NCBI GenBank assembly: GCA_965205485.1
Contig: OZ242180.1
Coordinates: 1,200,535 to 1,264,534, forward strand
DNA from: Candidatus Latescibacterota bacterium
Lineage (GTDB): Bacteria > Latescibacterota > UBA2968 > GCA-2709665
Direction: 5' to 3'
Length of the DNA stretch: 64,000 nucleotides
Shown here: positions 1 through 64,000 of the stretch, in pieces
Layout: every line of letters starts with the position of its first letter
How positions within the stretch are numbered: the stretch's first letter is position 1
Notes under the pieces: generated by a model
The model's database searches: none
Told to the model about the DNA's origin: nothing
Seen by the model: only the letters and a program-made list of their open reading frames with translations
Position numbers and translations under genes: made by a program

Positions 1-70
1 CGTCCGGTTGGAGGGGCATGGGAGGATGGCGCGCCGGCGTTTCGAGGGAAAATACAGTGAGGAGATCTTT

Positions 71-1705
71 ATGAACGTAGCAGATGTGGTAGCCCATATC
101 ATGAAGGCGGAGGGCGTGGAGTACCTGTTCGCCTATCCTGTAAATCCTCTCATCGAGGCCGCGGCCAAGGTGGACATCCGGCCCATTCTCGTCCGGCAGG
201 AACGTATCGGCCTGCATATGGCCGACGCGCTGAGCCGCATGACGTCGGGCAGGCAGATCGGTGTCTTCTGCATGCAGAGCGGCCCCGGGTCGGAGAACGC
301 CTTCGGCGGAGTCGCGCAGGCGTATGGGGATTCTGCGCCGATCCTGGTGCTGCCGCTGGGATATAATAGAACGCTGACCAACGTGCAGCCGAATTTCAAC
401 TCGGCGCTGAATTATCGGCACGTCACCAAGCACTCAGAGCAGGTTATCCTCTCGGAAACCGTGCCCGAAGTGATGCGGAGGGCATTTACGCAGGTGCGCA
501 ATGGACGCCCGCGCCCGGTGCTGGTGGAGTTTCCGGGAGACGTGTTCGACGAGGAGATCGCCGGTCCTTTCGACTACCGCCCCGTGCCTTCGTTGAAAAC
601 GGGTCCGGACCCGCGCGAGGTCGAGAAGGCGGCAATTATGCTCCTGGAAGCCGAGCGACCCGTTATCTACGCCGGGCAGGGCGTGCACTATGCCGAGGCC
701 TGGGATGCCCTGCGCGACCTCTCCGAACTCCTCGAAGCGCCGGTCACCACGAGCCTGGGCGGAAAGAGCGCGTTTCCGGAAAACCACAGACTGTCCCTGG
801 GTTCCGGCGGCAGGTCCATTCCCGGAACCGTGCACCACTTTCTTCAGGAGGCGGACCTGATCTTCGGGATCGGGTGCAGTTTTACGCGTACCAATTTCGG
901 GGTGGCCATGCCAGAGGGGAAGCGCGTGATCCACGCCACGCTGGACCCGGGGGATATCAACAAGGACGTGGAAGTCGAACACGCCCTGGCGGGCGATGCG
1001 AAACTCACCCTGGAGGCCCTGGCGGAGGAGGTTCGTGCGCGCCTGGACGGACAGACGCGGGGTCGTGCGGACCTTGTAGCGAAGGAAATTGCATCTGTGA
1101 AGCACGAATGGCTCTCTCAGTGGATGCCCAAGCTGACGCTGAACGAGGCGCCCCTCTCACCGTATCGGGTGATCCGGGACCTGATGCAAACCGTGGACGT
1201 GCCCAATACGATCATCACCCACGACGCCGGCAGCCCCCGCGATCAACTCTCACCCTTCTGGGAGTCCCATACGCCGCTTTCCTACATCGGCTGGGGAAAG
1301 ACGACGCAACTCGGTTACGGACTCGGCCTGGCGATGGGCGCCAAGCTCGCGTGCCCGGACAAGCTGTGTATCAACGTGTGGGGCGATGCCGCCATCGGGT
1401 TTACGGGAATGGACTTCGAGACGGCCGTTCGTGAACGGATTCCCATTCTGTCGGTCCTCTTCAACAATTTCAGCATGGCAATCGAGCTGCCGATAATGCC
1501 GGTGTCCACGGAAAAATACCGCAGCACGGATATTTCCGGGCACTACGCGGACATGGCCAAAGCGTTTGGAGGCTACGGAGAGCGCGTGGAATCGCCCGAC
1601 GATATCGTCCCGGCAATCGAGCGGGGAATCAGGAAGACGGAGGAAGGCGTTCCGGTGCTGCTGGAGTTCATCACGGCCAAGGAGATCAAGTTCTCGCTGT
1701 ACTGA
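71..1705 (+). CDS. Thiamine-pyrophosphate-dependent enzyme, acetolactate synthase large-subunit-like family
   Basis: 545 aa. The N-terminal TPP-enzyme pyrimidine-binding region (VADVVAHIMKAEGVEYLFAYPVNP...GPGSENAFGGVAQAY) and the C-terminal TPP-binding GDAAIGFTGMDFETAV...NN motif are both present. GGAG sits 6 nt upstream of the ATG at position 71. Confidence 0.85.
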   Translation: MNVADVVAHIMKAEGVEYLFAYPVNPLIEAAAKVDIRPILVRQERIGLHMADALSRMTSGRQIGVFCMQSGPGSENAFGGVAQAYGDSAPILVLPLGYNRTLTNVQPNFNSALNYRHVTKHSEQVILSETVPEVMRRAFTQVRNGRPRPVLVEFPGDVFDEEIAGPFDYRPVPSLKTGPDPREVEKAAIMLLEAERPVIYAGQGVHYAEAWDALRDLSELLEAPVTTSLGGKSAFPENHRLSLGSGGRSIPGTVHHFLQEADLIFGIGCSFTRTNFGVAMPEGKRVIHATLDPGDINKDVEVEHALAGDAKLTLEALAEEVRARLDGQTRGRADLVAKEIASVKHEWLSQWMPKLTLNEAPLSPYRVIRDLMQTVDVPNTIITHDAGSPRDQLSPFWESHTPLSYIGWGKTTQLGYGLGLAMGAKLACPDKLCINVWGDAAIGFTGMDFETAVRERIPILSVLFNNFSMAIELPIMPVSTEKYRSTDISGHYADMAKAFGGYGERVESPDDIVPAIERGIRKTEEGVPVLLEFITAKEIKFSLY

Positions 1706-1789
1706 TCCAGGCGGGGGTTTTCCAGGCGAGACAGGAATCTTACCTGAGACAATAACGAATCTACCATTCAACGGAGGGAGGGCATAACG

Positions 1790-2332
1790 ATGAACAGGCT
1801 GTCGGTTTTCGGTCTCGTAGTCATTGCGGGAATTGCGATATCGTGTGGTGACGACAAACCAACGGCGCCGGGTCAGGACCTGGTTGGATCATGGACGTAC
1901 CAGGGAACCGATTTCAGTTCGACCGCGGCGACCAACCTGCAGGAATACCTGCTGAGTCAGGGGGTGGACGCAGCGGCCGCGCAGCAGTTCGTCACAGAAT
2001 TCAGGAACGAGATGGATAGAGGCTTCCGCGAGACCGGCCTGGAAATCGTGCGATTCAATGAGGACCGGACCTACGAAGATAATTCAGGCAACTCGGGCGT
2101 CTGGTCGGTCCTGGGCGACGTACTCACGATGGTGGAGGAAGACGGGTTTACCATTCAGTGCCAGTACTTTATAGACGGCGAAGACCTGACGCTCATCCTG
2201 ACCAAGGAGCGGTACCTGAATATAATCAGGCAGACGGAAGATGCAGTTGAGCTCGACACGGATTCGCTGGCGCTTCTGGATATCCTTTTTGGAGACGGCG
2301 ACTCCCTGAGGCTCTTCTACAGGGCCAGATGA
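1790..2332 (+). CDS. Lipoprotein of unknown function (family of three copies in this window)
   Basis: Signal peptide followed by the lipobox AISCGDDKPT. It is a paralog of the gene at 2407..2949. Confidence 0.7.
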   Translation: MNRLSVFGLVVIAGIAISCGDDKPTAPGQDLVGSWTYQGTDFSSTAATNLQEYLLSQGVDAAAAQQFVTEFRNEMDRGFRETGLEIVRFNEDRTYEDNSGNSGVWSVLGDVLTMVEEDGFTIQCQYFIDGEDLTLILTKERYLNIIRQTEDAVELDTDSLALLDILFGDGDSLRLFYRAR

Positions 2333-2406
2333 CCCGCGGGAAGACGCTCGCGCCTCACTGATGGATGCGCGAAGCTCAGGTGGCGACAAAGTCGGAGGGC
2401 GTCCTG

Positions 2407-2949
2407 ATGAGCCGGATGTCGGTTTTCGGCCTGACGGTGTTGATCGGTCTTGCGATATCCTGCGGCGATGACAAACCCACGGAGCCGGTTCGCGACCTCG
2501 TTGGATCGTGGACCTACCGGGGTACCGATTTCGCCTCGACCGCGGCGGCCAACTTGCGCGATTACCTGCTGGGGCAGGGCTGGAACCTCGCGTCCGCGCA
2601 GCGGATGGTGGATGGATTCCGGAACGAGATGGAAGCAGGGTTCCGGCATACCGGGTTGTCGGTCCTGCGGTTCAACGCGGACGGGACCTTCGAAGACAAT
2701 TCCGGCAGCAAGGGCGTCTGGTCGGTTCAGGGCGACGTGCTTGCGATCGTCGCCGAGGATGGCTATACCATCCAATGCCAGTACTCTGTGGACGGCACCG
2801 ACCTGACGCTCATCGTGAACAAGGAGCGATACCTGAACCTGATCCGGCAGTCCGAAGGTACGGACGAGATTAGCCCGGAGATTCAGGGGCTTCTGGATAT
2901 TCTGTTCGGTGGCGACAATACGCTCAGGCTGTTCTACAGGGCCGCATAG
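2407..2949 (+). CDS. Lipoprotein, tandem paralog of 1790..2332
   Basis: MSRMSVFGLTVLIGLAISCGDDKPT signal/lipobox, with GGAGGG 7 nt upstream of the ATG. Its 3' 190 bp is repeated at 11252..11442. Confidence 0.7.
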   Translation: MSRMSVFGLTVLIGLAISCGDDKPTEPVRDLVGSWTYRGTDFASTAAANLRDYLLGQGWNLASAQRMVDGFRNEMEAGFRHTGLSVLRFNADGTFEDNSGSKGVWSVQGDVLAIVAEDGYTIQCQYSVDGTDLTLIVNKERYLNLIRQSEGTDEISPEIQGLLDILFGGDNTLRLFYRAA

Positions 2950-3072
2950 CGGGTCGAATGAACCCAGGGAGGGGGTCCGCGAGGGGGTTGAGAATTGCCC
3001 AAGTTGCGGTCCCGAATCCCTTCGCGGTAAATTTGCCAAACCCCACAGGCAGTCGGTTGTCGCGTTCAACGA

Positions 3073-6000
3073 TCAGTTCGACTTTTTGCCGAAAGCGCCT
3101 GCAAAGATGAGAAAATCACTGAACCCGATCGTGCCGTTTCCATCGAGGTCGAATCGCGCGTCATACCCCTCGTCTCGCTGACTCGTCCCGAATTGCGCCG
3201 CAAATTGCAGAAAGTCGGCAAAACCCACGGTCCCGTCGCCGTCGAAGTCCGGATTGCGGATGGTAGGCGGGAGGTACCGCGCGATATCCCACAGCAACAT
3301 CGTGCCGTCTCGGCTGCCACTGATCAGGGTCCTTCCATCCGGCGAAAACGCAACGGAATGAACCTCACTCGAATGTCCGTCCAAGGTGGCGATCTGGTTC
3401 CGGGTTTCCACGTCCCACAACTGGACCGAACCCCTTGACCCCGAAACGAGGGTTTCCCCATCAGGTGAGAACGCCACCGAATAGACAGAACCCGGATTGT
3501 GCATCGTACCGATAAGGGACCGGGTCCCCACTTCCCACAGCTTGATCGTGTGGTCCTCTGCCCCGGAGGCAAGAGTTGAGCCGTCCGGCGAAAACGACAC
3601 CGCACGCACAGCGGACCCGTGTCCGGCCAGCGTGGCAATCTCTGTTCTCGAGGCCACGTCCCACAACCGCGCCGTATTGTCACGACTGCCGCTGGCCAGC
3701 GTGCTCCCATTGGGCGAAAACGACAGGGACATCACATCATCGGTGTGTCCTTCCAGCATGCCGACCACGGCCCGCGTGGCAACGTCCCACAACCTGATCG
3801 TTCGATCCTTGCCCCCACCACCCCCCGTCGCCAACAGCGCACCGCCCGGTGAGAACGCCACCGATGGAATCATACCAGGATGTTTCTTAAGCGTGGCAAT
3901 CTCCCTTCCCGTCTCGAGATCCCACAGATGGAGCCGGTAAAGCGACCCGGCAGCCAGGATGCCGCCGTCAGGCGAAATCGCCACCGATTGCAATACATGT
4001 GGTGTGGCCAAGCTGGCATCCCACGAGAGCGTGGCGATCCTCGACTGTGTTGGCGTGTTCCACAGGTCGACCTGGCTGTTTGCCAATGCCGTGGCGAGGA
4101 TGTTGCCGTCGTCAGAGAGCGCCATCGAGTTGATTTGCACATGCCCGTAGAGCGTGACGGAACTTTCCGTCTCCAGATCCCGCAGCAATATGCCTTGTGA
4201 CGAGGCGGAGGCGAGAGTGACACCGTCCGGAGAAACCGCCATCGACGTGACGCCCCCTCTCACATGCTCATTTCCTCCTATCGAGCCAATCCGATTCCCC
4301 GTTGCCACATCCCAGAGGAGAATCGTACCTCTACTACCCGGGCTCAACCCGGTAAACAGAACGGACCCATCTGAGGAAAACACAACTGACTCGGCATACC
4401 TTACACCAGGGGGGTCCAGCGTGGCGACCTGCGTTTGCGCCGTGACATCCCACAGAATCACCGTGCCATCTCCGTAGGCGCCTGCGGACGCAAGGCGGTC
4501 TCCCTTGGGCGAATACGCCACCGATGTAACTGCTCTTTTGTGTCCTTCAAGGGTAGCGACCTCGGCTTGCGTGGCCATGTCCCACAGCCGTACCGTGCCA
4601 TCATCAAACCCGGATACCAACCGCGAGCCATCCGGAGAAAAGGAAATCGACCCGCGCCGACCGTTTCCCTCCCGCACCACCTCCCACGTGGCAAGCTGGA
4701 CCCTTGTGGCTACGTCCCAAACGCGGATGACCTGATCCCACGAGCCGGAAGCCAGTCTCGAGCCGTCCGGAGAGAAGACCACCGTGACCTCGCCCCGATC
4801 CGCGTGCCACAGCGTGCCGATCCGTTCGCCAGTTTCCACCTCCCTCAGCTCAACCCGGCCGTTGTCGAGTCCCGCCGCCAGCGTGCCGCCGGGGGAGAAC
4901 GACACCGAATGGACCGCACTCCCCGTCGGCAACAGGGCCTGCGCCCGGGACGTGGTCGCCCCGTACAGCCACACGCCGACGGACGTGGCAACCGCCAGCG
5001 TACGTCCATCCGGAGATAGCGCTACCGCACGGTCAGTAATACCCATGGTTCCTTTGCCCAGGCGCGCGGCGGCGCCATATGGCAGATGCCACGCCGTGTA
5101 GTCTCCCTCCAGGGAGGCGACCCCGGTCTCCACGCCTTCGGATCGAAAAGTCGCAACTTCCACGCTGCCGACGAATACCCCCACGGCGTATGTACCCGGA
5201 CGCGGACCCAGGGTAAGTGTCAACTCCGCGTGGCCGTTGGCATCGCTGATCGCCTGCTGAGACGTGTACCGGCCGCTGAGCCTGCCATCGCCACCCGTAA
5301 CCGTGAACGTCACCGACGCATTGGAAAGAGGATTGCCGTGCTGATCCTTGACCAGTACAACGAGTGGCTGTGCAAGTACCGATCCTGGCGCGCCTCGTTG
5401 CCCGTCGCCGGAGACGATCTCCAGCGCATAGGGACGGGGACGCGTCCACCGGGACGTGTTCCACAGGTTGACGGTGTTGTCCCGCGAGCCCGCGGCCAGG
5501 GTGGCGCCATCAGAGGAAAAGACCGCATCCAACACGGAACTCGTTTGCCCGGTCAGCGTTGCGATCCGCTCCCGGGCTCTCACGTCCCAAAGATAAACCG
5601 CTGAATTACCCGCAGCGCCGGCCAGAATCGCACCGCCGGGAGAAAACGCAACCGACTGCCACCCATCGCATTGATAATCGAGGTTGGCAATTCGAACCCG
5701 TGAGGCCACGTCCCACAGCATGATCGTGCTACCCCTGGAGCCGGCAGCCAGCATCGTACCGTCAGGCGAAAATGCGACCGACGTCATCCCGCGGGTATCG
5801 CCTTCAAGCATCACAACCTCTATGCGCGAGGCCGCGTCCCACAAACGCACCGTTCCATCCCGGGACGCAGAGGCCAGCGTGTTCCCATCCGACGAAAACG
5901 CCACGGATCTGACGGAAGCCGTATGTCCTGTGAGGGTGTGTTTTTCCTGAATTGTGGCCACGTTCCACAGCTTGAGTGTGCCGTCGTCCGATCCGGAAGC

Positions 6001-7428
6001 CAGGGTGGCGCCGTCAGGTGAGAACGCCACCGAGTTCACAGCACCCGCGTGTCCTTCCAGTGTGGCGACCCCGGTACGCGCGGCCAAATTCCACAGCTTG
6101 AGTGTGCCGCGGTTCGATCCGGAAGCCAGGGTGGCGCCGTCAGGTGAGAACGCCACTGAGTTCACAGCACCCGCATGTCCTTCCAGTGTGGCGACCCCGG
6201 TACGCGTGGCCACGTTCCACAGCTTGAGCGTGCCGTCGTCCGATCCGGAAGCCAGGATTGCACCGTCAGGTGAGAACGCCACTGAGTTGGCTCCGCGCGT
6301 ATGCCCTTCAAGTGTGGCGATCTGTTCAGGGGAATCCCTCACAAGCTGGAACCGGTGGTTTGCTGTGTTTCCCCGGGTATCAACAGCAGTGATCGTCAAA
6401 GGTTGGGTGGGGTCCTCATGGAGACTATTGTCTTTGCGAGCATAGGTGCTGCCGCTGAAGTCGAATTCTACAATGGCATTTTCTTCACCCTTAACGCCGA
6501 CACAAGCGTATAAGTCCCACGAAGTATAAAGTAGGGACACTTGATGGACCCCGTCTGAATCCCCGATTTCAACACTGATAGGGACTTTGGTAGATCCAGG
6601 AGGATACTTCAGCGGCGTTGTAACTGTGATGGTGGGTGGGGACGCCTGTTCAATCGGGATGTCGGCATTGAAATAGGGATGCACAGCGAGGAATTCAGCG
6701 TGACAGGCAGAAAGCCGAGTCTGTCCCGGTCCCTGGGACATGACGTAATCAAAATTGCTGTTATCGTGCAGGAGACCGAACGCGTGTCCAATTTCGTGTC
6801 CAAAGAGAGCTACGTGGGAGCTCCGGAATTCGCCGGTTATGTACACGGCCCCGCCGGCTTTCCCGACCCGTCGTGCCCTCCCTATCGACCACGGCTCTTC
6901 GTGCGGGCTAGCGCCAATCTTCCCCGAACTGTTATCGATTACGATGACATACACATTCGTTGCCAGGTCGAATGTTGGTGCAAGCTCTCCATCCACAAGC
7001 GATAACGTATTCCTGTAATAATGGCTATCGGGGTGTTGCCCATCCACCCGATGCACCAGCGGCTGGCCGTCGGAATCGGATTCGACCCGGAAGGTCCTGG
7101 CGCCGTAGCCGTGCGCCTCCATCTGCTCGGCATAGAAGGTCTGCACCCGCTTGATCTCCGTCTTCATCGAATCGACCACCTCCTGTCGGTAGGTGCGGTC
7201 GTTGGGCAGGAAGTAGGCCATCCGCACAGTTCGCGGTTCGCCCACGTTAAGGTCGTCCGCACGCTTTGCCGCCGGAAGAGGGTGATCGCGCCACCACTGT
7301 TCGTGGTCGTCGAAGGCGGAGATATGCACGCTGTCAGGAAGGATCGACGACGCACCCACGGCGCCGGGCATCGAAACTACGAGAGCGAGCGACACATATT
7401 GGGCGAAATGACGAACAAGCGTTTTCAT
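3073..7428 (-). CDS. Secreted multidomain protein: metzincin metalloprotease, WD40 propellers, Ig-like domain, more WD40, C-terminal dockerin-like module
   Basis: - N-terminal signal peptide.
- HEIGHAFGLLHD (HExxHxxGxxHD) with a downstream Met-turn region YVMSQG.
- More than 20 WD40 units of the form GH..V.SVAFSPDG..LASGS.D.T..LW.
- Ig-like segment LEIVSGDGQRGAPGS...VTFTVTGGDGRLSG.
- C-terminus PDFDGDGTVGFADFLQFAAQFG...DLDGNGTIGFSDFLIFAGAFG. Confidence 0.85.
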   Translation of the reverse strand: MKTLVRHFAQYVSLALVVSMPGAVGASSILPDSVHISAFDDHEQWWRDHPLPAAKRADDLNVGEPRTVRMAYFLPNDRTYRQEVVDSMKTEIKRVQTFYAEQMEAHGYGARTFRVESDSDGQPLVHRVDGQHPDSHYYRNTLSLVDGELAPTFDLATNVYVIVIDNSSGKIGASPHEEPWSIGRARRVGKAGGAVYITGEFRSSHVALFGHEIGHAFGLLHDNSNFDYVMSQGPGQTRLSACHAEFLAVHPYFNADIPIEQASPPTITVTTPLKYPPGSTKVPISVEIGDSDGVHQVSLLYTSWDLYACVGVKGEENAIVEFDFSGSTYARKDNSLHEDPTQPLTITAVDTRGNTANHRFQLVRDSPEQIATLEGHTRGANSVAFSPDGAILASGSDDGTLKLWNVATRTGVATLEGHAGAVNSVAFSPDGATLASGSNRGTLKLWNLAARTGVATLEGHAGAVNSVAFSPDGATLASGSDDGTLKLWNVATIQEKHTLTGHTASVRSVAFSSDGNTLASASRDGTVRLWDAASRIEVVMLEGDTRGMTSVAFSPDGTMLAAGSRGSTIMLWDVASRVRIANLDYQCDGWQSVAFSPGGAILAGAAGNSAVYLWDVRARERIATLTGQTSSVLDAVFSSDGATLAAGSRDNTVNLWNTSRWTRPRPYALEIVSGDGQRGAPGSVLAQPLVVLVKDQHGNPLSNASVTFTVTGGDGRLSGRYTSQQAISDANGHAELTLTLGPRPGTYAVGVFVGSVEVATFRSEGVETGVASLEGDYTAWHLPYGAAARLGKGTMGITDRAVALSPDGRTLAVATSVGVWLYGATTSRAQALLPTGSAVHSVSFSPGGTLAAGLDNGRVELREVETGERIGTLWHADRGEVTVVFSPDGSRLASGSWDQVIRVWDVATRVQLATWEVVREGNGRRGSISFSPDGSRLVSGFDDGTVRLWDMATQAEVATLEGHKRAVTSVAYSPKGDRLASAGAYGDGTVILWDVTAQTQVATLDPPGVRYAESVVFSSDGSVLFTGLSPGSRGTILLWDVATGNRIGSIGGNEHVRGGVTSMAVSPDGVTLASASSQGILLRDLETESSVTLYGHVQINSMALSDDGNILATALANSQVDLWNTPTQSRIATLSWDASLATPHVLQSVAISPDGGILAAGSLYRLHLWDLETGREIATLKKHPGMIPSVAFSPGGALLATGGGGGKDRTIRLWDVATRAVVGMLEGHTDDVMSLSFSPNGSTLASGSRDNTARLWDVASRTEIATLAGHGSAVRAVSFSPDGSTLASGAEDHTIKLWEVGTRSLIGTMHNPGSVYSVAFSPDGETLVSGSRGSVQLWDVETRNQIATLDGHSSEVHSVAFSPDGRTLISGSRDGTMLLWDIARYLPPTIRNPDFDGDGTVGFADFLQFAAQFGTSQRDEGYDARFDLDGNGTIGFSDFLIFAGAFGKKSN
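5953..6330. repeat. Three near-identical 126-bp tandem DNA repeats encoding consecutive WD40 units
   Basis: Units beginning ttccacagcttgagtgtgccg... recur with a 126-nt period and only a few substitutions. They encode EGHAGAVNSVAFSPDGATLASGS..GTLKLWN repeated. Confidence 0.8.
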
Positions 7429-7943
7429 GGTGTTTTCATCCTTTCAGAAATCGGTCATCCCGGCGTCGTGGCACGTGAATGCCAGCAGCGCAAGCGCGGC
7501 AAAACGTATAGCGACCTTCGATATCGTCACTATGCGAACCCTCCTGTTCGTAACTGCCGAACACGTCCTCCGACCCATCAAACCTGCTTGACGTACCGTC
7601 TGTCTGAAGTATTCCGTTTTATGAATCTGGACCTCTGCGTATTGAGGGGTCGAATCCGGCTTATCCGACGCAGAATCTCGACGAATCAGGGTTCTATCGT
7701 GCCGACGACTTGTCCTTTTGGGTCAACAACGCAAAGAGGTTCCCGGATGAACCCGGCGCCGCTGGTCAACTCATGCTCAGCGCTGGCGGGCGTACCCTCG
7801 ATCCCGGTATGGCGGTTATTCCCGACGCCAATTGTCGCGCCCCGGTCCCAAATGTCCTCGGCGTCATATTGTGGCACGGTTTTTTTTCATCATGGTGATG
7901 TCAGTTGGCGCTTATGACATTGCCCTCGATGGACGAATCACGG

Positions 7944-8351
7944 CTAATTCGACGTCGAACCTGAGCACCGCTGGGACCGTTCCACCACACTCGCGAGCGT
8001 CACTCCGCCGGAACTGACGGCCACCTGGAAATCCCGTCCCGACTCGCACGTGCTCCTAAGGTCGCTGCTGAGATCGAGCTGTGCACAAGCGGCTCTGTAC
8101 GCCGCGTTCAGGGCTTCCTGCTGGGTGGCGCCAGAGCCGGTACCCCGTCCGGTGCCAGACGGTGAACTGAGGCTTCCCAATCTTGAGGGAACCAATGTCA
8201 GCGTCACTTCGCATTGAAATGAACTCAATCCAGTACCGTTGTCCTTTCCGCAGGCAAAGGCGAAGAACAGGGCGAACACGCTGATCCCAAACAAAGCCTG
8301 AAACCCTGACGTTGACCCAATGCGCCCCATCTGACTTGTAAGACGATTCAT
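7944..8351 (-). CDS. Small hypothetical lipoprotein
   Basis: MNRLTSQMGRIGSTSGFQALFGISVFALFFAFACGKDNG is a signal peptide plus lipobox. GGAG lies upstream of the ATG at 8351. The rest is Ser/Gly-rich. Confidence 0.45.
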   Translation of the reverse strand: MNRLTSQMGRIGSTSGFQALFGISVFALFFAFACGKDNGTGLSSFQCEVTLTLVPSRLGSLSSPSGTGRGTGSGATQQEALNAAYRAACAQLDLSSDLRSTCESGRDFQVAVSSGGVTLASVVERSQRCSGSTSN

Positions 8352-8389
8352 CCTGGACTCCTTGATTTGGACCGGCGTGATACCTGATA

Positions 8390-8623
8390 TCATCGACGTG
8401 CTTCGGATCTAAGGGCATTCACGTCTACAAATATGAATACATCCGCGAATTCCGCCGTGCCGTTGCCATCGAGGTCGATCTTCGCATCGGTACCGCGGTA
8501 CGCATCGGCAAAGAGGAAGATTTCCACGGAATCCGTCCTGCCGTCACCGTCGAAGTCTGAGGCTGCAGCTGTGTTTGGAGAGGGTGTGGTCCTTGCGGGC
8601 ATTTTTTTTGAAATCACGTCCAA
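8390..8623 (-). CDS. Stand-alone dockerin-like mini-ORF (77 aa), possibly a gene remnant
   Basis: It consists almost only of SDFDGDGRTDSVEIFLFADAY...IDLDGNGTAEFADVFIFV, i.e. two Ca-loop segments, and has no signal peptide. Confidence 0.35.
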   Translation of the reverse strand: MDVISKKMPARTTPSPNTAAASDFDGDGRTDSVEIFLFADAYRGTDAKIDLDGNGTAEFADVFIFVDVNALRSEARR

Positions 8624-8683
8624 CCGATCCGTGATCGTCCTAGTCGTCCTGTCGGACTAGATTCCGCGACCGGTTCTCCGTTG

Positions 8684-9475
8684 TCAAAACAGACAACCGC
8701 CAATTGTAAGGGCGCGAAAACCGTCCTTGCTATACATTTGATCTTCCGTGTAATTCAGACGGTAACGTCTTTTCTCAGACGGTTTTAGAACGCTCTTCCG
8801 GCCTTCGAATTCTATCTGGCATTCGTCGCTGGTATCATTGTCCAATTCAATGCTGAATCGGCCAAGCAACGGTAGCAGAGCGTCTCCGTCTTTCATGGTA
8901 ATCCGGGCGCTGCTGAATTCGTGGACCTCGTTCGCGAGGTTACGATGTATTTCTCTGTTTACGTACATTCTCAATATCATCGAGTCATCGCTCGTTTCGG
9001 CCGAGAATGAGAACAGTTCCAGATGTGGGATTACAAGAGTAACCGGCACCACGGCGCTAACCATCATAACGCCGTATGAACCCACTCCCGAACCAGCTGA
9101 CATCTGGTGTTTGGATATGAACTCATCCTTTCTCAACGTATATTCTTTCGTCTTATTGCCGTTTTCATCGGTGATGGTTCGGCTTGTCAATGTTCCGCAA
9201 TACTTCACTTCCGGCCTGTTGAAATATCTCCGCAAGACAGGGTTTAACTGATCTATGCTTTCCTGGCAGTTCTTTGCTTTCGAACTGCTTGGAACCAGGA
9301 ACTCCGCCGGCAACAATATTCCGTCCTCGGATCGCCACACGGCTTTCAGACTCGTGATACGAATGAAGAAGTCCGCGTCGATACTTACACAGGCCGAAAA
9401 CAACAACAGCACCAGGACACCAACGAAATCCGTTGCCCGCCGGCCGCTTTTGGCGATATCCAGGTTTGCCATCAT
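8684..9475 (-). CDS. Hypothetical lipoprotein in a compositionally atypical (low-GC) segment
   Basis: N-terminus FVGVLVLLLFSAC. The protein is K/N/S/I/Y-rich. By eye the segment is roughly 48% GC against 60-65% in its neighbours. Confidence 0.55.
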   Translation of the reverse strand: MMANLDIAKSGRRATDFVGVLVLLLFSACVSIDADFFIRITSLKAVWRSEDGILLPAEFLVPSSSKAKNCQESIDQLNPVLRRYFNRPEVKYCGTLTSRTITDENGNKTKEYTLRKDEFISKHQMSAGSGVGSYGVMMVSAVVPVTLVIPHLELFSFSAETSDDSMILRMYVNREIHRNLANEVHEFSSARITMKDGDALLPLLGRFSIELDNDTSDECQIEFEGRKSVLKPSEKRRYRLNYTEDQMYSKDGFRALTIGGCLF

Positions 9476-9546
9476 GCCCTCCAGGTATAACGGTTTAATG
9501 TACCTTCCAGTTATTCCATCTGTACGATGGTCATGATCCCATGCGA

Positions 9547-10749
9547 TCAGGGCAGGCTGACAATCGTCCAGACGTTGCCGCTTCGGGTCAGATGCAGCCT
9601 GTTCAGTCGGACAGTGCCGCCGCTGAACCGCGTATTGCCCAACCGTATCCCTCCGATATTGCCGTCCACAACCAAAACGCTCGCGTCGTTACGAAGCGTG
9701 TATCCTGAACCCTGACATCCTTCTCCCGGTCTCATCGTCAACCCAACCGTGCACGTCTGGCTGGCGCCACCGCCACCGCCGGATCCCGTCACGGTCACAT
9801 CGATCGTCCGTTCGGCACTCAAGCTGCCGGGGTCGGTCGCCGTGACGGTCACCGTCGCGTCCCCGGCCGACCTCGGCGTTATCTCCAATGTCGAATCCGT
9901 AACACTCACTGCCGCCACCGAGGTATCACTGGAAACCGCCGAATAAGTCAACGCGTCGCCGTCAGGATCGCTGAAACCGTGAGACAGGTCCACCGATGCG
10001 GCCGCGCCGCCTGCTGCCAGGGTCTGTGCGGGGATGTCGGCGGCGGCCACAGGCGCTCCGTTCTCTCGCTCAACGATCTGAAACTCGCCACGCAGGGTCA
10101 GTGGCGCGGAACCCGCCTCGGTATAGGTGCTGACGAACGTGCCCGACGTCGTCGATGTGAACGTCAGTTGGATCACGACCTTCTCCCTTTCAGGGTCGTT
10201 TCCCGTCACATCGTAGGTGTACGTAACCGTCCCGGTATTCGGGCCGGTATTGACGTAACGGTAACTGCCCTCGTGGGCGACGCCATCCTCGATTTCCCGT
10301 ATTCGTCCCGGGGACAGGAAGATCAGCCTGAGGCCGGTGGCGGGCGTAACCTGCCTGCCAACCGCGAAACGGTCGAAGGCATTCCGGTCCGCCGGCGCAA
10401 AGCCGGAAGGCGTCGATTCGACCGTCTTGCCAAAATCGGCGGCAAACGCGACAAAGTCCGGGAACCCGATAGCGCCATCGCCATCCAGGTCGAACCGGGC
10501 ATCGAACCCTGCGTCGCCCTGTTGGGACCCGAACACGCTCGCGAATGCCAGGAAATCGGAGAATCCAACAGTCCCGTCACCGTCGAAGTCGGGAGACGGG
10601 ACGCCAACGTCTCTCTGGTTACCCGCCCCCGCATCGACAATCAGATCAAGTGACAACACGGCGTTTGCATTCGAACCGGCGATCGCGTAGTCCAACGTTA
10701 TCAGCACACCCAGGACGGCGATCCACTTTATGCCATTTCTCGTAAACAT
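9547..10749 (-). CDS. Secreted protein: N-terminal dockerin-like module, Ig-like domain, conserved C-terminal Cys domain
   Basis: - AGGAGG lies 7 nt upstream of the ATG at 10749.
- Signal peptide, then SPDFDGDGTVGFSDFLAFASVFG...DLDGDGAIGFPDFVAFAADFG.
- Ig-like segment SDPDGDALTYSAVSSDTSVAAVSV...ATVTVTATD.
- C-terminal CTVGLTMRPGEGCQGSGYTL...SGNVWTIVSLP. Confidence 0.75.
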   Translation of the reverse strand: MFTRNGIKWIAVLGVLITLDYAIAGSNANAVLSLDLIVDAGAGNQRDVGVPSPDFDGDGTVGFSDFLAFASVFGSQQGDAGFDARFDLDGDGAIGFPDFVAFAADFGKTVESTPSGFAPADRNAFDRFAVGRQVTPATGLRLIFLSPGRIREIEDGVAHEGSYRYVNTGPNTGTVTYTYDVTGNDPEREKVVIQLTFTSTTSGTFVSTYTEAGSAPLTLRGEFQIVERENGAPVAAADIPAQTLAAGGAAASVDLSHGFSDPDGDALTYSAVSSDTSVAAVSVTDSTLEITPRSAGDATVTVTATDPGSLSAERTIDVTVTGSGGGGGASQTCTVGLTMRPGEGCQGSGYTLRNDASVLVVDGNIGGIRLGNTRFSGGTVRLNRLHLTRSGNVWTIVSLP

Positions 10750-11026
10750 TGACGTATCCTCCTGTTGTTTAAGGACACCGGCGCCTTGCCACTGTCGCAT
10801 CGTGCTGAAGTTTCGATTGAATGTGCAGCCATACCTGATACCTGATGGGCCATGCATTACTCACGGGGATCCGGGTCGCGGCGACTTCCGGGTCAGAGTA
10901 TGGTCGGGCGAATAACAGGACTACATATAAAGGCAATATGTGTGCCAATGTGTTTCCATGGCATTGAATGACTGTAAGACATTGATTTTATGTGGGATAA
11001 AAGTGTGGCAAGGTACAACAATAAAA

Positions 11027-11132
11027 AGGCCAGGCCGAATTGCAGGGACGATATATCGACCGACAATTCAGCCTGGCTCGCTTATATTATTGAAAAACAG
11101 TTAGATACAACAGGGTCGATATATCGACCCTG
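11027..11132. promoter_or_regulatory. AT-rich divergent promoter region with two copies of the palindrome CAGGG(A/T)CGATATATCGACC
   Basis: gacgatatatcgacc sits at about 11048-11062 inside a 14-bp-arm hairpin (gccaggccgaattg...caattcagcctggc). A perfect palindrome gggtcgatatatcgaccc lies at about 11113-11130. Both are upstream of the minus-strand gene that starts at 10749. Confidence 0.4.
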
Positions 11133-11232
11133 TTCCGGAATTTGGCCCCCTACGGTTGGGTAACGGACTCCGTCATCCCTGCCGGCGACACAGGCCCCGT
11201 GGCCTGATCAGCCGGCAACACAGTTTTATACA

Positions 11233-11442
11233 GTGGAACGATGGGTAGAGGATGGGTTTACGATTCAGTGCCAGTACTCTGTGGACGGCGCGGACCTGAC
11301 GCTCATCTTAGACAAGGAGCGATACCTCAACCTGATCCGGCAGTCCGAGGGTTCGGACGAGATTGAGCCGGAGATACAGGCGCTTCTGGATATTCTGTTC
11401 GGTGGCGACAATACGCTCAGGCTTTTCTACAGCGCTACATAG
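11233..11442 (+). pseudogene. C-terminal fragment of the lipoprotein family (remnant copy)
   Basis: The 69 aa EDGFTIQCQYSVDGADLTLILDKERYLNLIRQSEGSDEIEPEIQALLDILFGGDNTLRLFYSAT is about 88% identical at DNA level to 2761..2949. It has no N-terminal signal or lipobox part. Confidence 0.6.
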
Positions 11443-11611
11443 TGGGTTGAATCCCTGCGCACGTCTCCCTTCCGAACCCCCCCTCAGTTCGCCGGAATGG
11501 TGTAATAAGGCGATGCATTGGGATCACGTGCCGTACTTCCTCCGATGACCAGTTCGAGTCCCGCAGCATGTTCGCGTGCCACGACGTTCGCGCATCTCGG
11601 TGTCCCGGGGT

Positions 11612-12376
11612 TTAGGGGTCATCGGGCCTCGAGGTAAGCGTACCTCGCTTCATTTCGTCGAGCGCGACCCAGTCGCCGTCGAGCCACGCCCTTGGACGGC
11701 GGATGGCTGCGCTTCGAACCTGCCGGGCAAGACAGTGCCGTGCTCTCACTACAAAATCCTCCACGAACATCCCGAAGCGCTTCATCTGTGCACGCCTGGC
11801 GAAGCGTAAAGTGCCCACGAAGCGCCTGCTTTCCGTCGCGAGATCGGTTACGTGCAGGGTGATCGCACTGCCCCCGTTCATCTCCACCTCAGTAACTTCG
11901 AAGCGATATGTCGACTCTACGGTCCATCGATAGTCCAACCTGCACTTTACCCCCGTTCCTTCACCTCCGAAAGGCCCGCACACGACGTCGCTCGCCTTGT
12001 CGATGAGCTTCGCATCGCCAAATCCCGGAGCGTCCCAGACCGAGAGTTGAAGCTGTCGATCGAAACGGTCTCCTCCCCGCTGCAGTCCCGTGTATCCTCC
12101 GTCCCACTGGATTGCTGCGTAAAAGGTACCCGTCGGTTCGGTCAGCGGCGTCATGTCGATCGAGTAACCCGCGCTGGGGTGACTCCGGTTGTGGATCCAG
12201 ATGGTGGCATCTCCTGCGGGAGGATTGGCGGGTGTCGTGGACAGCGTCGCCAGTTCTTTCGTTACGCGGGAGTTTTCGTCTTCCACGGTGATCGATAGTG
12301 TGCCCGCTCCCGGCCAGCCCGCCTCCCAGGTCGTCTGGAAACGCCCAAGGCTGCTTATGCACTTCCAGGAAACCAT
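11612..12376 (-). CDS. DUF3472-like domain protein (hypothetical)
   Basis: The motifs QWDGGYTGLQ, LSVWD, PFGGEGTG, YRWTVESTYRF and FVEDF match the DUF3472 pattern as I remember it. There is no signal peptide. An overlapping frame (11961..12395) suggests a possible N-terminal frameshift. Confidence 0.5.
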   Translation of the reverse strand: MVSWKCISSLGRFQTTWEAGWPGAGTLSITVEDENSRVTKELATLSTTPANPPAGDATIWIHNRSHPSAGYSIDMTPLTEPTGTFYAAIQWDGGYTGLQRGGDRFDRQLQLSVWDAPGFGDAKLIDKASDVVCGPFGGEGTGVKCRLDYRWTVESTYRFEVTEVEMNGGSAITLHVTDLATESRRFVGTLRFARRAQMKRFGMFVEDFVVRARHCLARQVRSAAIRRPRAWLDGDWVALDEMKRGTLTSRPDDP

Positions 12377-12839
12377 CGTCCGCGAGCTCCTTCATTGTCT
12401 CCGCAGGACGTTTCAGACCGATCCAATTACACCAAATAGGAAAACCGTACGTATCCAGCCGGCTTCACGACAACAGGGGCCGGCTGGCCAGAGCCTGTGC
12501 CTGAACTATCGCAATTTTCGACAGTTGGCCGCGCTGTGTTGCCGCAATCCGCGACTTCAAAGAAGCACTTTGCGACGCGATTGCGCGCACGGTTCCGGAT
12601 TTCCCGTGCGTCTCGGCAACGGTTCTTCGAGAATCAAGGCACAGCAGTGATTCGAAAATCATCACCGACACGGGTGCCCTGGAGTCCGTTCAGGTTGAAA
12701 CTCGCGCTGCAAATCCTTCCCGATCCGAACGGCGTATAGTTGTAACAGCCGCCGCCGATACTTCTGAACGACCCTCCGCTGACGGTACAGCTCTGGTTGG
12801 GACGCGAAGCTGGTGGACGCCGTCTGACGACCTCAGTCA

Positions 12840-14900
12840 TTAATCCGCTACGTGAATTGTCCAACTGTTGCTGCCACTGTTTTTCGTGGCGTGAAAGTTC
12901 CACCGTACGCCGTTTATGTTGGCGCCTCTGGCGTCTATACCGGTACCGGCGCTGAAGAACGCGATAGATCCCCTTCCGGAACTGGATACAGAGAAGGTAT
13001 TGCCCTTGTAAGTGCAGGTTTCGCCAGGATTCACGACCAACCCGGCCCTGCAAGCGCCCAGGTTGGACGTGCCGCCGTCGAATTCTACGGTAACGCCTCG
13101 GCGCTGAAGAGTTGGAATGTGCGTGTTGCGCGATGCATTGCTCAAGGGATTACTCTTCAGATTTACTGTATCACCGGTACCCAGGCCCGTGTTTGCCACC
13201 AATGGCGAAACATCCGAGATGTCGTTGTCTTCCAGTCCCAGGATTTCCAGGTTGGTCAAGGTGGACAACGCGGATATGCGAGAGATATCGTTCTGGTTAA
13301 GGTACAGGTATTTAATGCTGGTCAAGTTGGACAGTGCGGAGATGTCTGAAATGCTGTTGTTCCAAAGAACCAGATTCACGAGGTCGGTCAAGTTGGACAG
13401 TGCAGCAACATTCGAGATGCTGTTGTGTTCAAGACCCAGCCGTGTCAGTTTGGTCAAGTTGGACAAGGCGGATATATCAGAGATACTGTTGTAATCCAGA
13501 AACAGCCATGTCAGGTTGGTCAAGGTGGATAGCCCGGATAGATTCGTGATGCTGTTTTCGAAAAGATCCAGATAGAAGAGTCCGGTCAAGTCGGATAACG
13601 CGGAAATATCCGAGATCCCATTCTGGCTGAGTCCCAGCCGCGCCAGGTTGGTCAGGGTGGATAGCCCGGATAGATTCGTGATGCTGTTCTCGTTAAGGAA
13701 CAGGTCTGTCAAGCCGGTCAAGCCGGAGAGGTCGGATATATCCGAGATGCTGTTTCTGTAGAGATCCAGATATGCCAGGTTTGCCAAGCCGGAGACGGGC
13801 GAGAGGTCGGATATATCGTTGCTGTTGACCCACTTCCCCCCTTCTTCCGCCCGCACTCGACCAAGGTTCAGGCCCCGCAAACTGGTGGCATGTTCGAGAC
13901 CCGCAAGGTTACGAATCCCCATATTGGGCGCGTCAATACGTCTCAAGGTCGCCACCTCGGCACGGGTAATCGGCGCATTGGGCGCTTTGCCCAGGCTATC
14001 CGCGATCACCGCACGCAGGTTGTCATCGGGAATGGTCACCGTCTCTCCGTCGCCGGAAGATGTCCCCCCGCCGCCGGAGGGCGGAACCTGACTTCCGAAC
14101 GCGCCGGCGAAGATCAGAAAATCCGAAAAAGCAACGGATCCGTCGCCGTCCAGATCGAACCTCGCCTCATACCGCGCGCCGCCCCGGTTGGACCCGAAAC
14201 TGCCGGCAAATGCCAGGAAATCCGGAAACCCCACAGTCCCATCGCCGTCGAAGTCGGGCGACGGCGCGGTGTTGAACGAGATCTCAATGCTCGTCCTGAG
14301 TACGTCGCTGGACGTTGAACTCTCGGCGAGTGTGACAGACGCGATGCCGATGGAAAACGCCCTTCCCGTTACGTCTGCAACCGTCTCGAACTCCGCGCGC
14401 GCCAGGAATCCCGAAGATGCCAGTGTCGCGGGCGAAGTGGAGGCGAGGGCTGCGCCGACGGATCCCTCGGGCAGCGAAAGGGCAAACGCGCTGTTTTCGG
14501 CTTTGACGAAAGACACGAGAGAGGCATCGAAGTCGAATCTGAGGATGACGCCGCGCAGAGTGGTCGTGACCCCCGTGGCGAAGACTTCAAGGGCGATGGT
14601 CGTGCCGCGTCCCGACACGTTGCCCGTCGTCACCCCGTCGTCCCTCCGGTTGCCCGCCCCGCCGTCAGCGATCAGGTCAAGCGACAAAACCGCATTCACA
14701 TTGTTACCCAGGGCGATTTTCGCGGCGCGTTCCGACATCGTACGTTCGACGGCGTCTGCATCCCCGGCGGTAGCCAACTCACCGCCTTCAATCAGGTCAA
14801 GAGTCAAGATCCCGTCTTCGCTGGACACGACGAGAGCTGCACCTGTTATCACGGAGAAGCCGACAACCGCAATCGACAACAGGCGAAATACAGGATTCAT
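12840..14900 (-). CDS. Secreted protein: cohesin-like beta-sandwich (tentative), dockerin-like module, about 12 leucine-rich repeats, conserved C-terminal Cys domain
   Basis: - Signal peptide.
- TIALEVFATGVTTTLRGVILRFDFDASLVSF resembles a cohesin core.
- Dockerin-like SPDFDGDGTVGFPDFLAFAGSFG...DLDGDGSVAFSDFLIFAGAFG.
- LRR units NLT.L..L.L..N.ISDIS.LS.
- C-terminus CRAGLVVNPGETCTYKGNTF...SNSWTIHVAD, homologous to the C-terminus of 9547..10749. Confidence 0.8.
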   Translation of the reverse strand: MNPVFRLLSIAVVGFSVITGAALVVSSEDGILTLDLIEGGELATAGDADAVERTMSERAAKIALGNNVNAVLSLDLIADGGAGNRRDDGVTTGNVSGRGTTIALEVFATGVTTTLRGVILRFDFDASLVSFVKAENSAFALSLPEGSVGAALASTSPATLASSGFLARAEFETVADVTGRAFSIGIASVTLAESSTSSDVLRTSIEISFNTAPSPDFDGDGTVGFPDFLAFAGSFGSNRGGARYEARFDLDGDGSVAFSDFLIFAGAFGSQVPPSGGGGTSSGDGETVTIPDDNLRAVIADSLGKAPNAPITRAEVATLRRIDAPNMGIRNLAGLEHATSLRGLNLGRVRAEEGGKWVNSNDISDLSPVSGLANLAYLDLYRNSISDISDLSGLTGLTDLFLNENSITNLSGLSTLTNLARLGLSQNGISDISALSDLTGLFYLDLFENSITNLSGLSTLTNLTWLFLDYNSISDISALSNLTKLTRLGLEHNSISNVAALSNLTDLVNLVLWNNSISDISALSNLTSIKYLYLNQNDISRISALSTLTNLEILGLEDNDISDVSPLVANTGLGTGDTVNLKSNPLSNASRNTHIPTLQRRGVTVEFDGGTSNLGACRAGLVVNPGETCTYKGNTFSVSSSGRGSIAFFSAGTGIDARGANINGVRWNFHATKNSGSNSWTIHVAD

Positions 14901-15123
14901 TGCAAGTCCTCCCTTGTATCCGTTTGGATAATTGGCCTGTGGCGCGGTCAGCCGTCAAAACAGGCCCTTACTGCACGCCAAAAAATACTGCCGATGCCCG
15001 TCCCAGTCGAGACGTTCTTGCGTAACCGCCAGACATCGGGATTCGTCGCGGAACCACCCATCTTCAGGTTCTGCACGGAAGATTCGCCAACGACCACCGG
15101 CATTACGTCGTCAGGTTCAACGA

Positions 15124-18100
15124 TCAGTTCAAGCTCTTGCCGAAGTCGGCGGCAAAGATCAAAAAATCGCTGAACCCGATGGTACCGTTGCCGTCCAGAT
15201 CGAAGCGTGCTTCGTATTCCGCATCGCCCTTTTTCGATCCGAACTTCCCGGCGAACTGCACGAAATCCCCGAAGCCTACGGTCCCGTCACCGTCGAAGTC
15301 AGGGTTGGCGACAGACGGTGCGATGTACCTGAAAACATCCCACAGCAGCACGGTACCATCCGATGCGCCCGAGGCCAGGACGTGGCCGTCACCTGAAAAC
15401 GCCACAGAATGGACATGCCCATTGTGCCCTTTCAGATTGGCTATCTGTTCATGTGTCGCCATGTCCCACAGCATCACGGAAAACCAGGTGCCGGAAGCAA
15501 GAACTCCTCCGTCGGACGAAAACGCCACCGAATAAACCCCGAACGGGTTTTTCATCGTGGCGATATCTGTTCTCGTCCGGACGTCCCATATGCGCACGGT
15601 ACCGTCTCCATCGCCCGCCCCCGACGCCAGCGTCTTCCCATCGGACGAAAACGCCACCGAATGCACTGAACTCGTGTGACCTTCCAGAGTCCCAATCTGT
15701 TCCCGCGTCCTCAGATCCCACAGCTTGACGGTGCGGTCCCACGACCCAGAAGCCAGATGAGCACGGTCGGGAGAAAACGTAATGGAAGCGACACGATCCG
15801 TATGCCCTTCAAGCGTGAAGATCCGGCTCCTCTTCGCCGTGTCCCACAGACTTAGCGTTCCGTCTCGCTCCCCTGACGCCAGCATTTTCCCGTCCGTCGA
15901 AAACGCGACTGCCGTGATTTGATCCAAGTGCCCTTCCAGAGTTTCCGTCAATTCTCGCGCCCTCAGGTTCCACAGCTTGACGGTGCGGTCCCACGATCCT
16001 GATGCCAGGAGGGCGCCGTCAGGAGAAAACGACACGGAGCTGACTCTGGCCGTATGCCCCTCCAGGGTGGCGATCCTCGTTCGAGTATCTGCGTCCCACA
16101 GCCTGAGCTTGCCGTCCTTTTGTCCCGAAACCACTGTGACGCCATCGCGCGAGAGCGCCGCCGAGGACAGCGCCAGGTGACCCAACAGCCCGGCTGCATT
16201 GCCCGTCTCCAGGTCTCGCAGCAGCACTGTGCCATCGGCGGCGCCGGAGACAAGGGCGGCGTCATCGAGGGAAAATGCCACCGAATGGACCGCATCCCTG
16301 TGATCTTCGAAGACAGAGATCAAGCCTTCAGTCGCCACGTCCCACAGCCGGACCGTACGGTCGGACGAGCCCGATGCCAGAGTGGCACCGTCGGGAGAAA
16401 ATGAAACGGAGCGCACCGAACCCCCGTGTCCCCTCAGTGTGGCGACCTCGGTTTGTGCTGACACGTCCCATAACCTGACTGTACGGTCCCCTGAACCCGA
16501 CGCCAGGAGCGCGCCGTCAGGAGAAAACGACACCGAAGTGATACGGTCCGCGTGTCCCTCCAGTGCGGCTACTTCCGTCCGGGTCGCCACGTCCCAGAGT
16601 CTGACGGTGCCGTCCTGAAAACCCGAGGCCAGCCGACTCCCGTCCGGCGAGAAGTCCACGGAGAGGAAGAAGAGAATATCATTCTTTGGCTGCACTTCCC
16701 ATGTACCCACCTCGCGCCTCGACTCAACGTCCCATACTTTGATGACCTGTTCCCACGAACCGGAAGCGAGGCGAGATCCATCCGGCGAAAAGACCACAGT
16801 CGTGACGTATCCGGCATGCCTGAGTCTCCCGATTTGCGTGCCGGTTTCCACCGCCCACAACACAACCCCGGTGTATTGCGTTCCGGCCGCAAGGACGCCT
16901 TTTGACGAAATTGCCACCGAGAGTACCGAACGCCCCGTGGGCAGCAGCGAACGAACTCGGGATGTGCCCGCATCATACAGCCACACGCCGATGGCGCTGG
17001 CAACGGCCAGAGTGCGGCCGTCCGGCGAAAGGGCAACTGCACGGTCGCCTTCCCCCATGGCGCCCTTGCCCAGACGCACCGTCGCGGACGCCGGCAGATG
17101 CCAGGTACGGTAGTCTCCATGCAGTTCCGTCACGCCGGCGCCCACGCCCTCGGCGGCAAACGTCCCCATCTCTCGACCGCCAAGGGAAACGACGACGATG
17201 TTCCGACCCGGATGGGGACCTAGAGTAAGGGACGTCCTGGCCCTGCCGTTTGCATCGGTCCTCACGCGTTCAACCTTGAAACGGTTGCTGAGCCTGCCGT
17301 CGCCGACCGTAACCGTGAATGTGACAACCGCATCTGGCATGGGATTGCCGTACTGATCGCGCACTTCCACCACCAGGGGCCGCGGCAGGGCCTCCCCGGA
17401 CGGGCCCTGCTGGCCGGCGCCGGAGACAATCTCCAGCCTGGAAGGCGAAGCGGGCGGCAGCCACACAGGCAGGTTCGCGATCGAGGCTCGCGCAGACGCC
17501 GACGTCGGGACGCCCCACCCCTCGAAGAACGGCCCGAGGTTGCGGCCCACCTGCCGGGAGAAGCGCACCAGCCACTGATCGCGCTTCTCGTCGTCGCTCT
17601 TCGGGCGTTCGGCGTCCGGCAGGGCGCGGTACGTGGCGAATACCTGCCGGAAGGCGTCCCAGCCGAACGCCTGCTGCAACTGGACGTACATGAACAGGGC
17701 GAAAGCCGGCGCTCGTTTCCACTGCTCGAAGTCCGGGTTTTCGTAGTCGTAACGCGCGATCATCTCCCGCGATCGCGCATCGACCCAGCCGTAGTAGCTC
17801 TCGGTGACCGGGATCCCGCACAGGTACTCATACACGTACAGCGTGAACAGGTTGACGACGACTTCGAGGGCGCCGTCGAACGTCCAGTCCCGGCTCTGGT
17901 GGTTGTGACCCACCTCGTGGAAGATGCCCCAGTTGCCCTCCGTTCGCAGGTGCTCCACATCCACCACGTTGGCCTGCTGGTCCAGGTGCGCCATGATGGG
18001 GTACCCGGAAAGCATGTGCCCACGGCTGATCTGCCGATCCACGACGAACCGCTCCCGTCTCAAGCGGGCGGGCGTGGGCCAGGCGGCCAGTTCCGCGCTC

Positions 18101-19755
18101 AGGTCCAGCACGCGGTCCCAGGTCTGCGCCAAGGCGACCGGGTCATCGAGGTTGCGTACTTCAGAAGAGCGCGTGGTTACGATCATGTTCCGCCCGGCGA
18201 TTTCGGCCCACGGGCCGGGCGCATGGCGGATCTCGTTGCGCCAGACGGCTGGATCTGTCTCGCCCGACACGAAGAGGGGCGCCGCCACGGCGCCTGCGAT
18301 TGTGACGATGATCGCTCCGAGGTCGGTTTTGACCGGAACCTCGATGTAGATCAGCCCGCCGAACGCATTTGCGACGGGAGTCGTAGCCGCTTTGACGGGA
18401 AAGCTGCGGCTGATCACCGGCATGCGCGTCCATTCTTCGCGGACCGAGATGTCCTGGTCGTGGGCGCCCACCCGCACGTTGACGTCCCCGGTGGCGGCAA
18501 CCGCTGCCGGCATGGTCACCGTTACCAACTCGCCCGGCGCGGCATAGAGGCCGGTTGAATGCCAGCGGTTCTTGCTCCGTTGGGAGTAAAAGCTTGTGAT
18601 GTGCCCGACATGTTCGGTGGCATGGATGGTTAGGGTGCGCGTGATTCGCCGGGCATCGACAGGGACCGATCCGGGGAAATCCGCGGCTGCGGGATGCGCA
18701 TTCACGGATTCCGGCGGCGTGCGGAGATGTTCCGTCACGAAGAGCGTGGCGGCCAGCCGGTCAAGTATATCCACCTCCCTCACCGGACGTTCGGCAGATG
18801 GCCACCGGCGCTCGTTGGGGTCGATGAGCCCGCGCAGGCGCGGCGCGAGCAGCGTATCGTCAGGAGGTAGGGCCCTCAAGGCGCTTGTCAGGGTGTACGT
18901 GGCCTGTGTGATTTCCCGTTGAGTCAACCCATTCGCCTCGACAGCGTCTAGCGCCTTGCCGGCATGGGTCAGTTCATCGGGCAGCGCGGCGACGGCGAAG
19001 CCCCGTGGCGAAGTGTCGCCGAGGTAAGACCTTGTCCACTGAATGCCTGCGGGTGCGAGCAGCCGGTTGCCGGCAAAGTCTTCAGCAAGATCCAGGTCCG
19101 GATGCCGATCGGCCCACCACGAACCGTGGGCGGCCGTCACCAGGCCTCCACCACTCCGAATGTAGTCCGACAACGCCGCGATTTCCCGCTCGTTCTGATT
19201 CCACAAGGACACGGTCACAACATCGAATGATCGCAGGGACTGGGGCGTCAGTGAGGTTCTCGTGACATCCAGGCCGTTCCCCGTCAGGTAGTTCCGCAAC
19301 TCAAGTGGACCTGCCACGCCGATGCGGAGGGGCTCGGAGCGATTTTTCTTACCGGCCCAATGCAATGCATTCACAATCAGACGCCCGGTGTGGGCGCTCT
19401 CCAGCACGGAACGGACAACAAAGTAGTCCGAGTCACCCAGAGCGACCACGCGCCCGGACTCCCAACGGCCGGCCGCCGCAGCCGGGCCGCGTACATCGGG
19501 TTGGCCGGCTAGGGGTGCACCGACGACCACGGGGAAGGCTTCGGGGCCATAAACGCACAGGGAACCCGCGCCCGGCGCGGCAATCTCGGACACACCGTCG
19601 AGCAGGGTGTCCAGATCGTCGCTTCCGGCCATACAGGGTGGCGGCGCTGAGAACGCAAGCAATGGCACTGCGATCGATGCGATGCAAAGAAGGCGCATGT
19701 TCGGGACTTTCAATTCTGACATCGCACAGCGAACGTGTCGGGAGGAGCGGCTCAT
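15124..19755 (-). CDS. Secreted multidomain protein: M60/enhancin-like zincin domain (tentative), Ig-like domain, WD40 propellers, C-terminal dockerin-like module
   Basis: - Signal peptide MRLLCIASIAVPLLAFSA.
- GNWGIFHEVGHNHQ...E, a gluzincin HExxH+E motif.
- Ig-like LEIVSGAGQQGPSG...VTFTVTVGDGRLS.
- More than 15 WD40 units.
- C-terminus PDFDGDGTVGFGDFVQFAGKFG...DLDGNGTIGFSDFLIFAADFG.
- Its ATG overlaps the stop of the upstream gene (ATGA). Confidence 0.85.
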   Translation of the reverse strand: MSRSSRHVRCAMSELKVPNMRLLCIASIAVPLLAFSAPPPCMAGSDDLDTLLDGVSEIAAPGAGSLCVYGPEAFPVVVGAPLAGQPDVRGPAAAAGRWESGRVVALGDSDYFVVRSVLESAHTGRLIVNALHWAGKKNRSEPLRIGVAGPLELRNYLTGNGLDVTRTSLTPQSLRSFDVVTVSLWNQNEREIAALSDYIRSGGGLVTAAHGSWWADRHPDLDLAEDFAGNRLLAPAGIQWTRSYLGDTSPRGFAVAALPDELTHAGKALDAVEANGLTQREITQATYTLTSALRALPPDDTLLAPRLRGLIDPNERRWPSAERPVREVDILDRLAATLFVTEHLRTPPESVNAHPAAADFPGSVPVDARRITRTLTIHATEHVGHITSFYSQRSKNRWHSTGLYAAPGELVTVTMPAAVAATGDVNVRVGAHDQDISVREEWTRMPVISRSFPVKAATTPVANAFGGLIYIEVPVKTDLGAIIVTIAGAVAAPLFVSGETDPAVWRNEIRHAPGPWAEIAGRNMIVTTRSSEVRNLDDPVALAQTWDRVLDLSAELAAWPTPARLRRERFVVDRQISRGHMLSGYPIMAHLDQQANVVDVEHLRTEGNWGIFHEVGHNHQSRDWTFDGALEVVVNLFTLYVYEYLCGIPVTESYYGWVDARSREMIARYDYENPDFEQWKRAPAFALFMYVQLQQAFGWDAFRQVFATYRALPDAERPKSDDEKRDQWLVRFSRQVGRNLGPFFEGWGVPTSASARASIANLPVWLPPASPSRLEIVSGAGQQGPSGEALPRPLVVEVRDQYGNPMPDAVVTFTVTVGDGRLSNRFKVERVRTDANGRARTSLTLGPHPGRNIVVVSLGGREMGTFAAEGVGAGVTELHGDYRTWHLPASATVRLGKGAMGEGDRAVALSPDGRTLAVASAIGVWLYDAGTSRVRSLLPTGRSVLSVAISSKGVLAAGTQYTGVVLWAVETGTQIGRLRHAGYVTTVVFSPDGSRLASGSWEQVIKVWDVESRREVGTWEVQPKNDILFFLSVDFSPDGSRLASGFQDGTVRLWDVATRTEVAALEGHADRITSVSFSPDGALLASGSGDRTVRLWDVSAQTEVATLRGHGGSVRSVSFSPDGATLASGSSDRTVRLWDVATEGLISVFEDHRDAVHSVAFSLDDAALVSGAADGTVLLRDLETGNAAGLLGHLALSSAALSRDGVTVVSGQKDGKLRLWDADTRTRIATLEGHTARVSSVSFSPDGALLASGSWDRTVKLWNLRARELTETLEGHLDQITAVAFSTDGKMLASGERDGTLSLWDTAKRSRIFTLEGHTDRVASITFSPDRAHLASGSWDRTVKLWDLRTREQIGTLEGHTSSVHSVAFSSDGKTLASGAGDGDGTVRIWDVRTRTDIATMKNPFGVYSVAFSSDGGVLASGTWFSVMLWDMATHEQIANLKGHNGHVHSVAFSGDGHVLASGASDGTVLLWDVFRYIAPSVANPDFDGDGTVGFGDFVQFAGKFGSKKGDAEYEARFDLDGNGTIGFSDFLIFAADFGKSLN

Positions 19756-22700
19756 CCACCCTGGCCGAAGCTTTCTGCAAGGATCAGAAGATCGCTGAAC
19801 CCGATTGTACCGTTTCCGTCGAGATCGAAGCGCTCATCATACCCCGCGTCTCCCCTGCTCAGACCGTAAGCGCCGACAAACAGCAGAAAATCCGGAAAGC
19901 CCACCGTTCCATCACCGTCGAAGTCGGCGATGCTGGTTGGACGCACGATGTAAGGTGTTAAATCCCATAGCAGCATTGTGCCGTCGTCTGACGCAGAACC
20001 GAGCATCCTGCCATCGGGAGAGTACGAAACGGAGCGAACGTCGTGCCTGTGCCCGTAGAAGGTGGCGATCTCCTCCAGCGTTTCCATATTCCAAAGCACG
20101 ACTGTGCCTTTGTGCGACCCGGCAGCGAGGATCCGCCCGTCAGGGGAAAACGCCCCGGAGAACAGCTGGCTGCCGTTCGGTTTCTCCAGGGTGGCGACTC
20201 TCTCGCCTGTCGCCACGTCGTAAAGCAGGACCACGGAATCAATCCGAGGCCCCTTCTCCGTTCCGGAGGCGATCGTCGTTCCGTCCGGGGAGAACGCCAG
20301 AAAGCCGAGGTTGCCGCCGACACCGAGAAAACCCTGGTACACGGTATTGAGGTTCTCCAGAGTTGCCGCATCCCAGAGCTGAATGAATCCATCGACAGAT
20401 TTTGTAGCCAGCACAGACCCATCCGGGGCATACGACACCAGGGGCGCATTCACGGAGACCGCGGACTGCGCTCCGGTCGCCACGTCCCACAGGACCAACT
20501 CGTCTCTACCCCCTGAAGCGACCGTCGCGCCATCGGGCGAAACCACAAGCGTGTTGATTACGCACCCGCCTCTGAAATGTCTCGCTACAGCTACATATGT
20601 TCCCATGGCCAGATCCCACACCCTGATTTCTTCGAATGCTCCGGAGACGAGCGTCCCGTTACGGAGGAACGCAAGGGACGTCACACCGCTCGCATGGCCT
20701 TCAAGCGAAGCCACTTTTTCATGAGTCTCAACATCCCAAAGCGTGATCGTCCTGTCGTCCGACCCTGAGGCGAAGATCCCCCCCAAGGGAGAAAACGCCA
20801 CCGACGTGGTGGCGCTTTCTTTTTCAATCCTGTCGACAATCCCTCTTGCCTGCACGTCCCACAGGTCGACCCTGCCGTCGAAGGACGCCGAAACGAGGGT
20901 GTTGCCATCGGTGGAAAAGGAAACGGAACGGACCTCGCCCGTTTGCCCATAGAGGGTGGCGACGCTCTCATGGGAGCCCGCGTCCCAGAGTCGGATCGTG
21001 CCGTCGGACGACGCCGACGCAACGGTACTTCCATCGGGCGAATAGGAAACGGATCGTACGTCGTCCGTATGCCCGTAGAGTGTGGCCAGATTCGTATGTG
21101 TCGCCGCGTCCCAAAGGCGGACCGTCCTGTCGAAGGATCCCGAAGCGATCGTCTGCCCGTCGGGAGAAAAGGAAATGGAGCGGACAAAGAACTTGTGCCC
21201 CGTCAAGGTACCGGCCTTTTCATGTGCCGCCACGTCCCACAGGCTTATCGTATGGTGGTTGTTGTCTGCCGCGGCGAGGAGCCTCCCGTCCGGGGAAAAC
21301 GCCAGGGGATTGTAATCGAGAACGGCCCTGCTGGGCTTCCCCTCATAGGTTGCAACCCTTTGCCACGTACCCGTATCCCACATCACAATCGAATTATCCG
21401 AGGATACGCAGGCAAGCAGCCCGCCGTCGGGTGAAAACGCCACGCCCTGGGGCCAGCGTCCCCAGCCTCCCCAGTCTCCCAGAAAGCTAAGCCCGGCGAC
21501 TGGCGTGTTCGTCGTCGTATCCCATACCTTAATGTTGGTATCGAAGTATACCCGCTCGGACCAGGCGATCATGGCGCCGTCCGGGGAAAACGCCATGGAT
21601 TCGATCAGGTGTTCGGCCGGCATCAGCCCGGCAGGCTGCAATGTTGCCAGGTCGTACGTCCATATTCCGATATTTCGTGCTGCAGCAAGGCGATGACCGT
21701 CCGGCGAAAAGGAAACCGCTCTGTCGCCGAGACTGAGGCGGCCCTTTCCCAGCCGCGCAATCGCGTCATCGGGCAGGTGCCACGTCCGAAAGTCGCCCTT
21801 CGTGGCTGGAAGCGAAATACCGGTCCCCACCCCCATGGCTTGAAACGTTACAGGCTCGAGCCCGCTGACGGATACCGTGACCGTATTTGTCCCGGGGCGC
21901 GGACCAAGCGTAAGCCTCCGTCCGGCATGCCCATTCATGTCGGTCACTGCATGCTCGAGCCTGAACCTTCCGCTGAGTCTCCCCCCACCCATGGCTACGG
22001 CAAAGGCAACCTGCACGTCGGGGAGGGGATTGTCGTTCCGATCTCTCACCTCAACAGTGAAGCGTCTTTCCAGTGGCGTGCCGGGCGTACCCCGCTGGTT
22101 GGCGCCGTCGATTTTTTCCAACCTGTGAGGCGTGGTTCTGACGACGTCGTTCGGAAGCTCCGAAATTTCGAAGCGTGTCCTCTCACCATTCCCGTCCCTG
22201 TCGACTGCCTCGACAGCGAGAGGGTGTACGGAAGGTTCGGAGAGGCTTGAAAAACGAACCCAGTCCCCGGGAATGACGCCGTCATAATCGAACGTGACCA
22301 CGGCGTCTCTTTCACCGGCCAACACACTGCACGCCTTGACGCTGTTTGGTACGTGCAGGATTACCTGATGAAGGCCATCCGGGTCGTTTACTTCGAGTTT
22401 AACCGCTACGTTCGTTGAGCCGGCCGGATAGGTGAGAGGTGAAATGAGTTCGATCGATGGCGGATGTCCGCTCTCCGATGGGCTGTTCGCATCGAAATAA
22501 GGATGGGCGGCCAGAAATCCGGCGTTACACATGGACAACCGCGAGTCGGGTAGATTGCCATACGACATGACGTACTCATTGTGACGGAAGTCATGCCCCA
22601 AGCCGAAGGTATGGCCCAGTTCATGGCTAACGACGTTGTGATAGTTCCACGGGTCCATTTCGTCGCTGGTGACAAGCGCAAACCCGCCGATTTTTCCTAT

Positions 22701-23243
22701 TCGGGTTGCTATTCCCCCTGCGGCGCGATCGATCACATCTGTGCTGATATCGATGACGACGAGGTATACGTTCTGCTCGGTGTCGAAAGCCTGTTCAATT
22801 TCGTTTAGCACCTTAACGAATGTTTGGTTGAGATAGTGGCTATCCGGGTGTCGAGCACTCACGCGATGCACGAGCGGCTCACCCGTGCCGTCGGTTTCAA
22901 ATTGAAAGGTTGTGTCGTCGTAGCCACGCTCATCCATCGAAGCGGCATAGAAGGTCTGAACCTCTCGAATCCGGTCTTTCATATCCTGAACCACTTCGGC
23001 GCGAAAGGGCCGGTCACTGGGCGAAAAGTAAATCATGCGCACCGTGCGTGGTTCGCCCACGTTCAGGTTCGCCGGCCGCTTGGCTGCCGGGAGGGGGTGT
23101 TCCCGGCGCCACTCCTCGTAGTCAAAGGGTTCGTGGAAATGCACGCTGTCGGACTCAGACGTGGACGCGGAAATTCCTGCCGTCGACGTGAGCAGGACAG
23201 CCAGCAGAGTTGAATAAATGGAACTTGAAAGACGCGTTCTCAT
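19752..23243 (-). CDS. Secreted metzincin, WD40 propellers, C-terminal dockerin-like module; paralog of 3073..7428
   Basis: - Signal peptide.
- HELGHTFGLGHD with a YVMSYG Met-turn.
- About 110-aa N-terminal region homologous to 3073..7428 (EWRREHPLPAAKRPANLNVGEPRTVRMIYF).
- WD40 units.
- C-terminus ADFDGDGTVGFPDFLLFVGAYG...DLDGNGTIGFSDLLILAESFG. Confidence 0.85.
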   Translation of the reverse strand: MRTRLSSSIYSTLLAVLLTSTAGISASTSESDSVHFHEPFDYEEWRREHPLPAAKRPANLNVGEPRTVRMIYFSPSDRPFRAEVVQDMKDRIREVQTFYAASMDERGYDDTTFQFETDGTGEPLVHRVSARHPDSHYLNQTFVKVLNEIEQAFDTEQNVYLVVIDISTDVIDRAAGGIATRIGKIGGFALVTSDEMDPWNYHNVVSHELGHTFGLGHDFRHNEYVMSYGNLPDSRLSMCNAGFLAAHPYFDANSPSESGHPPSIELISPLTYPAGSTNVAVKLEVNDPDGLHQVILHVPNSVKACSVLAGERDAVVTFDYDGVIPGDWVRFSSLSEPSVHPLAVEAVDRDGNGERTRFEISELPNDVVRTTPHRLEKIDGANQRGTPGTPLERRFTVEVRDRNDNPLPDVQVAFAVAMGGGRLSGRFRLEHAVTDMNGHAGRRLTLGPRPGTNTVTVSVSGLEPVTFQAMGVGTGISLPATKGDFRTWHLPDDAIARLGKGRLSLGDRAVSFSPDGHRLAAARNIGIWTYDLATLQPAGLMPAEHLIESMAFSPDGAMIAWSERVYFDTNIKVWDTTTNTPVAGLSFLGDWGGWGRWPQGVAFSPDGGLLACVSSDNSIVMWDTGTWQRVATYEGKPSRAVLDYNPLAFSPDGRLLAAADNNHHTISLWDVAAHEKAGTLTGHKFFVRSISFSPDGQTIASGSFDRTVRLWDAATHTNLATLYGHTDDVRSVSYSPDGSTVASASSDGTIRLWDAGSHESVATLYGQTGEVRSVSFSTDGNTLVSASFDGRVDLWDVQARGIVDRIEKESATTSVAFSPLGGIFASGSDDRTITLWDVETHEKVASLEGHASGVTSLAFLRNGTLVSGAFEEIRVWDLAMGTYVAVARHFRGGCVINTLVVSPDGATVASGGRDELVLWDVATGAQSAVSVNAPLVSYAPDGSVLATKSVDGFIQLWDAATLENLNTVYQGFLGVGGNLGFLAFSPDGTTIASGTEKGPRIDSVVLLYDVATGERVATLEKPNGSQLFSGAFSPDGRILAAGSHKGTVVLWNMETLEEIATFYGHRHDVRSVSYSPDGRMLGSASDDGTMLLWDLTPYIVRPTSIADFDGDGTVGFPDFLLFVGAYGLSRGDAGYDERFDLDGNGTIGFSDLLILAESFGQGG

Positions 23244-24469
23244 TGGAATGTGCTCCTTTCAAATCGGGTTCAGGCGGTGGCGCTACGTTACAATGAGGGT
23301 GTCTTCACTGGTACGATGGGAGCGGCAGGGCAGTGCCGGCAACTCGGTTGCCGCCTCTGCCGGCACGTCGTTGCCCTTCAGGCGGCTGACGCCCACATGC
23401 CAGGCCGCCGTTGGACCGCTCCCATCGCGCACATTGAAATGCCATTCCATTCCCGCCGTGAGTCGACCGGAGGCTGTTTTCGAGTATTCCTGAATGGAAC
23501 CATTCCGGACCCGGCGAGTGGCTTTTGCTAACAAGTGAGCTGTGGATACCGAGTCGAACGCATCGACAAACCCGATAGAATCCACGGATTCTCCCGTGCA
23601 GCGACGGTAAAGTGTCGGACGGTGGGAAGCCGGGATCTCTTACGTTGTACGAACTTTGATTTCGCTGCATTCCACTGCTGTCCAGGAACCGTGAAATTAA
23701 CGAGGCCGTCGTCCTCTGCGAAGCGCTGTCCAGGAACAAAGCGGCCTTTCCATCGGCCATGATTGTGTTGTTCACGCCTCATTGAGCCCATAAAATATGA
23801 CATTTGTGAAACTCAGGTGAGCTGGGCCGAGGCGCCGGTTTTCGGAGTTGAGCCGGATGCTGTCCACGGCAAAAGCCGATTTTAACAGATGTAATTCCTG
23901 ATATAAGTATAATGCTCAGGTTGCGCCGATCAGGTCAATACCGAATGATTGTCGAAATGTCCTGGATTTGTCGCGGGCTACGTTTTTTTCGACATGAGAT
24001 ACGAACAGTGGCTCCAACGGCAGGATTCGAGGCTTGTCGGACGAATACGGTGTATTCCGTGCGTTCATGTTTCAACAGGTCCCGGTTGGTGACCGATCCC
24101 GGGGACGGCCCCTGAGCCCATGTCCATGATGAAACGGGTCCGGCTAAGCCGATCCTCAAATCGCCGCCTTTGGTCGATCATTTGCACAATACTCCGACTT
24201 ACCACCGGGATGTCTCAGTAATCGTCCGATCTTGGACCGAAGTAGGTGTACACAATAATAATGAAATTATCGGGTATGTTTATGATTTTTTACTCGTATA
24301 TAAAATACAATATATGATTTTTTCGTGATTATCTCATTGCCCAGTCCAGATGGGACTCGCAAGTCCCGGTTCAACGGCAGGCAAGACGAGGCCCTGTTCG
24401 GATACTTCGCCTTCATAGACGAGCCGCTGAGGGTGCCGGACTTGCGCAGCCACGCACAGCGCATTGGCC

Positions 24470-24692
24470 TGTCCGAATCTCAACCGGCAATGCCGGTGAG
24501 CCAGAGACTGAGTTCCTGGTGGCGTGGATCTGCCATCGTGAAGAGAGAGTGGGGACGGTTTTTCTGGCGGAGAAGGAGGGTGGGAGGGAGTTCATCGCGG
24601 AGGACGAAGAGACCCTGGTGATGCTCGCCGCTCAGGCTGCCGCAGCGCGAGACATCAGACGCGAAGTGGGATGGGATCGCGGAATCGAGTGA
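24470..24692 (+). pseudogene. Possible remnant of a GAF-domain gene in an AT-rich spacer
   Basis: A short frame encodes ...VGTVFLAEKEGGREFIAEDEETLVMLAAQAAAA, which looks like a GAF domain C-terminus, and then degenerates. There is no complete gene. Confidence 0.25.
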
Positions 24693-24730
24693 CGAGGCGG
24701 AGATGCCTTACCTACTATTGTCTGTACGCT

Positions 24731-27700
24731 TTATTCCCGTGATTCAGTCTCCGTGACCCTGCGGAGATTCAGGATGATGGGTTCGGGTTGATCGTGTCTG
24801 GTCCATGTGTGCTCGATCGCACAGTTGAGAGGGATCGGCGCTTCAGGTACTATCGCGATTTTTGAAGTGGATGGCAGGGTGTAGGCATCGGCCTTGGTAA
24901 CGTCGACGGTGTAGCCTAAGTCCGCCATCGACTGGATCGTGATCGCGCTGAGGGGATTGGAGAAAGTTTCCAACCTAGACGTCATCAGTTCGCCGTCCAT
25001 TACGGATTCCCGCCAGTGGCTGTCCCGGCTGCCCGCTCCGCCTGAGTTCTCCACCGGCACCTTGGCGCCGGTGTAGCTCGACCCGTCCGCTGCGTCGAAG
25101 GCGGCAATCGCCTTCGTGCCCGAAAAATAGGTATCCGGAGCCGGATCGATGGGGATTCGGAATGGGCTGAGGGAGGGGTCCTTCAGGAGGTCGAGAAATG
25201 TCCAGGAAGTGGCATTGAATCCCAGCGCGTGGCCCATCTCGTGCAGAACGACGGCTCTCTGTATTTCTTCCGAATACGTGCTCAGTATGTCCGAATCGAG
25301 AGTGATTCGGGATACGGCCGGCAGAAAGGAAGGGACCCGGCTCAACAGCGACGCCCCCTGTCCGATCGCACCGACCAGATCAACGACGCGCACGTAGAGT
25401 ATGAGATCATCCACAACCTCGGGGGCGGCAGACCCTGGAAATTCCCCATTCAGGAAACTGCGATTGCTGCTGGATAAACGATGGTTGGGAAGATCGCCGG
25501 TGATGATTTCCTCCCAGCGCTCGGCTCCGTCTTCAACATAGGTTCGGTATGTCGACGAGACGCTGCCGACGAAGACAAGCTCGATATCGAAGGAAGCCGT
25601 CCCGGACGTGGTCTCTTCGTCGGTCGCGGACCTCGAACCCATCAGGCTGCCGTCGCAGGATACCCCCAGGTATCCGTAGTCCGCCTCATACGTGGTGCCC
25701 GGCTCGAAGAAATCCGATACCGCGTCCTCCAGCGTTACGGATATGGACTGTTGCGAAGCTTCATCGTTGGTCTCGGTATGGCACCCTGTGGCCCAGGGTC
25801 CTTGGTTCGTCTTCTGACGGATTCGTACATGGTACGCCCGGGTTTCGTCGGCCGCGAAGTTGTCGGTGAATGTCAGCGTGAAGAGGTTGCCGGCGATGGT
25901 CAGGGTGGGCGCCGAAAGGGTTGGCGTCCGGACCGTGACCTCGAACGTCTCCGAGTCGGATGCACCGTATGGATCGCTCGCCGTCACGGTGATGGTCGCG
26001 CTGCCGGCGGCCTGCGGATCTACGAGGATCTCCGTGCTGATCATCTGAACGGTAGCGGCAGCCGTGTTGCCGGACGACGCGGTATAGCTGAGCAGGTCCC
26101 CATCCGGGCTGCTGAACACGCCGTCCGCGGATACGATCTCGACGGCGCCTCCCACCGCAAGCGTGAGGTCGTCGAAGGTGCCGACGGCCACCGGCGGCTG
26201 GTTGGGGATCTCGATCTCGGCCGAGGGCGACCACTCGCTGTCCCCTTCGTCGTTCTTCGCCTGTACCTGCACCTCGTAGGTAAGGCCTTTGGTCAGATTC
26301 TCGATTCGGGCATCCAGGGTCGCGGACGTGTACGTGGTACCGGTGAAATCGTCGCCGCTGTCCTTCTCCCGGTGTTGCACTCCCCAGCCAGTGATTTCCG
26401 GCCCGGTATTCACCGGCGGGATTCGGCCCCCCATGCCCACCGCGATGGTGGGAGTAGTCCCGTCTAGGAAACCCAGCCCTGGCGCCGGCGGCCGGCCCGG
26501 GGGCTCGTCCACATCGGAAACATTGATGGCGATCTGCCGTTGCCCGGTCCGTTGCCTGGTGCCCATGCCGCTGGTGACGGTAACGACGATCTCATTCCGG
26601 TTGCTGCTTCCCGCCGGACGTTCGTAGTCAGGTACATTCACGAAGGTGAGGTGGCCCTCGCCGCCCCGGGTGGCAATCTCGAACAGCGATCGGTCGCGGC
26701 CTCCGGTAAGCTCGTACCCGGTGATGTAGTCCCTGTCATCCGGGTCCGTTCCCACTATGGAAATGTGCCCGGTGAAGTTCTCGTTCACGGTCCAGGAATT
26801 GTGGAAGATGGAGGGCGGGCTGTTGGTGGTGACCGCGGTCTCCGTGACCGTCACCTCCACGTTGACGGCGGTGACTCCTTGATAGCCGCCGCTGACCGTG
26901 TGGGTCAGGATGACCTCGTCGTCATCGCTGTCGGTGTCCGCGCTGGCGCTCACGGTCACCGTCTGCGGCGTATCCCAGTCCTGGTCGGTGAATGTCAGCG
27001 GCGACGGGTTCACCGTGACATCGGCGCCCGAGGGCACGGTCACGGTCACCGTCACGTCGGCGGTGGGCTGCATGGTCAACACCACCGTGTAGGTGTCGCT
27101 GTCGTCCTCCCCGATAGTCAGTTCGGTGGGATAGATTTCCACCCCCGCTTCGGCGTCGATGACGACCAGCGGCAGGTCATCGGACAGCACCAGTTCGTAC
27201 CCGTTGTCACTCGCCGGGAGGGCCGGCAGTACCCCGAGATCGACGGTGACTGCCCCGCTGGACCCGGCGGTGCGGGAGACTGAGAGCGGCTCACTCTCGA
27301 CACTGCCCTGGGGGATCGTGATGCTCCCTTCGCCGCTGTCGATCTCACCGTTGGAAAGCCGCAGCGGCAGGACCATATCGAAGGGCGCGCCGGTGTGCGC
27401 TCTTGCGACGAACTGGTCCGTCCCCGCCGCTTCCAGTGAAACGGCAATCGGCAGCGGGTCGACCGGGTTCCATTGGAGCTGGAGTTCGTTCAGTTCCGTC
27501 AGTCCGGAAAATACGCTGTCTCCCAGTGTGGATAAGTCCATTTGTCTCAGGTCCAACGATCTCAACTCCGTCAGTCCGGAAAGAAGGCCGTCCAGTGTAG
27601 ATACATCGGTGGCTCTCAGGCTTAGCGTTCTGAGATTCGTCAGTCCGGAAAAAACGGTGTCCGGCAGTGTGATGAGGTCGTTGTTGTAGCTCAGGTTGAG

Positions 27701-30700
27701 GGTCTCGAGTACAGTCAGGCCGGAGAGGAGGTCGCCCGGCACGGAGGTGAGACCCATGCTGTAAAGTTCGAGATGGGTAAGCGCCGTCAGCCCGGAGAAA
27801 AGGGCGGCGTCGATGCTGCCGCCGGCGATCTCGTTGCGGCTCAGGGTGAGGTGTTCAAGCGACGACAGGCTTGAGAAAACGGTCGCCGGGAAGCTGGTGA
27901 GGCGGGCATATTCCAGGTCCAGGTGCTCCAGCCCCGACAGGTTCGAGAAGACGTCCGCCGGCAGGCTGGTGATTCGGGAATTGCTTATATCGAGGTGTTT
28001 GAGCCCCGACAAGCCGGAGAACTCGTCGGCCGCGAGATCGCCCAGAAGATTGTTACGGAGGACGAGTCTGTCAAGCGCCGTCAACGTGGAGAAGCCGTTG
28101 GCCGGCAGGTTGTTGATGCGGGCGCTCAGCAGATCGAGATTGGTCAGGGATGTCAGTCCGGAGAACAGGTTTACGTCGAAGTCGCCAAGTTGACTGAAGG
28201 ACATTTCGAGAGTTGTCAGTGCGGTCAGGCCGGAGAATGTGTTCGCTCCGAGATTGGAGAGGTTGTTCTGCCTGAGATGGAGCTCTTCCAACGCCGTCAG
28301 CCCGGCAAAGTCGCCAGCTTTCAACGTGGAGATGTTTTCGTCTCTCAGCGAGAGGCGCCTGATCGCGGCAAGATGGTCGGGGGTTACGTCTCCGCAGGCG
28401 CTGACCCCCGTTTCATCCACAATCGCGTCCCGCACCTGAGCGGTGCGGCTGCAGACGTCCTGGAGGTTGGTCACCGCCAGGTTGCTGAGGGCGCCGGCGG
28501 GGTTCTGCGCCCGGTCTCGGATCGGGTTGGTCCCCGGGGTGTAGGCCAGCGCCACCGTCTCGCCCGTGCTCACGGCCGAGGGCAGGGTGAGCGTCAATAC
28601 GGTATTGCTCATGGTCACCGAGGTAACGCTCCGCGCCTCGCTGTCTACGGTCACGTTGAAATCCCCCGCTGCTGGCTTCGAAGTGGCGTCGAGCCTTTCT
28701 CCGTAGGTGAGGGTCAGCTCGTCGCCATCCACTTCGGCTTTGGTGGGGGTCGGGGCTTTGCCGTCGACCTTGTGGCTGGACTGATTGGCGCGTGCCGCGT
28801 GCGCCAGGTCGGCATTGATGGTGGAATTGCTTCTGACGATACTGCCGCCGTTGCGCTTGAGACCGTTTTCTTTGATGGTGGCGCCATTGGTGTCCTCGTC
28901 GGTGTTCTGTACGGTGTATTGGAAGAGGAGTTGTGTTGTCGTCGAGCCACTCTGGTAGCCGGCCTCGCGCCGGGTGGTACCGACCGTCAGGTCGACCTGC
29001 GGCGTGCCGGTGACGGTCACCGCTTCGCTGAAGGTCACTGTTATGGAAATAACGTCACTCAATTTGTAGGTGTTGTTCTGTCCTGAGGCAGGGGTCGAGG
29101 TAAACGCGACGTTCGATACCGTGGGTGCGGTGAGGGTGGTTCCACTGCCCGTATTGGACCAGGCGCCCGTTCCTTCGTCGTTCTTTGCCTGCACCTGGAA
29201 CTGATAGGTCCTGCCCGCGCGCAGGTTCGAGAGGACGCGCGTGCGGGTCACGCTGGTGTCGGCAGAGGCGGTGAACGAGCCGCTCTCGCGGTACTGCAGG
29301 AAGTAGCTCGTGATTTCCGGACCGGTGTTGTACGGCTCGTCCCACCTTACCGTGAGGCTGCTCTCCGTGGTGTCGCTCACCACGGGCGGGGCGGGCTTGC
29401 CCGGGGGCTCCAACTCGTCCTCCACGGCAACGGTGATGGTCTGCGTGGCCGTCAGCGCCCGAGCGTCCGCCCCGCCCGTCACCTCGACTTCAACGGTGTA
29501 CTCGTTGTCGCTCCCCGCGTCCGCCGGCCGTTCAAAGTCGGGGTCATCCCTGAAGTGCAGCTCCCTGGTGTTCTTGATCTCGAAGTCGTCGCTGTCCGCA
29601 CCGCCCGTGACGACGTATCCCGTGATGCCGTCGTCCCTGTCCACGTCCTGCGCGGCCAGCTGCCCCGCCCTCAGGACGTTTTCCTTGACCATGAAACTAT
29701 CCACGCTGGTGAAGTGGGGCGGCTCGTTCACGTCCGTGACGGGCACGGTGATCGTATGCGCAGCCGTCAGCGCGCGGCCGCCCGACCCGCCGGTGGCGGT
29801 GACCTCCACGACGTAGCTGTTGTTGCTTCCCGCGTCCGCCGGACTCTCGAAGTCAGGGTCATCCCTGAAGGTCAGCGCCCCCGTGTTGCTGATCTCTAGC
29901 CTGGCGCGGTCGCTTCCGCCGGTCAGGGTGTAATCCGTGATGTTGTCAGCGCCGTCGAGGTCGTCGGCGGTGACCGTGCCGGCGAAGGACTGGTTTTCCG
30001 GGGCCTCGAGCGTCGCCTCCCCGGTGAACACGGGCGCCTCGTTCAGATCCGTCAGGTCGATGGACACCGGGATACTGCTATCGCCGCCGTGGCCGTCGGT
30101 GGCCTTCACGTTCACCGAATAACGGGACAGGACCTCATAGTCGTAGGTCCTGCCCGCCTTTGTCATGAGCTGGCCATTCCGCGTGTCGATGGTGAAGGAG
30201 TCCGCGTGTGTGCCTTCCAGCGCGTACGTCAGCGTGGTCATCTCAGCGTCGGTCGCACTGACCGGATCGCCGATGTCCTTGACGCCCGTCGTGTTCTCCG
30301 CCAGGGTGCGGGTAGCGCTGCCTCTGTCGGTAAACACGGGCAAAACGTTGGCATTGGTGTTTCCCGTACCCCGTTCCGACCAGTCGCTGGCGCCTTCGGG
30401 TGAGCGCGCCAGCACTTGCACCTGGTACCTTGTGCCCGGTGTCCTGCCCGTGATGGTTGCACTGCGTTCCGCGCTGTTGTGCGTCCACGAGGTGAAGCCG
30501 CCGCTGTCCCCTTGCCGATACTGTACGTCGTAGTCGTTGATGTCCGGGCCCGTGTTTGCCGGTTCGTCCCACGTAACCTCCAGGCTCGTGGACGAGGCCG
30601 CGGCGACGTCCGGCGCGCCCGGCGTGCCGGGTCTTTCCTGCAGGTCCGTCAGGTTGATCCTGACGGCAATCGTGTTGCTGCCGCCCTGCCCGTCTTCGAC

Positions 30701-31948
30701 GCGCACGATGACGTCATAGCGGGGCTTCGCCTCGAAGTCATAGGTCTGTCCCGACACCGTCTTTAATTGACCGTCATCCGCTCCAATTGTGAAGCTCGCG
30801 GCATCCGCGCCGGACAGGCTGTATTCCGGCGTGTCGCCATCGTGATCCCTCGCGGTGACCGGGCTGCCGACGTCGTTTGTGCCCGTCGTATTCTCGGCGA
30901 ACGAGCGTGTGGCGCTGGCCCCTTCATTGAACGTGGGCGCGCGATTGGCGCTGGTTCGAGCATCCACCGACTCCGACCAGGCGCTTTCCCCTTCGGGAGA
31001 GCGCGCCAGCACCCGCACCTGGTAGTCCGTGTTGGTCGTCAGAGAGGTGATGGTCGTACTCGTGCCGGGACCGTCGTGGGTCCACGGGGAGAAAGAGCCG
31101 GTGGTTCCTTCCCGGTATTGCACGTCGTAGTCGTCGATGGGGGGGCCCGTGTTGGCAGGGGCCGTCCAGCGGATGGAAAGGCTGTTCAGCGTCTGTGCCG
31201 TGACCGTCGGCTTGTCCGGCGCCTCGGGATCTTCGCTGTCGTCGTCGGTCACGTCGACGGTCACGTTGATCGTCGCCAGCCCGCCCTGTTCGTCCCGCGC
31301 TTCTACGGTCACGGAATAGCGGTTCTTCGTCTCGAAGTCGTAGTTTACGCCGTCAGCGGTCCGCAATTGACCGGTCCTCACATCGATGTCAAAACTCTCC
31401 GCGTCGCCGTCGGAGAGGCGGTACGTCACGGCGGTGTTCTCCGGGTCGTCCGCCCGCAACCGGGTGCCCAGGTCCTGCACACCGGTCGTATTCTCGGCGA
31501 CTTCGCGCGTGGCACTCCTTCCCTCGTCGAACACGGGCGGCAGATTGCTGCTGGTCGTGCCGAAGCCAGCGCGGGACCAGAGCGATGTCCCTTCATCGTT
31601 TGTTGCCCGAACCTGCACCTCGTACCGGGTATTGGCGTCGAGGTCGCTGATCGTCGTAGTCGTGCCCGGCCCATCGTGAGCGTGGGGGAGGAAGTTGCCG
31701 CTCTTGCGGTATTGCACGTCATAGTCCGTGATATCCGGGCCCGTGTTGTCCGGCGCGTCCCACGTCACCGTCAGGCTGGTCGTCGATGCCGGCTGCACCA
31801 GAAGCGCGGCGGGAACCTCCGGCGGCTCGTTCACGTCGGCCACGTGGATGGTCACGCCGATGGTTGCTGATTCCCCGTACGGATCGCTGGCTACCAGGTC
31901 AACGGAATACCGATCGTTATCCTCGAAGTCGTACGTGATGCCCAACAA
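24731..31948 (-). CDS. Giant surface adhesin-like protein, C-terminal 2405 aa: cadherin-like repeats, FN3-like repeats, LRR block, C-terminal HExxH zincin-like domain. It continues the gene at 31891..33012 after a frameshift.
   Basis: - Repeated ...GQL.T..G..YDFE....Y.V.V.A.D..GG.....V.I.VTDV.E.P units (cadherin-like).
- FN3-like P..P..P.V......SL.V.W..P.NTGP.I..Y.VQYR units.
- An LRR region of the form L.L..N.LS.L....FSGLT.L..L.
- C-terminal VVLHEMGHALGFNATSW. Confidence 0.8.
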   Translation of the reverse strand: MLGITYDFEDNDRYSVDLVASDPYGESATIGVTIHVADVNEPPEVPAALLVQPASTTSLTVTWDAPDNTGPDITDYDVQYRKSGNFLPHAHDGPGTTTTISDLDANTRYEVQVRATNDEGTSLWSRAGFGTTSSNLPPVFDEGRSATREVAENTTGVQDLGTRLRADDPENTAVTYRLSDGDAESFDIDVRTGQLRTADGVNYDFETKNRYSVTVEARDEQGGLATINVTVDVTDDDSEDPEAPDKPTVTAQTLNSLSIRWTAPANTGPPIDDYDVQYREGTTGSFSPWTHDGPGTSTTITSLTTNTDYQVRVLARSPEGESAWSESVDARTSANRAPTFNEGASATRSFAENTTGTNDVGSPVTARDHDGDTPEYSLSGADAASFTIGADDGQLKTVSGQTYDFEAKPRYDVIVRVEDGQGGSNTIAVRINLTDLQERPGTPGAPDVAAASSTSLEVTWDEPANTGPDINDYDVQYRQGDSGGFTSWTHNSAERSATITGRTPGTRYQVQVLARSPEGASDWSERGTGNTNANVLPVFTDRGSATRTLAENTTGVKDIGDPVSATDAEMTTLTYALEGTHADSFTIDTRNGQLMTKAGRTYDYEVLSRYSVNVKATDGHGGDSSIPVSIDLTDLNEAPVFTGEATLEAPENQSFAGTVTADDLDGADNITDYTLTGGSDRARLEISNTGALTFRDDPDFESPADAGSNNSYVVEVTATGGSGGRALTAAHTITVPVTDVNEPPHFTSVDSFMVKENVLRAGQLAAQDVDRDDGITGYVVTGGADSDDFEIKNTRELHFRDDPDFERPADAGSDNEYTVEVEVTGGADARALTATQTITVAVEDELEPPGKPAPPVVSDTTESSLTVRWDEPYNTGPEITSYFLQYRESGSFTASADTSVTRTRVLSNLRAGRTYQFQVQAKNDEGTGAWSNTGSGTTLTAPTVSNVAFTSTPASGQNNTYKLSDVISITVTFSEAVTVTGTPQVDLTVGTTRREAGYQSGSTTTQLLFQYTVQNTDEDTNGATIKENGLKRNGGSIVRSNSTINADLAHAARANQSSHKVDGKAPTPTKAEVDGDELTLTYGERLDATSKPAAGDFNVTVDSEARSVTSVTMSNTVLTLTLPSAVSTGETVALAYTPGTNPIRDRAQNPAGALSNLAVTNLQDVCSRTAQVRDAIVDETGVSACGDVTPDHLAAIRRLSLRDENISTLKAGDFAGLTALEELHLRQNNLSNLGANTFSGLTALTTLEMSFSQLGDFDVNLFSGLTSLTNLDLLSARINNLPANGFSTLTALDRLVLRNNLLGDLAADEFSGLSGLKHLDISNSRITSLPADVFSNLSGLEHLDLEYARLTSFPATVFSSLSSLEHLTLSRNEIAGGSIDAALFSGLTALTHLELYSMGLTSVPGDLLSGLTVLETLNLSYNNDLITLPDTVFSGLTNLRTLSLRATDVSTLDGLLSGLTELRSLDLRQMDLSTLGDSVFSGLTELNELQLQWNPVDPLPIAVSLEAAGTDQFVARAHTGAPFDMVLPLRLSNGEIDSGEGSITIPQGSVESEPLSVSRTAGSSGAVTVDLGVLPALPASDNGYELVLSDDLPLVVIDAEAGVEIYPTELTIGEDDSDTYTVVLTMQPTADVTVTVTVPSGADVTVNPSPLTFTDQDWDTPQTVTVSASADTDSDDDEVILTHTVSGGYQGVTAVNVEVTVTETAVTTNSPPSIFHNSWTVNENFTGHISIVGTDPDDRDYITGYELTGGRDRSLFEIATRGGEGHLTFVNVPDYERPAGSSNRNEIVVTVTSGMGTRQRTGQRQIAINVSDVDEPPGRPPAPGLGFLDGTTPTIAVGMGGRIPPVNTGPEITGWGVQHREKDSGDDFTGTTYTSATLDARIENLTKGLTYEVQVQAKNDEGDSEWSPSAEIEIPNQPPVAVGTFDDLTLAVGGAVEIVSADGVFSSPDGDLLSYTASSGNTAAATVQMISTEILVDPQAAGSATITVTASDPYGASDSETFEVTVRTPTLSAPTLTIAGNLFTLTFTDNFAADETRAYHVRIRQKTNQGPWATGCHTETNDEASQQSISVTLEDAVSDFFEPGTTYEADYGYLGVSCDGSLMGSRSATDEETTSGTASFDIELVFVGSVSSTYRTYVEDGAERWEEIITGDLPNHRLSSSNRSFLNGEFPGSAAPEVVDDLILYVRVVDLVGAIGQGASLLSRVPSFLPAVSRITLDSDILSTYSEEIQRAVVLHEMGHALGFNATSWTFLDLLKDPSLSPFRIPIDPAPDTYFSGTKAIAAFDAADGSSYTGAKVPVENSGGAGSRDSHWRESVMDGELMTSRLETFSNPLSAITIQSMADLGYTVDVTKADAYTLPSTSKIAIVPEAPIPLNCAIEHTWTRHDQPEPIILNLRRVTETESRE

Positions 31949-33012
31949 CGTGCGCAGCTGCCCGCTGCCCGGAGCTGCCCGTCGCTGGCGCGTACGGTGA
32001 CGGTATACCTGTCCCTGGCCTCGTGGTCGTACGCAATCCCCTCCCTCGTGAGCAGCTGACCCGTTCCCACTTCAATCGCAAAGCTGTCCGCGTGCCCGCC
32101 GCGCAGGCGGTACGTCAGCGAGTCGCCGTCGGCGTCCGTGGCCGTGACTGGATCGCCGATGGGTTGCCCCGCCGGCGTGTTCTCGTCCACGGTACGTGTC
32201 ACCGGAGATGTGGCGGTGAACACAGGCCCGCGGTTGGCCTCTTCGCCGAAGCTGCTGGCGAAGAACACGAAGTCCTCAAAGCCGATGCCGCCGTCGCCGT
32301 TCAGATCGTACGCCGCGTCGTACTTCCCGTCGCCCTGCCGCGTCCCGAAGATGCCCGCGAACGCCACGAAGTCGGAGAAGCCCACCACCCCGTTGCCGTC
32401 GAAGTCCGGAGACGGCGACGCGGGTACCTGCAGCGTCACGCCAACGGCAGCAGAGATCGTCTCTGTCTTTCCGCCGCGGGTAAGTTTCGGGTCCGCCAGC
32501 CAGACCTCCGTATCAGAGAATGCAGTCTTAGTGCTGAAGAGCAGCGAGCCGATCCAACCGGAGTTCGTAGTTGCGGAACCGGTCAGCGAAGAGACACCGA
32601 TACCCAACGATGAGGAGTCCTGCCGTACGACAGGCTGGGCGTTCGGCAGCGCGTCGCCAGCATCGAAGCCCTCGTAGGAGACCTGCGATGCTTCGAAACG
32701 CAATCTCGCGGAGACACCGGTGGCGCCCTGGATATCCGTGCCGAAAATCTGGATGGTGAAAGGCTGATCGGGAAGGAGGTCGAGCGAGGAGACGGCCTGA
32801 TCGCCTGCTGAATCGTCAAGGTCCAGCGTGAGGGAAAACCCGCTGGTTTGCGTCAACGGCGACCACGGAAACACGAACAGCAGTAGGCAAAACAGAATGA
32901 GGACGCCGGGCGCGAGCCGTTGTAATCCGACATTATTCTCAGGATCGTTGTCGCTCACGGTCAGACCCGCCAATGATGTGCCTCCCACGCATAAGCCCGT
33001 GCCGGTTTCCAA
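31891..33012 (-). CDS. N-terminal part of the giant adhesin-like gene: signal peptide, cohesin-like module (tentative), dockerin-like module, first cadherin-like repeat
   Basis: - Hydrophobic LILFCLLLFVFPWSP.
- VSSLDLLPDQPFTIQIFGTDIQGATGVSARLRFEASQVSYEGF.
- SPDFDGNGVVGFSDFVAFAGIFG...DLNGDGGIGFEDFVFFASSFG.
- The repeat begins VDENTPAGQPIGDPVTATDADGDSLTYRL... and breaks at ASDGQ. The next repeat continues in another frame as GQLRTLLGITYDFE. Confidence 0.7.
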   Translation of the reverse strand: METGTGLCVGGTSLAGLTVSDNDPENNVGLQRLAPGVLILFCLLLFVFPWSPLTQTSGFSLTLDLDDSAGDQAVSSLDLLPDQPFTIQIFGTDIQGATGVSARLRFEASQVSYEGFDAGDALPNAQPVVRQDSSSLGIGVSSLTGSATTNSGWIGSLLFSTKTAFSDTEVWLADPKLTRGGKTETISAAVGVTLQVPASPSPDFDGNGVVGFSDFVAFAGIFGTRQGDGKYDAAYDLNGDGGIGFEDFVFFASSFGEEANRGPVFTATSPVTRTVDENTPAGQPIGDPVTATDADGDSLTYRLRGGHADSFAIEVGTGQLLTREGIAYDHEARDRYTVTVRASDGQLRAAGSCARCWASRTTSRITIGIPLTW

Positions 33013-33726
33013 ATGTCGCGTTTACCGCGCACTTGGACTCATCCGCGATCTCACTGACTGCAGCGCGGTGGTAGGTGCAGGCGATTCTGTGATATCGAAG
33101 GCAGCCCACGCCGGAACTTCGCAGGCAGTACGCGGGCGTCAGGAAGTGTCCGGAGTATTGGTAAGGCCTGCCCCGTAGCGAACTGTTGACCATAATACAC
33201 GTAAATGACACGCGAATATATGACGTTACTTCGAATATAGGAAACTTTTTTGTTTTATATATGTAATATTCGTGATGTTTGTTCGGGGCGGGAGTTGCAG
33301 AGGATTATCCAGCGGGGGATTTCCTGGCAGGCGTCACGGAACGTCCAATTGGGCGGAACGCGTGGATTGCCCGGAGTACATACGGGAGGAAAGAATCGAA
33401 TCAGTCGAGGATCCTGGACGAGAGATCAAGCATCCACATGAGCGCCGGGCCCAAGGGTGATGGGTGTCTATGCGTCAGCGAAAGCCGCGACTTCGAGTCG
33501 GCGTTGCAGCCACTTGTTGGCACCGCCCGATCGCTGACCGATGTCATTTGATGGTGCCGTGCCGTTCCTACGCGCATACACCTCTGCCGATCCGCTCAAG
33601 GCCGACATGCCAATGTGGATCCAAGTGGAATCGTGGTGTACGAAAGCGTGTACGTTCGGCAACGTTACGCACGGCATCAAACATTCGGATTGACTTTGAT
33701 TATCTAAATATCTATTTTAGATATTC

Positions 33727-34887
33727 ATGTATAATCGAATATTAAATTTAGATTTGATCGGACAGCAGACGTGTTTTCTGTGGGGGCCGCGGCAGACCGG
33801 CAAGAGCACGCTCATCCGTTCGCTGTTTCCACGGGCAAGGCGTTACGACCTCCTGCTGGCCGACGTGTATCGTGCGCTGATCGACCGCCCCGAGTTGATT
33901 CGCGAGGAATGCCTCGCTGAAGGATTGGATGGCGACTCGCAGGACGATCCCATCGTGATCGACGAAGTCCAGAGGATTCCTGAACTTCTGAATGAAGTCC
34001 ACTGGCTCGCGGAAAACAGGGGGTTGCGGTTTCTATTGTGTGGTTCGAGCGCGAGGAAGTTGAAACGCGGCGGTGGCAATCTGCTCGGCGGGAGGGCGGT
34101 CCGGTATCAGTTGCATCCATTGGTTACTGCCGAGATCCCGGAATTTTCGCTCGACAAGGCACTGAATGGCGGTCTGCTGCCCCGTCATTACCTGAGCGCG
34201 CGGCCGCGCAGGTTGATTCAGGCCTATGTCGGCGATTACCTTCGGGAGGAAATCGCGGCCGAAGCGTTGACGCGGAATATCCCTGCATTCAGCCGGTTCC
34301 TCGAGGTGGCTGCGCTATCAAACGGCGAGTTGATCAACTACAACACGATCGCCGCGGAATGCGGCGTGAGCGCGCCCACCGCGAAGGGGTATTTCCAGAT
34401 CCTGGAAGATACTATGATCGGGAGCTTCGTACCGGCGTTTCGCAGGCGTGCAAAGCGCCGCGTTTTCGGCGCGCCCCGGTTCTATTTCTTCGACATTGGC
34501 GTGGTGGCGTGTCTGACAGGACGCGGGCACGTCCATGCAGCTTCGGAGCTCTTTGAACGCGCTTTCGAACACTTCATATTCATGGAAGTGTCCGCGTATT
34601 CCAGCTATTCCGGGACGTTTTTCCCGGTATCGTACTGGCGAACCGCATCCGGTCATGAGGTCGACTTTATCTTTGATGACGTCGCACTCGAGGTCAAGTC
34701 GACGTTCCGGATCCAGGACAGGCACCTGAAGGGCATTCGTGCATTCAAGGAAGAGTTCAATATGGCCCAATATATCGTCGTCTCACGGGAGGAGGCGCCG
34801 CGCCAGACCGCGGACGGAATTCTGATCCTGCCGTGGCAGGATTTCCTCGACCGGCTCTGGGGCGGCGGGATCGTCCCGCCGATGTAG
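33727..34887 (+). CDS. AAA+ ATPase (AAA_14 plus DUF4143-type ATP-binding protein)
   Basis: Walker A WGPRQTGKST, Walker B IVIDEVQRIP, and the DUF4143-like C-terminal half. An AT-rich upstream region precedes it. Confidence 0.85.
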   Translation: MYNRILNLDLIGQQTCFLWGPRQTGKSTLIRSLFPRARRYDLLLADVYRALIDRPELIREECLAEGLDGDSQDDPIVIDEVQRIPELLNEVHWLAENRGLRFLLCGSSARKLKRGGGNLLGGRAVRYQLHPLVTAEIPEFSLDKALNGGLLPRHYLSARPRRLIQAYVGDYLREEIAAEALTRNIPAFSRFLEVAALSNGELINYNTIAAECGVSAPTAKGYFQILEDTMIGSFVPAFRRRAKRRVFGAPRFYFFDIGVVACLTGRGHVHAASELFERAFEHFIFMEVSAYSSYSGTFFPVSYWRTASGHEVDFIFDDVALEVKSTFRIQDRHLKGIRAFKEEFNMAQYIVVSREEAPRQTADGILILPWQDFLDRLWGGGIVPPM

Positions 34888-35009
34888 TCGCTTGTGCTCA
34901 ATATCGTGCGCGCTTCCACCCACCGACTGTCGCCCTTCCCATCCCTCCGCTCTACTTTGCCGCCGGATTTTTCTGCCGTCCCCTGTTCAACTCGTTCGAC
35001 CTGACGGCG

Positions 35010-35870
35010 CTATCCCACAATGGCATTGATGTCCTGAACGACGATATCCGTCGCGCCCAGGGTCCGGAGGCGTATCAGAAGGCCGGCCGTCTGCGATCTG
35101 GGAACGACGGTCTCGATCGCGCTGGCGCAATCCGATAACCGGCTGAGCGTGGGCGCGCGCAGGGCGGGCAGCGCTTCCAGGACCGCATTTGTGTGAATTT
35201 TATCGACGTTCAACTTGATGAGCTGCTGGTTTTCGGCCTCGAGCGCGCCGGCCATCAGGTCTCCCAGCGCGACGAACTCGGGAATCCGTCGGCGCGCGAT
35301 GACGACGATGGGCGATACCATGAACTCATCGGCGATCTTGAGACCGTTTTCGCGAAGACTGATACCCGTAATCGTGACGCCCACGCCGTAGTCGAAGAGC
35401 TTCATCGCCACCTTGATTTCCGTGCTTCCGTGCGAGAAACCGATATCCGCATTCGGATATCGGTCGCGTGTGATCGCCGGGTATTCGGAACTGATCGTAA
35501 CTGTCGCATCTTGCGACAGTGGCGGACTGTCCGGCCGCCCGAAAAGGACGACACGGGCCGGATCCCGGGTATCGCGGCTGATCCGCAACTCCTGGAGACG
35601 CTGAATGTGGGTTTCGCCCTCGCCTGTTTGCGCCAGTTCGGTTTCGACCACGCAGTCCAGCCCGCAGATGCCGCAGTCGATCTGTCGCTTCAGCAGGGCG
35701 GCGGGAATGTCCTGGGGACGCATGTAGACGGCCTGACTGAACAGATCGAGCCCGTCCACGCAGACCTGGCCGTTGCGTCCCCTGGGGCGAACGTCGAGAC
35801 CGATTCGTGAGAGCAGGTCGCACAGCGGAGCCTGCATGCTGCCGTTGGGCAGACCGAGCGTGAAGTTCAT
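35010..35870 (-). CDS. hisG: ATP phosphoribosyltransferase
   Basis: N-terminus MNFTLGLPNGSM. PRPP-binding TGISLRENGL motif. About 286 aa. Confidence 0.75.
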   Translation of the reverse strand: MNFTLGLPNGSMQAPLCDLLSRIGLDVRPRGRNGQVCVDGLDLFSQAVYMRPQDIPAALLKRQIDCGICGLDCVVETELAQTGEGETHIQRLQELRISRDTRDPARVVLFGRPDSPPLSQDATVTISSEYPAITRDRYPNADIGFSHGSTEIKVAMKLFDYGVGVTITGISLRENGLKIADEFMVSPIVVIARRRIPEFVALGDLMAGALEAENQQLIKLNVDKIHTNAVLEALPALRAPTLSRLSDCASAIETVVPRSQTAGLLIRLRTLGATDIVVQDINAIVG

Positions 35871-35873
35871 GGC

Positions 35874-36302
35874 TTACTCCGGGATGGTTTTCGGATCCGT
35901 GAATCTGAGACTTCCGTTGACTATGCTTCGGTAATAACATCCATAGCGCGATCGATCGTCGACTTTCGTGTGGCACGACCCCTCGCCCCTCAGGCGCACC
36001 AGGTAGAGCAGCGAGTTCTGCTCGCAGTTGACGCGCACCTCGACCAGGTCGAGCATATCCCCCGACGTCGCCCCCTTGATCCAGAGTTCGTTGCGAGACG
36101 TGCTCCAGAATGTCGCCACGCGGTGCTCGAGCGCGTGTTCGAGCGCCTGTTTATTCACATAGCCGATCAGGAGAACGGCTTTGCTGTCTACGTCCTGCAC
36201 GGCCGCGGGAATGACCGCGTGGCCGGTTTTCGCAACCCTGGACAGCTTCTCGAAATCGAGCCGGATCTCCGTGCCCTCTTCAAGCGCGTTTTCAATGTCC
36301 AT
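35874..36302 (-). CDS. hisI: Phosphoribosyl-AMP cyclohydrolase
   Basis: IPAAVQD...VLLIGYVN.QALEHAL..R.ATFWSTSRNELWIKGATSG...C.QNSLLYLVR..G.SCH matches the HisI pattern. It lies immediately upstream of hisG. Confidence 0.8.
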   Translation of the reverse strand: MDIENALEEGTEIRLDFEKLSRVAKTGHAVIPAAVQDVDSKAVLLIGYVNKQALEHALEHRVATFWSTSRNELWIKGATSGDMLDLVEVRVNCEQNSLLYLVRLRGEGSCHTKVDDRSRYGCYYRSIVNGSLRFTDPKTIPE

Positions 36303-36336
36303 AGCGATTTCCTTCCTGCCCGGGATCGGCTGATCC

Positions 36337-37059
36337 TCAGGCTCTATCGATAATAGCGACGTATATGGATCCCTTTTCGGGGATGAATCTGGAAATCCGC
36401 CAACCCGTGTCCTCGAGTATGAGCGCCATTTCTTTGCGGGAAACGATAAGATATTCGAACCAGGCGCCGATGTAACGCTCGTACCGGATCCGCATTCTGA
36501 GCTGACCCGGGAACTTTCCGCGCCTCCGGTTGGATTCGTGATAATCCAGATGCGCTCTGCTCGTGGTCGTATATGGATCCCGTGATTCGGCGATGATTCT
36601 CCCGTTCGACGACGTCATATTGCGCATCTTCCTCAATAGCCATCGGGCGCGTTTCAAATTGCCGAACAGCCCGAAATTGTTGCCCATCATCAGCAGAGTG
36701 TCGAACTCCCCGAGCCGGAAGGATATCCGCGTCACGCTTAGAACGCCTGCCTTCCTCAGGCCGCGCTCGCGGGCGACCTGAATCGCAAGAGGCGACGCGT
36801 CGATGCCCAGGACGTCGAATCCCGCTTCCTGAAGATGGAGCGCATGTCGACCCGGTCCGCAGCCGATATCCAGTACGCGACCCGACACATAGGCCATCGA
36901 TTCCTGGTGGTGAGACGCCCATTCGCTGAAGGGCTCGAAATAGGCACATGACTTCCCGGCGGAAATCAGCCCGTCGTCCCGTTCCACGATCTCCTGTGCC
37001 GGAGCGCCGCGATGGCAGTCCCACATCATCCGTCCGTATGCGTCGTTATCGTTTCCCAT
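36337..37059 (-). CDS. Class I SAM-dependent methyltransferase
   Basis: Motif I VLDIGCGPGRHALHL and motif II FDVLGID. Confidence 0.8.
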   Translation of the reverse strand: MGNDNDAYGRMMWDCHRGAPAQEIVERDDGLISAGKSCAYFEPFSEWASHHQESMAYVSGRVLDIGCGPGRHALHLQEAGFDVLGIDASPLAIQVARERGLRKAGVLSVTRISFRLGEFDTLLMMGNNFGLFGNLKRARWLLRKMRNMTSSNGRIIAESRDPYTTTSRAHLDYHESNRRRGKFPGQLRMRIRYERYIGAWFEYLIVSRKEMALILEDTGWRISRFIPEKGSIYVAIIDRA

Positions 37060-37134
37060 TTCCCTTTCTCCCAGAGATAAGCCAGACCTGTGATCTTGCC
37101 GTCATCGACGGATCCCTTGATTGACGCTGCCATC

Positions 37135-37166
37135 AAAAAAGCCCGCCGTCTCTCGACAGCGGGCGT
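37135..37166 (-). terminator. Rho-independent terminator downstream of the rhodanese gene
   Basis: On the minus strand: GCCCGC-tgtcgagagacg-GCGGGC followed by TTTTTT. There is an A-tract on the other side, so it could act in both directions. Confidence 0.6.
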
Positions 37167-37428
37167 CCATTTTCAACACTTGAAGTTCAGGTCTAGTCCA
37201 CCGCCGAGCAGATTGCGCGAAAAGTCGCGGAACCCGTATGATGAGTGTGGCGATGGGCCGTATAGACACACAGGGAGCCGGATGGACTGACGCTGGGTTC
37301 CCTCGGAATGACCTGGATGTTGTTCAGTTGTGTCATAGGACTCGTAAGATAGATAAGCTGGACCCTTAAGTCAAATTTTTCGCACAGCAGAGCCCGAAGA
37401 TGAAGTCATTGCCGACCAGACCGGCTGG

Positions 37429-37842
37429 TCAGCGTCCGCAGTCCGGCGCTTTCCCTTCGGTGGCCTGGAGACCCTCGGTTGCATAGCCGTCCCTGATCCA
37501 CCAGTCCAACCCGCCCATGAGTTCCCTGACGCTGAAACCCAGTCTGGCCAATTTGAGCGCGCCTTTGGTCGACGCATTGCAGCCGATGCCGTCGCAGTAG
37601 GTTACATAGAGCGTGTTTTCGTCCAGCCTGGACGTGGTCTCCTCGCCCATCGAGCGGTGGGGCAGGCTTATGGCGCCCGGAATATGCCTTTCGGCGTACG
37701 CTTCGGAAGACCTCGCGTCCACGATGACCAAATTCTCGCCCAGATTCAACGCCTCGAAGACATCGTACGAATCGATCTCGTATTTCAGCTTGTTTTCGTA
37801 GTGTTCGATCTGTTCTTTCACGAAACCTCCGGTCAATTGCAA
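37429..37842 (-). CDS. Rhodanese-like sulfurtransferase domain protein
   Basis: Active-site loop CDGIGCNAS and the rhodanese-fold pattern VIVDARSSEAYAERHIPGAISLP. Confidence 0.8.
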   Translation of the reverse strand: MQLTGGFVKEQIEHYENKLKYEIDSYDVFEALNLGENLVIVDARSSEAYAERHIPGAISLPHRSMGEETTSRLDENTLYVTYCDGIGCNASTKGALKLARLGFSVRELMGGLDWWIRDGYATEGLQATEGKAPDCGR

Positions 37843-38062
37843 TATCAGCCAATGGTGGATGCGACTGAATGCGGCGATAAATTAGGAAAGCCTTGATTCG
37901 CGGTCAAGAAGTTCGTTCTCCAAACCGACTCGGCACACATCGCGGCCTCGCCCTTTTGCGTTGTATGCCGGGGACGCATTCCCTATTTTACGGCGGCTTT
38001 TCCGAATTTCGCCTTCAATCCTGCCTATCCTGTGTATCCATGTTTGTTGTCGATCGAAAGGA

Positions 38063-39829
38063 ATGGCAATGTCCAACGTGAATCCCAATGCACTGACCGT
38101 TTCGATCGAGACGCCCATGCCGCCCCCGGAATGGGCGTTACTCGAAAGGGCGTTGATCCGGGCGCAGACGCGGGCGTGCAATGAATTCTTCCATCGTTAC
38201 TTTGACTCCCGGGGATATCTTCAGTGCGTCCCCCGCTGGGGCGGCAACGACGGCCCGGACGACGCGATCGAGAACCTGACCGGTTGGCCCATTCTGCACG
38301 CGATAGGCGCGCCGGACAGTATTCTTGAGATGTACAAGCTGGGATGGGAGGGGCACCTGCTTCAGTATACCGAGGCGAAAACCGTGGAGGTGCCGCTGGC
38401 GCGGGACGGGATGTTATATAAGGAGTTCCCGGTAAGCCTGGACTGGTTCCACCACGGCGAAAGCCTGGCCGTCTTCAATTTGCAGGGACTGTCGGATCCG
38501 TACGATAACCGCTTTCGGCACCGGGCGCGCCGTTACGCGGGCTTCTACATGGACGAGGACCCGCAGGCGAAGAATTACGATCCGGAGCACAGGATCATCC
38601 TCAGCCTGTTCACCGGGAGCCGCGGGCCCCTGCTCCGGAAGGCGACGGCGCTGGACTGGGCGGGTGACCCGATCGAGATCGAGGGACGGTTCGACCCGGC
38701 GCACGGCGAGCGCAATTTCGAGGAGATGCTTGCGCATTTCGAGGACTATACCGACGTGGTCGGCGACCACCCCATCAATCTGGCGGCCACCACGCTCGGC
38801 CTCAACGCGTTTATGGTAGAGGGTGAGCGGAAGTACAGGGAGTGGGTACTGGAATACGTGGATGCATGGGCGGAGCGGGCGGCCGCGAACAACGGCATCC
38901 TCCCCAGCAATATCGGACTGGACGGCACAATCGGAGGCGAATGCGACGGCAAGTGGTATGGCGGGTGTTACGGCTGGGGGTTCACGGTGGTCGTGCCCCA
39001 GACGGGTGAACTGTCCAACAGGAATGCAATTTCCCGCGGGGTGGCGGGTTTCGGCAACGCGCTGTTGTTGACGGGACAACAGAAATACGTTGACGTCTGG
39101 CGCGGGATGCTGGCAGCCGTAAACGCGAATACCCGCACGGTGGACGGCAGAACGATGTACCCGCACATGTACGGCGACGACGGCTGGTACGACTACAAGG
39201 AATCGCCCTACAGCCAGGGCGCGCTGGATGTCTACTACTGGTCGATGGACAGGAAGGACCTGAAATACGTTCCCGATGACGCGTGGCTGAAATACCTGGA
39301 TGGCGAAAACGAGGGATTCGCGGAGGGGGCCCTGCGCAGGGAATTCGCGTCCATCCGCGAAAAGGTGAACGGAATGCGCCGGGATACCAGTTCGCCCGAT
39401 ACCCGGATGTCGGACGATACGCTGAGATTCAACCCCGCCATCAACAGCTGTCTGACCCAGTTGATGCTGGGTGGATTGAACCCCCGGTACGGCGAGCCGC
39501 TGCATTGCCGCCTGCGGTATTTCGACCCCGTGCGGCGGCGGGCGGGAATTCCGGAGGACGTGGCGGCGCTGGTGGAAGGGCTGACGGACGAGACGGCCAC
39601 GGTATCGCTGGTGAACGTGAATCCGGTGGATCATCGAACCGTGATCGTCCAGGCGGGGGCCTACGGCGAGCATCAGGTGACCGCGGTTCGGTCTAACGGC
39701 AATACCCATTCAATGGACTGTCCGTTCTTCACGGTTCGACTGGCGCCCGGAAGCGGAAGCCGGCTCGTGGTCACCACGAAGCGGTACGCGAATCAACCGA
39801 CGTTCGTATTTCCGTGGGATCGGGAATAG
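38063..39829 (+). CDS. Hypothetical protein (588 aa), no recognisable catalytic motif
   Basis: Long ORF with coding-type composition. ATG at 38063 after GAAAGGA. W/Y/G-rich. Confidence 0.55.
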   Translation: MAMSNVNPNALTVSIETPMPPPEWALLERALIRAQTRACNEFFHRYFDSRGYLQCVPRWGGNDGPDDAIENLTGWPILHAIGAPDSILEMYKLGWEGHLLQYTEAKTVEVPLARDGMLYKEFPVSLDWFHHGESLAVFNLQGLSDPYDNRFRHRARRYAGFYMDEDPQAKNYDPEHRIILSLFTGSRGPLLRKATALDWAGDPIEIEGRFDPAHGERNFEEMLAHFEDYTDVVGDHPINLAATTLGLNAFMVEGERKYREWVLEYVDAWAERAAANNGILPSNIGLDGTIGGECDGKWYGGCYGWGFTVVVPQTGELSNRNAISRGVAGFGNALLLTGQQKYVDVWRGMLAAVNANTRTVDGRTMYPHMYGDDGWYDYKESPYSQGALDVYYWSMDRKDLKYVPDDAWLKYLDGENEGFAEGALRREFASIREKVNGMRRDTSSPDTRMSDDTLRFNPAINSCLTQLMLGGLNPRYGEPLHCRLRYFDPVRRRAGIPEDVAALVEGLTDETATVSLVNVNPVDHRTVIVQAGAYGEHQVTAVRSNGNTHSMDCPFFTVRLAPGSGSRLVVTTKRYANQPTFVFPWDRE

Positions 39830-39831
39830 AA

Positions 39832-40041
39832 AGCTGTCAGCTATCGGCTCTCAGCCGTCAGCTCCCCGCCCTACCCATCCCAAAGGCGCACGATCCTCGA
39901 GGCGAAACCTGCCTTTCCTCCCTCTCTCCTCACAGGAGAGAGGGCCGGGGAGAGAGGTCTGCGGGGCAGGGTAGAGGGATTGCTTTTGATTTTGCCTATC
40001 GTTTTTGGCTGACAGCTGACCACTGAGAGCTGATAGCTTTT
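39832..40041. repeat. MITE/REP-like intergenic element (family 1), about 210 bp long imperfect palindrome with about 30-bp terminal inverted repeats
   Basis: Left end agctgtcagctatcggctctcagccgtcagct. Right end gctgacagctgaccactgagagctgatagct (reverse-complementary). Central hairpin cctctctcct-caca-ggagagagg followed by gccggggagagaggtctgcgggg. The core recurs at 49061..49235. Confidence 0.6.
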
Positions 40042-40070
40042 ATCGCTTTCATACATACGGAGGATTCGAA

Positions 40071-40913
40071 ATGAGTCTGGATATCGAACGATGGCTCCGC
40101 CGGCCCAAGATCGACGTGCACGCCCACGTCTGGAATCTGGACAACGAGGCAGACGAGGTGACGTCCGCCGAGCGGTTGATCTGGACGGGCGATTTGCTGG
40201 GCATCACCGAATACTGGTGTTCGTCACCCATTACGGGCGGGCGGCTTGCCAGTATTGAGGAAGTTCGCGCGGAGAACGATGCCGTGCTGAGGGCCATGAA
40301 GCGGTTTCCCGACCATATCCGCGGGCTGTGTTTCGTCATACCGGGACATTACCAGGACGCGGTGGACGAGATCGATCGTTGCCTGGACGCGGGGATGATC
40401 GGGGTCAAGCTCTACAACCAGTACCGCATCGACGATCCGGCGGTGTATCCGGTTCTCGAACGCATCACCGAGCGCAGGGTGCCGCTTCTCGAGCACGCGG
40501 GCCTGCCCACCTCCAGGGAATTCCTGGACGCGCAACCGCAGATTTCCAACGGACCCCATTTCGCGGAGATGAACCGGCGGTATCCCGAGGCGATCGTCAT
40601 TCACGCGCACATCGGCGGCGGCGGCGACTGGGAGAATACCATCCGCGCCATGCGGGACACGTCGCCCAGCCTGGTCTGCGACGTCAGCGGCAGCAATCTT
40701 GACGATGGCCAGGTCGAACTCGCCGTGGCCGAAATGGGCCCTGAGAGGGTTTTGTTCGGCACGGACGGCACCATGTCCGGCAGCGTGGGGAAGGTCATCG
40801 ACGCAACGCTGACGGACGAGGAAAAGGACATGATATTCTGGGACAACGCGGAGCGGATCCTGGCGGCCCAGGGCGCGGCGCCAATCCGGACGGGGAAGGA
40901 GGCTTCGGCATGA
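40071..40913 (+). CDS. Amidohydrolase-2 family metal-dependent hydrolase
   Basis: KIDVHAHVW (HxH), a later His, and FGTDGT. TIM-barrel amidohydrolase_2 pattern. Confidence 0.75.
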   Translation: MSLDIERWLRRPKIDVHAHVWNLDNEADEVTSAERLIWTGDLLGITEYWCSSPITGGRLASIEEVRAENDAVLRAMKRFPDHIRGLCFVIPGHYQDAVDEIDRCLDAGMIGVKLYNQYRIDDPAVYPVLERITERRVPLLEHAGLPTSREFLDAQPQISNGPHFAEMNRRYPEAIVIHAHIGGGGDWENTIRAMRDTSPSLVCDVSGSNLDDGQVELAVAEMGPERVLFGTDGTMSGSVGKVIDATLTDEEKDMIFWDNAERILAAQGAAPIRTGKEASA

Positions 40914-41710
40914 AATACATCGATCTCAATGCATGGTTGGGTTCGTGGCCCTTTCGGGCATTGCGGGACAATACGCCTGAAACACTCATAGAAAGGCTTG
41001 ACCGCGCCGGAATCGGCAAGGCCGCCGTGTCCCGAATCGAGGCGATATTGCACCGCAGCGTACAGCCGGCCAACGAACGGCTGGCGGAAGACCTGGACGG
41101 GATTACCGACCGATTGATTCCCATGGCGACGATCAACGCGGCCGATCGGAACTGGGAAGGCGATCTGCGCCGCTGCCACGAAGAACTCGGGATGAAGGGG
41201 GCGCGTCTGTTCCCGCAGTATCACGAGTTCGCCGTTGACGGACCGGAGGCCCGCAGGGTCGTATCGGCTTGCGCTGAGCGGGGCCTTCCGGTGTTCATAC
41301 CCCATCGGATCGAGGACGTCAGACAGAGGCACTGGATGGATCCCGGGCGGATGTTGGACCTCAACGGCGCGGCGAACCTGATTGCCGCGGTCTCCGGGGC
41401 GACAGTCGTGATCCCAAACGCACGGGGAATTGCAGGTTCCGCCTTGTGGCAGCGAAGGGAGATCCGGGACCGCGACTGGTATTTCGACCTGTCCCTCGCG
41501 GAAGTCCATTACTCATTGAGCCTAAACGTGAACCAGTTGGGCGATCTGGCGAATTTCATCGACGAGGGCGGCGCCGACCACCTCGTTTTCGGCACGCACG
41601 CGCCGTTTTCCTATCCTTCCGCCGCGAGGGTCAAATGTGCGGTGTTGCCGGTAGATGAGGAAACACTGGAAGAGATCTGTTACAAACGGGCTGAACGGAT
41701 GTTGATTTGA
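40910..41710 (+). CDS. Amidohydrolase-2 family protein (second, divergent copy)
   Basis: Start overlaps the upstream stop (ATGA at 40910-40913). VFGTHAPF near the C-terminus. GGAAGGA sits upstream. Confidence 0.65.
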   Translation: MKYIDLNAWLGSWPFRALRDNTPETLIERLDRAGIGKAAVSRIEAILHRSVQPANERLAEDLDGITDRLIPMATINAADRNWEGDLRRCHEELGMKGARLFPQYHEFAVDGPEARRVVSACAERGLPVFIPHRIEDVRQRHWMDPGRMLDLNGAANLIAAVSGATVVIPNARGIAGSALWQRREIRDRDWYFDLSLAEVHYSLSLNVNQLGDLANFIDEGGADHLVFGTHAPFSYPSAARVKCAVLPVDEETLEEICYKRAERMLI

Positions 41711-42029
41711 GTGTACTTGAAACAGATCGCCTGAATTCCGCCTTCAAGTCCCTCGGCTCGCATCCTACGATCGGCCAAGGATCCAGTACCTGAGCCGCTC
41801 CCTGAGCTTGTCGAAGGGTCGGCGAAGGCAAGTAAATACGGCCAGCAAGTAGCGAAACACGGGCATTTCGACAAGCTCAATGACCACGTTTCGAAGAGCT
41901 CAATGAACACCAACTTTTCGCCACTGGATGAATCGGCAATAGAACGGCGAGAAGAATTCCGCGACAGGACATCAGGTCGCGGGTTCAGAAAATTCCGAAA
42001 AACCAAACAAGAGTTTATGTCTAAGGACG

Positions 42030-44450
42030 TTGAAGCATGGTCACCACCAACTTGATAACCGGCTGGACGGCGCCTGCATACCCGCTCTCGAGACGCCAAT
42101 GAGCCGGCGCTATCTGCGGATTGCGCAGAAGTGGTGTCCCACCGCGCTCAGCTATTTTGAGGATTGGGATGGGCGTCCCAACTGCGGGCATTTCTTCGGC
42201 GGTGTCCATTGGTACGGTATTGAGTCCGCGGTCCCGCTGCATGCCCTGGCCGCGGTGAGTACGTCGCCGGAATACGACGAGAAAACCACGGGATTGTCGA
42301 TCGACAGCCTCCGGGAAGTTGTGATCAAGGCCATCCGATACCTGTGTTTCACGCACGATACGGGCCCCGAGGAATGTCTGCGGCCGAACACGGGGCTGGG
42401 TATGCCGAGGTCCTGGGGCACGAAATGGGGGGAACGGGGCCGGGGGTTTTTCCCTGAAAGCCAGTGCGGCGGGACCGTTGCGAATATGACCTCTGCCGCC
42501 CTGATGTTGCAGCCGTACGTTGACGACGAAACGCGGATGATGCTGGCGGGAATCTGCCTGGATTATCTCGAACGGTTCGGAGAGATGGCGCCGAAGAGCG
42601 GGGTATTCGCCGATACGCAGATGGAGGAGAACGCGTGGACGGCGCACGGCCTCGCGGCATGCTATCTGTTTCTGTCCGGACACGAGCGGGCGGAAGCGTG
42701 GGAAGCCTGCGCCCGTCGATGGATGTTTTCGGCCTGCGCGGTCCCGCAGGACCGGTTCAACGAGGGCGCGCTGGAATCAGGGTCCAAGGCCGCGGCGTTG
42801 ACGGGGAAGACGTTCACCACGCTGCCGGACTACATGGCCGAGAACCACGGGATGGTCCACCCCGGTTACACCGCCTCAGGGGTGCAGTCGGTGGCCAGCC
42901 TGGGACTGCTCTACCGGATGTACGGAAGGATCGAACCTCCGGAGGCCTACTGGAACCGGCAGCGGGTCTACGATGCGATCAAGCTGCTTACAGATGCGAC
43001 GGGATCGGCCATGCCGACGCAGGGGATGGACCGCCTCTATCTGGGAGAACAGCACGTGCTGCACGCATCGGCATATCTGTTCCTGAAAGACCCGGATGCG
43101 GGGTATTTCGAGGAGGTCTCACTGGCGCTCAGAGAAAAGAAACAGGAAGGGAACGGAGGGCGGTTGATCGATCCCGTAATTGCCGACACATGCCACGAGG
43201 TGGAAGATCCCATGGAAATCAAGGAATCCGAGATGATTGCCGGGATCGTGAAACCCTATCTCCTGCACCGGATCATGGATGGAGAAGCGCCGGAGCCCGC
43301 GTCGGAAGCGAAGATTGCTGCGAAGTTCAACGGCGTCCGGGTTTTCCCTCATTCCGGGTTCGTGCATCATCGACACGCGAAGGGCCAGAATTCCCTGTCC
43401 TGGCGCAACTACGTGATGGCGCTGCCGTTCACGCGCGACGGCGTGCACACGGTAGGGCCCAGCCGTTGGAGCCTGCTGGCCAACGTCACGGTGCGGGACC
43501 GGCCGGGAAGCCAGAATCTTCGCGTTTTGCGGATCAACCAGAAGGACGACGGGTTCGCGGCGCTCATGGAAAACGACCGGGCCCAGGACGCGATCCGGCA
43601 GCGCGTGCTGTGCTGCTCGCTTCCGGATGGACGGATGGTGTGCCATGAACGGCTCGTGGCGCTGCGGGATTGTACGGTGGAGCGGTTGGATCAGGGATTC
43701 ATCAGGGTGGTCAACGAAAACTTCCCGCTCGTCGGCGGCGCGTGCGACGGGAAGCGCAATCTGTATCACCCCATAGGAACGGAGACGTTTCCCGGGTTTC
43801 CGAGCAAAGACCCCGACGACGACGTCGTGTTCGACCTGCGCGACCCGGGCTGGCTGAACGTGGACGATCAACTGGGGATCGTGTTCACGGGGACGGGCGG
43901 GACCCGCTATGTGAACCGTCACCATTTCCCGCCTTTCAGCTTCAGGGCGGTCGCGGACGATCTGTTCCTCAGCCTGGAAGAAACGGCGAAGGAATACCGG
44001 ACCGGAGCGCAGGTTGGCGCGCTCGCCATACTGATCTGCCCCGAGCAGCCGCACGAGGAAACGCCGGACCAGTTTCTCACGGTCGCCGAGTCGTCGGAAA
44101 ATACCGTCTGTGTACTCGTGGACGGCTATCTGTGCGCCGGTAACTTCGGGGCGGAGCGGAGTGTATGCGCGTTTGCAACAGAGATTGAGCATCCGGTACC
44201 GGTTTTTGGAAGCACGACGCGCGTTTCCGGAGAGCGCGTCGAGTATGCCATGCCGATCGAAGGCGGCGAGGCAGTTTACGCGAAGGAAGTCATGGCGGTC
44301 CTGTGCGACGGGGACATTCGCATCGAAGTCGTTCCTGGCGGGGACGCGTACATCACCAATGAAGCGGGGCGAAGGGTGGATGTGAATATTCTTAAAGACG
44401 GGAAAGCACGGGATCTGCGGATGGAAGCGGCACAGGTGGCGCGTATCTGA
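42030..44450 (+). CDS. Large hypothetical protein (about 800 aa), paralog of 49257..51674
   Basis: Shares with the paralog RRYLR...W.P..V.YF..W..RPNCGHFFGG.HWYG, EYDEK, RYLCFTHD, GTKWGERG.GFF.ESQCGG, LPDYWAENHGMVHP..T.SG and VHHRH.KGQ. The start is a TTG at 42030 or the ATG at 42099. Confidence 0.65.
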   Translation: MKHGHHQLDNRLDGACIPALETPMSRRYLRIAQKWCPTALSYFEDWDGRPNCGHFFGGVHWYGIESAVPLHALAAVSTSPEYDEKTTGLSIDSLREVVIKAIRYLCFTHDTGPEECLRPNTGLGMPRSWGTKWGERGRGFFPESQCGGTVANMTSAALMLQPYVDDETRMMLAGICLDYLERFGEMAPKSGVFADTQMEENAWTAHGLAACYLFLSGHERAEAWEACARRWMFSACAVPQDRFNEGALESGSKAAALTGKTFTTLPDYMAENHGMVHPGYTASGVQSVASLGLLYRMYGRIEPPEAYWNRQRVYDAIKLLTDATGSAMPTQGMDRLYLGEQHVLHASAYLFLKDPDAGYFEEVSLALREKKQEGNGGRLIDPVIADTCHEVEDPMEIKESEMIAGIVKPYLLHRIMDGEAPEPASEAKIAAKFNGVRVFPHSGFVHHRHAKGQNSLSWRNYVMALPFTRDGVHTVGPSRWSLLANVTVRDRPGSQNLRVLRINQKDDGFAALMENDRAQDAIRQRVLCCSLPDGRMVCHERLVALRDCTVERLDQGFIRVVNENFPLVGGACDGKRNLYHPIGTETFPGFPSKDPDDDVVFDLRDPGWLNVDDQLGIVFTGTGGTRYVNRHHFPPFSFRAVADDLFLSLEETAKEYRTGAQVGALAILICPEQPHEETPDQFLTVAESSENTVCVLVDGYLCAGNFGAERSVCAFATEIEHPVPVFGSTTRVSGERVEYAMPIEGGEAVYAKEVMAVLCDGDIRIEVVPGGDAYITNEAGRRVDVNILKDGKARDLRMEAAQVARI

Positions 44451-44544
44451 TGACCGGAGAGAGACTCAGCAAACGCGGGGAGACGGGAGCCGGTAGACGG
44501 TAGAAGAAACCCTTGCCCGATACTTTATTCCTTCTTGCCTCCGG

Positions 44545-44640
44545 CACGAAAGGAAACCCCTCAAGGCTGGCAATCTCTACCCTCTCACGTCTTACGTCTC
44601 ACCCGGTAGTCGGGCGGCCGGGGGGAGAGGTCCCCCTGAA
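44545..44640. repeat. Intergenic repeat (family 1b): gaaacc...aaggc.ggcaatctctaccctctc.cgtctt.cgtctc plus a GC hairpin
   Basis: Second copy at 48871..48990, about 85% identical over about 55 bp. Each copy is followed by a G/C-rich hairpin (ggggga-gag-gtccccc here, cccccttcc-tgtga-ggaaggggg there). Confidence 0.55.
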
Positions 44641-44672
44641 ACGACGAATCAATGTCAATCAAGAGTCATTGA

Positions 44673-46076
44673 ATGGGAAATAGCAAGATGCGGCTGGCGA
44701 TTTGCGGGATCAGGCACGAAACGAATACCTTCTCCCCGTTGCGCGCGGGCATCGAGGATTTTGACGTCCTGCGCGGAGATGAAATACTCGCCGACGGACC
44801 CTGGCAGGCCGTCGCCAACGTCGAATGGGCGCCCACGCTGGTTTCAAAGGCACAGCCGCACGGGCTGGTCCTCATGGACGCTTACGAGTCCATGGCAGCA
44901 GAAATGGTGGAACGTCTGCACCAGGCATCTCCGGTGGACGGCGTGTACCTGGATCTGCACGGCGCGATGGAGATTGAAGGCCTGGGCGACGGGGAACGCG
45001 ACCTGGTATGCCGCGTGCGCGAGGCGGTCGGCGATGAAATACCGATCGTCGCCAGCCTGGACCTGCACGGCAATCTCGCGCCCGAGGTGGTGGAGAAGAC
45101 CAATGTGCTCACCGCACTGCGGACCGCGCCTCACGTGGACCGGCGAGAGACGCAGGCGCGCGCGATCGGACACCTCGTCCGTTGCGTGAAAGAAGATATC
45201 CGCCCGGCAAATGCCATCGTAAGGCTGCCCATGCTGCTTCCCGGCGAACACGCGGCTACCGGAGTGGAGCCCGCCCGGTCCCTGTATGCAGAACTCAAGG
45301 AGATAGAAAGTCAGCCGGAGATTATGGATGCGTCGATCATGATCGGGTGCGCGTGGACCGATTCGCCGTTTACGTCCGTGGCCGCTATCGTGGTTTCGGA
45401 GAACAGTAAGACAGCCGGAGAACACGCGGAACGAATGGCGACGGAAATCTGGCGGCGACGCCATGAATTCGCTCCGGATGTGTTAACGCTGCCGGTGGAA
45501 GACGTCGTTCAGCGCGCGATGCGGGAGATCCGGCATCCCGTGTTCATTTCCGATTCCGGCGACAACGTCACGGCGGGCGCGGCCGGCGATATCCCGCTCG
45601 TCCTGAAATCGCTGCTCGAGGCCGGCGCCCGGGATGCGGTTGTCGCCGGGATCGCGGATGCCCCGGCGGTCGAGGCGTGTATCGACGCCGGTGTCGGCGC
45701 TGTGCTGACTCTCACGGTGGGCGGCAAACTCGACAGGGTCAATGGATCTCCTGTGGAGGTGACCGGCCGGGTCGTGTCGATGAATCCGCCGAGGATCGTC
45801 GTGTTCCAGGTGGACGGCGTCAGGGTGGTTTTAACGGCTGACCGCATGCCGTTCCTGGACCTGAGGGCCTTTGAAGAGGCAAACGTGAACCCAACGGAAC
45901 ACGAGATCGTGGTTGTGAAACATGGATACCTCGCACCGGAACTCAGGGAAATAGCAGGAACGGCGTTGATGGCGGTCAGTCCCGGATGTACGACCCTGGC
46001 TCTGGAGACGCTGCCCTATGCAAGGATCCGGCGGCCGGTGTTTCCACTGGACGAGGACGTCGTATTCTCTCACTGA
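44673..46076 (+). CDS. MlrC-like (peptidase family M81, microcystinase C homolog) protein
   Basis: N-terminus MRLAICGIRHETNTFSP is characteristic of the MlrC/DUF1485 N-domain. About 460 aa. Confidence 0.8.
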   Translation: MGNSKMRLAICGIRHETNTFSPLRAGIEDFDVLRGDEILADGPWQAVANVEWAPTLVSKAQPHGLVLMDAYESMAAEMVERLHQASPVDGVYLDLHGAMEIEGLGDGERDLVCRVREAVGDEIPIVASLDLHGNLAPEVVEKTNVLTALRTAPHVDRRETQARAIGHLVRCVKEDIRPANAIVRLPMLLPGEHAATGVEPARSLYAELKEIESQPEIMDASIMIGCAWTDSPFTSVAAIVVSENSKTAGEHAERMATEIWRRRHEFAPDVLTLPVEDVVQRAMREIRHPVFISDSGDNVTAGAAGDIPLVLKSLLEAGARDAVVAGIADAPAVEACIDAGVGAVLTLTVGGKLDRVNGSPVEVTGRVVSMNPPRIVVFQVDGVRVVLTADRMPFLDLRAFEEANVNPTEHEIVVVKHGYLAPELREIAGTALMAVSPGCTTLALETLPYARIRRPVFPLDEDVVFSH

Positions 46077-48796
46077 TGGAACCCAGGATGATCTTGATCT
46101 GTATAATATTGGCCCTCGCGATCCTATTGAGCTTGATACCTGAACGGCTGAACGCTGAACCGGTATTTCGGCCCGATGTCGACCGGAGTCACGTTGCGGG
46201 TCTGAAGCATAGCCTGGCGCCCCTGATGGCGTTGTCAGAAGACGAACTGGCGCGGTTGATTCCGGACCGGTCCGGTTTCCGGTTTGTGGATTGCCCGAAT
46301 TGCGAGGGGGGCGCCGAGGAGAATCAGCTGACGTGGTCGATCGAGGATCCCGACCGCGTCTTCTGCCTGTTCTGCGGCATGTGGTTTCCCAACGAGGTCT
46401 ACCCGGAAAACGGCGTGAAACGGGTGACCAATCCTCGGGGCGAGATCCAGGAGTATCCGTACTGGGAAGCCCCGTTTCCCCCGCCTGCGCAACTGCCGCG
46501 ATCGCTTTCTCATATCGAACCCGATACGAAGTACCGTCACTATTTCCGGGCCAAGGGATGGTACGTCGCCCGGGAATATTTCTCCGATGCGGCGAATCGC
46601 CTCGGGAAGCTCTATCATCTGACCGGGAATCCTTCGTTTGCGCGTAGAGCGGCGTTGATCCTGGACCGGTTCGCCCGGGTTTACCCTGGGTATTGCCCAA
46701 GGTTCGATCCCGCGTTCCGCCAGAAGGTGATTTTCGAGGGGGATCGCTCCTTTCCCTTTCCGGTGTCGCCGTATCTGGCGGCAAAGTGGGACTATTGGGC
46801 GTATGGCGATATACCTTATAACCTGATCTTCGCCTACGATCTCGTTCGAGACAGCGGACAGGTGGACGACGCGATGCGCCGGCGAATCGAGGACGATCTG
46901 ATTCGCGGCAGCGTTTCCTTTGTGCGGTCGTATCCGATTACGCTGAGCAATATGGACCCTGCGATCCTTCGGGGCCTGATTTCCGCCGGGCGGGTCCTCG
47001 CCGAGCCGGCGTACGTGCACGAAGCCGTGCAGTGGATCGGCGACCTGATCCGGAAGCAGTTCTTCGTGGACGGGATGTGGCGGGAAACGGCGGTCTCGTA
47101 TCACAATCAGACGGTGAACGGACTGGCCGACGTAATGGACCTGCTGAAAGGGCATAGCGATCCGAAGGGATATGTCCATCCGGAAAGCGGTGCGCGTTAC
47201 GAGAATCTGGATCTGTCTGGCCGGTTTCCGCTCTTCGAAAGAGCCAGGCGGATTCCGGATCTACTGCGATACCCCAACGGTCGGGTTGTTGCGGTGCACG
47301 ACACGTGGGCGCGGGAGCATCGCACGCCCACCGAATGCTCCAGCCCCTGGCTTCTTGGCGGCTCCGGACACGCATGGCTGGGGCGGGGCAGCGGCGCGAA
47401 CCAGATGCAGGCGCACCTGCACTTTTCGGGAGCATACGGACACGCGCACGCGGACCTGCTGAGTATCACCCTGTTTGCACACGGACAGGAGCGACTGTCC
47501 GATATCGGATATACCTGGACCCACCAGCGGCAGTGGGCGTCGAGCACGCTGTCGCACAGCACCGTCGTTGTAGATGGCGAGGACCAGGCGCGGGGCCATG
47601 AAAGCAACCCGTCCGACGGCAACCTGCTGCTGTTTGTACCGGGAGACAGCGGGTTTCAGGCGGTGGCGGCGCAGGGCAACCGGGCGTATCCGGGGGTCGT
47701 ACGGGACTACACCCGTCTGCTGGTGATGATTGGCGTCTCGGCGCAGGATGCTTACGTGGTCGATGTGTTTCAGGTTGACGGTGGAGAGCGGCACGACTTC
47801 GTGCTGGTGGGAGACGCGAATAACGACGGGGCGATCGAGACGGAACTGGATCGATCGCCGTATGGTGAGACGCTGCTGCCGCCCGGGGTGAAGGTCGTCC
47901 TGCCCAGCGGCGAGACCGTACCCGGATATGCGGAGGGACACAATTTCGCCTATGCGTACGTGAGGGACGTGCGCCGGGCGGGAATCTCCGCCCCATGGAA
48001 GGTGGTCTTCACAAGCGAGGGAGAACCGGAGGGCGGGGTGCGCGTTCACGGGATTTCAGAGCTGGATGGGGAACTGTTGTTCGGGAGCATGCCATCGGTC
48101 CGGCGGGCGGAGGAGAGCGAAGGCAGGCTGGATGATTATACCATGCCTGCGTTGATCCACCGCCGGGAGGGGAAGGACCTCTCCAGCGAATTCGTGAATG
48201 TGCTGGAACCGTTCGGTGAAGCGCCGTTCTTGCGCTCCGTGGAGATGCTGGACAGTGACTCCGACGGTCTGACGCTGAAGATTGAAGGCGTCGATTATAC
48301 GGACTTTCTTCTCCATAGCAGGGAAGGAAGACGAGTGGTTGAGGGAGATATCGTACTGGTTGGCCGCATCGGATTCGTGCGTGAGCGGGACGGCGCCGTT
48401 GAGAAAATGACCCTGGTGGGCGGATCACTCCTGCAAAAGGGCAATGTCATACTTGCGGGAGAAGGCGTCTTCGAAGGCGCGATCCTGGGTGTTTTGCGAA
48501 AGGAAAGTGGTTCGGCTGTTAACGGACTGGTTGTGGACGGCGATGTTCCGGAGGGAGAAGGGTCAGAGGATCTGACTGTCGTGGTCAACGACGGCGCCGG
48601 ATTTTCGCTTGGCCTCAGGTTGTCGGATGTTGTGAGACAGGACGGTAGGACGGTTCTCGTGCTGGCGGACGATCCCGGTTTCGAAATGGAACCGGACGGC
48701 ACGAGCCGGCACGTCTATTTCCCGCGCCGGTCCTGGACCGGAGAGAATCGATATGAGATCATGGACGTGAGGCATCGACTCATGCCGGGTCGTTGA
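46076..48796 (+). CDS. Heparinase II/III-like polysaccharide lyase family protein (membrane-anchored/secreted)
   Basis: - N-terminal hydrophobic segment MILICIILALAILLSLIP.
- C-terminal GHAHADLLSITLFAHGQ matches the H-x-H-x-D...SF.L motif of Hepar_II_III domains.
- Its ATG overlaps the MlrC stop (TGATG). Confidence 0.7.
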   Translation: MEPRMILICIILALAILLSLIPERLNAEPVFRPDVDRSHVAGLKHSLAPLMALSEDELARLIPDRSGFRFVDCPNCEGGAEENQLTWSIEDPDRVFCLFCGMWFPNEVYPENGVKRVTNPRGEIQEYPYWEAPFPPPAQLPRSLSHIEPDTKYRHYFRAKGWYVAREYFSDAANRLGKLYHLTGNPSFARRAALILDRFARVYPGYCPRFDPAFRQKVIFEGDRSFPFPVSPYLAAKWDYWAYGDIPYNLIFAYDLVRDSGQVDDAMRRRIEDDLIRGSVSFVRSYPITLSNMDPAILRGLISAGRVLAEPAYVHEAVQWIGDLIRKQFFVDGMWRETAVSYHNQTVNGLADVMDLLKGHSDPKGYVHPESGARYENLDLSGRFPLFERARRIPDLLRYPNGRVVAVHDTWAREHRTPTECSSPWLLGGSGHAWLGRGSGANQMQAHLHFSGAYGHAHADLLSITLFAHGQERLSDIGYTWTHQRQWASSTLSHSTVVVDGEDQARGHESNPSDGNLLLFVPGDSGFQAVAAQGNRAYPGVVRDYTRLLVMIGVSAQDAYVVDVFQVDGGERHDFVLVGDANNDGAIETELDRSPYGETLLPPGVKVVLPSGETVPGYAEGHNFAYAYVRDVRRAGISAPWKVVFTSEGEPEGGVRVHGISELDGELLFGSMPSVRRAEESEGRLDDYTMPALIHRREGKDLSSEFVNVLEPFGEAPFLRSVEMLDSDSDGLTLKIEGVDYTDFLLHSREGRRVVEGDIVLVGRIGFVRERDGAVEKMTLVGGSLLQKGNVILAGEGVFEGAILGVLRKESGSAVNGLVVDGDVPEGEGSEDLTVVVNDGAGFSLGLRLSDVVRQDGRTVLVLADDPGFEMEPDGTSRHVYFPRRSWTGENRYEIMDVRHRLMPGR

Positions 48797-48870
48797 GGAA
48801 ACGGTTGTTAGGGAGAGGAACACCGAAAAGGCGGGCGACCACAAGGGTCGCCCCTACAAGCTTGCCTTTG

Positions 48871-49235
48871 GCACGAGAAGAAACCTTACAAGGCAGGCAA
48901 TCTCTACCCTCTCCCGTCTTCCGTCTCGCCGCTTCTGAGACCTTCCCCCTAACCCCCTTCCTGTGAGGAAGGGGGAACGGCGATGGGTTGATGTCCTGGG
49001 CATACGAATGTGCCGGGTGGCGATTTCCTTTCGATCAAAGTGTCTGTCGATGACCGGCACGCGAAACCTGGTTTTCTTCCCTCTCTCCTGGTAGGAGAGA
49101 GGGCCGGGGAGAGAGGTCTGCGGGGTGGTGGGGAGGGTTTGCCTTTGACTTTGCCCTTCGTTCTTGCCTTAAGCTGCCTTTGATTCTCGCTTTTGGTTCT
49201 AGCTGACGGCTGATAGCTGATTGCTGATAGCTCTC
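48871..49235. repeat. Composite intergenic repeat region: family 1b copy (48871..48990) plus family 1 copy (49061..49235)
   Basis: - ggcaggcaatctctaccctctcccgtcttccgtctc.
- Hairpin cctctctcct-ggta-ggagagagg plus gccggggagagaggtctgcgggg plus ...agctgacggctgatagctgattgctgatagctc.
- An 8-bp stem hairpin gggcgacc-acaag-ggtcgccc lies at 48833-48853. Confidence 0.6.
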
Positions 49236-49256
49236 TTGATGCAAGGAGATTTCGAT

Positions 49257-51674
49257 ATGGTTCAAATGTCCGACACTACGGAACTGAAAGCCCCGTTTCT
49301 GCCGGCCCAGGAGAATGAGCTCAGCCGGCGCTACCTGAGGATGATCGAGAAATGGATTCCGGTGGGCGTCGAGTATTTTCAGGAATGGCCGGACAGGCCG
49401 AACTGCGGACATTTCTTCGGCGGGTGTCACTGGTACGGCGGCGAAACGGTGCCGCCCATGGAGACGTTCGCCCTGGCCAGCATCTCTCCGGAATACGATG
49501 AGAAAGGGGTCGGCGTCTCCCGGAACGACCTGCAGCGCATGGCAATTATGGGGTTGCGATATCTGTGTTTCACACACGATTCCGGTCCTGACGATTGCGT
49601 GCGACCCAGCGAGGGCATGGGGCGACCCGAGATCTGCGGTACGAAATGGGGCGAACGCGGGTTGGGGTTCTTCAAGGAGAGCCAGTGCGGCGGGCCAATC
49701 TCGGCAATGGGCCGTGTCAGCCTGTTGCTGCGGGACCGGATTGACGACGAGACCTGGATGCTGCTGGCGCGGGTACACGCGGACTACGCCGGCAGGTTCG
49801 GCAACATGGCGCCGAAGAGCGGCATTTACGTGGATACGCAGATGGAAGAAAATGCCTGGACGTCCTACGGATTGACGTCGTGCCACTTGTTCCTTGAGCG
49901 CCACGAAAACGCCGCCGAATGGGAGGCAACCTGCAGGCGTTGGATGTATTCCACGTGCGCGGCGCCCCAGGACGCAAAGGACCGCGGCGCAGTCGGCCGG
50001 AGGACGGCGGGGTCGCTGGCGGGGAAGACGTTTACGGCGCTGCCGGATTACTGGGCGGAAAACCACGGGATGGTGCATCCCAACTACACCTCGTCGGGCG
50101 TCCGCCCGCTCATGGTGGCCGGGGCGCATTTGAAGTTGTGGGGACGGGAACTGCCGCCGGAGTTGCTCTGGAACCGCCGCAGGGTGTACGAAAATCTGAA
50201 GGCGATGACCGATGGATCGGGATACGCCCAGGCCGTGCAGGGGATGGACTGGCACTATCTGCCAACCACCGGAAGCGAGACCCCGCATTCGGCTGCCGCC
50301 GTGTTCTTTGATGACCCGGACGCCGCCGCGCTTCTGCGCAGAGGGCTCCGGAATGCCGAACTGCGGCAGGATGGGAACGGAGGGCGGATGTACGACAGGG
50401 ATTTCGCGGAACGGGCGCACGACCAGCAGGACCCCATGATCATGCGGGAAGTCACCATCGGCGCGGTCGCGCACCAGTACCTGTTTCACCGGCTGTTCGG
50501 TCCCGGTGCGGCGCCCACCCCCGAAAATGAACTCGAACGACGATTGGCCGGGGTACGGGAGTACCCGCACGCGGGTTTCGTACATCACCGGCACCCGAAG
50601 GGGCAGACTTCGTTTTCATGGCGGAATTCCGTGATGGCAATGCCGCTGACCCGAGAGGGGATCTATACGATCGCGCCCTGCTCCGATAGCTGGCTGGGAA
50701 GGCCGGTGGTGAAGGGGCGACCGGACAGCCATCGGCTCAAGCGGGTGCGGGTGACCGACTGCGACGACGGGTTTGCCGCGGCGATGGTCATGGACCGGTG
50801 CCAGGAGTCATTGCGCCAGCAGGTACTCTTCGCCAGCCTGCCCGATGGCCGGGCCCTTTCATTCGAGCGGTTCACGGCCCTCGAAGACCTGACGGTGGAA
50901 TCCCTCGACCAGGGATTTCTGCGGATTACCAATGAACACTTCCTTCTGCTCGAACCGAACTGCCGCGGCGTCCGCACACTCTACCGGCCCGACGGGTCGA
51001 CCGACTACCGGGGCTGGCTGGGCGATCGCGAAGAGGACGATATCGAAGATCGCCTGGGCGGACCGGCCTGGCTGAATATCGACGACCGGCTGGGTATCGT
51101 GTTTTCGGGTACGGGCGACGCGGTTTATCTCAATCGACACTATTACAAGCCCTATCGTGCGATCGCGGATGATCTCACGCTGTCGCACCAGGAACATGAA
51201 AGGTCGCTGCGAGCCGGCGACGATGCCGGCACCCTGGCGGCGTTGGTGATTCCCGAGCAGGCCCACGAGGACACGTCCGCCAGTTGTCTCGACGTCCTGA
51301 CTGGGCCGGATCATAGCGCGTGCCTGGTTACCGACGGCTACCTCGTGGCTGCCAATTTCGCCGGCAAACGCAGGGTGTGTGCGTTTGCTCGGTCCCGGTG
51401 CGAGGAAATCGTTGTCTATACGGGCACTGCGGTCGTTGCGAATGGAGATACCGTACGGTACGACGTGCCGCTCAACAGCGTGAGCGCCTGCCTTCTGGCC
51501 GCGACGCACTCGCTACGCGTGGATGGAGATGTAAGCGCCGAGATCGCGTCGGACGGCGGAATCTATGTGACGAACACGGGTTCCGACCCACAGGTGGTCG
51601 GGATTTCGAGCGGTGAAGATGCGGGCGAGGAGCGGACGATCGACCCCGGAAGGACGATTCGAGTTGAAATGTGA
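49257..51674 (+). CDS. Large hypothetical protein, paralog of 42030..44450
   Basis: AAGGAG 8 nt upstream of the ATG at 49257. Shares conserved blocks with the paralog (see 42030..44450). Confidence 0.7.
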   Translation: MVQMSDTTELKAPFLPAQENELSRRYLRMIEKWIPVGVEYFQEWPDRPNCGHFFGGCHWYGGETVPPMETFALASISPEYDEKGVGVSRNDLQRMAIMGLRYLCFTHDSGPDDCVRPSEGMGRPEICGTKWGERGLGFFKESQCGGPISAMGRVSLLLRDRIDDETWMLLARVHADYAGRFGNMAPKSGIYVDTQMEENAWTSYGLTSCHLFLERHENAAEWEATCRRWMYSTCAAPQDAKDRGAVGRRTAGSLAGKTFTALPDYWAENHGMVHPNYTSSGVRPLMVAGAHLKLWGRELPPELLWNRRRVYENLKAMTDGSGYAQAVQGMDWHYLPTTGSETPHSAAAVFFDDPDAAALLRRGLRNAELRQDGNGGRMYDRDFAERAHDQQDPMIMREVTIGAVAHQYLFHRLFGPGAAPTPENELERRLAGVREYPHAGFVHHRHPKGQTSFSWRNSVMAMPLTREGIYTIAPCSDSWLGRPVVKGRPDSHRLKRVRVTDCDDGFAAAMVMDRCQESLRQQVLFASLPDGRALSFERFTALEDLTVESLDQGFLRITNEHFLLLEPNCRGVRTLYRPDGSTDYRGWLGDREEDDIEDRLGGPAWLNIDDRLGIVFSGTGDAVYLNRHYYKPYRAIADDLTLSHQEHERSLRAGDDAGTLAALVIPEQAHEDTSASCLDVLTGPDHSACLVTDGYLVAANFAGKRRVCAFARSRCEEIVVYTGTAVVANGDTVRYDVPLNSVSACLLAATHSLRVDGDVSAEIASDGGIYVTNTGSDPQVVGISSGEDAGEERTIDPGRTIRVEM

Positions 51675-51699
51675 ATTCAATATCGTGAGGGAAACGATC

Positions 51700-51965
51700 G
51701 ATAACCTTCTGCGAGCTCAATGACGTTCGTTGTCTGTGCTGAGCGTGTCGAAGCAAGCTCGTCGAAACGCCGTCATAGAGCTTCTTAACGTGTACGCTGC
51801 CTTGATTGTCAGCACAGAGCTTGTCAATGCAAACTCGCGGAAGCCGAGCCGGTTCCTGGAGCTTGCGGTCCCTTAGCTTGCGTTCATTGAGCTTGTCGAA
51901 ATGCCCGCGATTCGGTTCCCTTCGACAGCCTACGCCGGCCCTTCGACAAGCTCAGGGAACGGCTA
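51700..51965. repeat. Degenerate tandem array of about 25-30-bp units containing GAGCTTGTCGAA / TTCGACAAGCTC words (family 2), ending in an element of about 80 bp
   Basis: gagctcaatgac, caagctcgtcgaaac, agagcttcttaac, agagcttgtcaatgc, ggagcttgcgg, tagcttgcg, then cattgagcttgtcgaaatgcccgcgattcgg...cccttcgacaagctcagggaacggc. Further copies lie at 56505..56573 and 41863..41905. Confidence 0.55.
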
Positions 51966-52028
51966 AGGACAAGCGCGAATAGGCCGCACGGTTTTCCCTG
52001 GATATCGAAATTACGAGGAGACATCTCC

Positions 52029-54563
52029 GTGAACGATCATCTTCTTCTGCAAAACAGCGCCCTCTCCCTGAATTGGGAGGACGGAAAGCTTCAGGTGGAG
52101 AATCGCCGGTCGGGTATCAGCCGTAACTTTGACTTTCCGGCCTTCATGATTCGGCTGGGCGACGTGGAGATTCCGGCTGACCATTTCGTTCAGACCGGTA
52201 TGGAGGCCGGTTCGGACGAGGTGGCATTTGACTGTCGTCACGAAACGACCGGCATACGGGCCCGGGTGCGGTACTGGATCGAAGGAGAGAATCCCTGGTT
52301 CAGGAAGCAGTTGACGCTCGAGGCGCCGGACAGTCCGAGCGCGCCGACCCCGGACCGGCTCTGGGTGGATCTGCAGGAAAGTCCGCCGCGCCCGATGCGA
52401 CGGGTGGGATACAGCGTCCGCGGCGGGCCGGACACGGAGGAACAGTCCGGGCTCGACTCGTACGCCCCGCCGGTACCGGGTTGCGGGTATCCGGTGTGGG
52501 CCGGAGACTGGTTTGTCGGGCTCGAGCATCCGGTGGGGTTTGTGGTTCCGGGCGAGAGGCTGGAACTCTTCCACCACCCGGTCTGGGACGATGAACGACG
52601 CATTGAAAGCTACACCGCGGTCTACGGCGCGGCAGAGCGTCATGGATCGGTGCGAGACGCCTTCATGGACTATCTCTGGCAGGTTCGCCTTCCCAGGCTG
52701 TCAATGCCGATTTTCCATCTCTCCGTAGGATGGTCGGTGCGTTATCTGGGCAATCGGGAGTATCTCGACTCGTTCGATATGAACCAGGCCTACGCCGAGG
52801 CGGTATCGGACCTCGGCCTGACGCCCGACTCGCTTGCATTTGACGCGGGCTGGTTCGACAGGAAGTCCATCTACAGGCACAAGGGCGACGATGAGGAGGA
52901 TTCGCGGCTCATCACGTTTGCGGAGGACTTGAAACAGAAGGGATTCTCGCTGGCATTGTGGGTGACGCACAACGGTCCGGTTGGTTTCGATACCGACTGG
53001 ATTCAGGAGCAGGGATGGCGGGTTGGCGAGGGGCCCGGCTCCTACGGAAGCGGAACGTTCGTGGTCATGGCGCAGCCGTCCTTCGAAGAGGCCGTGGCGC
53101 GGCGCTGGGAGCGGCTGGTGAGGGACGTAGGGACGGTGCATCTGAAGATCGATTGGGACAACGAGTGCGCCACCCATCCCGATTTCCAGGAACGTCTACC
53201 CACGCCACATCACATGCGCGAGGCCTCGATCAACGCGTTCAATCGGATCGACCGCCGGCTGCGGGCGATCAATCCCAAACTGGTGACACGGAACGGATGG
53301 TGGCCCAGCCCATGGTGGCTGTGCCTGGCGAACCACACGTGGCTGATACATTCCGGGGATTGCGAATACGCGTCCTGGCCGGCTCGCACCCAGCGCGACC
53401 GCGCTCTGACGCACCGGGACACGGTTTATTATCAGATCATGCGCAAGGCGGAAACGCCGATCTTCTTCGACGCGTACGACAATCACGAATTCGTGCAGGC
53501 ATTGACCAATGCGTTCGGCGACCCGGACCATACGTGGCTGGACAACCTCGTGCTGGCGGCCTGCCGCGGCACCACCTATATGCCGATGCCGATCAATCCC
53601 GAAAGCCTGAGAGAGAACCGGGCGGGGCAACTGCAGGCGATGATGGACTGGATGCGTTTCAACGCGGACGACCTGGGCACGAAGGAGACGCGGATGGTGC
53701 TGGGGAATCCCGCTTTCGGCGAGGTCTATGGCTTCCTGCATCCTTCGGGCGGAAGCGCATGGCTCCTGCTCCGAAATCCTTCCGTCGAGCCCCAGACGGT
53801 GGATCTTCGCGCGGACCTCGGATTGGGGTATGCGCCGGGGACCATACGGCAGGTGTATCCCTTCTGGCAGGACCTCGATGGTTCCGTAACCTTGCTGGGG
53901 AACGAAGTCCGCTTGATGAAGATCTATGCCGACGAACAGGAGGACGTCTCGCCCATACCGGACGCGCCGTTCATGGCGCGGTTGTGCGATGGCGGGTGTG
54001 AACACCTGTTTCCAGGGGACCGTCGGCTCACGGCCGACGTGGGGCCCGCGGTGCATCCGGACATGCAGATCCCCGGTCTCTCCGCCGAAACAACCTGCGA
54101 TGAACTCAGCGAAGGGGCCCACAGGATGCAGTGGTACGTCGCGGTGCCGCACCGGTTCGAGCGTCCGGAACTGCAGGTTGTTCTGCTCGGACCGGAGGAA
54201 GTGCTGGATGGCGTGGATGTCCGCGCCGGCGGGTCGCGGTACAAGGGCGTGCCTTCAAGATATTCGTACGTGACCCAGCGCATCCACCGGCAGGGCCGAA
54301 GCAGCCACGGCTCGGCCAGGTTCCTGCCCCCCGTGGGACCGAAGGAACGGGACGACTATCTCTTCAACATTCACGAAAGCGGATGGGCATCGGTAACGGT
54401 GGATCTTACCGGCGACGACCTGGATGCACTGACGGTAAAGGCCTGGGTCGCCGGGTACGAGGCGCCCGCCAGACGGACGATTGTCCGGGATACGCCGCCG
54501 ATGCGCGGCCCCCTGCTCCCGGTCCATCCGTACGGATTTTCCAGATGTATCGAGATCAGGTGA
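52029..54563 (+). CDS. Glycoside hydrolase family 36-like (alpha-galactosidase-like) protein
   Basis: SLAFDAGWFD resembles the GH36 DDGWF motif and HLKIDWDNE the KWD.N motif. Start is GTG at 52029 with AGGAG about 10 nt upstream. About 840 aa. Confidence 0.55.
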   Translation: MNDHLLLQNSALSLNWEDGKLQVENRRSGISRNFDFPAFMIRLGDVEIPADHFVQTGMEAGSDEVAFDCRHETTGIRARVRYWIEGENPWFRKQLTLEAPDSPSAPTPDRLWVDLQESPPRPMRRVGYSVRGGPDTEEQSGLDSYAPPVPGCGYPVWAGDWFVGLEHPVGFVVPGERLELFHHPVWDDERRIESYTAVYGAAERHGSVRDAFMDYLWQVRLPRLSMPIFHLSVGWSVRYLGNREYLDSFDMNQAYAEAVSDLGLTPDSLAFDAGWFDRKSIYRHKGDDEEDSRLITFAEDLKQKGFSLALWVTHNGPVGFDTDWIQEQGWRVGEGPGSYGSGTFVVMAQPSFEEAVARRWERLVRDVGTVHLKIDWDNECATHPDFQERLPTPHHMREASINAFNRIDRRLRAINPKLVTRNGWWPSPWWLCLANHTWLIHSGDCEYASWPARTQRDRALTHRDTVYYQIMRKAETPIFFDAYDNHEFVQALTNAFGDPDHTWLDNLVLAACRGTTYMPMPINPESLRENRAGQLQAMMDWMRFNADDLGTKETRMVLGNPAFGEVYGFLHPSGGSAWLLLRNPSVEPQTVDLRADLGLGYAPGTIRQVYPFWQDLDGSVTLLGNEVRLMKIYADEQEDVSPIPDAPFMARLCDGGCEHLFPGDRRLTADVGPAVHPDMQIPGLSAETTCDELSEGAHRMQWYVAVPHRFERPELQVVLLGPEEVLDGVDVRAGGSRYKGVPSRYSYVTQRIHRQGRSSHGSARFLPPVGPKERDDYLFNIHESGWASVTVDLTGDDLDALTVKAWVAGYEAPARRTIVRDTPPMRGPLLPVHPYGFSRCIEIR

Positions 54564-54612
54564 GGCGGCGCGCAACTGAAATTGGATTGTCCTTCTGAAG
54601 GGAGGCTTTGAA

Positions 54613-55491
54613 ATGGCGCTGAGGCACGATGCCGGACAGGACGTCTGGCACTTCGCGACGGAGCAGATGGCGGGCTACATCCAGCCTGACGGGGACCGTC
54701 ATGGAATCAAGGAGTTGACGCACAAATCGACGGGCGCGCAGGTGGTACACCCGAAGTACGACCTTCTGAATCTGTTTTTCATGTTTTCGCAGAACCACTG
54801 TATGGGGCAGGCCCGCGAGAACGAACGCAGCATTACGTCCGACGGCAATGCGATCGAAGTACACTGGGCGGGGACAGATGATCACAAGGCCGAGATGACG
54901 GCAAGGTACGAAGTCGTCGAACCCAATGCGGTGGACCTTTCGATCACCGTGAAGTCGAACTGGCCGTACCCGGCTTATGAAGTGTTCCTGTCCAACTATT
55001 TCGACCTGTCCCTGCGGCCGTACGTGTATGTCCAGGGCAGTCCGTTCGATATTCCGGCCGATCAGGCGCGATGGATCGCGCCGGAAGTGAACGACGTTTT
55101 CGTGGGAACGGGACTGGTATTCTCGAGGGACCAGCACGCCGCGCGCCGGTCTACCGACGGGCGATGGGACCGGATCTGGGGCCTGTACCAGTGGAATCCC
55201 CAACGGTATTTCGAATCGCCGGTGATCATGAGCGCGAACCTGGAAACGGGCGTTGCAGGCGTACTGATGTCCAGACCTCAGGACTGTTACGCGGTCATCA
55301 GCGGGTACCAGAGCGAAAACATGAAGGACCCGTTCAGGGACCAGAATCCGCTCTACCTCTCGTTGTTCGGAGATGACTTCCGCGTCGGGGATGAACGGAC
55401 CGTGCAGGTGCGGTTCGCCGTCACCGAAATCGACGAATCGATGACGCAGCCGCTGGCGTTGTACGAGGCGTTTATGGCGGAGAAGGGGTAG
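54613..55491 (+). CDS. Hypothetical protein
   Basis: 292-aa ORF immediately downstream of the GH36-like gene. No motif recognised. Confidence 0.5.
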   Translation: MALRHDAGQDVWHFATEQMAGYIQPDGDRHGIKELTHKSTGAQVVHPKYDLLNLFFMFSQNHCMGQARENERSITSDGNAIEVHWAGTDDHKAEMTARYEVVEPNAVDLSITVKSNWPYPAYEVFLSNYFDLSLRPYVYVQGSPFDIPADQARWIAPEVNDVFVGTGLVFSRDQHAARRSTDGRWDRIWGLYQWNPQRYFESPVIMSANLETGVAGVLMSRPQDCYAVISGYQSENMKDPFRDQNPLYLSLFGDDFRVGDERTVQVRFAVTEIDESMTQPLALYEAFMAEKG

Positions 55492-55507
55492 GACAGGGCA
55501 TCAAGTT

Positions 55508-56278
55508 TCACGGCATCCAGATATTCCACTTGCCGTGCTTTTCCCAGATGCGGCAGGGGTCGCAGGTACACATCCACCGGATTGCGAAACGCGGTTTGCT
55601 GCCTGTATTGAGCGACCCGGCGTGTACCAGCAGGTAATGAAAGAACAGGACGTCGCCCCGGGACGGCGTCAACTCGATCGGCGCGCTCAGATCGAACTTT
55701 TGCGTTGGGTTCTGCAAATCCGGCAGCATGCGAAACCTGTCGGGATCCCGCACCGCCCCATCTCTGAGCGTACGATGCGAACCCGGCCAGACTGCCGTTC
55801 CGCCACCCTGCGCGACACCGGAATCGAGATACGTCAGCGACGAGACGCGGAATGATCCGGGAAAGATGCTGAACGGTCGATGTACGCCATCGGCATGCCC
55901 GCTGTGGTGACTCCAGCTTCCCGACACCGGAAATACGCTGCGCGTCCACACCGCCTCCGGCTGAGGTCTCTGGCAGCGAAACGCCGCCTCATTCTTGCGG
56001 GCTAGCTGGCTCTGCACGTCGTAAAACGCGGGAGTACAACATGCCAGCAACTCAGGGTCCTTGAGCCCGAAATGTTCAACCACCCCCTGGCTGGCCACCG
56101 TCGTTACGCCATCGGCATTGTCCGGTAAAGGAGACCACGAAGCCGGATCGTCCCGATCCATACCGAGGACAGACCACATCGTTTCCTCCGCGCCAGCGAT
56201 TGTTGTTTCCGGAATCAGCCCCGACACCATCACGTACCCGTCCCGGTCATATTGTGCAATCTGCGCTTGCGAAAGCAT
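55508..56278 (-). CDS. Phytanoyl-CoA dioxygenase (PhyH) family Fe(II)/2-oxoglutarate oxygenase
   Basis: N-terminal LSQAQIAQYDRDGYV. H.D and a distal H consistent with a 2-His-1-carboxylate facial triad. Confidence 0.7.
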   Translation of the reverse strand: MLSQAQIAQYDRDGYVMVSGLIPETTIAGAEETMWSVLGMDRDDPASWSPLPDNADGVTTVASQGVVEHFGLKDPELLACCTPAFYDVQSQLARKNEAAFRCQRPQPEAVWTRSVFPVSGSWSHHSGHADGVHRPFSIFPGSFRVSSLTYLDSGVAQGGGTAVWPGSHRTLRDGAVRDPDRFRMLPDLQNPTQKFDLSAPIELTPSRGDVLFFHYLLVHAGSLNTGSKPRFAIRWMCTCDPCRIWEKHGKWNIWMP

Positions 56279-56504
56279 GGACGTCTCCTGGATAGAAGGA
56301 CATTCGGGTAGACCTTGAGTGTCGTCCCATATAATATCGGTCGATCGAACACCTAAGACACACTATCCGTCGTCAACACGGTATTCAACAAGGAAGCATC
56401 AAAACACTTCGCCGCTTCAATGTTTGTTGAAGAGATCTCACGTGCCTAACATCGGCCGGTCCCTGACTCTGTGCGAAATCGAAGATCGCATACCGAAGCG
56501 TGGT

Positions 56505-56573
56505 CATTGAGCTTGTCGAAATGCCCGCGCTTCGATATCCTGTGCCGACCCTTCGACAAGCTCAGGGAGCGGC
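56505..56573. repeat. Family 2 intergenic element copy
   Basis: cattgagcttgtcgaaatgcccgcgcttcga...cccttcgacaagctcagggagcggc is about 90% identical to the ends of 51886..51964. It has inverted arms gagcttgtcgaa / ttcgacaagctc. Confidence 0.6.
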
Positions 56574-56737
56574 CCAGGATACTCGCGCCCATTCATGGAG
56601 GGCCCCCTAAAGGGGGACAGGTTTGCTTCGGCGCCGATCTCGGTACGAGACAGTTCGTCGAAGTCATACGCGAGACTCCTCGTTCTTCATAGCGCGTCCC
56701 ATCTTGGGAACATATTTTGAACATTGCCAGACCCACG

Positions 56738-57037
56738 CTATTCGAACGTCGCGACGTGATCAAGATTCATGCTTGAAATTGAACCTTCCTCATAGCAGGA
56801 ATACCAATCCGCGGCATTTGGGATATTGACCATGTCTGCTTGCGCGTTCTTCGCGTCGCCCTCTGATTCCCAGTAAACGACGTCGGTATAGCCTCCATCG
56901 CTGTTCCGGTGAATCTCCCACTTAATGAAACCTGGCTGTCTGCTCATCCAGTTCACCAGGACCTGACGTGCAACGTTTAGTAGGTGTTCCTCGGAGATAT
57001 TCTCTGCCAACTGGTAACTGATGATGTCTTTATACAT
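56738..57037 (-). CDS. Small hypothetical protein (99 aa)
   Basis: ORF with lower-GC composition than its neighbours. No motif recognised. Confidence 0.35.
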   Translation of the reverse strand: MYKDIISYQLAENISEEHLLNVARQVLVNWMSRQPGFIKWEIHRNSDGGYTDVVYWESEGDAKNAQADMVNIPNAADWYSCYEEGSISSMNLDHVATFE

Positions 57038-57633
57038 TATTCGCTATCCCTTGATTCCAGGTGTTCGAGTATTTCCTGCTGTTCGGCCAGATCGAACTGA
57101 CTCGATCCGATGTACGTATATCTGATCACGCCGCGTCTGTCGACGATGAACGTCGCCGGACGGGCAATGCTGTTGCTCAACCCGTGATTCGCCAGGCCGG
57201 TCCATTCATGCAGGGCATAGCCGAGTTTGTCGATGACAAACGTCGCGGGACGGACGATGGTGTAGGCGACGTTGTGCATCGCCAGGGCGAACCAGTGGCG
57301 TACCCCATAGCTCCTGATGACACTCCAGTCTTCGTCCGCCAGAAGCGGAAAGGTGATCCCGTTGCGTTCGGCGTATTCGCGCATCTCGCCCGGCGGCTGT
57401 CCTGCGCCAACGGCAATCGACGTCGTTTTTCTTTCTGCGTACGCTTCGATATGTTCCTGAACGATCGCCAACTGACGACGCGTTCTCCGTCACCAGGTCC
57501 CCCGGAAAAACGTCAGAACGACGTTTTCCTTGTGCCGATACGACGCCAGCGACACCTCTCGTTGCTGGTGCGACCGGAGCGTGAACAAGGGGGCGGGGTC
57601 ACCGACACTGAGGGCCCTGCTTCTTCGCGGCAT
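57037..57633 (-). CDS. Peroxiredoxin/thioredoxin-fold (AhpC-TSA or TlpA-like) protein with a single in-frame TGA at the redox Cys position: candidate selenoprotein, or else a pseudogene
   Basis: ATG at 57633. Reading frame MPRRSRALSVGDPAPLFTLRSHQQREVSLASYRHKENVVLTFFRGTW-[TGA 57492..57490]-RRTRRQLAIVQEHIEAYAE...GITFPLLADEDWSVIRSYGV...ARPATFIVDRRGVIRY. The TGA sits where Prx has T..C and TlpA has WC..C. A hairpin GAACG-C-GUCG-(UCAGUUGG)-CGAU-CGUUC begins 4 nt after the UGA. Confidence 0.5.
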
Positions 57634-57660
57634 TTTGTACTCTTCTGAGGACCTTCACCT

Positions 57661-58419
57661 ATGGACGGCGAATTGTTGCACCGGGGTTTTGTCCCCGGGC
57701 CGCTGACGCCCGAGCAATGCGATGCGCTGGATGCCAACGGCTTCGTCATTCTTGAATGCGTCATTGCTCCCGGCTGGCTGGCGGGGCTGCGCCAGGCTTT
57801 CGACGTGATCTTCGCCAGCGAAGGCGACAAAGCCGGTGTTGAAGTTGCCCAGATGGAGGGCGTGCGCCGCCTGGCCGACCTGGTGAACAAGGGGACGGTC
57901 TTCGACAATGTCTACCTGCAGCCGACGCTGCTGACGGCGGTGTGGCACGTGCTCCAGCGGCCGTTCAAGCTGCACTCGCTCAACGGACACGATCCGCTGC
58001 CCGGCAGCGGGTTGCAGGGCTTGCACACGGATTGGGGCGGGCCAACTGAGCCTGGCGGACCGTATCACGTCGTCAATTCGATGTGGATGCTCGACGACTT
58101 CACCCGGGTCAACGGCGCGACCCGCTGCGTTCCCGGAAGCCACCGCAAGCCCGGCAGAGCCTCGGACCACGTAGCCGACTCCATGTCCGATCACCCGGAC
58201 CAGGTACAGCTGACGGGCCGCGCCGGCTCGATCGCCGTCTTCAATGGCAGTCTCTTTCACAGCTCGTACCGCAACCTCAGCGACGCCCCCCGCCGCACCC
58301 TGCACTGCGCCTTTATCGCCCGAGAACACGCGCAGCAAACGAACCAGCGCGAGTACCTGCGGCCCGCAACCGCCCGTCGGATCTCGCCGCTCGCACGCTA
58401 CATCCTGGACGTGGAGTGA
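57661..58419 (+). CDS. Phytanoyl-CoA dioxygenase (PhyH) family oxygenase
   Basis: GLHTDWGG (H.D) and a distal SLFHSS His. About 250 aa, typical PhyH size. Confidence 0.7.
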   Translation: MDGELLHRGFVPGPLTPEQCDALDANGFVILECVIAPGWLAGLRQAFDVIFASEGDKAGVEVAQMEGVRRLADLVNKGTVFDNVYLQPTLLTAVWHVLQRPFKLHSLNGHDPLPGSGLQGLHTDWGGPTEPGGPYHVVNSMWMLDDFTRVNGATRCVPGSHRKPGRASDHVADSMSDHPDQVQLTGRAGSIAVFNGSLFHSSYRNLSDAPRRTLHCAFIAREHAQQTNQREYLRPATARRISPLARYILDVE

Positions 58420-58595
58420 ACCCCAGGGCATTTCTCATGACCGCTTTTTCTTCTTATGATCCATCGCGTACGCAGAGGGTAATATTGTACCGATATCGGC
58501 AATATGCAATACACGCCAGACGTACGCAAGGGTCCGGCGGCAGCGCTGTTGGAGGAGTGGCGGCGGTCGAATAGAGCTGTATATAAAGGAAGACC

Positions 58596-58967
58596 ATGAA
58601 ACGTAAACATATACCGACCAGCAGTCCGTTTGGCGCGGAGTTTGGTTATTCACGCGCCGTGCGTGCGGACCGTCATATTCACGTCGCCGGTACCTGCGCC
58701 CAGCCGCCACATGACCAGGGCAATGCCTACGAGCAGGCGCGGAGCGCATTGGGAATCATCGCCACGGCGCTAGACGAGACCGGTGCATGCCTCGAAGACG
58801 TGGTGCGGACGGTCGTATACATCACGGATGTAGCCCACGCCGATGGCGTCACCCGCGCTCACCGCGAGGTGTTTGGCGAGATTCTGCCGGCCTCGACCCT
58901 GGTTGTCGTCGCCGCGCTGCTCAAGCCGCACCTGGTCGTTGAGATCGAAGCCTACGCCATCGATTGA
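58596..58967 (+). CDS. RidA/YjgF family protein
   Basis: 123 aa. RAVRADRHIHVAGT ... VVRTVVYITD ... VEIEAYA is the RidA pattern. Confidence 0.8.
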   Translation: MKRKHIPTSSPFGAEFGYSRAVRADRHIHVAGTCAQPPHDQGNAYEQARSALGIIATALDETGACLEDVVRTVVYITDVAHADGVTRAHREVFGEILPASTLVVVAALLKPHLVVEIEAYAID

Positions 58968-59102
58968 CTCTGGCTCGCAGCGCGTGGAAGAATAGAGCCA
59001 GATCCTGTCCATTGCCGTGTTTTGCCGCGGCCCGATTGCCAGCACGGTCACCAGCGGCGATTGGGTCCGCCTGGAAACCGCCACTGGAGGTGTATAGTAC
59101 CT

Positions 59103-60650
59103 ATGTCCTCGACCCGCCCTCGAATATGGCCTCTCTATCTGCTCGGAGGCATCGTCGTCCTGGCGCTCCTGCTGATCTGGTTGCCCGAATCCCTCCATCG
59201 CCAGCAACAGGTTATGCGCACCATGGGCATCTTCATACTCGCCGTTTTCCTCGCTTTGATCTGGCTGCTCTTTGCGTCGCGGCTGCCATGGGGACGGCGC
59301 CTGCGCTATTTCGGCGGCATCGTCTTCCTCATCGCGCTTGGCGTCGGGTTTCTTCGCGTCAAAGGGTTGAGCGGCGATTTCGTACCGGTCCTCGAATGGC
59401 GTTGGAGCGCTGAGGGTGAAGCCGCCGTCGCGGAAGGAGGGGACGCCACCACGCTCGACGCCCGTGATTGGCCGCAATTTCTCGGCCCCGAGCGTAACAA
59501 CCGCCTCCGTGGCGTCCGCCTCGAGCGCGACTGGACCAGGCGCCCGCCGCGCGAAATCTGGCGTCGCCCCGTTGGCGCCGGCTGGTCCTCCATTGCCATT
59601 GCCGGCGGCCGGGCCGTCACCCAGGAGCAACACGGTCCCGAGGAGCAGGTTGTCTGCTACGACCTGGCGACGGGCCGCAAGCTCTGGCAACACGCCGACT
59701 CGACCCGCTATGAGTCCGCCATCGCCGGGGTCGGTCCGCGCGCGACGCCTACCATCGCCGGAGACCGGGTTTTCACCATGGGCGCGACCGGCATCCTGAA
59801 TTGTCTGGACGTGGCCAACGGGGCGCTGATCTGGTCGCGGGACATCCTCGCCGACAATCGGGCTGAGGCCAATATGTGGGGCATCAGCTGTTCGCCGCTG
59901 GTCCTCGACACGCTGGTGGTCGTCAGTGCCGGAGGCCCGGATGAGCGCTCGCTGGTGGCCTATCACCGTCAGACCGGCGCGTTTGTCTGGGGCGGGGGCA
60001 CGGACAGGGCCGGCTACAGTTCACCGCGTCTGGTCACGCTGGCCGGGCGCGAGCAGATCCTGATCTTCAACAGCCATAGCGTCGTCGCACACGATCCGCA
60101 CAGCGGAGATCCCCTCTGGCGTCAGCCCTGGGACCAGGTCCAATGCGTTGTCAACCCTCTGCCCTTGCCCGGGAACCGGGTTCTGGTCTCCACCGGCTAC
60201 GGCATTGGCGCCAGGCTGTATCAGATTAACGCCGCGGCCGAAGGCGGATTGACGAGCGAGATCGTCTGGAGAAGCCCTCGGCTCAAGGCCAAGTTTGCCA
60301 ACATGGTCCATCGCGATGGGTTTGTCTATGGCCTCGACGACGGGGTGCTGGTCTGCCTCGACCCGCAAGACGGCAAGCGCCGCTGGAAGCGAGGGCGCTA
60401 CGGCCACGGCCAGCTCATCCTGATAGGTGATGTCCTGTTGATCATGGGCGAATCGGGCGACGTGGTACTGGTCGAGGCCCAACCCGACCGCCACGTCGAA
60501 CTGGCGCGCATGACAGCCTTCGCGGGCAAAACCTGGAATCCCCCGTCCTTTGCCGCACCCTATCTGCTGGTGCGCACGGATAGCGAGGCCGTCTGCTACG
60601 AATTGGCGCTTGCGAACAATACTCAGGCGCATCTTTTCGACCGGGATTAA
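59103..60650 (+). CDS. Membrane-anchored PQQ-like beta-propeller repeat protein
   Basis: Two N-terminal transmembrane helices, then repeated ..G..LW.... / DG.VY.... beta-propeller blades (e.g. ATGRKLWQH, NGALIWSR, TGAFVWGG, DGKRRWKR). Confidence 0.7.
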   Translation: MSSTRPRIWPLYLLGGIVVLALLLIWLPESLHRQQQVMRTMGIFILAVFLALIWLLFASRLPWGRRLRYFGGIVFLIALGVGFLRVKGLSGDFVPVLEWRWSAEGEAAVAEGGDATTLDARDWPQFLGPERNNRLRGVRLERDWTRRPPREIWRRPVGAGWSSIAIAGGRAVTQEQHGPEEQVVCYDLATGRKLWQHADSTRYESAIAGVGPRATPTIAGDRVFTMGATGILNCLDVANGALIWSRDILADNRAEANMWGISCSPLVLDTLVVVSAGGPDERSLVAYHRQTGAFVWGGGTDRAGYSSPRLVTLAGREQILIFNSHSVVAHDPHSGDPLWRQPWDQVQCVVNPLPLPGNRVLVSTGYGIGARLYQINAAAEGGLTSEIVWRSPRLKAKFANMVHRDGFVYGLDDGVLVCLDPQDGKRRWKRGRYGHGQLILIGDVLLIMGESGDVVLVEAQPDRHVELARMTAFAGKTWNPPSFAAPYLLVRTDSEAVCYELALANNTQAHLFDRD

Positions 60651-60857
60651 GAACGCGGCCGTCGAACTCAAACGAATCTAAGAAGCTGTTTTAAAATTAC
60701 CGGTGAGTTCCCGAGCGCGAGCGAAAAAGTGGCGGTCAAGGCGGGAAAGCCCGCCCATATTTGCCTATACGGGCGGGCTTGACCAACGCCGACCTGCGCT
60801 TTTGCAGCCGCGCGAAGACCGCTGGGAATTTTAAGACAGCTTCCAAAATCCCCCGTG

Positions 60858-61232
60858 CTATTTCCCCTGGTTCTGTCCCTGGAGAACAGTCAGCGCATCC
60901 CAAGTCGCCGGAAATCCGCCGAAGGCGCTCATCTGCAGCATGACCTCCTCTATCTCCGTCCTCGTCGAGCCACAACCAAGGGCCCGGTCAATGTGAACGG
61001 CAAGTTGCTGCGGCCTGCCGAGTACCGTCAACGCCGCGATCGTGCATAGCAGACGGGTCTTGATGTCCAGCCCGTCCCTACCGTACAGGTCATGCATCAC
61101 CTGCTCCATCACGAGTCGTTCGAACTCCGGATGAAGTGCGCGCATCCTTTCGGCGGAGTCCTTTGCAGCGGCCTCTCCGAGCATCGACGAAAGAACTCTG
61201 CGGCCTGCTTCGTAGCGGTCGCTTTCGGCCAT
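60858..61232 (-). CDS. Carboxymuconolactone decarboxylase (CMD/AhpD-like) family protein
   Basis: 124 aa. RTEIEEVMLQMSAFGGFP is the CMD signature region. Confidence 0.7.
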   Translation of the reverse strand: MAESDRYEAGRRVLSSMLGEAAAKDSAERMRALHPEFERLVMEQVMHDLYGRDGLDIKTRLLCTIAALTVLGRPQQLAVHIDRALGCGSTRTEIEEVMLQMSAFGGFPATWDALTVLQGQNQGK

Positions 61233-61319
61233 ACATCCTCCCCCTTGGGTATCGAATGAAATCTCGACTGAACCGGCGACCGCTGCGAGCCGGGCAAGGC
61301 ATCGGTCGGCGCGTGACGC

Positions 61320-61796
61320 TTACTCATTGCGGAACGCCTTCAACATCCCGGCGATATCCAGCTTGTTCATCTTCATAAATGCGGCGGTGACGCGTTCGAC
61401 CGCCGACGTGTCGTCACTGGCCATCATTTGTCCCAGCGCGGTGGGAACGATCTGCCAGGAGACGCCGAAGCGATCGGTCAACCAGCCGCATCGGCCTTCC
61501 TCGCCGCCATCGGACGTCAGGCGTGCCCACAATCTGTCCACCTCGTTCTGATCGACACAGTTTACGGACAGCGACATCGCCGGGCTGTGTGTGTACATGG
61601 GACCACCGTTGATGATGCAGAACTCCTGCCCTGCCAGTACAAACTCCGCGGTCATGATTTCGCCGGCCTTGCCCATGCCGGCTTCGGTGTAGCGCGTGAT
61701 GTTCGTAACGCGTGCATCTTCGAAGCACGACGTGTAGAGTTCGAGCGCTTCCTCCACCCGGCCGTCAAACCAAAGATTGGTGACGATTTTCTGCAT
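61320..61796 (-). CDS. VOC-superfamily protein (PhnB / 3-demethylubiquinone-9 3-methyltransferase-like domain)
   Basis: IVTNLWFDG...FGVSWQIVP pattern of the PhnB-like glyoxalase fold. Confidence 0.7.
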   Translation of the reverse strand: MQKIVTNLWFDGRVEEALELYTSCFEDARVTNITRYTEAGMGKAGEIMTAEFVLAGQEFCIINGGPMYTHSPAMSLSVNCVDQNEVDRLWARLTSDGGEEGRCGWLTDRFGVSWQIVPTALGQMMASDDTSAVERVTAAFMKMNKLDIAGMLKAFRNE

Positions 61797-61953
61797 GGGT
61801 TATTCCCCTCTGTTCAAATTGACTGTGTACGTCATCATTGACTCGATCTTCCTGCCGGATTCCGAATAGAATCAAGAAAAACGCGCCGATGTCGCGAATA
61901 CGGGATTCGCCGAAATCGGACGCAAACGTCCGGCAACGCACCCGACAGATCGT

Positions 61954-63390
61954 TCATGCGAACAATTCTTTTATCAATACGCGAGCCCGGTCGATGACCG
62001 TTTCGAGGCAGCCGGGAGCGAGCTTGGCCCAGTAGGTCACGTCTTCGTTGGCCTCGTGTCCCCCGCGCTCGTAGGCCGCCCGCGTCGGCAGGTAGCCGAC
62101 GTAGTGCGTCGTGAGGTGCGCCGGGAAGAGATACGGCGCCGGCGAGTTGGTCTTGAGCGCGAGTTGTCCTTCCACGAAGGGTTCTCCAGGCAGGCCAATA
62201 ACGCACAGGTCGCCGATGCGGAACGCCTGGATTTCGTAGCTGAACTCGGCGTCCCGTTTCCGGCACAGTTCGACGCTGCGGGTCGAAGCGGCCCGGAACC
62301 ACAGTGGGTCCACCTGTCCGTTTGCGCCGCGCGGCGGTTCGGGACTCCCGGACAGGATCGCTTCGACCTCGCGCAGGCGCTCGTCCGGAATCTCGCGGAA
62401 CGGCAAGCCGATCGTCGCGTCGCGATAAGCCAGCGCAGCGTTATCGTTGAACGCCAGACTGTGAACAATTCCTTCGGTCATCCCGGCCAGTTTGCGCCCC
62501 ATTCTCTGGTGGTCCGGCCGGTAATCCGAATCGAAGGGATGCCTGGGGTTGATGTTGCCGCAGCAGCCGTTGACGACAAGCGGTACCGCGTCGGAGCCGA
62601 AACGCAGTTCCATCTCCCGCGTCCATGCGCCGGGCCAGTCCGCCGATACCGCCCGGTAGGTGTCGCGATGACTGAACGCATTGACGGGGTGACAGGTGTA
62701 GTGCAGGAGAAAGGCCAGCGGACGTCTATTCGCGTCCTGAACGCAGCATACGCCGACTTCCGGATCGATGGGCCCCTCGAGATAACAGACATCCGTGTTT
62801 CCGAACGGCCTTTTTTCCCGGCCCAGGGGGGCGGGCATGGTGATGGTTCCGTCCCGCCGGATGCCGCGCCGATTGAACGCCAGGTCTCCTAACACGCCGC
62901 GCCCCAGACCGATGCGCGCGGGTTGCAGCCTGCCCGCCGCTTCGACCGCTGCCTCCACCGCGGCTGCCGCCGCCCGGTCGCCGTAGGCGCGTTCGGCTCC
63001 GCGCAGATACTCCGTCGCCCCGTTGGTCTCGAGGGGAAAATCCGGATCCAGCATGAAGTGGCCCAGGCTCGGCGCGGAGTGCGTCTGGGTGGCCTGGACC
63101 ATAATCGCCTCGGGTGCGACGCCCGTCCGCTCGGCTATAGCGGCGCGGATCCGCTCCGAGTAGTCCTGGGTGACGATCGTGAGATCCAGGATGACGATGC
63201 AAACGCGCCGCCCACCGCTTTCGAAGACGATGGCTCTTGCAAAGAGCGGATCCAGAACGGTCTCGGCCGGCCGGTGCTCGCCGGCGCCGCTTCCGGCCAG
63301 GTGCGTCCCCAATGGCGGCGTGATATCAACCGTCGCCGCTCCCGCTCTCAAATGGTTGGTCTTGGACATGGTTTTTCCTTCTTGCGCCAA
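61954..63390 (-). CDS. Neutral/alkaline ceramidase-like hydrolase (tentative)
   Basis: N-terminal AGAATVDITPPLGTHLAGSG...LFARAIVFESGGRRVCIVILDL resembles the ceramidase_alk N-domain. 478 aa. Confidence 0.5.
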   Translation of the reverse strand: MAQEGKTMSKTNHLRAGAATVDITPPLGTHLAGSGAGEHRPAETVLDPLFARAIVFESGGRRVCIVILDLTIVTQDYSERIRAAIAERTGVAPEAIMVQATQTHSAPSLGHFMLDPDFPLETNGATEYLRGAERAYGDRAAAAAVEAAVEAAGRLQPARIGLGRGVLGDLAFNRRGIRRDGTITMPAPLGREKRPFGNTDVCYLEGPIDPEVGVCCVQDANRRPLAFLLHYTCHPVNAFSHRDTYRAVSADWPGAWTREMELRFGSDAVPLVVNGCCGNINPRHPFDSDYRPDHQRMGRKLAGMTEGIVHSLAFNDNAALAYRDATIGLPFREIPDERLREVEAILSGSPEPPRGANGQVDPLWFRAASTRSVELCRKRDAEFSYEIQAFRIGDLCVIGLPGEPFVEGQLALKTNSPAPYLFPAHLTTHYVGYLPTRAAYERGGHEANEDVTYWAKLAPGCLETVIDRARVLIKELFA

Positions 63391-63803
63391 AGGCGTTTAA
63401 GGGTACAATGGGATCGACATCGGGACCGGTTGGAAAGTCGTGTCGGTCGCTGTCGCGCGCTGGCCTCCTCAGGATGACATGCTCTGCGAGGGTGTGGGCT
63501 CAGCGTTTCGCCAATTGTTATCGCAAGACATGTCAATCACAGCGCGGCGAAGAATCTCCCGTATTCTCGATTGTACGTGTAGCGTACGGTCTTTGTAGAC
63601 GACCTTGTGCGCGGACGCTTTGGCCCGGACAAGCGATCATTTGCCCTGCTCTTGGTTTCCAATCCTGCTTAATCCTGCCTGATCCTGTGAATCCTGATCA
63701 GTCTTTGTCCTGTTCATCCTGTCTATCCATGTTTAATGTATTATTCAAATATATGCATCCATTTTGGGCAGAAGTCACGCCGTAAATTTCCAAGGGACAA
63801 TGC

Positions 63804-64000
63804 ATGGACATTCAGACGCGTCTCATTCACGCCGGCGAGGAGCGCATTGAGGGCGCCGTGGTGCTGCCGATCTTCCAGAGTTCGACCTTTGTTTCACAGG
63901 ACGAGCAGGACTACAACGACATCCGCTATCTCCGCCTGAACAACACACCCAATCACCGCGCACTGCACGCCAAGCTGGCCGCTGTCAGCGGCGGTGAAGA
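63804..64000 (+). CDS. Cys/Met-metabolism PLP-dependent enzyme (cystathionine gamma-synthase / methionine gamma-lyase family), partial at the window end
   Basis: MDIQTRLIHAGEE...VLPIFQSSTFV is the family N-terminus. Truncated by the window edge. Confidence 0.8.
   Translation, partial: MDIQTRLIHAGEERIEGAVVLPIFQSSTFVSQDEQDYNDIRYLRLNNTPNHRALHAKLAAVSGGE

Follow-up and report, generated by a model that had tools for sequence, protein, structure and literature searches.

An 8.3-kb block of genes in the genome of a Candidatus Latescibacterota bacterium is bracketed by two diverged direct repeats of the 3′ end of a lipoprotein gene, which raises the question of whether the block was inserted there and, if so, by what route. 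We analysed it in a window of 64,000 nucleotides of contig OZ242180.1, to which all positions refer (Table 1), and in 24 loci of relatives (designated L001, L002 and so forth), of which L001 was viewed only to 10 kb past the lipoprotein gene. The closest relatives of the window include MAG bins RHO1-RHO3.

The repeated 3′ end of lipoB

The lipoprotein gene, lipoB, is the second of a tandem pair that follows a gene for a TPP-dependent enzyme; its start was placed at ATG 2407 from the open reading frame and the alignment to lipoA, and 13 loci have an ortholog in that place. The sole Pfam signal in the pair is a weak match of lipoB to Lipocalin_4 (E 0.0097, below cut-off), with none on lipoA. A repeat search of the window delimits the repeat as 205 nt of ungapped alignment at 88% identity (2755-2959 versus 11248-11452), slightly longer than the roughly 190 bp at about 88% described in the initial annotation, and the 41-nt identical run claimed there is found in both copies. 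Just 3′ of the stop codon there is a 68-nt indel, after which homology resumes, to ~3027 and ~11468 (‘CCCGAATCCCTTCGC’ near 3013-3027 versus ‘TTGAATCCCTGCGC’ near 11455-11468). A third copy at 2138-2342, 71% identical, is the 3′ end of lipoA. The self-comparison proposed as a check was run by BLAST of positions 1-3030 against the rest of the window, and matched only one extra copy, the downstream one, here called deltaB.

The first codon of deltaB corresponds to codon 116 of the 180 in lipoB, and the fragment is contained in a 69-codon ORF with a GTG start (11233..11442), after which the spacer tail runs to ~11468. The 5′ two-thirds of the gene are missing, as had been claimed: the self-BLAST finds no such sequence upstream of 11245. 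The breakpoint is identical in the window, L015, L021 and the P0138 contig, four independent assemblies, and therefore reflects a single event and no assembly artefact. deltaB is changed at positions invariant in functional lipoB orthologs – each of its copies has one to four changes at residues invariant in nine of these – and it is, to judge from its sequence, a non-functional fragment undergoing decay.

Between deltaB and an AT-rich region stands a 78-nt remnant of a WD40-repeat gene. It is 79.5% identical to L021, where it continues leftwards in frame into a 431-aa WD40 ORF (‘...AAGGDDGTVTIWD...’) that has itself lost its 5′ end; the neighbours of the joint in L021, pntB and an amidase-like gene, are unrelated. 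Because the WD40 remnant abuts deltaB, the scar can be read as two gene interiors joined illegitimately. No uninterrupted, parental WD40 gene turned up among the WD40 genes of the window, which are only ~30% identical, or in a metagenome pattern scan.

The AT-rich stretch with paired palindromes reported before the downstream repeat is likewise present, with a GC content of 0.49-0.53 over ~10600-11400. A CGATATATCG-centred palindrome occurs there twice, at 11043-11061 and 11109-11134 (the second a perfect 26-mer), against 0.09 occurrences expected by chance, with one in each arm of an inverted-repeat pair (11033-11061 / 11113-11146). Across the window and the 24 loci the region is matched only in L015, and it is recognisable in translated P0138. 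We rejected it as the end of an element; it belongs upstream of the dockerin/Ig gene.

Table 1. Positions of genes, repeat copies and remnants at the lipoB locus
Feature	Position	Strand	Description
TPP-dependent enzyme gene	8..1705	+	Pfam TPP_enzyme_N/M/C; conserved left flank, synteny anchor
lipoA	1790..2332	+	180-aa lipoprotein, lipobox AISCG; tandem paralog of lipoB
lipoB	2407..2949	+	Full-length 180-aa lipoprotein gene
Repeat copy 1	2755..2959	+	Last 65 codons of lipoB plus 10 nt
Spacer after lipoB	2950..3027	.	Holds a ~68-nt stretch present or absent among relatives
Variable island, ~30.6 kb	~3028..33660	-	Secreted repeat-protein genes; the 8.3-kb block is the proximal part
Secreted metallopeptidase-WD40 protein, 1451 aa	3073..7428	-	Adjoins lipoB, as in L001
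Two small ORFs	7944..8393 and 8390..8623	-	149-aa putative lipoprotein and 77-aa ORF
Low-GC gene	8684..9475	-	263-aa putative lipoprotein
Dockerin-like/Big_9 protein, 400 aa	9547..10749	-	Pfam Big_9, EF-hand/Dockerin_1
AT-rich upstream region of dockerin/Ig gene	10750..11169	.	Fold z-score -5.7
WD40-repeat gene remnant, 78 nt	11170..11247	-	5′-truncated; left partner of joint
deltaB (repeat copy 2)	11248..11452	+	5′-truncated lipoB 3′ fragment, 65 codons plus stop
Inactivated DUF3472/BPSS1860 gene	11487..12376	-	tblastn with intact 457-aa L015 protein
Possible second anchor remnant (tentative)	12590..12603	.	Spacer-tail copy (GGTTCCGGATTTC)
LRR + dockerin-like protein, 686 aa	12840..14900	-	Next island gene; Pfam LRR_4, LRR_8

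Genes of the block and the variable island

The gene content that the initial annotation gave for the block – a metzincin-WD40-dockerin gene, two small ORFs, a low-GC gene and a dockerin/Ig gene – stands. The 1451-aa protein begins with a zinc metallopeptidase (HEIGHAFGLLHD motif), carries WD40 propellers and ends in an EF-hand/dockerin-like module, with Pfam matches to WD40, PF12044, Reprolysin_4 and EF-hand/Dockerin_1 and a PDB match to an O-glycan protease (6z2o, E 2.5e-5). Pfam signals in the small ORFs are weak (FG-GAP/EF-hand-like); the 77-aa ORF carries dockerin-like DxDGDG motifs, and a homolog of the 149-aa gene (75%) comes directly after a dockerin/Ig paralog in L018. The low-GC gene (GC 0.48 versus ~0.60 in its surroundings) has no family match in Pfam, NCBIfam and PHROGs scans of the block ORFs; its family is lineage-restricted, with five proteins found, and the L001 chromosome holds a 77% homolog. 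The dockerin/Big_9 ORF extends to 10857, with a likely start at ATG 10749, which has an AGGAGG ribosome-binding site and corresponds to the Met at which P0001 and P0137 (400 aa) begin. Paralogs of this gene occur in unrelated contexts.

No integrase, excisionase, transposase or phage gene was found in 2950-11247 by Pfam, NCBIfam and PHROGs scans of all block ORFs of at least 120 aa in 7429-11247, the 77-aa ORF and neighbouring genes, and Pfam was likewise negative for all of these among the ORFs scanned from 23 to 48 kb. The block has no tRNA and no Rfam match, and the repeat search found no inverted repeats pairing its ends. Insertion of a transposon, IS or MITE is thus rejected, there being no terminal inverted repeats, no transposase, and a duplication of at least 205 nt of a gene; a discrete mobile element is rejected for want of mobility genes in the block. 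Next to deltaB stands a truncated WD40 gene, continuing as an ORF in L021, and not an element end.

The block is the proximal part of a larger, hypervariable island, which in this lineage adjoins the conserved genes TPP, lipoA and lipoB, encoding WD40, LRR, fn3 and cadherin domains, peptidases M60 and M8, and dockerin-like modules (all by Pfam). L022 is without the island, its lipoB being joined to the homolog of window 33669 onwards, and L023 retains only remnants of 24730-24992 and 32097-32308. Gene order after lipoB and the contents of the island differ in every genome compared, and an alignment of eight junctions shows the gene arrangements all diverging right past the spacer end, ‘...CCGAATCCCT(T/G)CGC’. 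Lipoprotein paralogs vary too, with 5′ fragments in L009, L013 and L023 and three tandem copies in L007, L008 and L023. The block is composite: its left and right halves have different matches among relatives.

Eukaryotic-like proteins (ELPs) with WD40, LRR and FN3 domains are reported in sponge-associated Latescibacterota MAGs (PMC12993501). The likeness to the ELP gene sets of those sponge symbionts lies in the domain families and the phylum Latescibacterota; that paper counts ELP domains per MAG without mention of dockerin, and its relevant passages describe no clustering in an island. How one island turns over between strains, and the dockerin-like module that its genes share, are described here from the window and the loci only.

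Empty sites and the histories of the two copies

An empty site, for which the initial annotation had advised looking in related genomes, is present in four species representatives (L003, L004, L005 and L010), in which lipoB is followed by a short spacer and the DUF3472 gene, and also in L020, a second assembly like L005. In these genomes TPP-lipoA-lipoB leads directly into the homolog of window 11453-12351, and both repeat copies of the window align to the single lipoB 3′ end. The empty sites support the earlier reading of the block as an insertion or duplication-mediated acquisition. An ancestral arrangement, with lipoB, spacer and DUF3472 gene in that order, is kept in the four species representatives, and the 8.3-kb block sits between lipoB and this former neighbour. 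In principle, empty-site genomes could be secondary deletions between the repeats, and the direct repeats flanking the block could still drive its deletion. The DUF3472 gene is intact in L003, L004, L005, L010 and L015; in the window an in-frame deletion has removed ~157 of its internal codons (the core of the signal peptide, the dockerin and the Ig domain), there is a frameshift near 11603-11615, and its translation starts ‘MVSWKCISSLG|RFQTTW’.

The right half of the block is confined to near relatives: L015, the only one that has it in DNA, with the same truncated copy and the same breakpoint, and one further contig with matching proteins. The left half extends to L001, which has the metallopeptidase-WD40 gene directly after lipoB and the spacer (window 54-7304 aligns contiguously with it at 90%), and the homolog of the low-GC gene on the L001 chromosome suggests that this genome may bear a similar joint further on. 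Identity of the TPP protein is 87-98% in L001-L012, L020, L022 and L023. The L010 TPP gene is 94.6% identical, yet L010 has an empty site, so that presence of the joint does not track the TPP-gene tree.

The two repeat copies evidently have distinct histories. Over its coding part (195 nt, 2755-2949), copy 1 shares 96.9% identity with the lipoB 3′ end of L002 and 94.4% with that of L001, and no lipoB matches deltaB at more than 89.7%. deltaB is of the B type, with 88-90% identity to lipoB orthologs versus 72-76% to A-type or middle paralogs. Its right flank is an outgroup to L003, L004, L005 and L010 (86.6-88.4%, versus 89-93% among those four), whereas the TPP gene on the left clusters with L001 and L010 at ~95%. 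The dN/dS of deltaB against functional orthologs is 0.13-0.31 on small counts (~20 differences), suggesting that most of its divergence arose within a working gene; between deltaB copies it rises to 0.30-0.78, on similarly small counts (~20 differences). Identity of the window to L015 is patchy (79-100%), which shows later gene conversion that blurs these histories.

Origin of the block and of deltaB

We consider that deltaB is probably a recombination scar, left when a homologous exchange and an illegitimate join placed island genes beside lipoB, and homology-anchored recombination with one illegitimate end is the most likely mechanism. The left side of the block is collinear with relatives through TPP-lipoA-lipoB, and the right joint fuses unrelated gene interiors. 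Donor DNA with lipoB, its spacer and island genes – the metallopeptidase-WD40 gene and others – would have been joined to the ancestral arrangement by two events, a homologous exchange within or upstream of lipoB, and an illegitimate join of the interior of a WD40 gene to the interior of the resident lipoB. The product would have had a full lipoB, the new genes, a 5′-truncated WD40 gene, deltaB with its spacer, and the DUF3472 gene. Subsequent rearrangements would have put the dockerin/Ig cassette, together with the AT-rich region upstream of it, in place of all but 78 nt of the WD40 remnant, removed the spacer after deltaB and crippled the DUF3472 gene. The molecular route may have been homology-facilitated illegitimate recombination (HFIR) of related-strain DNA, or unequal illegitimate exchange between sister chromosomes. 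The scar is of an ordinary kind and reveals no new molecular system.

HFIR is reported from natural transformation in Acinetobacter, Pseudomonas stutzeri and Streptococcus pneumoniae (references in PMC5361080; PMC3240628). The locus resembles it in having one homologous anchor (TPP-lipoA-lipoB), one non-homologous joint and new DNA beside the anchor, with no dedicated recombinase involved. An insert of at least 8 kb, and duplication of the anchor end instead of a deletion in the recipient, place it at the unusual end of the experimental reports.

Sister-chromosome exchange could also have produced the joint by intragenomic tandem duplication, in which an unequal illegitimate exchange joined a distal WD40 gene to mid-lipoB and duplicated the interval, the two units then diverging through gene loss and replacement. 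The joint has the b|a structure of such a novel junction, linking a truncated downstream gene to a truncated upstream gene, and the process needs no foreign machinery in an island that demonstrably gains and loses genes. We nevertheless think this origin unlikely, since beyond the lipoB 3′ end and spacer the supposed units have nothing in common, divergence between the copies is 11% at a dN/dS of ~0.26 while the window lipoB is 97% identical to that of L002, and L010 (94.6% in the TPP gene) has an empty site that would need later loss or conversion.

Phage 21 and e14 in Escherichia coli icd are integrated elements flanked by diverged copies of a gene end. A site-specific integrative element targeting the lipoB 3′ end and carrying a surrogate for it would similarly account for the 88% direct repeats that flank the block, the intact gene restored on one side, the exact empty sites, the common breakpoint in four assemblies, and the identity between window and L015 of 96-100% in parts of the block, above the 79-94% of the flank at 11201-11800. 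There is, however, no integrase or other recombinase and no phage gene in the ORFs scanned in and around the block; deltaB is abutted by a truncated gene of host type; the cargo genes are like those elsewhere in the island, and the metallopeptidase gene among them adjoins lipoB in L001 also; and the lipoB-proximal copy shares 97% identity with lipoB in L002, a genome free of the block. Such an element is therefore very improbable.

Equally improbable is descent from an old tandem lipoprotein family A-B-C, with the island between B and C and the third member decayed, a history in keeping with the varying number of paralogs and with the truncated ones in L009, L013 and L023. The empty-site alignments already contradict this history: what follows deltaB is the sequence that flanks lipoB in the empty-site genomes, and deltaB is of the B type. 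Upstream it borders on a truncated WD40 gene and not on decayed lipoprotein sequence, the third paralogs of L007 and L008 adjoin lipoB and are of another type, and the arrangement that would contradict an insertion – the block between two full-length paralogs – was sought in the 24 loci and seen in none of the genomes compared. A chimeric misassembly of similar lipoB regions can be dismissed as scarcely credible, for although the source is probably metagenome-derived and the same samples contain several closely related strains, the identical joint recurs in four separately assembled records that differ by 4-20% around it, and collapse of strains would not fuse lipoB to sequence other than lipoB, as this joint does.

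The recombination scar that we favour has a precedent in type VI secretion system (T6SS) effector-immunity arrays and rhs loci, for which a homologous anchor, an illegitimate far end and displaced 3′ remnants have been proposed (PMC5361080); orphan 3′ fragments at rhs/CDI loci are described in that paper with reference to Jackson 2009, Poole 2011 and Koskiniemi 2014. The shared features are a conserved upstream anchor gene with modules inserted beside it, strain-variable arrays, and older material pushed downstream with a 5′-truncated 3′ remnant. At the lipoB locus, by contrast, a small lipoprotein gene, which is convergent with the cargo, serves as anchor in place of the 5′ part of a cargo gene, the cargo consists of secreted repeat proteins and not toxin-immunity pairs, and there is one clear remnant (deltaB) plus a doubtful 14-22-nt match at 12590-12611 in place of a string of orphans. 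No further anchor remnants were seen within 10 kb after lipoB in the other loci. The match at 12590 is a spacer-tail copy that coincides with the start of homology to the joint of spacer and LRR gene in L002, with 22 nt identical to L002; the motif by itself is not significant (8 matches versus 4.7 expected). The LRR gene lies directly past the lipoB spacer in L002 and past the DUF3472 gene in L010.

A more speculative and doubtful extension is that the lipoB 3′ end and spacer form a recurrent, recombinase-free capture point at which cassettes of secreted repeat proteins are stacked serially, deltaB with its spacer tail (11248-11468) and 12590-12603 being the footprints of two captures. Each capture would then push older cassettes outward and leave anchor remnants behind, and the displacement-array mechanism of toxin loci would extend to symbiont host-interaction genes. 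The large secreted repeat proteins of this sponge-associated lineage are thought to mediate host contact, and the scar offers a dated, sequence-level example of strains exchanging and reshuffling the genes for large secreted WD40, LRR, cadherin and peptidase proteins. Turnover of this kind can do without mobile-element machinery, through ordinary homologous plus illegitimate recombination at a single conserved border, and the remnants that it leaves are usable as markers of strain history.

The truncated lipoprotein copy and its joint

A repeat search of the window finds a three-member family, in which the copies ending lipoA and lipoB – tandem paralogous lipoprotein genes with 180-aa products that share 66% identity and an AISCG lipobox – are joined by a third copy, deltaB, comprising only the final 65 codons and the stop codon (Table). 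DeltaB matches the lipoB copy at 88% over 205 nt without gaps, including an identical run of 41 nt, and homology resumes beyond a 68-nt indel immediately downstream of the stop codon, reaching ~3027 and ~11468, respectively; the repeat is real and far exceeds chance origin. Upstream of deltaB there is no resemblance to the remainder of the lipoprotein gene, at either the DNA or the protein level. Searches for exact matches to the lipoA and lipoB proteins retrieved no record. The initial annotation had reported this direct repeat and the absence of the 5′ part of the gene from the second copy, and both observations hold, as do its list of genes between the repeats (a metallopeptidase-WD40 gene, two small ORFs, a low-GC gene and a dockerin/Ig gene), its description of one of them (8684..9475) as low in GC, and its AT-rich tract with palindromes ahead of the second copy.

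The same truncated copy is present in three other assemblies: L015 (a 7.8-kb ENA contig), a second ENA contig of 27.9 kb, and the JGI contig L021. Across much of 8682-11247, L015 and the window agree at 96-100%, with bins down to 86%. From left to right L015 carries the low-GC and dockerin/Ig genes, the AT-rich region and the shared breakpoint, then deltaB, the retained spacer and an intact DUF3472 gene. The 27.9-kb contig encodes the proteins P0134, P0136 and P0138, of which P0138 reads through the AT-rich region into deltaB; its deltaB peptide is identical to that of L021, but its left side is window-type. L021 has 11170-11604 in common with the window (89%), and on its minus strand the 78 nt left of deltaB are in frame with, and extend leftwards into, a 431-aa WD40-repeat ORF (containing ‘...AAGGDDGTVTIWD...’) with no N-terminal part of its own. 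Because the same 78 nt continue as a WD40 ORF in L021, the corresponding segment of the window is a WD40 gene remnant. The parental gene was not found in our searches, which included a metagenome scan with the remnant that returned no match. In L021 the joint, comprising the WD40 remnant, deltaB and the tail of the DUF3472 gene, sits between pntB and SBP_bac_5/amidase-like genes, neither side having a counterpart in the window (L021 1-4770), and this placement could reflect translocation, transfer or a chimeric contig.

The original event would have joined two gene interiors, one in a minus-strand WD40 gene and the other in plus-strand lipoB, where the break falls at codon 116. The rest of the WD40 gene would then have given way, at a second breakpoint that L015 and the 27.9-kb contig share with the window, to the dockerin/Ig cassette with its upstream region. 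To the right of deltaB, the DUF3472/BPSS1860 gene of the window has lost ~157 codons in frame – removing the signal peptide core and the dockerin-like and Ig-like parts – and carries a frameshift; it is intact (457 aa) in five relatives (L003, L004, L005, L010 and L015) and is inactivated here. With the WD40 remnant, deltaB and the damaged DUF3472 gene in succession, 11170-12376 is a chain of gene remnants.

Coordinates of features in the window, with counterparts in related loci
Feature	Position	Strand	Remarks
TPP-enzyme gene	8..1705	+	
Segment shared with L001	54-7304		contiguous, 90%; metallopeptidase-WD40 gene follows lipoB in L001
lipoA	1790..2332	+	repeat member 2138-2342 (71%)
lipoB	2407..2949	+	repeat member 2755-2959 (reference)
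Variable island	about 3028-33660		
Module as DNA repeats	3084-3252, 10425-10593, 14090-14258, 15135-15303		~70-80% identity
Other module-bearing genes	3073..7428, 15124..19755, 31891..33012	-	
Metallopeptidase domain	6400-7428	-	
Low-GC gene	8684-9475	-	GC 0.48
Dockerin/Ig gene	9547..10749	-	module-bearing
Inverted-repeat pair	11033-11146		
Right CGATATATCG palindrome	11109-11134		
Second breakpoint	~11169		
WD40 remnant	11170-11247		
deltaB	11248-11452	+	repeat member (88%)
Empty-site right flank	11453-12351		its homolog (DUF3472/BPSS1860 gene) comes directly after lipoB and a short spacer in L003, L004, L005, L010, L020
DUF3472/BPSS1860 gene	11487..12376	-	frameshift near 11603-11615
Spacer-tail copy	12590-12603		
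Identity to L002 joint	12590-12611		22 nt
LRR gene	12840..14900	-	module-bearing; follows lipoB in L002
Remnants kept in L023	24730-24992, 32097-32308		only these follow lipoB in L023, then right flank of L022
Island-distal flank	33669 onwards		~0.5 kb after lipoB in L022

The empty site and the histories of the two copies

A scan with lipoB, restricted to one genome per species, returned 14 loci; the MAGs that carry them all bear the label Candidatus Latescibacterota, Gemmatimonadota (bins RHO1-RHO3) or uncultured bacterium. Metagenomes, scanned with the same query, gave one locus, L023. The left flank is the same in 13 of the 14, with two or three lipoprotein paralogs after the TPP-enzyme gene, and the sequence after lipoB differs from genome to genome among the loci compared (Table). 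In five loci, including L020 (a second assembly resembling L005), both repeat copies of the window align to a single lipoB 3′ end. The initial annotation had proposed that the 8.3-kb block looks like an insertion or a duplication-mediated acquisition and pointed to an empty site in relatives as a check; this exact empty site and the presence/absence polymorphism support the proposal. The two repeats could also mediate deletion of the block, and an empty-site genome could in principle be the product of such a deletion.

Several candidate lipoprotein fragments have other explanations. P0123 is the normal lipoB of a genome resembling L005, with a frameshift in assembly L020 (aa 8-79 and 76-180 in two reading frames), and P0126 looks like a frameshifted lipoB in the usual position on the 3x-coverage contig L022; P0124, P0125 and P0127 are C-terminal pieces of lipoA type. 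The idea that L010 lipoB is an excision chimera of lipoB and deltaB was dropped, its deltaB-like states being mostly majority states among orthologs.

The two copies differ in their affinities. The copy within lipoB is 96.9% identical to lipoB of L002 and 94.4% to that of L001, and the TPP gene places the window with L001 (95.6%) and L010 (94.6%). DeltaB reaches at most 89.7% with any lipoB (88.7% with its own neighbour), and for the right flank (11453-12400) identity is 86.6-88.4% between the window and L003, L004, L005 and L010, and 89-93% within this group of four. Because dN/dS between deltaB and functional orthologs (0.13-0.31) matches the range among functional orthologs, most of its 11% divergence predates the loss of working-gene status. 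Among the three deltaB copies dN/dS is 0.30-0.78, and residues that do not vary among nine functional orthologs are replaced at 1-4 positions in each copy; these values fit relaxed constraint since truncation. Identity between the window and L015 is patchy, with dips from 96-100% to 79-94%, notably in 11201-11800, which indicates later conversion or recombination tracts. These comparisons speak for a joint of two diverged lineages rather than a recent duplication within one genome, small counts and mosaicism weakening the case, and we regard an intragenomic tandem duplication as improbable.

A variable island of large secreted proteins

The block is the proximal part of an island of ~30.6 kb, because relatives differ after lipoB and L022 and L023 reach the 33669-type flank; the island is absent from L022 and reduced to remnants in L023. 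Its genes lie on the minus strand and encode very large secreted proteins, with WD40, LRR, fn3, cadherin, peptidase M60 and M8, and zinc metallopeptidase among their domains. A ~56-aa EF-hand/dockerin-like module recurs in the five island genes examined and suggests a common anchoring or display system. A 1451-aa WD40 protein has an N-terminal zinc metallopeptidase domain with a HEIGHAFGLLHD motif, scoring above cut-offs for Pfam PF12044 and Reprolysin_4; among solved structures, Akkermansia-type O-glycan proteases come closest (6z2o, E 2.5e-5), a hint that it may cleave mucin-type glycoproteins.

The product of the low-GC gene, a putative lipoprotein, matches no family and has only five homologs among 5.8 billion proteins, one of which (77%) is encoded on the L001 chromosome, read to 10 kb past lipoB. 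The gene may have entered the block later, because in L018 the homolog of 7944..8393 comes directly after a dockerin/Ig paralog, without the low-GC gene. The dockerin/Ig paralogs of L016-L019 and L024 share coding sequence alone, up to about 10600-10670, and sit in unrelated places, and these loci were rejected as the donor context of the right end of the block. Distant lipoA/lipoB homologs (27-33%) lie just upstream of the paralog in L016 (158-1649), on another contig; the lipoprotein family and island-type genes may be linked more generally. At the island border, a further lipoprotein paralog is represented by 5′ fragments of 42-58 codons in L009 (10618-10794), L013 (371-496) and L023 (3086-3211). 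Because these mirror the 3′ fragment of the window, the lipoprotein array is a recurrent breakpoint.

Mechanism and minor sequence elements

The exact empty site is accompanied by one non-homologous joint of two gene interiors and by collinear homology on the other side. The block would have been placed beside lipoB by recombination anchored in the conserved TPP-lipoA-lipoB genes, with an illegitimate far end, either through homology-facilitated illegitimate recombination of related-strain DNA or through unequal illegitimate exchange between sister chromosomes. An explanation along these lines has been put forward for T6SS effector-immunity arrays and rhs orphan fragments (PMC5361080). Site-specific integration, with deltaB as a surrogate 3′ end, fails: there is no recombinase – no integrase, transposase or phage gene lies in or beside the block – and the partner at the joint is a truncated gene of host type. 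A tRNA-linked island was rejected because a tRNA/tmRNA scan of the whole window found none, and an Rfam search of 1-16000 at a permissive threshold gave no match. An old family of three lipoprotein paralogs fails because deltaB is B-type and has the downstream flank of lipoB itself, and misassembly because four assemblies have the joint in common. What the window shows is a scar of recombination within a hypervariable island whose genes are of host-interaction type. Events of this kind are known; the present one adds a new example and can serve as a marker of island history.

The AT-rich region contains an inverted-repeat pair of ~30 nt, each arm with its own CGATATATCG palindrome, the right one a perfect 26-mer. 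The region folds far better than shuffles (z-scores -5.7 and -4.9), and the pair is kept in L015 with one base more; it has no further occurrence in the window or the 24 loci, and a promoter/terminator scan of 10600-11700 gave nothing beyond shuffled expectation. The pair does not mark a terminus of the inserted block, because it lies ~100 nt from the joint and precedes the dockerin/Ig start codon by ~290-400 nt; upstream of that gene it could act as an operator pair, form a cruciform or represent a small (MITE-like) inserted repeat.

The repeat search found no repeated inverted repeats between cassettes, the 14-nt spacer-tail motif right of the DUF3472 gene is not significant by itself, and an attC-like or shared motif between cassettes was rejected on these grounds. 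Spacer remnants do not recur in other loci. The spacer-tail copy lies exactly where homology to the L002 spacer/LRR joint begins, and hints at an earlier event of the same sort as the deltaB joint. The match to the L002 joint of lipoB spacer and LRR-gene flank includes this third copy, GGTTCCGGATTTC, and may be the footprint of a former arrangement in which the LRR gene adjoined lipoB.

Follow-up and report, generated by a model that had tools for sequence, protein, structure and literature searches.

Organization of the island

The window (the whole 64-kb stretch of DNA that we analyzed) contains seven duplicated calcium-loop modules, which lie within genes spanning positions 3073-33012 and, like every other feature of the window described below, are on the minus strand. 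As the original prediction held, each module has two calcium-loop segments, with a period of 33 amino acids (27 in a 77-aa mini-ORF, P77). Translated in six frames, the window contains 15 instances of the motif D.[DN]G[DNS]G, of which 14 fall in the seven modules and none lies past 33 kb. In 100 mononucleotide shuffles of the window, the motif had a mean of 0.16 occurrences and a maximum of 2. No tRNA genes and no Rfam matches at the gathering threshold were found in the window.

The placement of the modules is also as originally described: three of them are at the C-termini of giant peptidase-WD40 proteins. P1451 (3073..7428) has a signal-peptide-like N-terminus, a metzincin-type peptidase (its N-terminal 370 amino acids match Reprolysin_4 and Metallopep), a WD40 propeller, a Big_1 Ig-like domain (40.5 bits), further WD40 repeats (WD40 E = 2e-178), and a type-1 dockerin (3076-3258; 108 bits with a local dockerin HMM). 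P1543 (15124..19755) has a signal peptide, an uncharacterised N-terminal domain, M60-like_N and Peptidase_M60 (17512-18579; E = 2e-23 and 2e-73), and then Big_1, WD40 propellers, and a type-1 dockerin (15127-15309; 108 bits). There is a 4-nt overlap between the start of this gene and the stop of P1163. P1163 (19752..23243) has a signal peptide, a metzincin-type peptidase (matches to Reprolysin_5 and Peptidase_M66), Big_1, WD40 propellers (E = 1e-86), and a type-1 dockerin (19755-19934; 100 bits).

Three other proteins carry the module near the N-terminus. In P436 (9547..10857), a signal peptide is followed by a partial cohesin-like module of the cohA type (10600-10671; the first ~25 residues are retained, E = 1.2e-7 with a local HMM), a type-1 dockerin (10417-10599; 104 bits), an uncharacterised region, a Big_9 Ig-like domain, and a C-terminal Cys-containing domain of ~80 aa. 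P686 (12840..14900) has a signal peptide, cohA (14265-14717), a type-1 dockerin (14082-14264), an LRR array (13101-14033), and a C-terminal domain (12843-13100). The ~85-aa C-terminal domain that P686 and P436 have in common has no match in Pfam or NCBIfam, and we rejected a known sorting signal as its identity for that reason. Finally, a split giant gene (24731..33012) comprises a P373 part, with a signal peptide or anchor, a cohesin-like module of the cohB type (32413-32844), a type-1 dockerin (32227-32415), and cadherin, and a P2405 part, with cadherin and fn3 repeats (fn3 E = 3e-69), a SWM repeat, LRR, Big_9, and a leishmanolysin-like M8 peptidase (24884-25408; HEMGHALGF; 53 bits). In both P686 and P373, the calcium-loop module is immediately C-terminal to an N-terminal module of ~145 aa. 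The six intact type-1 dockerins and the two putative divergent cohesins are borne by proteins with signal-peptide-like N-termini.

The HExxH motif is intact in all four zinc metallopeptidases. The extended motif HExxHxxGxxH(D) is present in P1451 (HEIGHAFGLLHD) and in P1163 (HELGHTFGLGHD), and the reprolysin-like Pfam matches of these two proteins are weak (near or under threshold). P1543 has the features of an M60-like (enhancin-like) peptidase, namely the PF13402 and PF17291 domains and HEVGH.

Frameshift, remnants, and the question of decay

P373 (31891-33012) and the 2405-aa ORF (24731-31948) share 58 nt, read in different frames, within a cadherin repeat. P373 is the beginning of the 2405-aa giant, set apart by a frameshift near 31891-31990, and not a protein of its own; in a relative (L013), a cohesin-dockerin ORF of no less than 2681 aa is intact. 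The ORF P77 (8390..8623; module at 8414-8557) has no signal peptide and scores 20 bits with the local dockerin HMM, as compared to 100-108 bits for the other six modules. It aligns with type-2 dockerins, which are otherwise exclusively C-terminal and whose linker is 6 aa shorter. It is probably a gene remnant with a decayed type-2 dockerin. (We considered whether a single nonsense mutation had split one gene into P77 and an upstream 263-aa ORF. This reading is not supported: the two ORFs are in the same frame, but both a TGA and a TAG lie between them.) Apart from these two points and the partial cohA module of P436, the architectures of the host proteins are as originally described.

Two more genes show losses. 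P254 (11612..12376; DUF3472, E = 2.7e-32) lacks the signal peptide and type-1 dockerin N-terminus of its orthologues, which are dockerin-DUF3472 proteins (L002, 12040-13425; L004, 14632-16056). Upstream of the giant gene is a degenerate cohB fragment (33471..33716; cohB HMM E = 8e-5, model positions 63-100).

With one frameshift, two remnants, and a truncated DUF3472 gene, the island might be a largely decaying gene set that has no coherent function in this genome, and in a close relative (L002) most of the island genes are absent between conserved flanks. We consider this very improbable: four ORFs of 1163-2405 aa are unbroken, with their catalytic motifs intact; orthologues with 80-92% identity persist in other MAGs; and the frameshift falls in a tandem array of cadherin repeats, a likely place for assembly errors.

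Identity of the calcium-loop modules

The sequence comparisons indicate that the calcium-loop modules are of the dockerin type. Among PDB sequences, the closest is the cellulosomal dockerin of Cel48 (2y3n_B), which aligns without gaps over 57 aa and ranks first with either a single sequence (E = 5.5e-8) or a profile (55.8 bits) as the query. Calmodulins require a 3-aa gap and pass merely as summed weak stretches. Dockerins comprise some 60-70 aa, in two tandem segments that each consist of a 12-residue calcium-binding loop and a helix behind it. Six modules have this F-hand architecture, with DxDxDGxxxxxD loops at a fixed spacing of 33 aa, and in the AlphaFold2 model the helices (159-168 and 192-201) come after the loops, with no helix ahead of the first loop. 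About two-thirds of the residues agree between the two halves of each dockerin, as would fit a dual binding mode.

The Pfam scores are less clear-cut. Dockerin_1 (PF00404) matches the six intact modules over model positions 3-51 of 57, with 19.0-20.1 bits, which is below its gathering score of 22.9 bits, and it does not match P77 at all. EF-hand_1 (gathering score 25.4 bits) reaches up to 31 bits on the window copies versus 19-20 bits for Dockerin_1. To this extent the caveat in the original prediction, that these might be generic EF-hands, applies in part, but the EF-hand_1 match covers just the loop and the exiting helix, and the sole full-length single-domain matches of the modules are to dockerins. 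Also, 21 of 24 family members match Dockerin_1 at E ≤ 0.01 (best E = 1.1e-8). We rejected three other identities: thrombospondin type-3 repeats (no match), FG-GAP (weak matches, strongest for P77), and the GC-type dockerin of NCBIfam (dockerin_GC, NF041540), for which the window modules score below the cutoff.

Predicted divergent cohesins

The two N-terminal modules in the window are, according to their predicted structures and the matches of their orthologues, divergent cohesins. They have no direct match in Pfam, NCBIfam, or PDB sequences, and a profile of 17 cohesin-like sequences has no match among PDB sequences either. We therefore identify them on structural and orthologue grounds. First, AlphaFold2 models were made for each type of cohesin-like module together with its dockerin (P686 type, pLDDT of 78; P373 type, pLDDT of 69.5 overall and 67-89 across the sandwich). 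Both are predicted to have the jelly-roll beta-sandwich topology of cohesins, over ~140-150 aa. For the P373-type model, the top 35 Foldseek matches in the PDB are all cohesins, with a TM-score of up to 0.75 on the target, and for the P686-type model nearly every match listed is a cohesin. With two structure-comparison methods, cohesins take first place for both of the independent models, and the best structural matches include 2xdh, 2jh2, and 2vo8. Second, PF00963 matches 7 of 17 family members and, among cohB orthologues, 5 of 6, one of which exceeds the gathering score (25.7 vs. 24.1 bits). Also, an hhalign comparison shows cohA and cohB to be homologues (probability 95.7%, E = 8e-9). The models support the proposal that these ~140-aa modules are cohesin-like; the Pfam search that was suggested along with it gave no match for the window modules themselves and, for their orthologues, matches that mostly stay below the gathering score. 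An absence of both HMM matches and a cohesin-like fold, which would have counted against the proposal, is not what we see.

Relatives and scaffoldin-like proteins

The relatives that we found for these proteins come almost exclusively from Latescibacterota MAGs, and the system to which the island belongs recurs throughout the lineage. The total over the window and 71 related loci is 223 dockerins and 122 matches to cohesin modules. Nearly all of the cohesins are fused to a dockerin (89 ORFs with cohA-dockerin, 9 with cohA-cohA-dockerin, and 3 with cohB-dockerin), and a further 120 ORFs have only a dockerin. The window itself has two complete cohesins for its six intact dockerins, with single-cohesin proteins only and no multi-cohesin scaffoldin. 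The survey for scaffoldin-like genes that the original prediction called for did find them in relatives, with 3, 4, 5, or 7 cohesins. P0087 has seven cohesins and a dockerin (a faint precomputed Cohesin match is on record for it), P0089 has four cohesins, and P0092 has three. In one locus (L072), the seven-cohesin gene lies between a gene for a 1562-aa metzincin-WD40-dockerin protein and LRR/WD40 dockerin genes, so that a scaffoldin-like protein is encoded beside orthologues of the protease-WD40 genes of the window. The window contains no anchoring module (SLH, sortase signal, or equivalent); in a relative (L067), the protein that carries a weak cohesin-like module also has a sorting domain of the T9SS type A family (TIGR04183, 35.8 bits).

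One alternative is that the modules do not pair. The calcium-loop modules could be calcium-dependent stabilisers or ligand binders of the EF-hand superfamily, and the sandwiches could be Ig-like adhesin domains of a generic kind, in direct contact with ligands of the host or matrix. This seems unlikely given the full-length single-domain matches to dockerins only, the lead of cohesins in both structure comparisons for both models, and the PF00963 matches of the orthologues. Also, the two kinds of modules strictly co-occur, and there are tandem arrays with as many as seven cohesins and a terminal dockerin; these features are the hallmark of scaffoldins.

As to which cohesin binds which dockerin, the type-1 dockerins of the three positional classes (in a cohesin-dockerin pair, alone at the N-terminus, or at the C-terminus) have nearly identical consensus sequences, and the locus-level counts of cohA and cohB do not correlate significantly with those of C-terminal type-1 and type-2 dockerins. 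Therefore no pairing of partners can be deduced, and we dropped the attempt to assign cohesin types to dockerin types.

Cargo and proposed assembly

The original prediction also named metzincin and M60-like peptidases, WD40, LRR, and cadherin as the partner domains, in place of carbohydrate-active enzymes, and Pfam agrees. In the window, the cargo is two metzincin-type, one M60-like, and one M8-like peptidase, along with WD40, LRR, cadherin, and fn3 arrays. Elsewhere in the lineage (sampled loci) it includes WD40, YWTD/LDLR-B, NHL, LRR, cadherin-like, CARDB, metzincin, and M8 domains. Among the Pfam matches of the dockerin-bearing proteins, in the window and the sampled loci, there are no GH, PL, CE, or CBM families. 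These sequence data suggest a protein-directed assembly from cohesin and dockerin modules.

We propose that this variable chromosomal island probably encodes a non-cellulosomal cohesin-dockerin system; the host is most likely a sponge-associated Latescibacterota bacterium. The subunits would be exported by Sec, and calcium-loaded dockerins would then plug into cohesins on other subunits. The proteins with an N-terminal cohesin-dockerin pair would offer one socket and one plug, and therefore could act as adaptors or chain head-to-tail. Dockerin-only proteases would form the chain ends, and multi-cohesin scaffoldins encoded elsewhere in the genome would gather several cargo proteins. As Latescibacterota are presumably diderm, we note that no route across the outer membrane is evident in the window. 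In the proposed assembly, matrix- and mucin-directed proteases might be held beside adhesive or decoy repeats at the symbiont surface, and the outcome might be the processing or retention of host extracellular matrix.

A second possibility is that each cohesin-dockerin pair is a closed intramolecular unit, with the dockerin bound to the cohesin on the same polypeptide as a structural cap or an auto-inhibited clasp. The pair proteins would then not chain, and only the C-terminal dockerins of the proteases would bind scaffoldins encoded elsewhere. In favor of this, the two modules are in every case neighbors, separated by ~0-5 residues, and they relocate together: ~100 proteins have the pair at the N-terminus, and one (L045, 15005-18916) has it at the C-terminus. 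In the P686-type model of the pair, the dockerin has a pLDDT of 87-95 (pTM 0.65), but in the P373-type model it has just 47-60. Also, with some five residues of linker, the dockerin may be unable to reach the binding face of its own cohesin, which in solved complexes is the 8-3-6-5 sheet. Proteins with two to seven cohesins bear one dockerin, which leaves sockets free. We give this explanation a small chance.

We put forward more tentatively a broader form of the intermolecular assembly: a lineage-wide plug-and-socket network in sponge-associated Latescibacterota, in which head-to-tail polymerising pairs assemble metalloproteases and WD40/YWTD/LRR/cadherin proteins outside the cell or at its surface. 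Such a network might be a protein- and host-directed counterpart of the cellulosome and a missing route by which symbiont eukaryote-like proteins are delivered or displayed.

To our knowledge, cohesin-dockerin assembly is understood almost wholly as a device for degrading plant cell walls. If our proposal is correct, then an animal symbiont makes large-scale use of the same device, with proteases and host-mimicking repeat proteins as the cargo. This bears on how sponge symbionts, in which classical secretion systems are scarce (PMC8163846), get their eukaryote-like repeat proteins to the host; one possible answer is that Sec exports the proteins, which then assemble in modular fashion outside the cell. 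The divergent cohesin and dockerin types could also supply orthogonal pairs for designer protein scaffolds.

Comparison with known systems

As in the cellulosomes of Clostridium/Acetivibrio thermocellum, Ruminococcus flavefaciens, and Pseudobacteroides cellulosolvens, duplicated F-hand dockerins are found on secreted proteins that include enzymes, and (in relatives) cohesins are in tandem on dockerin-terminated scaffoldins that resemble adaptor scaffoldins. Dockerins on LRR proteins, peptidases, and serpins are known from R. flavefaciens (PMC2930009), and the known accessory components of cellulosomes include proteases (PMC12484212). In contrast to cellulosomes, we found no glycoside hydrolases, CBMs, SLH or sortase anchors, or X-modules, and the cargo is metallopeptidases and eukaryote-like repeats. 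Also, the usual carrier has a single N-terminal cohesin followed directly by the dockerin, most of the cohesins are too divergent for Pfam, and the host is a presumably Gram-negative Latescibacterota symbiont.

Non-cellulosomal cohesins (Archaeoglobus fulgidus, 2xdh; Clostridium perfringens GH84 and GH33, 2jh2 and 2vo8) likewise belong to modules outside cellulose degradation, where cohesin and dockerin reportedly sometimes occur in one polypeptide. There, a genome has one or a few such modules, and the cargo in C. perfringens is glycosidase toxins. Here, instead, there are dozens of modules per genome, two types each of dockerin and cohesin, and protease and repeat cargo. Peer et al. 2009 (reference 34 in PMC2930009) is the source cited for non-cellulosomal modules.

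Free-living Latescibacteria are reported to have "cellulosome-affiliated" enzymes (Farag 2017, as cited in PMC7081726 and PMC7424252). These are dockerin-bearing secreted proteins from the same phylum but, as cited, were interpreted as polysaccharide-degrading cellulosomes, and the papers that we searched do not mention protease/WD40/LRR/YWTD cargo or the cohesin-dockerin pair architecture. Our searches that combined Poribacteria, Latescibacteria, or sponge with dockerin or cohesin gave no account of this system. The original statement that such a complex has not been characterised applies to this system in the literature that we searched, but it should be qualified with regard to the known LRR and peptidase dockerins and the reported Latescibacteria enzymes. 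Finally, proteins with WD40, LRR, fn3, and cadherin domains are reported to be abundant in sponge-associated Latescibacterota and Poribacteria (PMC8163846, PMC12993501). Those surveys do not mention dockerins or cohesins, and in one of them delivery via classical secretion systems was judged unlikely (PMC8163846), whereas the repeat proteins described here bear signal peptides and assembly modules.

Dockerin-type modules

The original prediction claimed that seven copies of a duplicated Ca-loop segment lie within about 30 kb. We translated the long ORFs and scanned the six-frame translation with regular expressions, and all seven modules are present, each with two Ca-loop segments. All of the relevant genes are on the minus strand, and we name each protein by its length in amino acids: P1451 (ORF 3073-7428, module 3076-3258), P77 (ORF 8390-8623, module 8414-8557), P436 (ORF 9547-10857, module 10417-10599), P686 (ORF 12840-14900, module 14082-14264), P1543 (ORF 15124-19755, module 15127-15309), P1163 (ORF 19752-23243, module 19755-19934), and P373 (ORF 31891-33012, module 32227-32415). 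The six-frame translation of the window contains 15 copies of the motif D.[DN]G[DNS]G, and 14 of these lie inside the seven modules; the mean for shuffled sequence is 0.16, and the scan found no match in the remaining 31 kb of the window.

An alternative is that these modules are generic EF-hands or thrombospondin type-3 repeats. The Pfam scores partly favor this view, as EF-hand_1 (up to 31 bits) outscores Dockerin_1 (19-20 bits, below its threshold of 22.9 bits) on the window modules. However, EF-hand_1 matches only the loop and the exiting helix, while Dockerin_1 aligns over model positions 3-51 of 57, and the modules have no match to thrombospondin type-3. Also, the best sequence match in the PDB is the Cel48 dockerin of Pseudobacteroides cellulosolvens (2y3n_B, E = 5.5e-8), which aligns over 57 residues without a gap, whereas calmodulins require a 3-residue gap and their individual stretches are weak. 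Similarly, a profile of 24 family sequences matches 2y3n_B (55.8 bits) and the dockerins 4u3s_B, 4wi0_B, and 5k39_B as single stretches, but calmodulins only as sums. Within the family, 21 of the 24 members match Dockerin_1 (best E = 1.1e-8). Finally, the AlphaFold2 model has a helix after each Ca loop and none before the first loop, which is the F-hand layout of dockerins rather than a helix-loop-helix. We conclude that the Ca-loop modules are of the dockerin type and that they diverge somewhat from the Pfam seed.

There are two types of these dockerins. Type 1 includes the six strong modules in the window, all cohesin-dockerin pairs, solo modules in N-terminal positions, and some C-terminal modules. 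In type 2, the linker is shorter by 6 residues and the consensus differs (DFNGDGRTDFVDFFLFADAYGGTDARFDLDGNGTVDFADFFKFVDAFG); this type is C-terminal in 61 of 62 copies (loci L001-L071 and the window). P77 (8390-8623) is a degenerate, decayed type-2 dockerin.

Cohesin-like modules

P686 and P373 were also proposed to carry N-terminal cohesins. Neither of these modules, which we term cohA (the P686 type, residues 62-212 of P686) and cohB (the P373 type, residues 57-200 of P373), has any match in Pfam, NCBIfam, or the PDB sequences. The fold and the wider family nonetheless argue for the assignment. First, the cohB model (pLDDT 69.5 overall, 67-89 in the sandwich region) was compared to the PDB with Foldseek, and its best 35 matches are all cohesins (TM on the target of up to 0.75), including the non-cellulosomal cohesin 2xdh from A. 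fulgidus. Second, the cohA and cohB profiles match each other (hhalign probability 95.7%, E = 8e-9). Third, Pfam Cohesin matches 7 of 17 diverse family members and 5 of 6 cohB orthologues, one of which exceeds the gathering score (25.7 versus 24.1 bits). The predicted fold and the family-level sequence matches, which are separate from the structure predictions, both suggest cohesins. Taken together, the window's modules are very probably homologues of dockerins and cohesins.

Database searches gave 69 homologues for the P686 module and 17 for that of P373. Most are called as proteins of about 200-250 amino acids, in which a signal peptide and a dockerin accompany the module. Many of the homologue calls (among P0001-P0086) are truncated at this length with tails that are out of frame, which suggests that frameshifts are frequent in the underlying assemblies. 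Small cohesin-dockerin proteins in the databases may thus be artefactual pieces of giant genes that have been broken.

Proteins that carry the modules

The partner domains that had been predicted (metzincin and M60-like peptidases, WD40, LRR, and cadherin) all appear among the Pfam assignments, with weak matches for the metzincins. P1451 and P1163 are metzincin-type peptidases (motifs HEIGHAFGLLHD and HELGHTFGLGHD, respectively) followed by Big_1 Ig-like domains and long WD40 arrays. P1543 has M60-like_N and Peptidase_M60 domains (E = 2e-73), then Big_1 and WD40. P686 has an LRR array and P436 a Big_9 Ig-like domain. The 4-nt overlap of the P1163 and P1543 genes suggests that they are co-transcribed.

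The P373 ORF overlaps a 2405-aa ORF by 58 nt, in a different frame and within a cadherin repeat. As a cohesin-dockerin ORF of at least 2681 aa runs without interruption in a related locus (L013), we treat the two ORFs as one giant gene. The frame changes within tandem cadherin repeats (31891-31990), and the break could be a real frameshift or an assembly artefact such as a collapse in the repeats. The 2405-aa part has cadherin, fn3, SWM, LRR, and Big_9 domains and a leishmanolysin-like M8 peptidase (53 bits, motif HEMGHALGF).

The same domain of about 80-85 aa, with two cysteines and no match in Pfam or NCBIfam, forms the C terminus of both P686 (12843-13100) and P436 (9550-9790). In the related loci, many cohesin-dockerin proteins also have it at their extreme C terminus, and it could act as a signal for sorting or anchoring. 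Also among the dockerin genes are ORFs of 149 aa (7944-8393) and 263 aa (8684-9475) with lipoprotein-like N termini (…FAFAC and …LFSAC) and no family match.

Related loci and scaffoldins

Scanning one genome per GTDB species, we obtained 119 relatives at 71 loci, almost all of them from 'Candidatus Latescibacterota' MAGs. Among these are complete chromosomes of 4-6.5 Mb, with many copies in each, and bins labelled Gemmatimonadota (RHO1, RHO2, and RHO3). The closest loci have 85-93% DNA identity to the window. The bin names, and one homologue that is annotated as Candidatus Poribacteria, lead us to infer that the lineage lives in sponges.

In the window and these loci, local HMMs found 223 dockerins, 111 cohA, and 11 cohB modules. 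By architecture, 120 ORFs have a dockerin only, 89 are cohA-dockerin, 9 are cohA-cohA-dockerin, 3 are cohB-dockerin, and 1 is cohB-cohB-dockerin. About 0-5 linker residues separate the cohesin from the dockerin of a pair, and the pair nearly always comes directly after the signal peptide, in proteins of 500-2600 aa (in one case, at L045, it is C-terminal). The cargo is as in the window (metzincin-WD40, M60-WD40, M8, LRR, and cadherin/fn3), with the addition of LDL-receptor class B (YWTD) propellers, NHL, CARDB, and cadherin-like domains. As the original prediction had it, the cargo consists of proteases and repeat domains: none of the sampled dockerin-system proteins is a carbohydrate-active enzyme.

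The window has no multi-cohesin scaffoldin, but relatives encode them, in one case beside cargo like that of the window. When 1.84 billion representative proteins were searched with a profile (E ≤ 0.001), 513 family members were recovered, several with tandem cohesins. P0087 (L072, 8552-11854) combines seven cohB modules in tandem with one dockerin and a signal peptide; P0088 is truncated and has five cohesins; P0089 and P0092 have four and three cohesins, respectively, with a dockerin and LRRs. At L072, the seven-cohesin gene is flanked by genes for a 1562-aa metzincin-WD40-dockerin protein, dockerin-LRR proteins, and a 1544-aa WD40-dockerin protein. A scaffoldin of this sort is what the original prediction suggested searching for. 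The ORF after P0087 has a Gly/Ser-rich start and then LRRs in another frame, so the P0087 gene may extend beyond its call.

A Latescibacterota MAG has a partial ORF (L067, 1-1209) with a weak cohesin-like module (E = 1.2e-4) and a T9SS type A sorting domain (TIGR04183, 35.8 bits). This is a candidate surface-anchored cohesin and a lead for anchoring.

Gain, loss, and decay of dockerin genes

Ordinary chromosomal genes flank the island: a gene for a TPP enzyme lies at one end, and genes for HisG, a methyltransferase, and amidohydrolases lie at the other. These flanks (1-3025 and 33670-42448) are 86-93% identical in nucleotide sequence to the loci L002, L004, and L007, and the dockerin genes between them differ among close relatives. 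L002 retains only a DUF3472 gene, a P686 orthologue, and a short remnant of the cohB N terminus (8517-8726) in place of the giant gene; it lacks P1451 through P436, P1543, P1163, and the giant gene. The DUF3472 orthologues in L002 (12040-13425) and L004 (14632-16056) have an N-terminal signal peptide and dockerin, both of which are absent from the window's copy (11612-12376). Also decayed in the window are a cohB remnant (33471-33716), P77, and P436, which keeps just the first strand of its cohesin. Given the differing content and the decayed genes, the island is a hotspot at which dockerin-bearing genes are gained, decay, and are lost.

Beyond the island is a run of plus-strand genes (37961-54563) that includes an M81/MlrC-like peptidase, a 936-aa heparinase II/III-like protein, and several large ORFs without any Pfam match, two of which (42030-44450 and 49221-51674) are paralogues with 48% identity. 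A ceramidase-like gene is at 61954-63390. Together, these may form a region for host-glycan or lipid utilisation.

Proposed assembly and role

The system's proteins have signal-peptide-like N termini (judged by eye) and intact catalytic motifs. We propose that the dockerins would bind cohesins in trans, in a Ca-dependent manner, to form extracellular or surface assemblies. Proteins with a cohesin-dockerin pair would be adaptors with one socket and one plug, or chain formers, and the dockerin-only proteases would be terminal cargo. Plugs (dockerins) outnumber sockets (cohesins) by about 217 to 112 in the sampled loci and by six intact plugs to two in the window, so the window is not the whole system, and further scaffoldins would be encoded elsewhere in the same genome. 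Both the identity of the modules and the logic of the system support the original prediction, and we lean towards intermolecular assembly as the modules' function. The M60-like, metzincin, and M8 peptidases, the adhesive repeats, and the adjacent heparinase-like, M81, and ceramidase-like genes suggest a role in host-matrix processing and adhesion.

Comparison with known systems

The proposed assembly logic is common to this system and the cellulosome. Of the defining features of cellulosomes, carbohydrate-active cargo and CBMs are absent from the window and the sampled proteins, and the window has neither a known anchor nor a multi-cohesin scaffoldin. Non-cellulosomal cohesin and dockerin modules were already known (Peer et al., 2009, as cited in PMC2930009); other examples of such cohesins are 2xdh and those of C. 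perfringens. In R. flavefaciens, dockerins are also found on LRR proteins, peptidases, and serpins (PMC2930009), and the proteases of cellulosomes are viewed as accessory (PMC12484212). Free-living Latescibacteria have been described, in later citations of Farag (2017), as having dockerins and 'cellulosome-affiliated enzymes' (PMC7081726, PMC7424252). In sponge-associated Latescibacterota, surveys have described WD40, LRR, and fn3 proteins, with no mention of cohesins or dockerins (PMC8163846, PMC12993501), and we found no description of a protease/repeat cohesin-dockerin system from Latescibacterota in the literature that we searched. The general kind of system is known; what is new is that a symbiont lineage has a large and divergent cohesin-dockerin system whose cargo is metalloproteases and eukaryote-like repeat proteins.

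Follow-up and report, generated by a model that had tools for sequence, protein, structure and literature searches.

On the minus strand of the 64,000-nucleotide stretch of DNA analyzed here (the window), a gene for a redoxin-like protein is interrupted by a single in-frame TGA codon. The locus raises the question of whether this codon marks a dead or misread gene, a true stop, a codon recoded as an ordinary amino acid, or a site of selenocysteine (Sec) insertion. The analysis points to the last of these: the gene very probably is a genuine Sec-encoding gene for an AhpC/TSA redoxin, in which UGA codon 48 is predicted to specify Sec. The original prediction had named it a candidate selenoprotein, and this is borne out by the conservation of the TGA, by coding constraint on both of its sides, by relatives with Cys in the same column, and by a conserved SECIS-compatible hairpin.

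Structure of the gene and the encoded protein

Analysis of the minus-strand frame revealed a coding sequence for an AhpC/TSA-fold redoxin (57037..57633, minus strand) that consists of 198 codons and a TAA stop. The frame runs from the ATG at 57633 to the TAA at 57039..57037 and is open save for one TGA at codon 48 (57490..57492, minus strand). This codon is followed by C (UGAC) and is read here as selenocysteine. The translation of the open reading frame (ORF) agrees with the original prediction, which had described a single frame from 57633 to 57037 broken only by the TGA at 57492..57490. The residues preceding codon 48 are VVLTFFRGTW, and those following it are RRTRRQLAIVQEH. With Cys set at codon 48, the 198-amino-acid product matched the Pfam family AhpC-TSA (PF00578) over residues 10 to 138 with an E value of 3.5e-26 and a score of 92 bits (cutoff, 26). 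Redoxin was its second Pfam match, and the two matches corroborate the earlier description of the gene as an otherwise clean redoxin. The protein is a cytoplasmic, thioredoxin-fold protein from which a signal peptide or leader is absent. The start ATG and the N terminus MPR[KR].. are kept in 15 orthologs. The 198 codons include zero Cys codons.

The redox motif at the TGA reads U-R-R-T (57481..57492, minus strand). It corresponds to UxxS in the closest orthologs, to UPNS or UPNA in other clades, and to CPxC in Cys relatives. The C-terminal half carries a clade-specific insertion of 34 residues, inside which lies the first copy of a tandem repeat of 30 codons (codons 126 to 155; 57169..57258, minus strand). 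The strand motif RPATF[VI][IV]D is doubled as a result, occurring as IVRPATFVID at residue 126 and as IARPATFIVD at residue 156. This internal duplication was not reported by a general repeat search; direct comparison revealed that 31 of 42 nucleotides are identical between the repeat copies. The 34-residue insertion is absent from the Poribacteria-type proteins and from the Cys relatives, and it is longer in three homologs (P0044, P0046, and P0121).

Gene callers split or truncate every ortholog of this gene. The close homologs in the protein database are each a fragment of 109 to 157 amino acids that begins after the TGA, and on two contigs the gene was called as a 47-amino-acid piece plus a piece of 109 to 112 amino acids. 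Dozens of entries of the clade are thus misannotated, either as truncated "redoxin domain-containing proteins" of about 110 to 157 amino acids or as split 47-amino-acid fragments. The correct annotation for the clade would be single selenoproteins of about 165 to 200 amino acids.

Conservation of the TGA codon

A scan of species-representative genomes revealed seven loci (L001 to L007) in metagenome-assembled genomes (MAGs) labeled as Gemmatimonadota (four loci), Latescibacterota (two loci), and Poribacteria (one locus). All seven have TGA at the codon-48 position, and the protein sequence is kept on both sides of it. Several of these genomes bear sponge-type MAG names. A metagenome scan that used LTFFRGTW and YIGS[SH]QFD as seeds yielded 32 loci, in which the codon after W was TGA in 31 cases and TGT in one (L032, with WCPYC). 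The TGA was also present at codon 48 in all four contigs reached via truncated database proteins (L040 to L043). TGA thus stands at the codon-48 position in all 42 other RGTW-U family loci retrieved, which derive from sponge-type MAGs, from metagenomes, and from read assemblies (7 genome loci, 31 metagenome loci, and 4 further contigs). Including the window, the 43 TGA-bearing loci come from independent assemblies and show 26 to 93% protein identity.

Comparison of 15 orthologs revealed that the pairwise differences in codons 1 to 47 are distributed over the three codon positions in a ratio of 833:649:2381. Because the differences fall mostly on third positions, the region upstream of the TGA is translated in this frame. 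Judging from the aligned sequences, purifying, protein-coding constraint acts both upstream and downstream of the TGA.

Position of the predicted Sec residue in the redox motif

When the C-terminal 150 residues served as the query of an exhaustive HMMER search, no more than 194 matches at an E value of ≤0.001 were obtained among 1.84 billion representatives. The nearest full-length relatives carry the motif RGTW-C-P-x-C-R-[RK]-Q and show the family hallmarks MPRKN..L.IGD.AP.F, YNIARPxTF, and Y[IV]GSxQFD. An alignment with Cys-containing homologs, which had been suggested together with the original prediction, placed Cys in the same column as the UGA; this was the case for L032, P0128, P0129, P0134, P0137, P0144, P0149, and P0163. 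One of these, P0128, has W-C-P-H-A and corresponds, as a 1-Cys protein, to the W-U-P-N-A clade. The second redox position of the motif is occupied by Thr in the window protein, by Ser in the closest orthologs and in the Poribacteria type, and by Ala in L019 to L023, whereas L024 to L031 and L033 to L039 share the LTFFRGTW pattern but keep U-P-[FY]-C. Among the 1.84 billion representatives, no ortholog with Cys exceeded an identity of about 40%. The closest members of the clade (identity of at least 75%) are from MAGs and metagenomes with names suggesting a sponge origin.

Alignment with AhpE from Mycobacterium tuberculosis and with BCP/PrxQ placed U48 on the Thr of the peroxiredoxin (Prx) motif T-x-x-C and Thr51 on the peroxidatic Cys. 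The second Cys of the Cys relatives (RGTW-C-P-x-C) aligns with the peroxidatic Cys of BCP. Since the Cys relatives have W-C-P-x-C, Sec takes the place of the Cys that comes first and serves as nucleophile in the ancestral CxxC motif, which is of the thioredoxin type. The original prediction had located the TGA at a catalytic Cys, either that of Prx or that of a W-C-x-x-C protein. The Cys relatives favor the latter option; the former fails, as the catalytic Cys column of Prx is occupied by Thr51.

A conserved stem-loop downstream of the UGA

RNAfold predicted the structure GAACG-c-GUCGUC-[AGUU]-GGCGAU-CGUUC, which begins 4 nucleotides (nt) after the UGA and has a centroid energy of -13.2 kcal/mol. 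The core is a SECIS-like hairpin, GUCGUC-AGUU-GGCGAU (57464..57479, minus strand), with an upper stem of 6 bp and an AGUU apical loop. It is part of an extended, window-specific stem-loop (57459..57485, minus strand; -11.7 kcal/mol) with the lower stem GAACG/CGUUC and a bulged C. The core stem-loop lies 10 nt downstream of the UGA, and the spacing between the UGA and the AGUU loop is 16 nt. A hairpin starting 4 nt after the UGA had been anticipated correctly, but its proposed upper stem of 4 bp and loop of 8 nt gave way to the 6-bp stem and AGUU tetraloop found by RNAfold.

The published model of the bacterial SECIS element (bSECIS) comprises an apical loop of 3 to 9 nt whose first or second position is G, an upper stem of 4 to 16 bp, a distance of 16 to 37 nt between the UGA and the loop, and a minimum free energy of -7.5 kcal/mol or lower (PMC13188914). 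With its AGUU loop, 6-bp stem, spacing of 16 nt, and energy of -11.7 kcal/mol, the window hairpin fits this model. The bacterial-SECIS geometry that had been claimed for it is thus supported, but the structure is not statistically unusual: the fold stability of 66 nt compared with shuffles gave a z value of 0.16, and in a permissive, bulge-tolerant bSECIS scan, 42% of the window's TGA triplets had a qualifying hairpin downstream. At this background rate in a GC-rich window, the hairpin alone proves little. The window hairpin did not pass a scan limited to ungapped stems, since its 6-bp core includes G-U pairs and does not reach -7.5 kcal/mol by itself. In the bulge-tolerant scan, the hairpin fell short of -7.5 kcal/mol in L001, L002, L005, L007, L008, L010 to L012, and L018.

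The weight of the hairpin as a candidate SECIS element comes from its conservation and covariation across sequences. In 20 distinct sequences from the UxxS/T clade, pairing in the 6-bp helix amounts to 95%. Compensatory changes affect two of the six pairs, with U-A replaced by C-G in six sequences and U-G replaced by G-U in one sequence. The covariation score of these 20 sequences was 0.286, compared to 0.209 for shuffles, and was equaled by 0 of 500 shuffles. RNAalifold recovered the 6-bp helix as well, although the consensus energy of this small structure was low, at -3.9 kcal/mol. A helix in a shifted register (three columns in the pair sum, UCAGU loop) showed 88% pairing and no covariation signal and was rejected.

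The synonymous diversity of codons 52 to 56 was 0.52 bits, compared to a gene average of 1.04 bits, and was the third lowest among 95 codon windows. The loop codons, CAG for Gln54 and TTG for Leu55, occur without exception in the 15 sequences; in contrast, Leu40 is spelled by four different codons, and each of the two codons for Gln59 occurs seven times. The TTG of Leu55 is the start codon chosen by gene callers for the truncated product. Since it doubles as a called start, part of the TTG conservation is open to an alternative reading.

The lower stem GAACG/CGUUC is lineage specific and absent in L001 and L002; in the window, it results from the codons of Thr51 (ACG) and Val58 (GTT). Other subfamilies, in which the peptides differ after the Sec residue, have distinct hairpins located 19 to 21 nt past the UGA, with loops of GGU, GGC, or UGUAU. 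The hairpin of L019 is CGUAUAUG-GGU-CAUAUACG, that of L024 to L031 is GCAGCUC-GGC-GAGCUGC, and L034, L036, and L039 have stems with UGUAU or GGU loops. Differing hairpins at an equal distance from the UGA are the behavior expected of bacterial SECIS elements.

Alternative readings of the in-frame UGA

A lone nonsense codon has the look of early decay or of an assembly or sequencing error, by which a TGC or TGT was mutated or misread as TGA in a dead gene, and the public annotation lists the orthologs as truncated proteins, as would be the case for a pseudogene. The original prediction had called random decay unlikely, and the comparison confirms this view. The TGA is shared by the 42 other loci and the window, which derive from independent assemblies and diverge widely at the protein level. 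Both halves of the gene are still under purifying selection, and the frame is without any other disruption. Given that the TGA is shared across loci, the pseudogene and error readings are excluded for practical purposes, and we assign them a negligible probability. A true stop at the UGA would instead give rise to a 47-amino-acid peptide and a protein of about 143 amino acids initiated at the TTG of codon 55, acting alone or reassembled into a split redoxin. Exactly these two products are predicted by gene callers, and the TTG of codon 55 is invariant. However, this TTG forms part of the conserved hairpin, where it contributes to the apical loop and to the pair that closes it, and no ribosome-binding signal is evident. 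The break would always fall on the redox Cys column of Cys relatives that are single-chain, full-length proteins, and it would cut the thioredoxin fold between the first strands and the active-site helix, so that folding is unlikely. Split products are therefore highly improbable.

The UGA might also be recoded in a way that does not involve Sec, namely, through near-cognate tRNAs that insert Cys or Trp or through a lineage-wide reassignment of UGA. UGAC is a weak terminator in E. coli, and the UGA-C stop context present in most orthologs would favor leaky read-through. Leakiness would not, however, account for the fact that diverse lineages have strictly retained TGA instead of a synonymous-like alternative, and it leaves the conserved downstream hairpin unexplained. 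Moreover, TGA is the commonest ordinary stop in the window, where it ends 13 of the 22 large ORFs, including neighbors that are conserved in syntenic loci; UGA is thus not reassigned genome-wide. The presence of SelA, SelB, and SelD in related lineages likewise speaks against this reading. Non-Sec recoding is very unlikely.

Sec machinery in related lineages

No tblastn match to selA, selB, or selD was obtained in the window or in L001 to L039 with E. coli queries. ARAGORN detected no tRNA or tRNA-Sec in the 64-kb window or in L001 to L007, and an Rfam search at gathering thresholds returned nothing in the window. The support for the Sec machinery comes from the literature and is at the level of the lineages. 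SelA and SelB COGs co-occur in most symbiont bins of the sponge Aplysina aerophoba (Slaby et al. 2017; PMC5649159). Table S4 of this study lists SelA, SelB, and SelD in Gemmatimonadetes bins 43 and 94, in Poribacteria bins 70 and 44, and in Poribacteria WGA-3G (PMC5649159). SelA and SelB were described as enriched in sponge symbionts, and their client proteins were left unnamed (PMC5649159). A 2026 study reported Sec-containing hydrogenases in Poribacteria. Two homologs of the window gene (L009 and L016) are located in MKWU01, an Illumina-only assembly of the A. aerophoba metagenome.

Predicted catalytic mechanism

For Sec insertion at codon 48, SelB and Sec-tRNA would be recruited by the stem-loop that follows the UGA. 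With no Cys in the protein and the second Cys of the motif replaced by Thr, the product would have to act as a "1-Sec" enzyme. The selenolate would attack an oxidant (hydroperoxide) or a disulfide, giving rise to a selenenic acid or a mixed selenenylsulfide. This intermediate would then be resolved by an external thiol, such as a glutathione-type thiol, thioredoxin, or glutaredoxin. The 1-Sec cycle, its substrate, and its reductant are proposed here from motif logic, in analogy to glutathione peroxidase (UxxT) and to 1-Cys peroxiredoxins.

Glutathione peroxidase carries its UxxT motif on a thioredoxin fold, has no resolving Cys in the motif, and is recycled by external thiols. The window protein may work like this enzyme in that its CxxC-derived motif starts with Sec and has Thr as the fourth residue. 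The likeness is an analogy of function, and neither the glutathione peroxidase family (PF00255) nor the deiodinase-like family (PF00837) gave a Pfam match at an E value of ≤0.01. If the clade is taken as one of obligate-Sec redoxins free of Cys, the lone selenolate on its Prx-like scaffold could, instead of a peroxidase reaction, serve chemistry tied to a sponge host, such as deiodinase-like reductive dehalogenation of bromotyrosine metabolites or detoxification of host electrophiles. We consider such a role a long shot.

Relationship to known selenoproteins and peroxiredoxins

Prx-like thiol:disulfide oxidoreductase selenoproteins were reportedly described by Kryukov and Gladyshev in 2004. 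Selenoproteins termed "Prx-like thiol:disulfide oxidoreductase" or "Prx-like 1" were reported by Zhang and Gladyshev between 2005 and 2008, and the Global Ocean Sampling (GOS) survey included 225 sequences of Prx-like 1 (pfam00578, UxxC) (PMC2398784). These proteins share with the window protein the family PF00578 and the column of the Sec residue. In contrast to the window protein, which has U-R-R-T and zero Cys, the Prx-like UxxC and UxxU selenoproteins keep a second Cys or Sec. Many of the UxxC relatives also have a signal-peptide-like N terminus, whereas the window protein has no leader.

A class of predicted prokaryotic selenoproteins close to the window gene is listed in a 2026 review that cites Zhang and Gladyshev 2007 (PMC13188914). 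Like the window gene, its members combine an AhpC/TSA fold with Sec as the first residue of a motif derived from CxxC, and they have a bSECIS element in the coding region right after the UGA. They have Ser at the fourth position, as do the orthologs of the window gene (U-R-R-S, U-P-N-S). The window gene differs from this class in its UxxT motif, in the U-R-R rather than U-P-x motif of its clade, and in the 34-residue insertion with the 30-codon repeat. The likeness to this class, for which MDX2448127.1 is the reference sequence, is one of motif and description.

In PRX_like2-type redoxins (cd02970), the second Cys of W-C-x-x-C takes the column of the Prx peroxidatic Cys, and the Cys relatives resemble these proteins in the arrangement of the motif. 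Canonical peroxiredoxins (BCP/PrxQ and AhpE) have their peroxidatic Cys or Sec in PxxxTxxC; in the window protein, this column holds Thr51. The best sequence match to the window protein in the Protein Data Bank was the 1-Cys peroxiredoxin AhpE (Rv2238c; entries 1XVW and 4X1U), with an E value of 6e-17. AhpE resembles the window protein in its fold, in the N-terminal VGDxAPxFTL, and in having a single redox residue, and it is recycled by an external reductant. It differs in that its peroxidatic Cys45 corresponds to Thr51 of the window protein, the Sec residue being located three residues earlier on a Thr of AhpE, and in that AhpE has no Sec. In sequence alignments, Arg158 of ARPATF is one column off the active-site Arg of AhpE and BCP (ANRGTF in AhpE). 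The model for SelL-related redox proteins (NF040769) scored 45.5 bits against a cutoff of 120, and no NCBIfam model scored above its cutoff.

Sec-containing "Prx-like" proteins of the AhpC/TSA family are already known as predicted families, to which the window gene adds a member. Sequence comparison suggests that the U-R-R-[ST] motif, the insertion with the RPATFxxD repeat, and an apparent lack of close Cys orthologs are specific to its clade. No paper on the selenoproteins of sponge symbionts turned up in a literature search. The family adds a concrete predicted selenoprotein to MAGs labeled as Gemmatimonadota, Latescibacterota, and Poribacteria, several of which are sponge-type bins. The known picture of bacterial Sec decoding is unchanged. 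The clade would represent a natural case in which Sec was gained and the resolving Cys was lost (a change from CxxC to UxxS/T), which may be useful for understanding why Sec replaces Cys in thioredoxin-fold enzymes.

Genomic neighborhood

The gene is flanked on both sides by genes for PhyH-type 2-oxoglutarate (2OG) dioxygenases. One of them (57661..58419, plus strand) is divergently oriented, with 27 nt between the two start codons, and the other (55508..56278, minus strand) lies on the opposite flank. An ORF of 99 codons (56738..57037, minus strand) begins with an ATG that overlaps the stop codon of the selenoprotein gene (TAATG); its ABM-like match had an E value of 0.01 and was below the cutoff. 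This ORF is present in L001, L003, L004, and L007 and missing from the syntenic loci L002 and L008. It is possibly cotranscribed with the selenoprotein gene, and the link between the two is loose. Further neighbors encode an L-PSP/RidA-like protein and a PQQ-repeat protein. None of the flanking genes gave a clue to substrate or function.

The search for a second selenoprotein gene in the window revealed 187 ORF pairs bridged by a TGA, which is far too many and is due to the GC-rich DNA. A filter based on the GC content by codon position left only antisense-looking frames, and no second candidate was retained. Elsewhere, the window encodes eukaryote-like proteins in the style of sponge symbionts.

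Structure and Relatives of the Probable Selenoprotein

Comparison of the selenoprotein (57037..57633, minus strand) with its relatives revealed a 34-residue insertion that is found across the U-R-R-[ST] clade, which comprises the window protein and its closest orthologs. Inside this insertion lies a 30-codon tandem repeat of a strand segment, the first copy of which is located at 57169..57258 on the minus strand and encodes residues 126 to 155. The two repeat copies, IVRPATFVIDKLGY and IARPATFIVDRRGV, are identical at 31 of 42 nucleotides and at 8 of 14 amino acids. Three database relatives (P0044, P0046, and P0121) carry a longer version of the insertion, and the Poribacteria-type relatives and the Cys relatives are without it.

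The metagenomic relatives with a U-P-[FY]-C motif encoded by loci L024 to L031, L033, and L037 possess a hydrophobic, signal-peptide-like N-terminal extension, whereas the window protein is leaderless. These relatives look like exported TlpA/ResA-like Sec oxidoreductases. In the distant family relative P0130 (127 amino acids), the Sec/Cys column is occupied by Asp (LRGSW-D-P-N-S-R), and this protein may be a non-redox paralog. The sequence of another relative, P0142 (139 amino acids), begins downstream of the redox motif and does not cover this column.

Promoter Regions and Base Composition

The start codon of the selenoprotein gene is separated by only 27 nucleotides (57634..57660) from that of a divergent PhyH-type dioxygenase gene (57661..58419, plus strand). 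Therefore, the promoter of each gene must be located within the adjoining coding sequence. A search for a sigma-70-like site across positions 56500..58000 found none. The Poribacteria-type orthologs L010 to L016 have a textbook TTGACA-N17-TA(T/C)AAT promoter within 45 nucleotides 5' of the ATG (e.g., positions 710..754 of L016). In these orthologs, the -10 box ends just 6 to 8 nucleotides from the ATG, which suggests that their mRNA is leaderless or near-leaderless.

The GC content of the 2-kb segment containing the selenoprotein gene (56001..58000) is 0.566, compared to a higher value of approximately 0.60 to 0.64 in most of the window; that of the gene itself is 0.586. The GC3 value of the gene is 0.71, versus 0.77 to 0.82 for the neighboring genes.

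Elsewhere, the window contains a cluster of giant "eukaryote-like" proteins of the kind typical of sponge symbionts, encoded at 3073..7428, 12840..14900, 15124..19755, 19752..23243, and 24731..31948 (all minus strand) and at 45986..48796 (plus strand). The cluster includes three WD40-repeat proteins of 1163 to 1543 amino acids (one with an additional Peptidase_M60 domain), a 2405-amino-acid protein combining fn3, cadherin, LRR, and leishmanolysin (M8) domains, one LRR protein, and one heparinase II/III-like protein.
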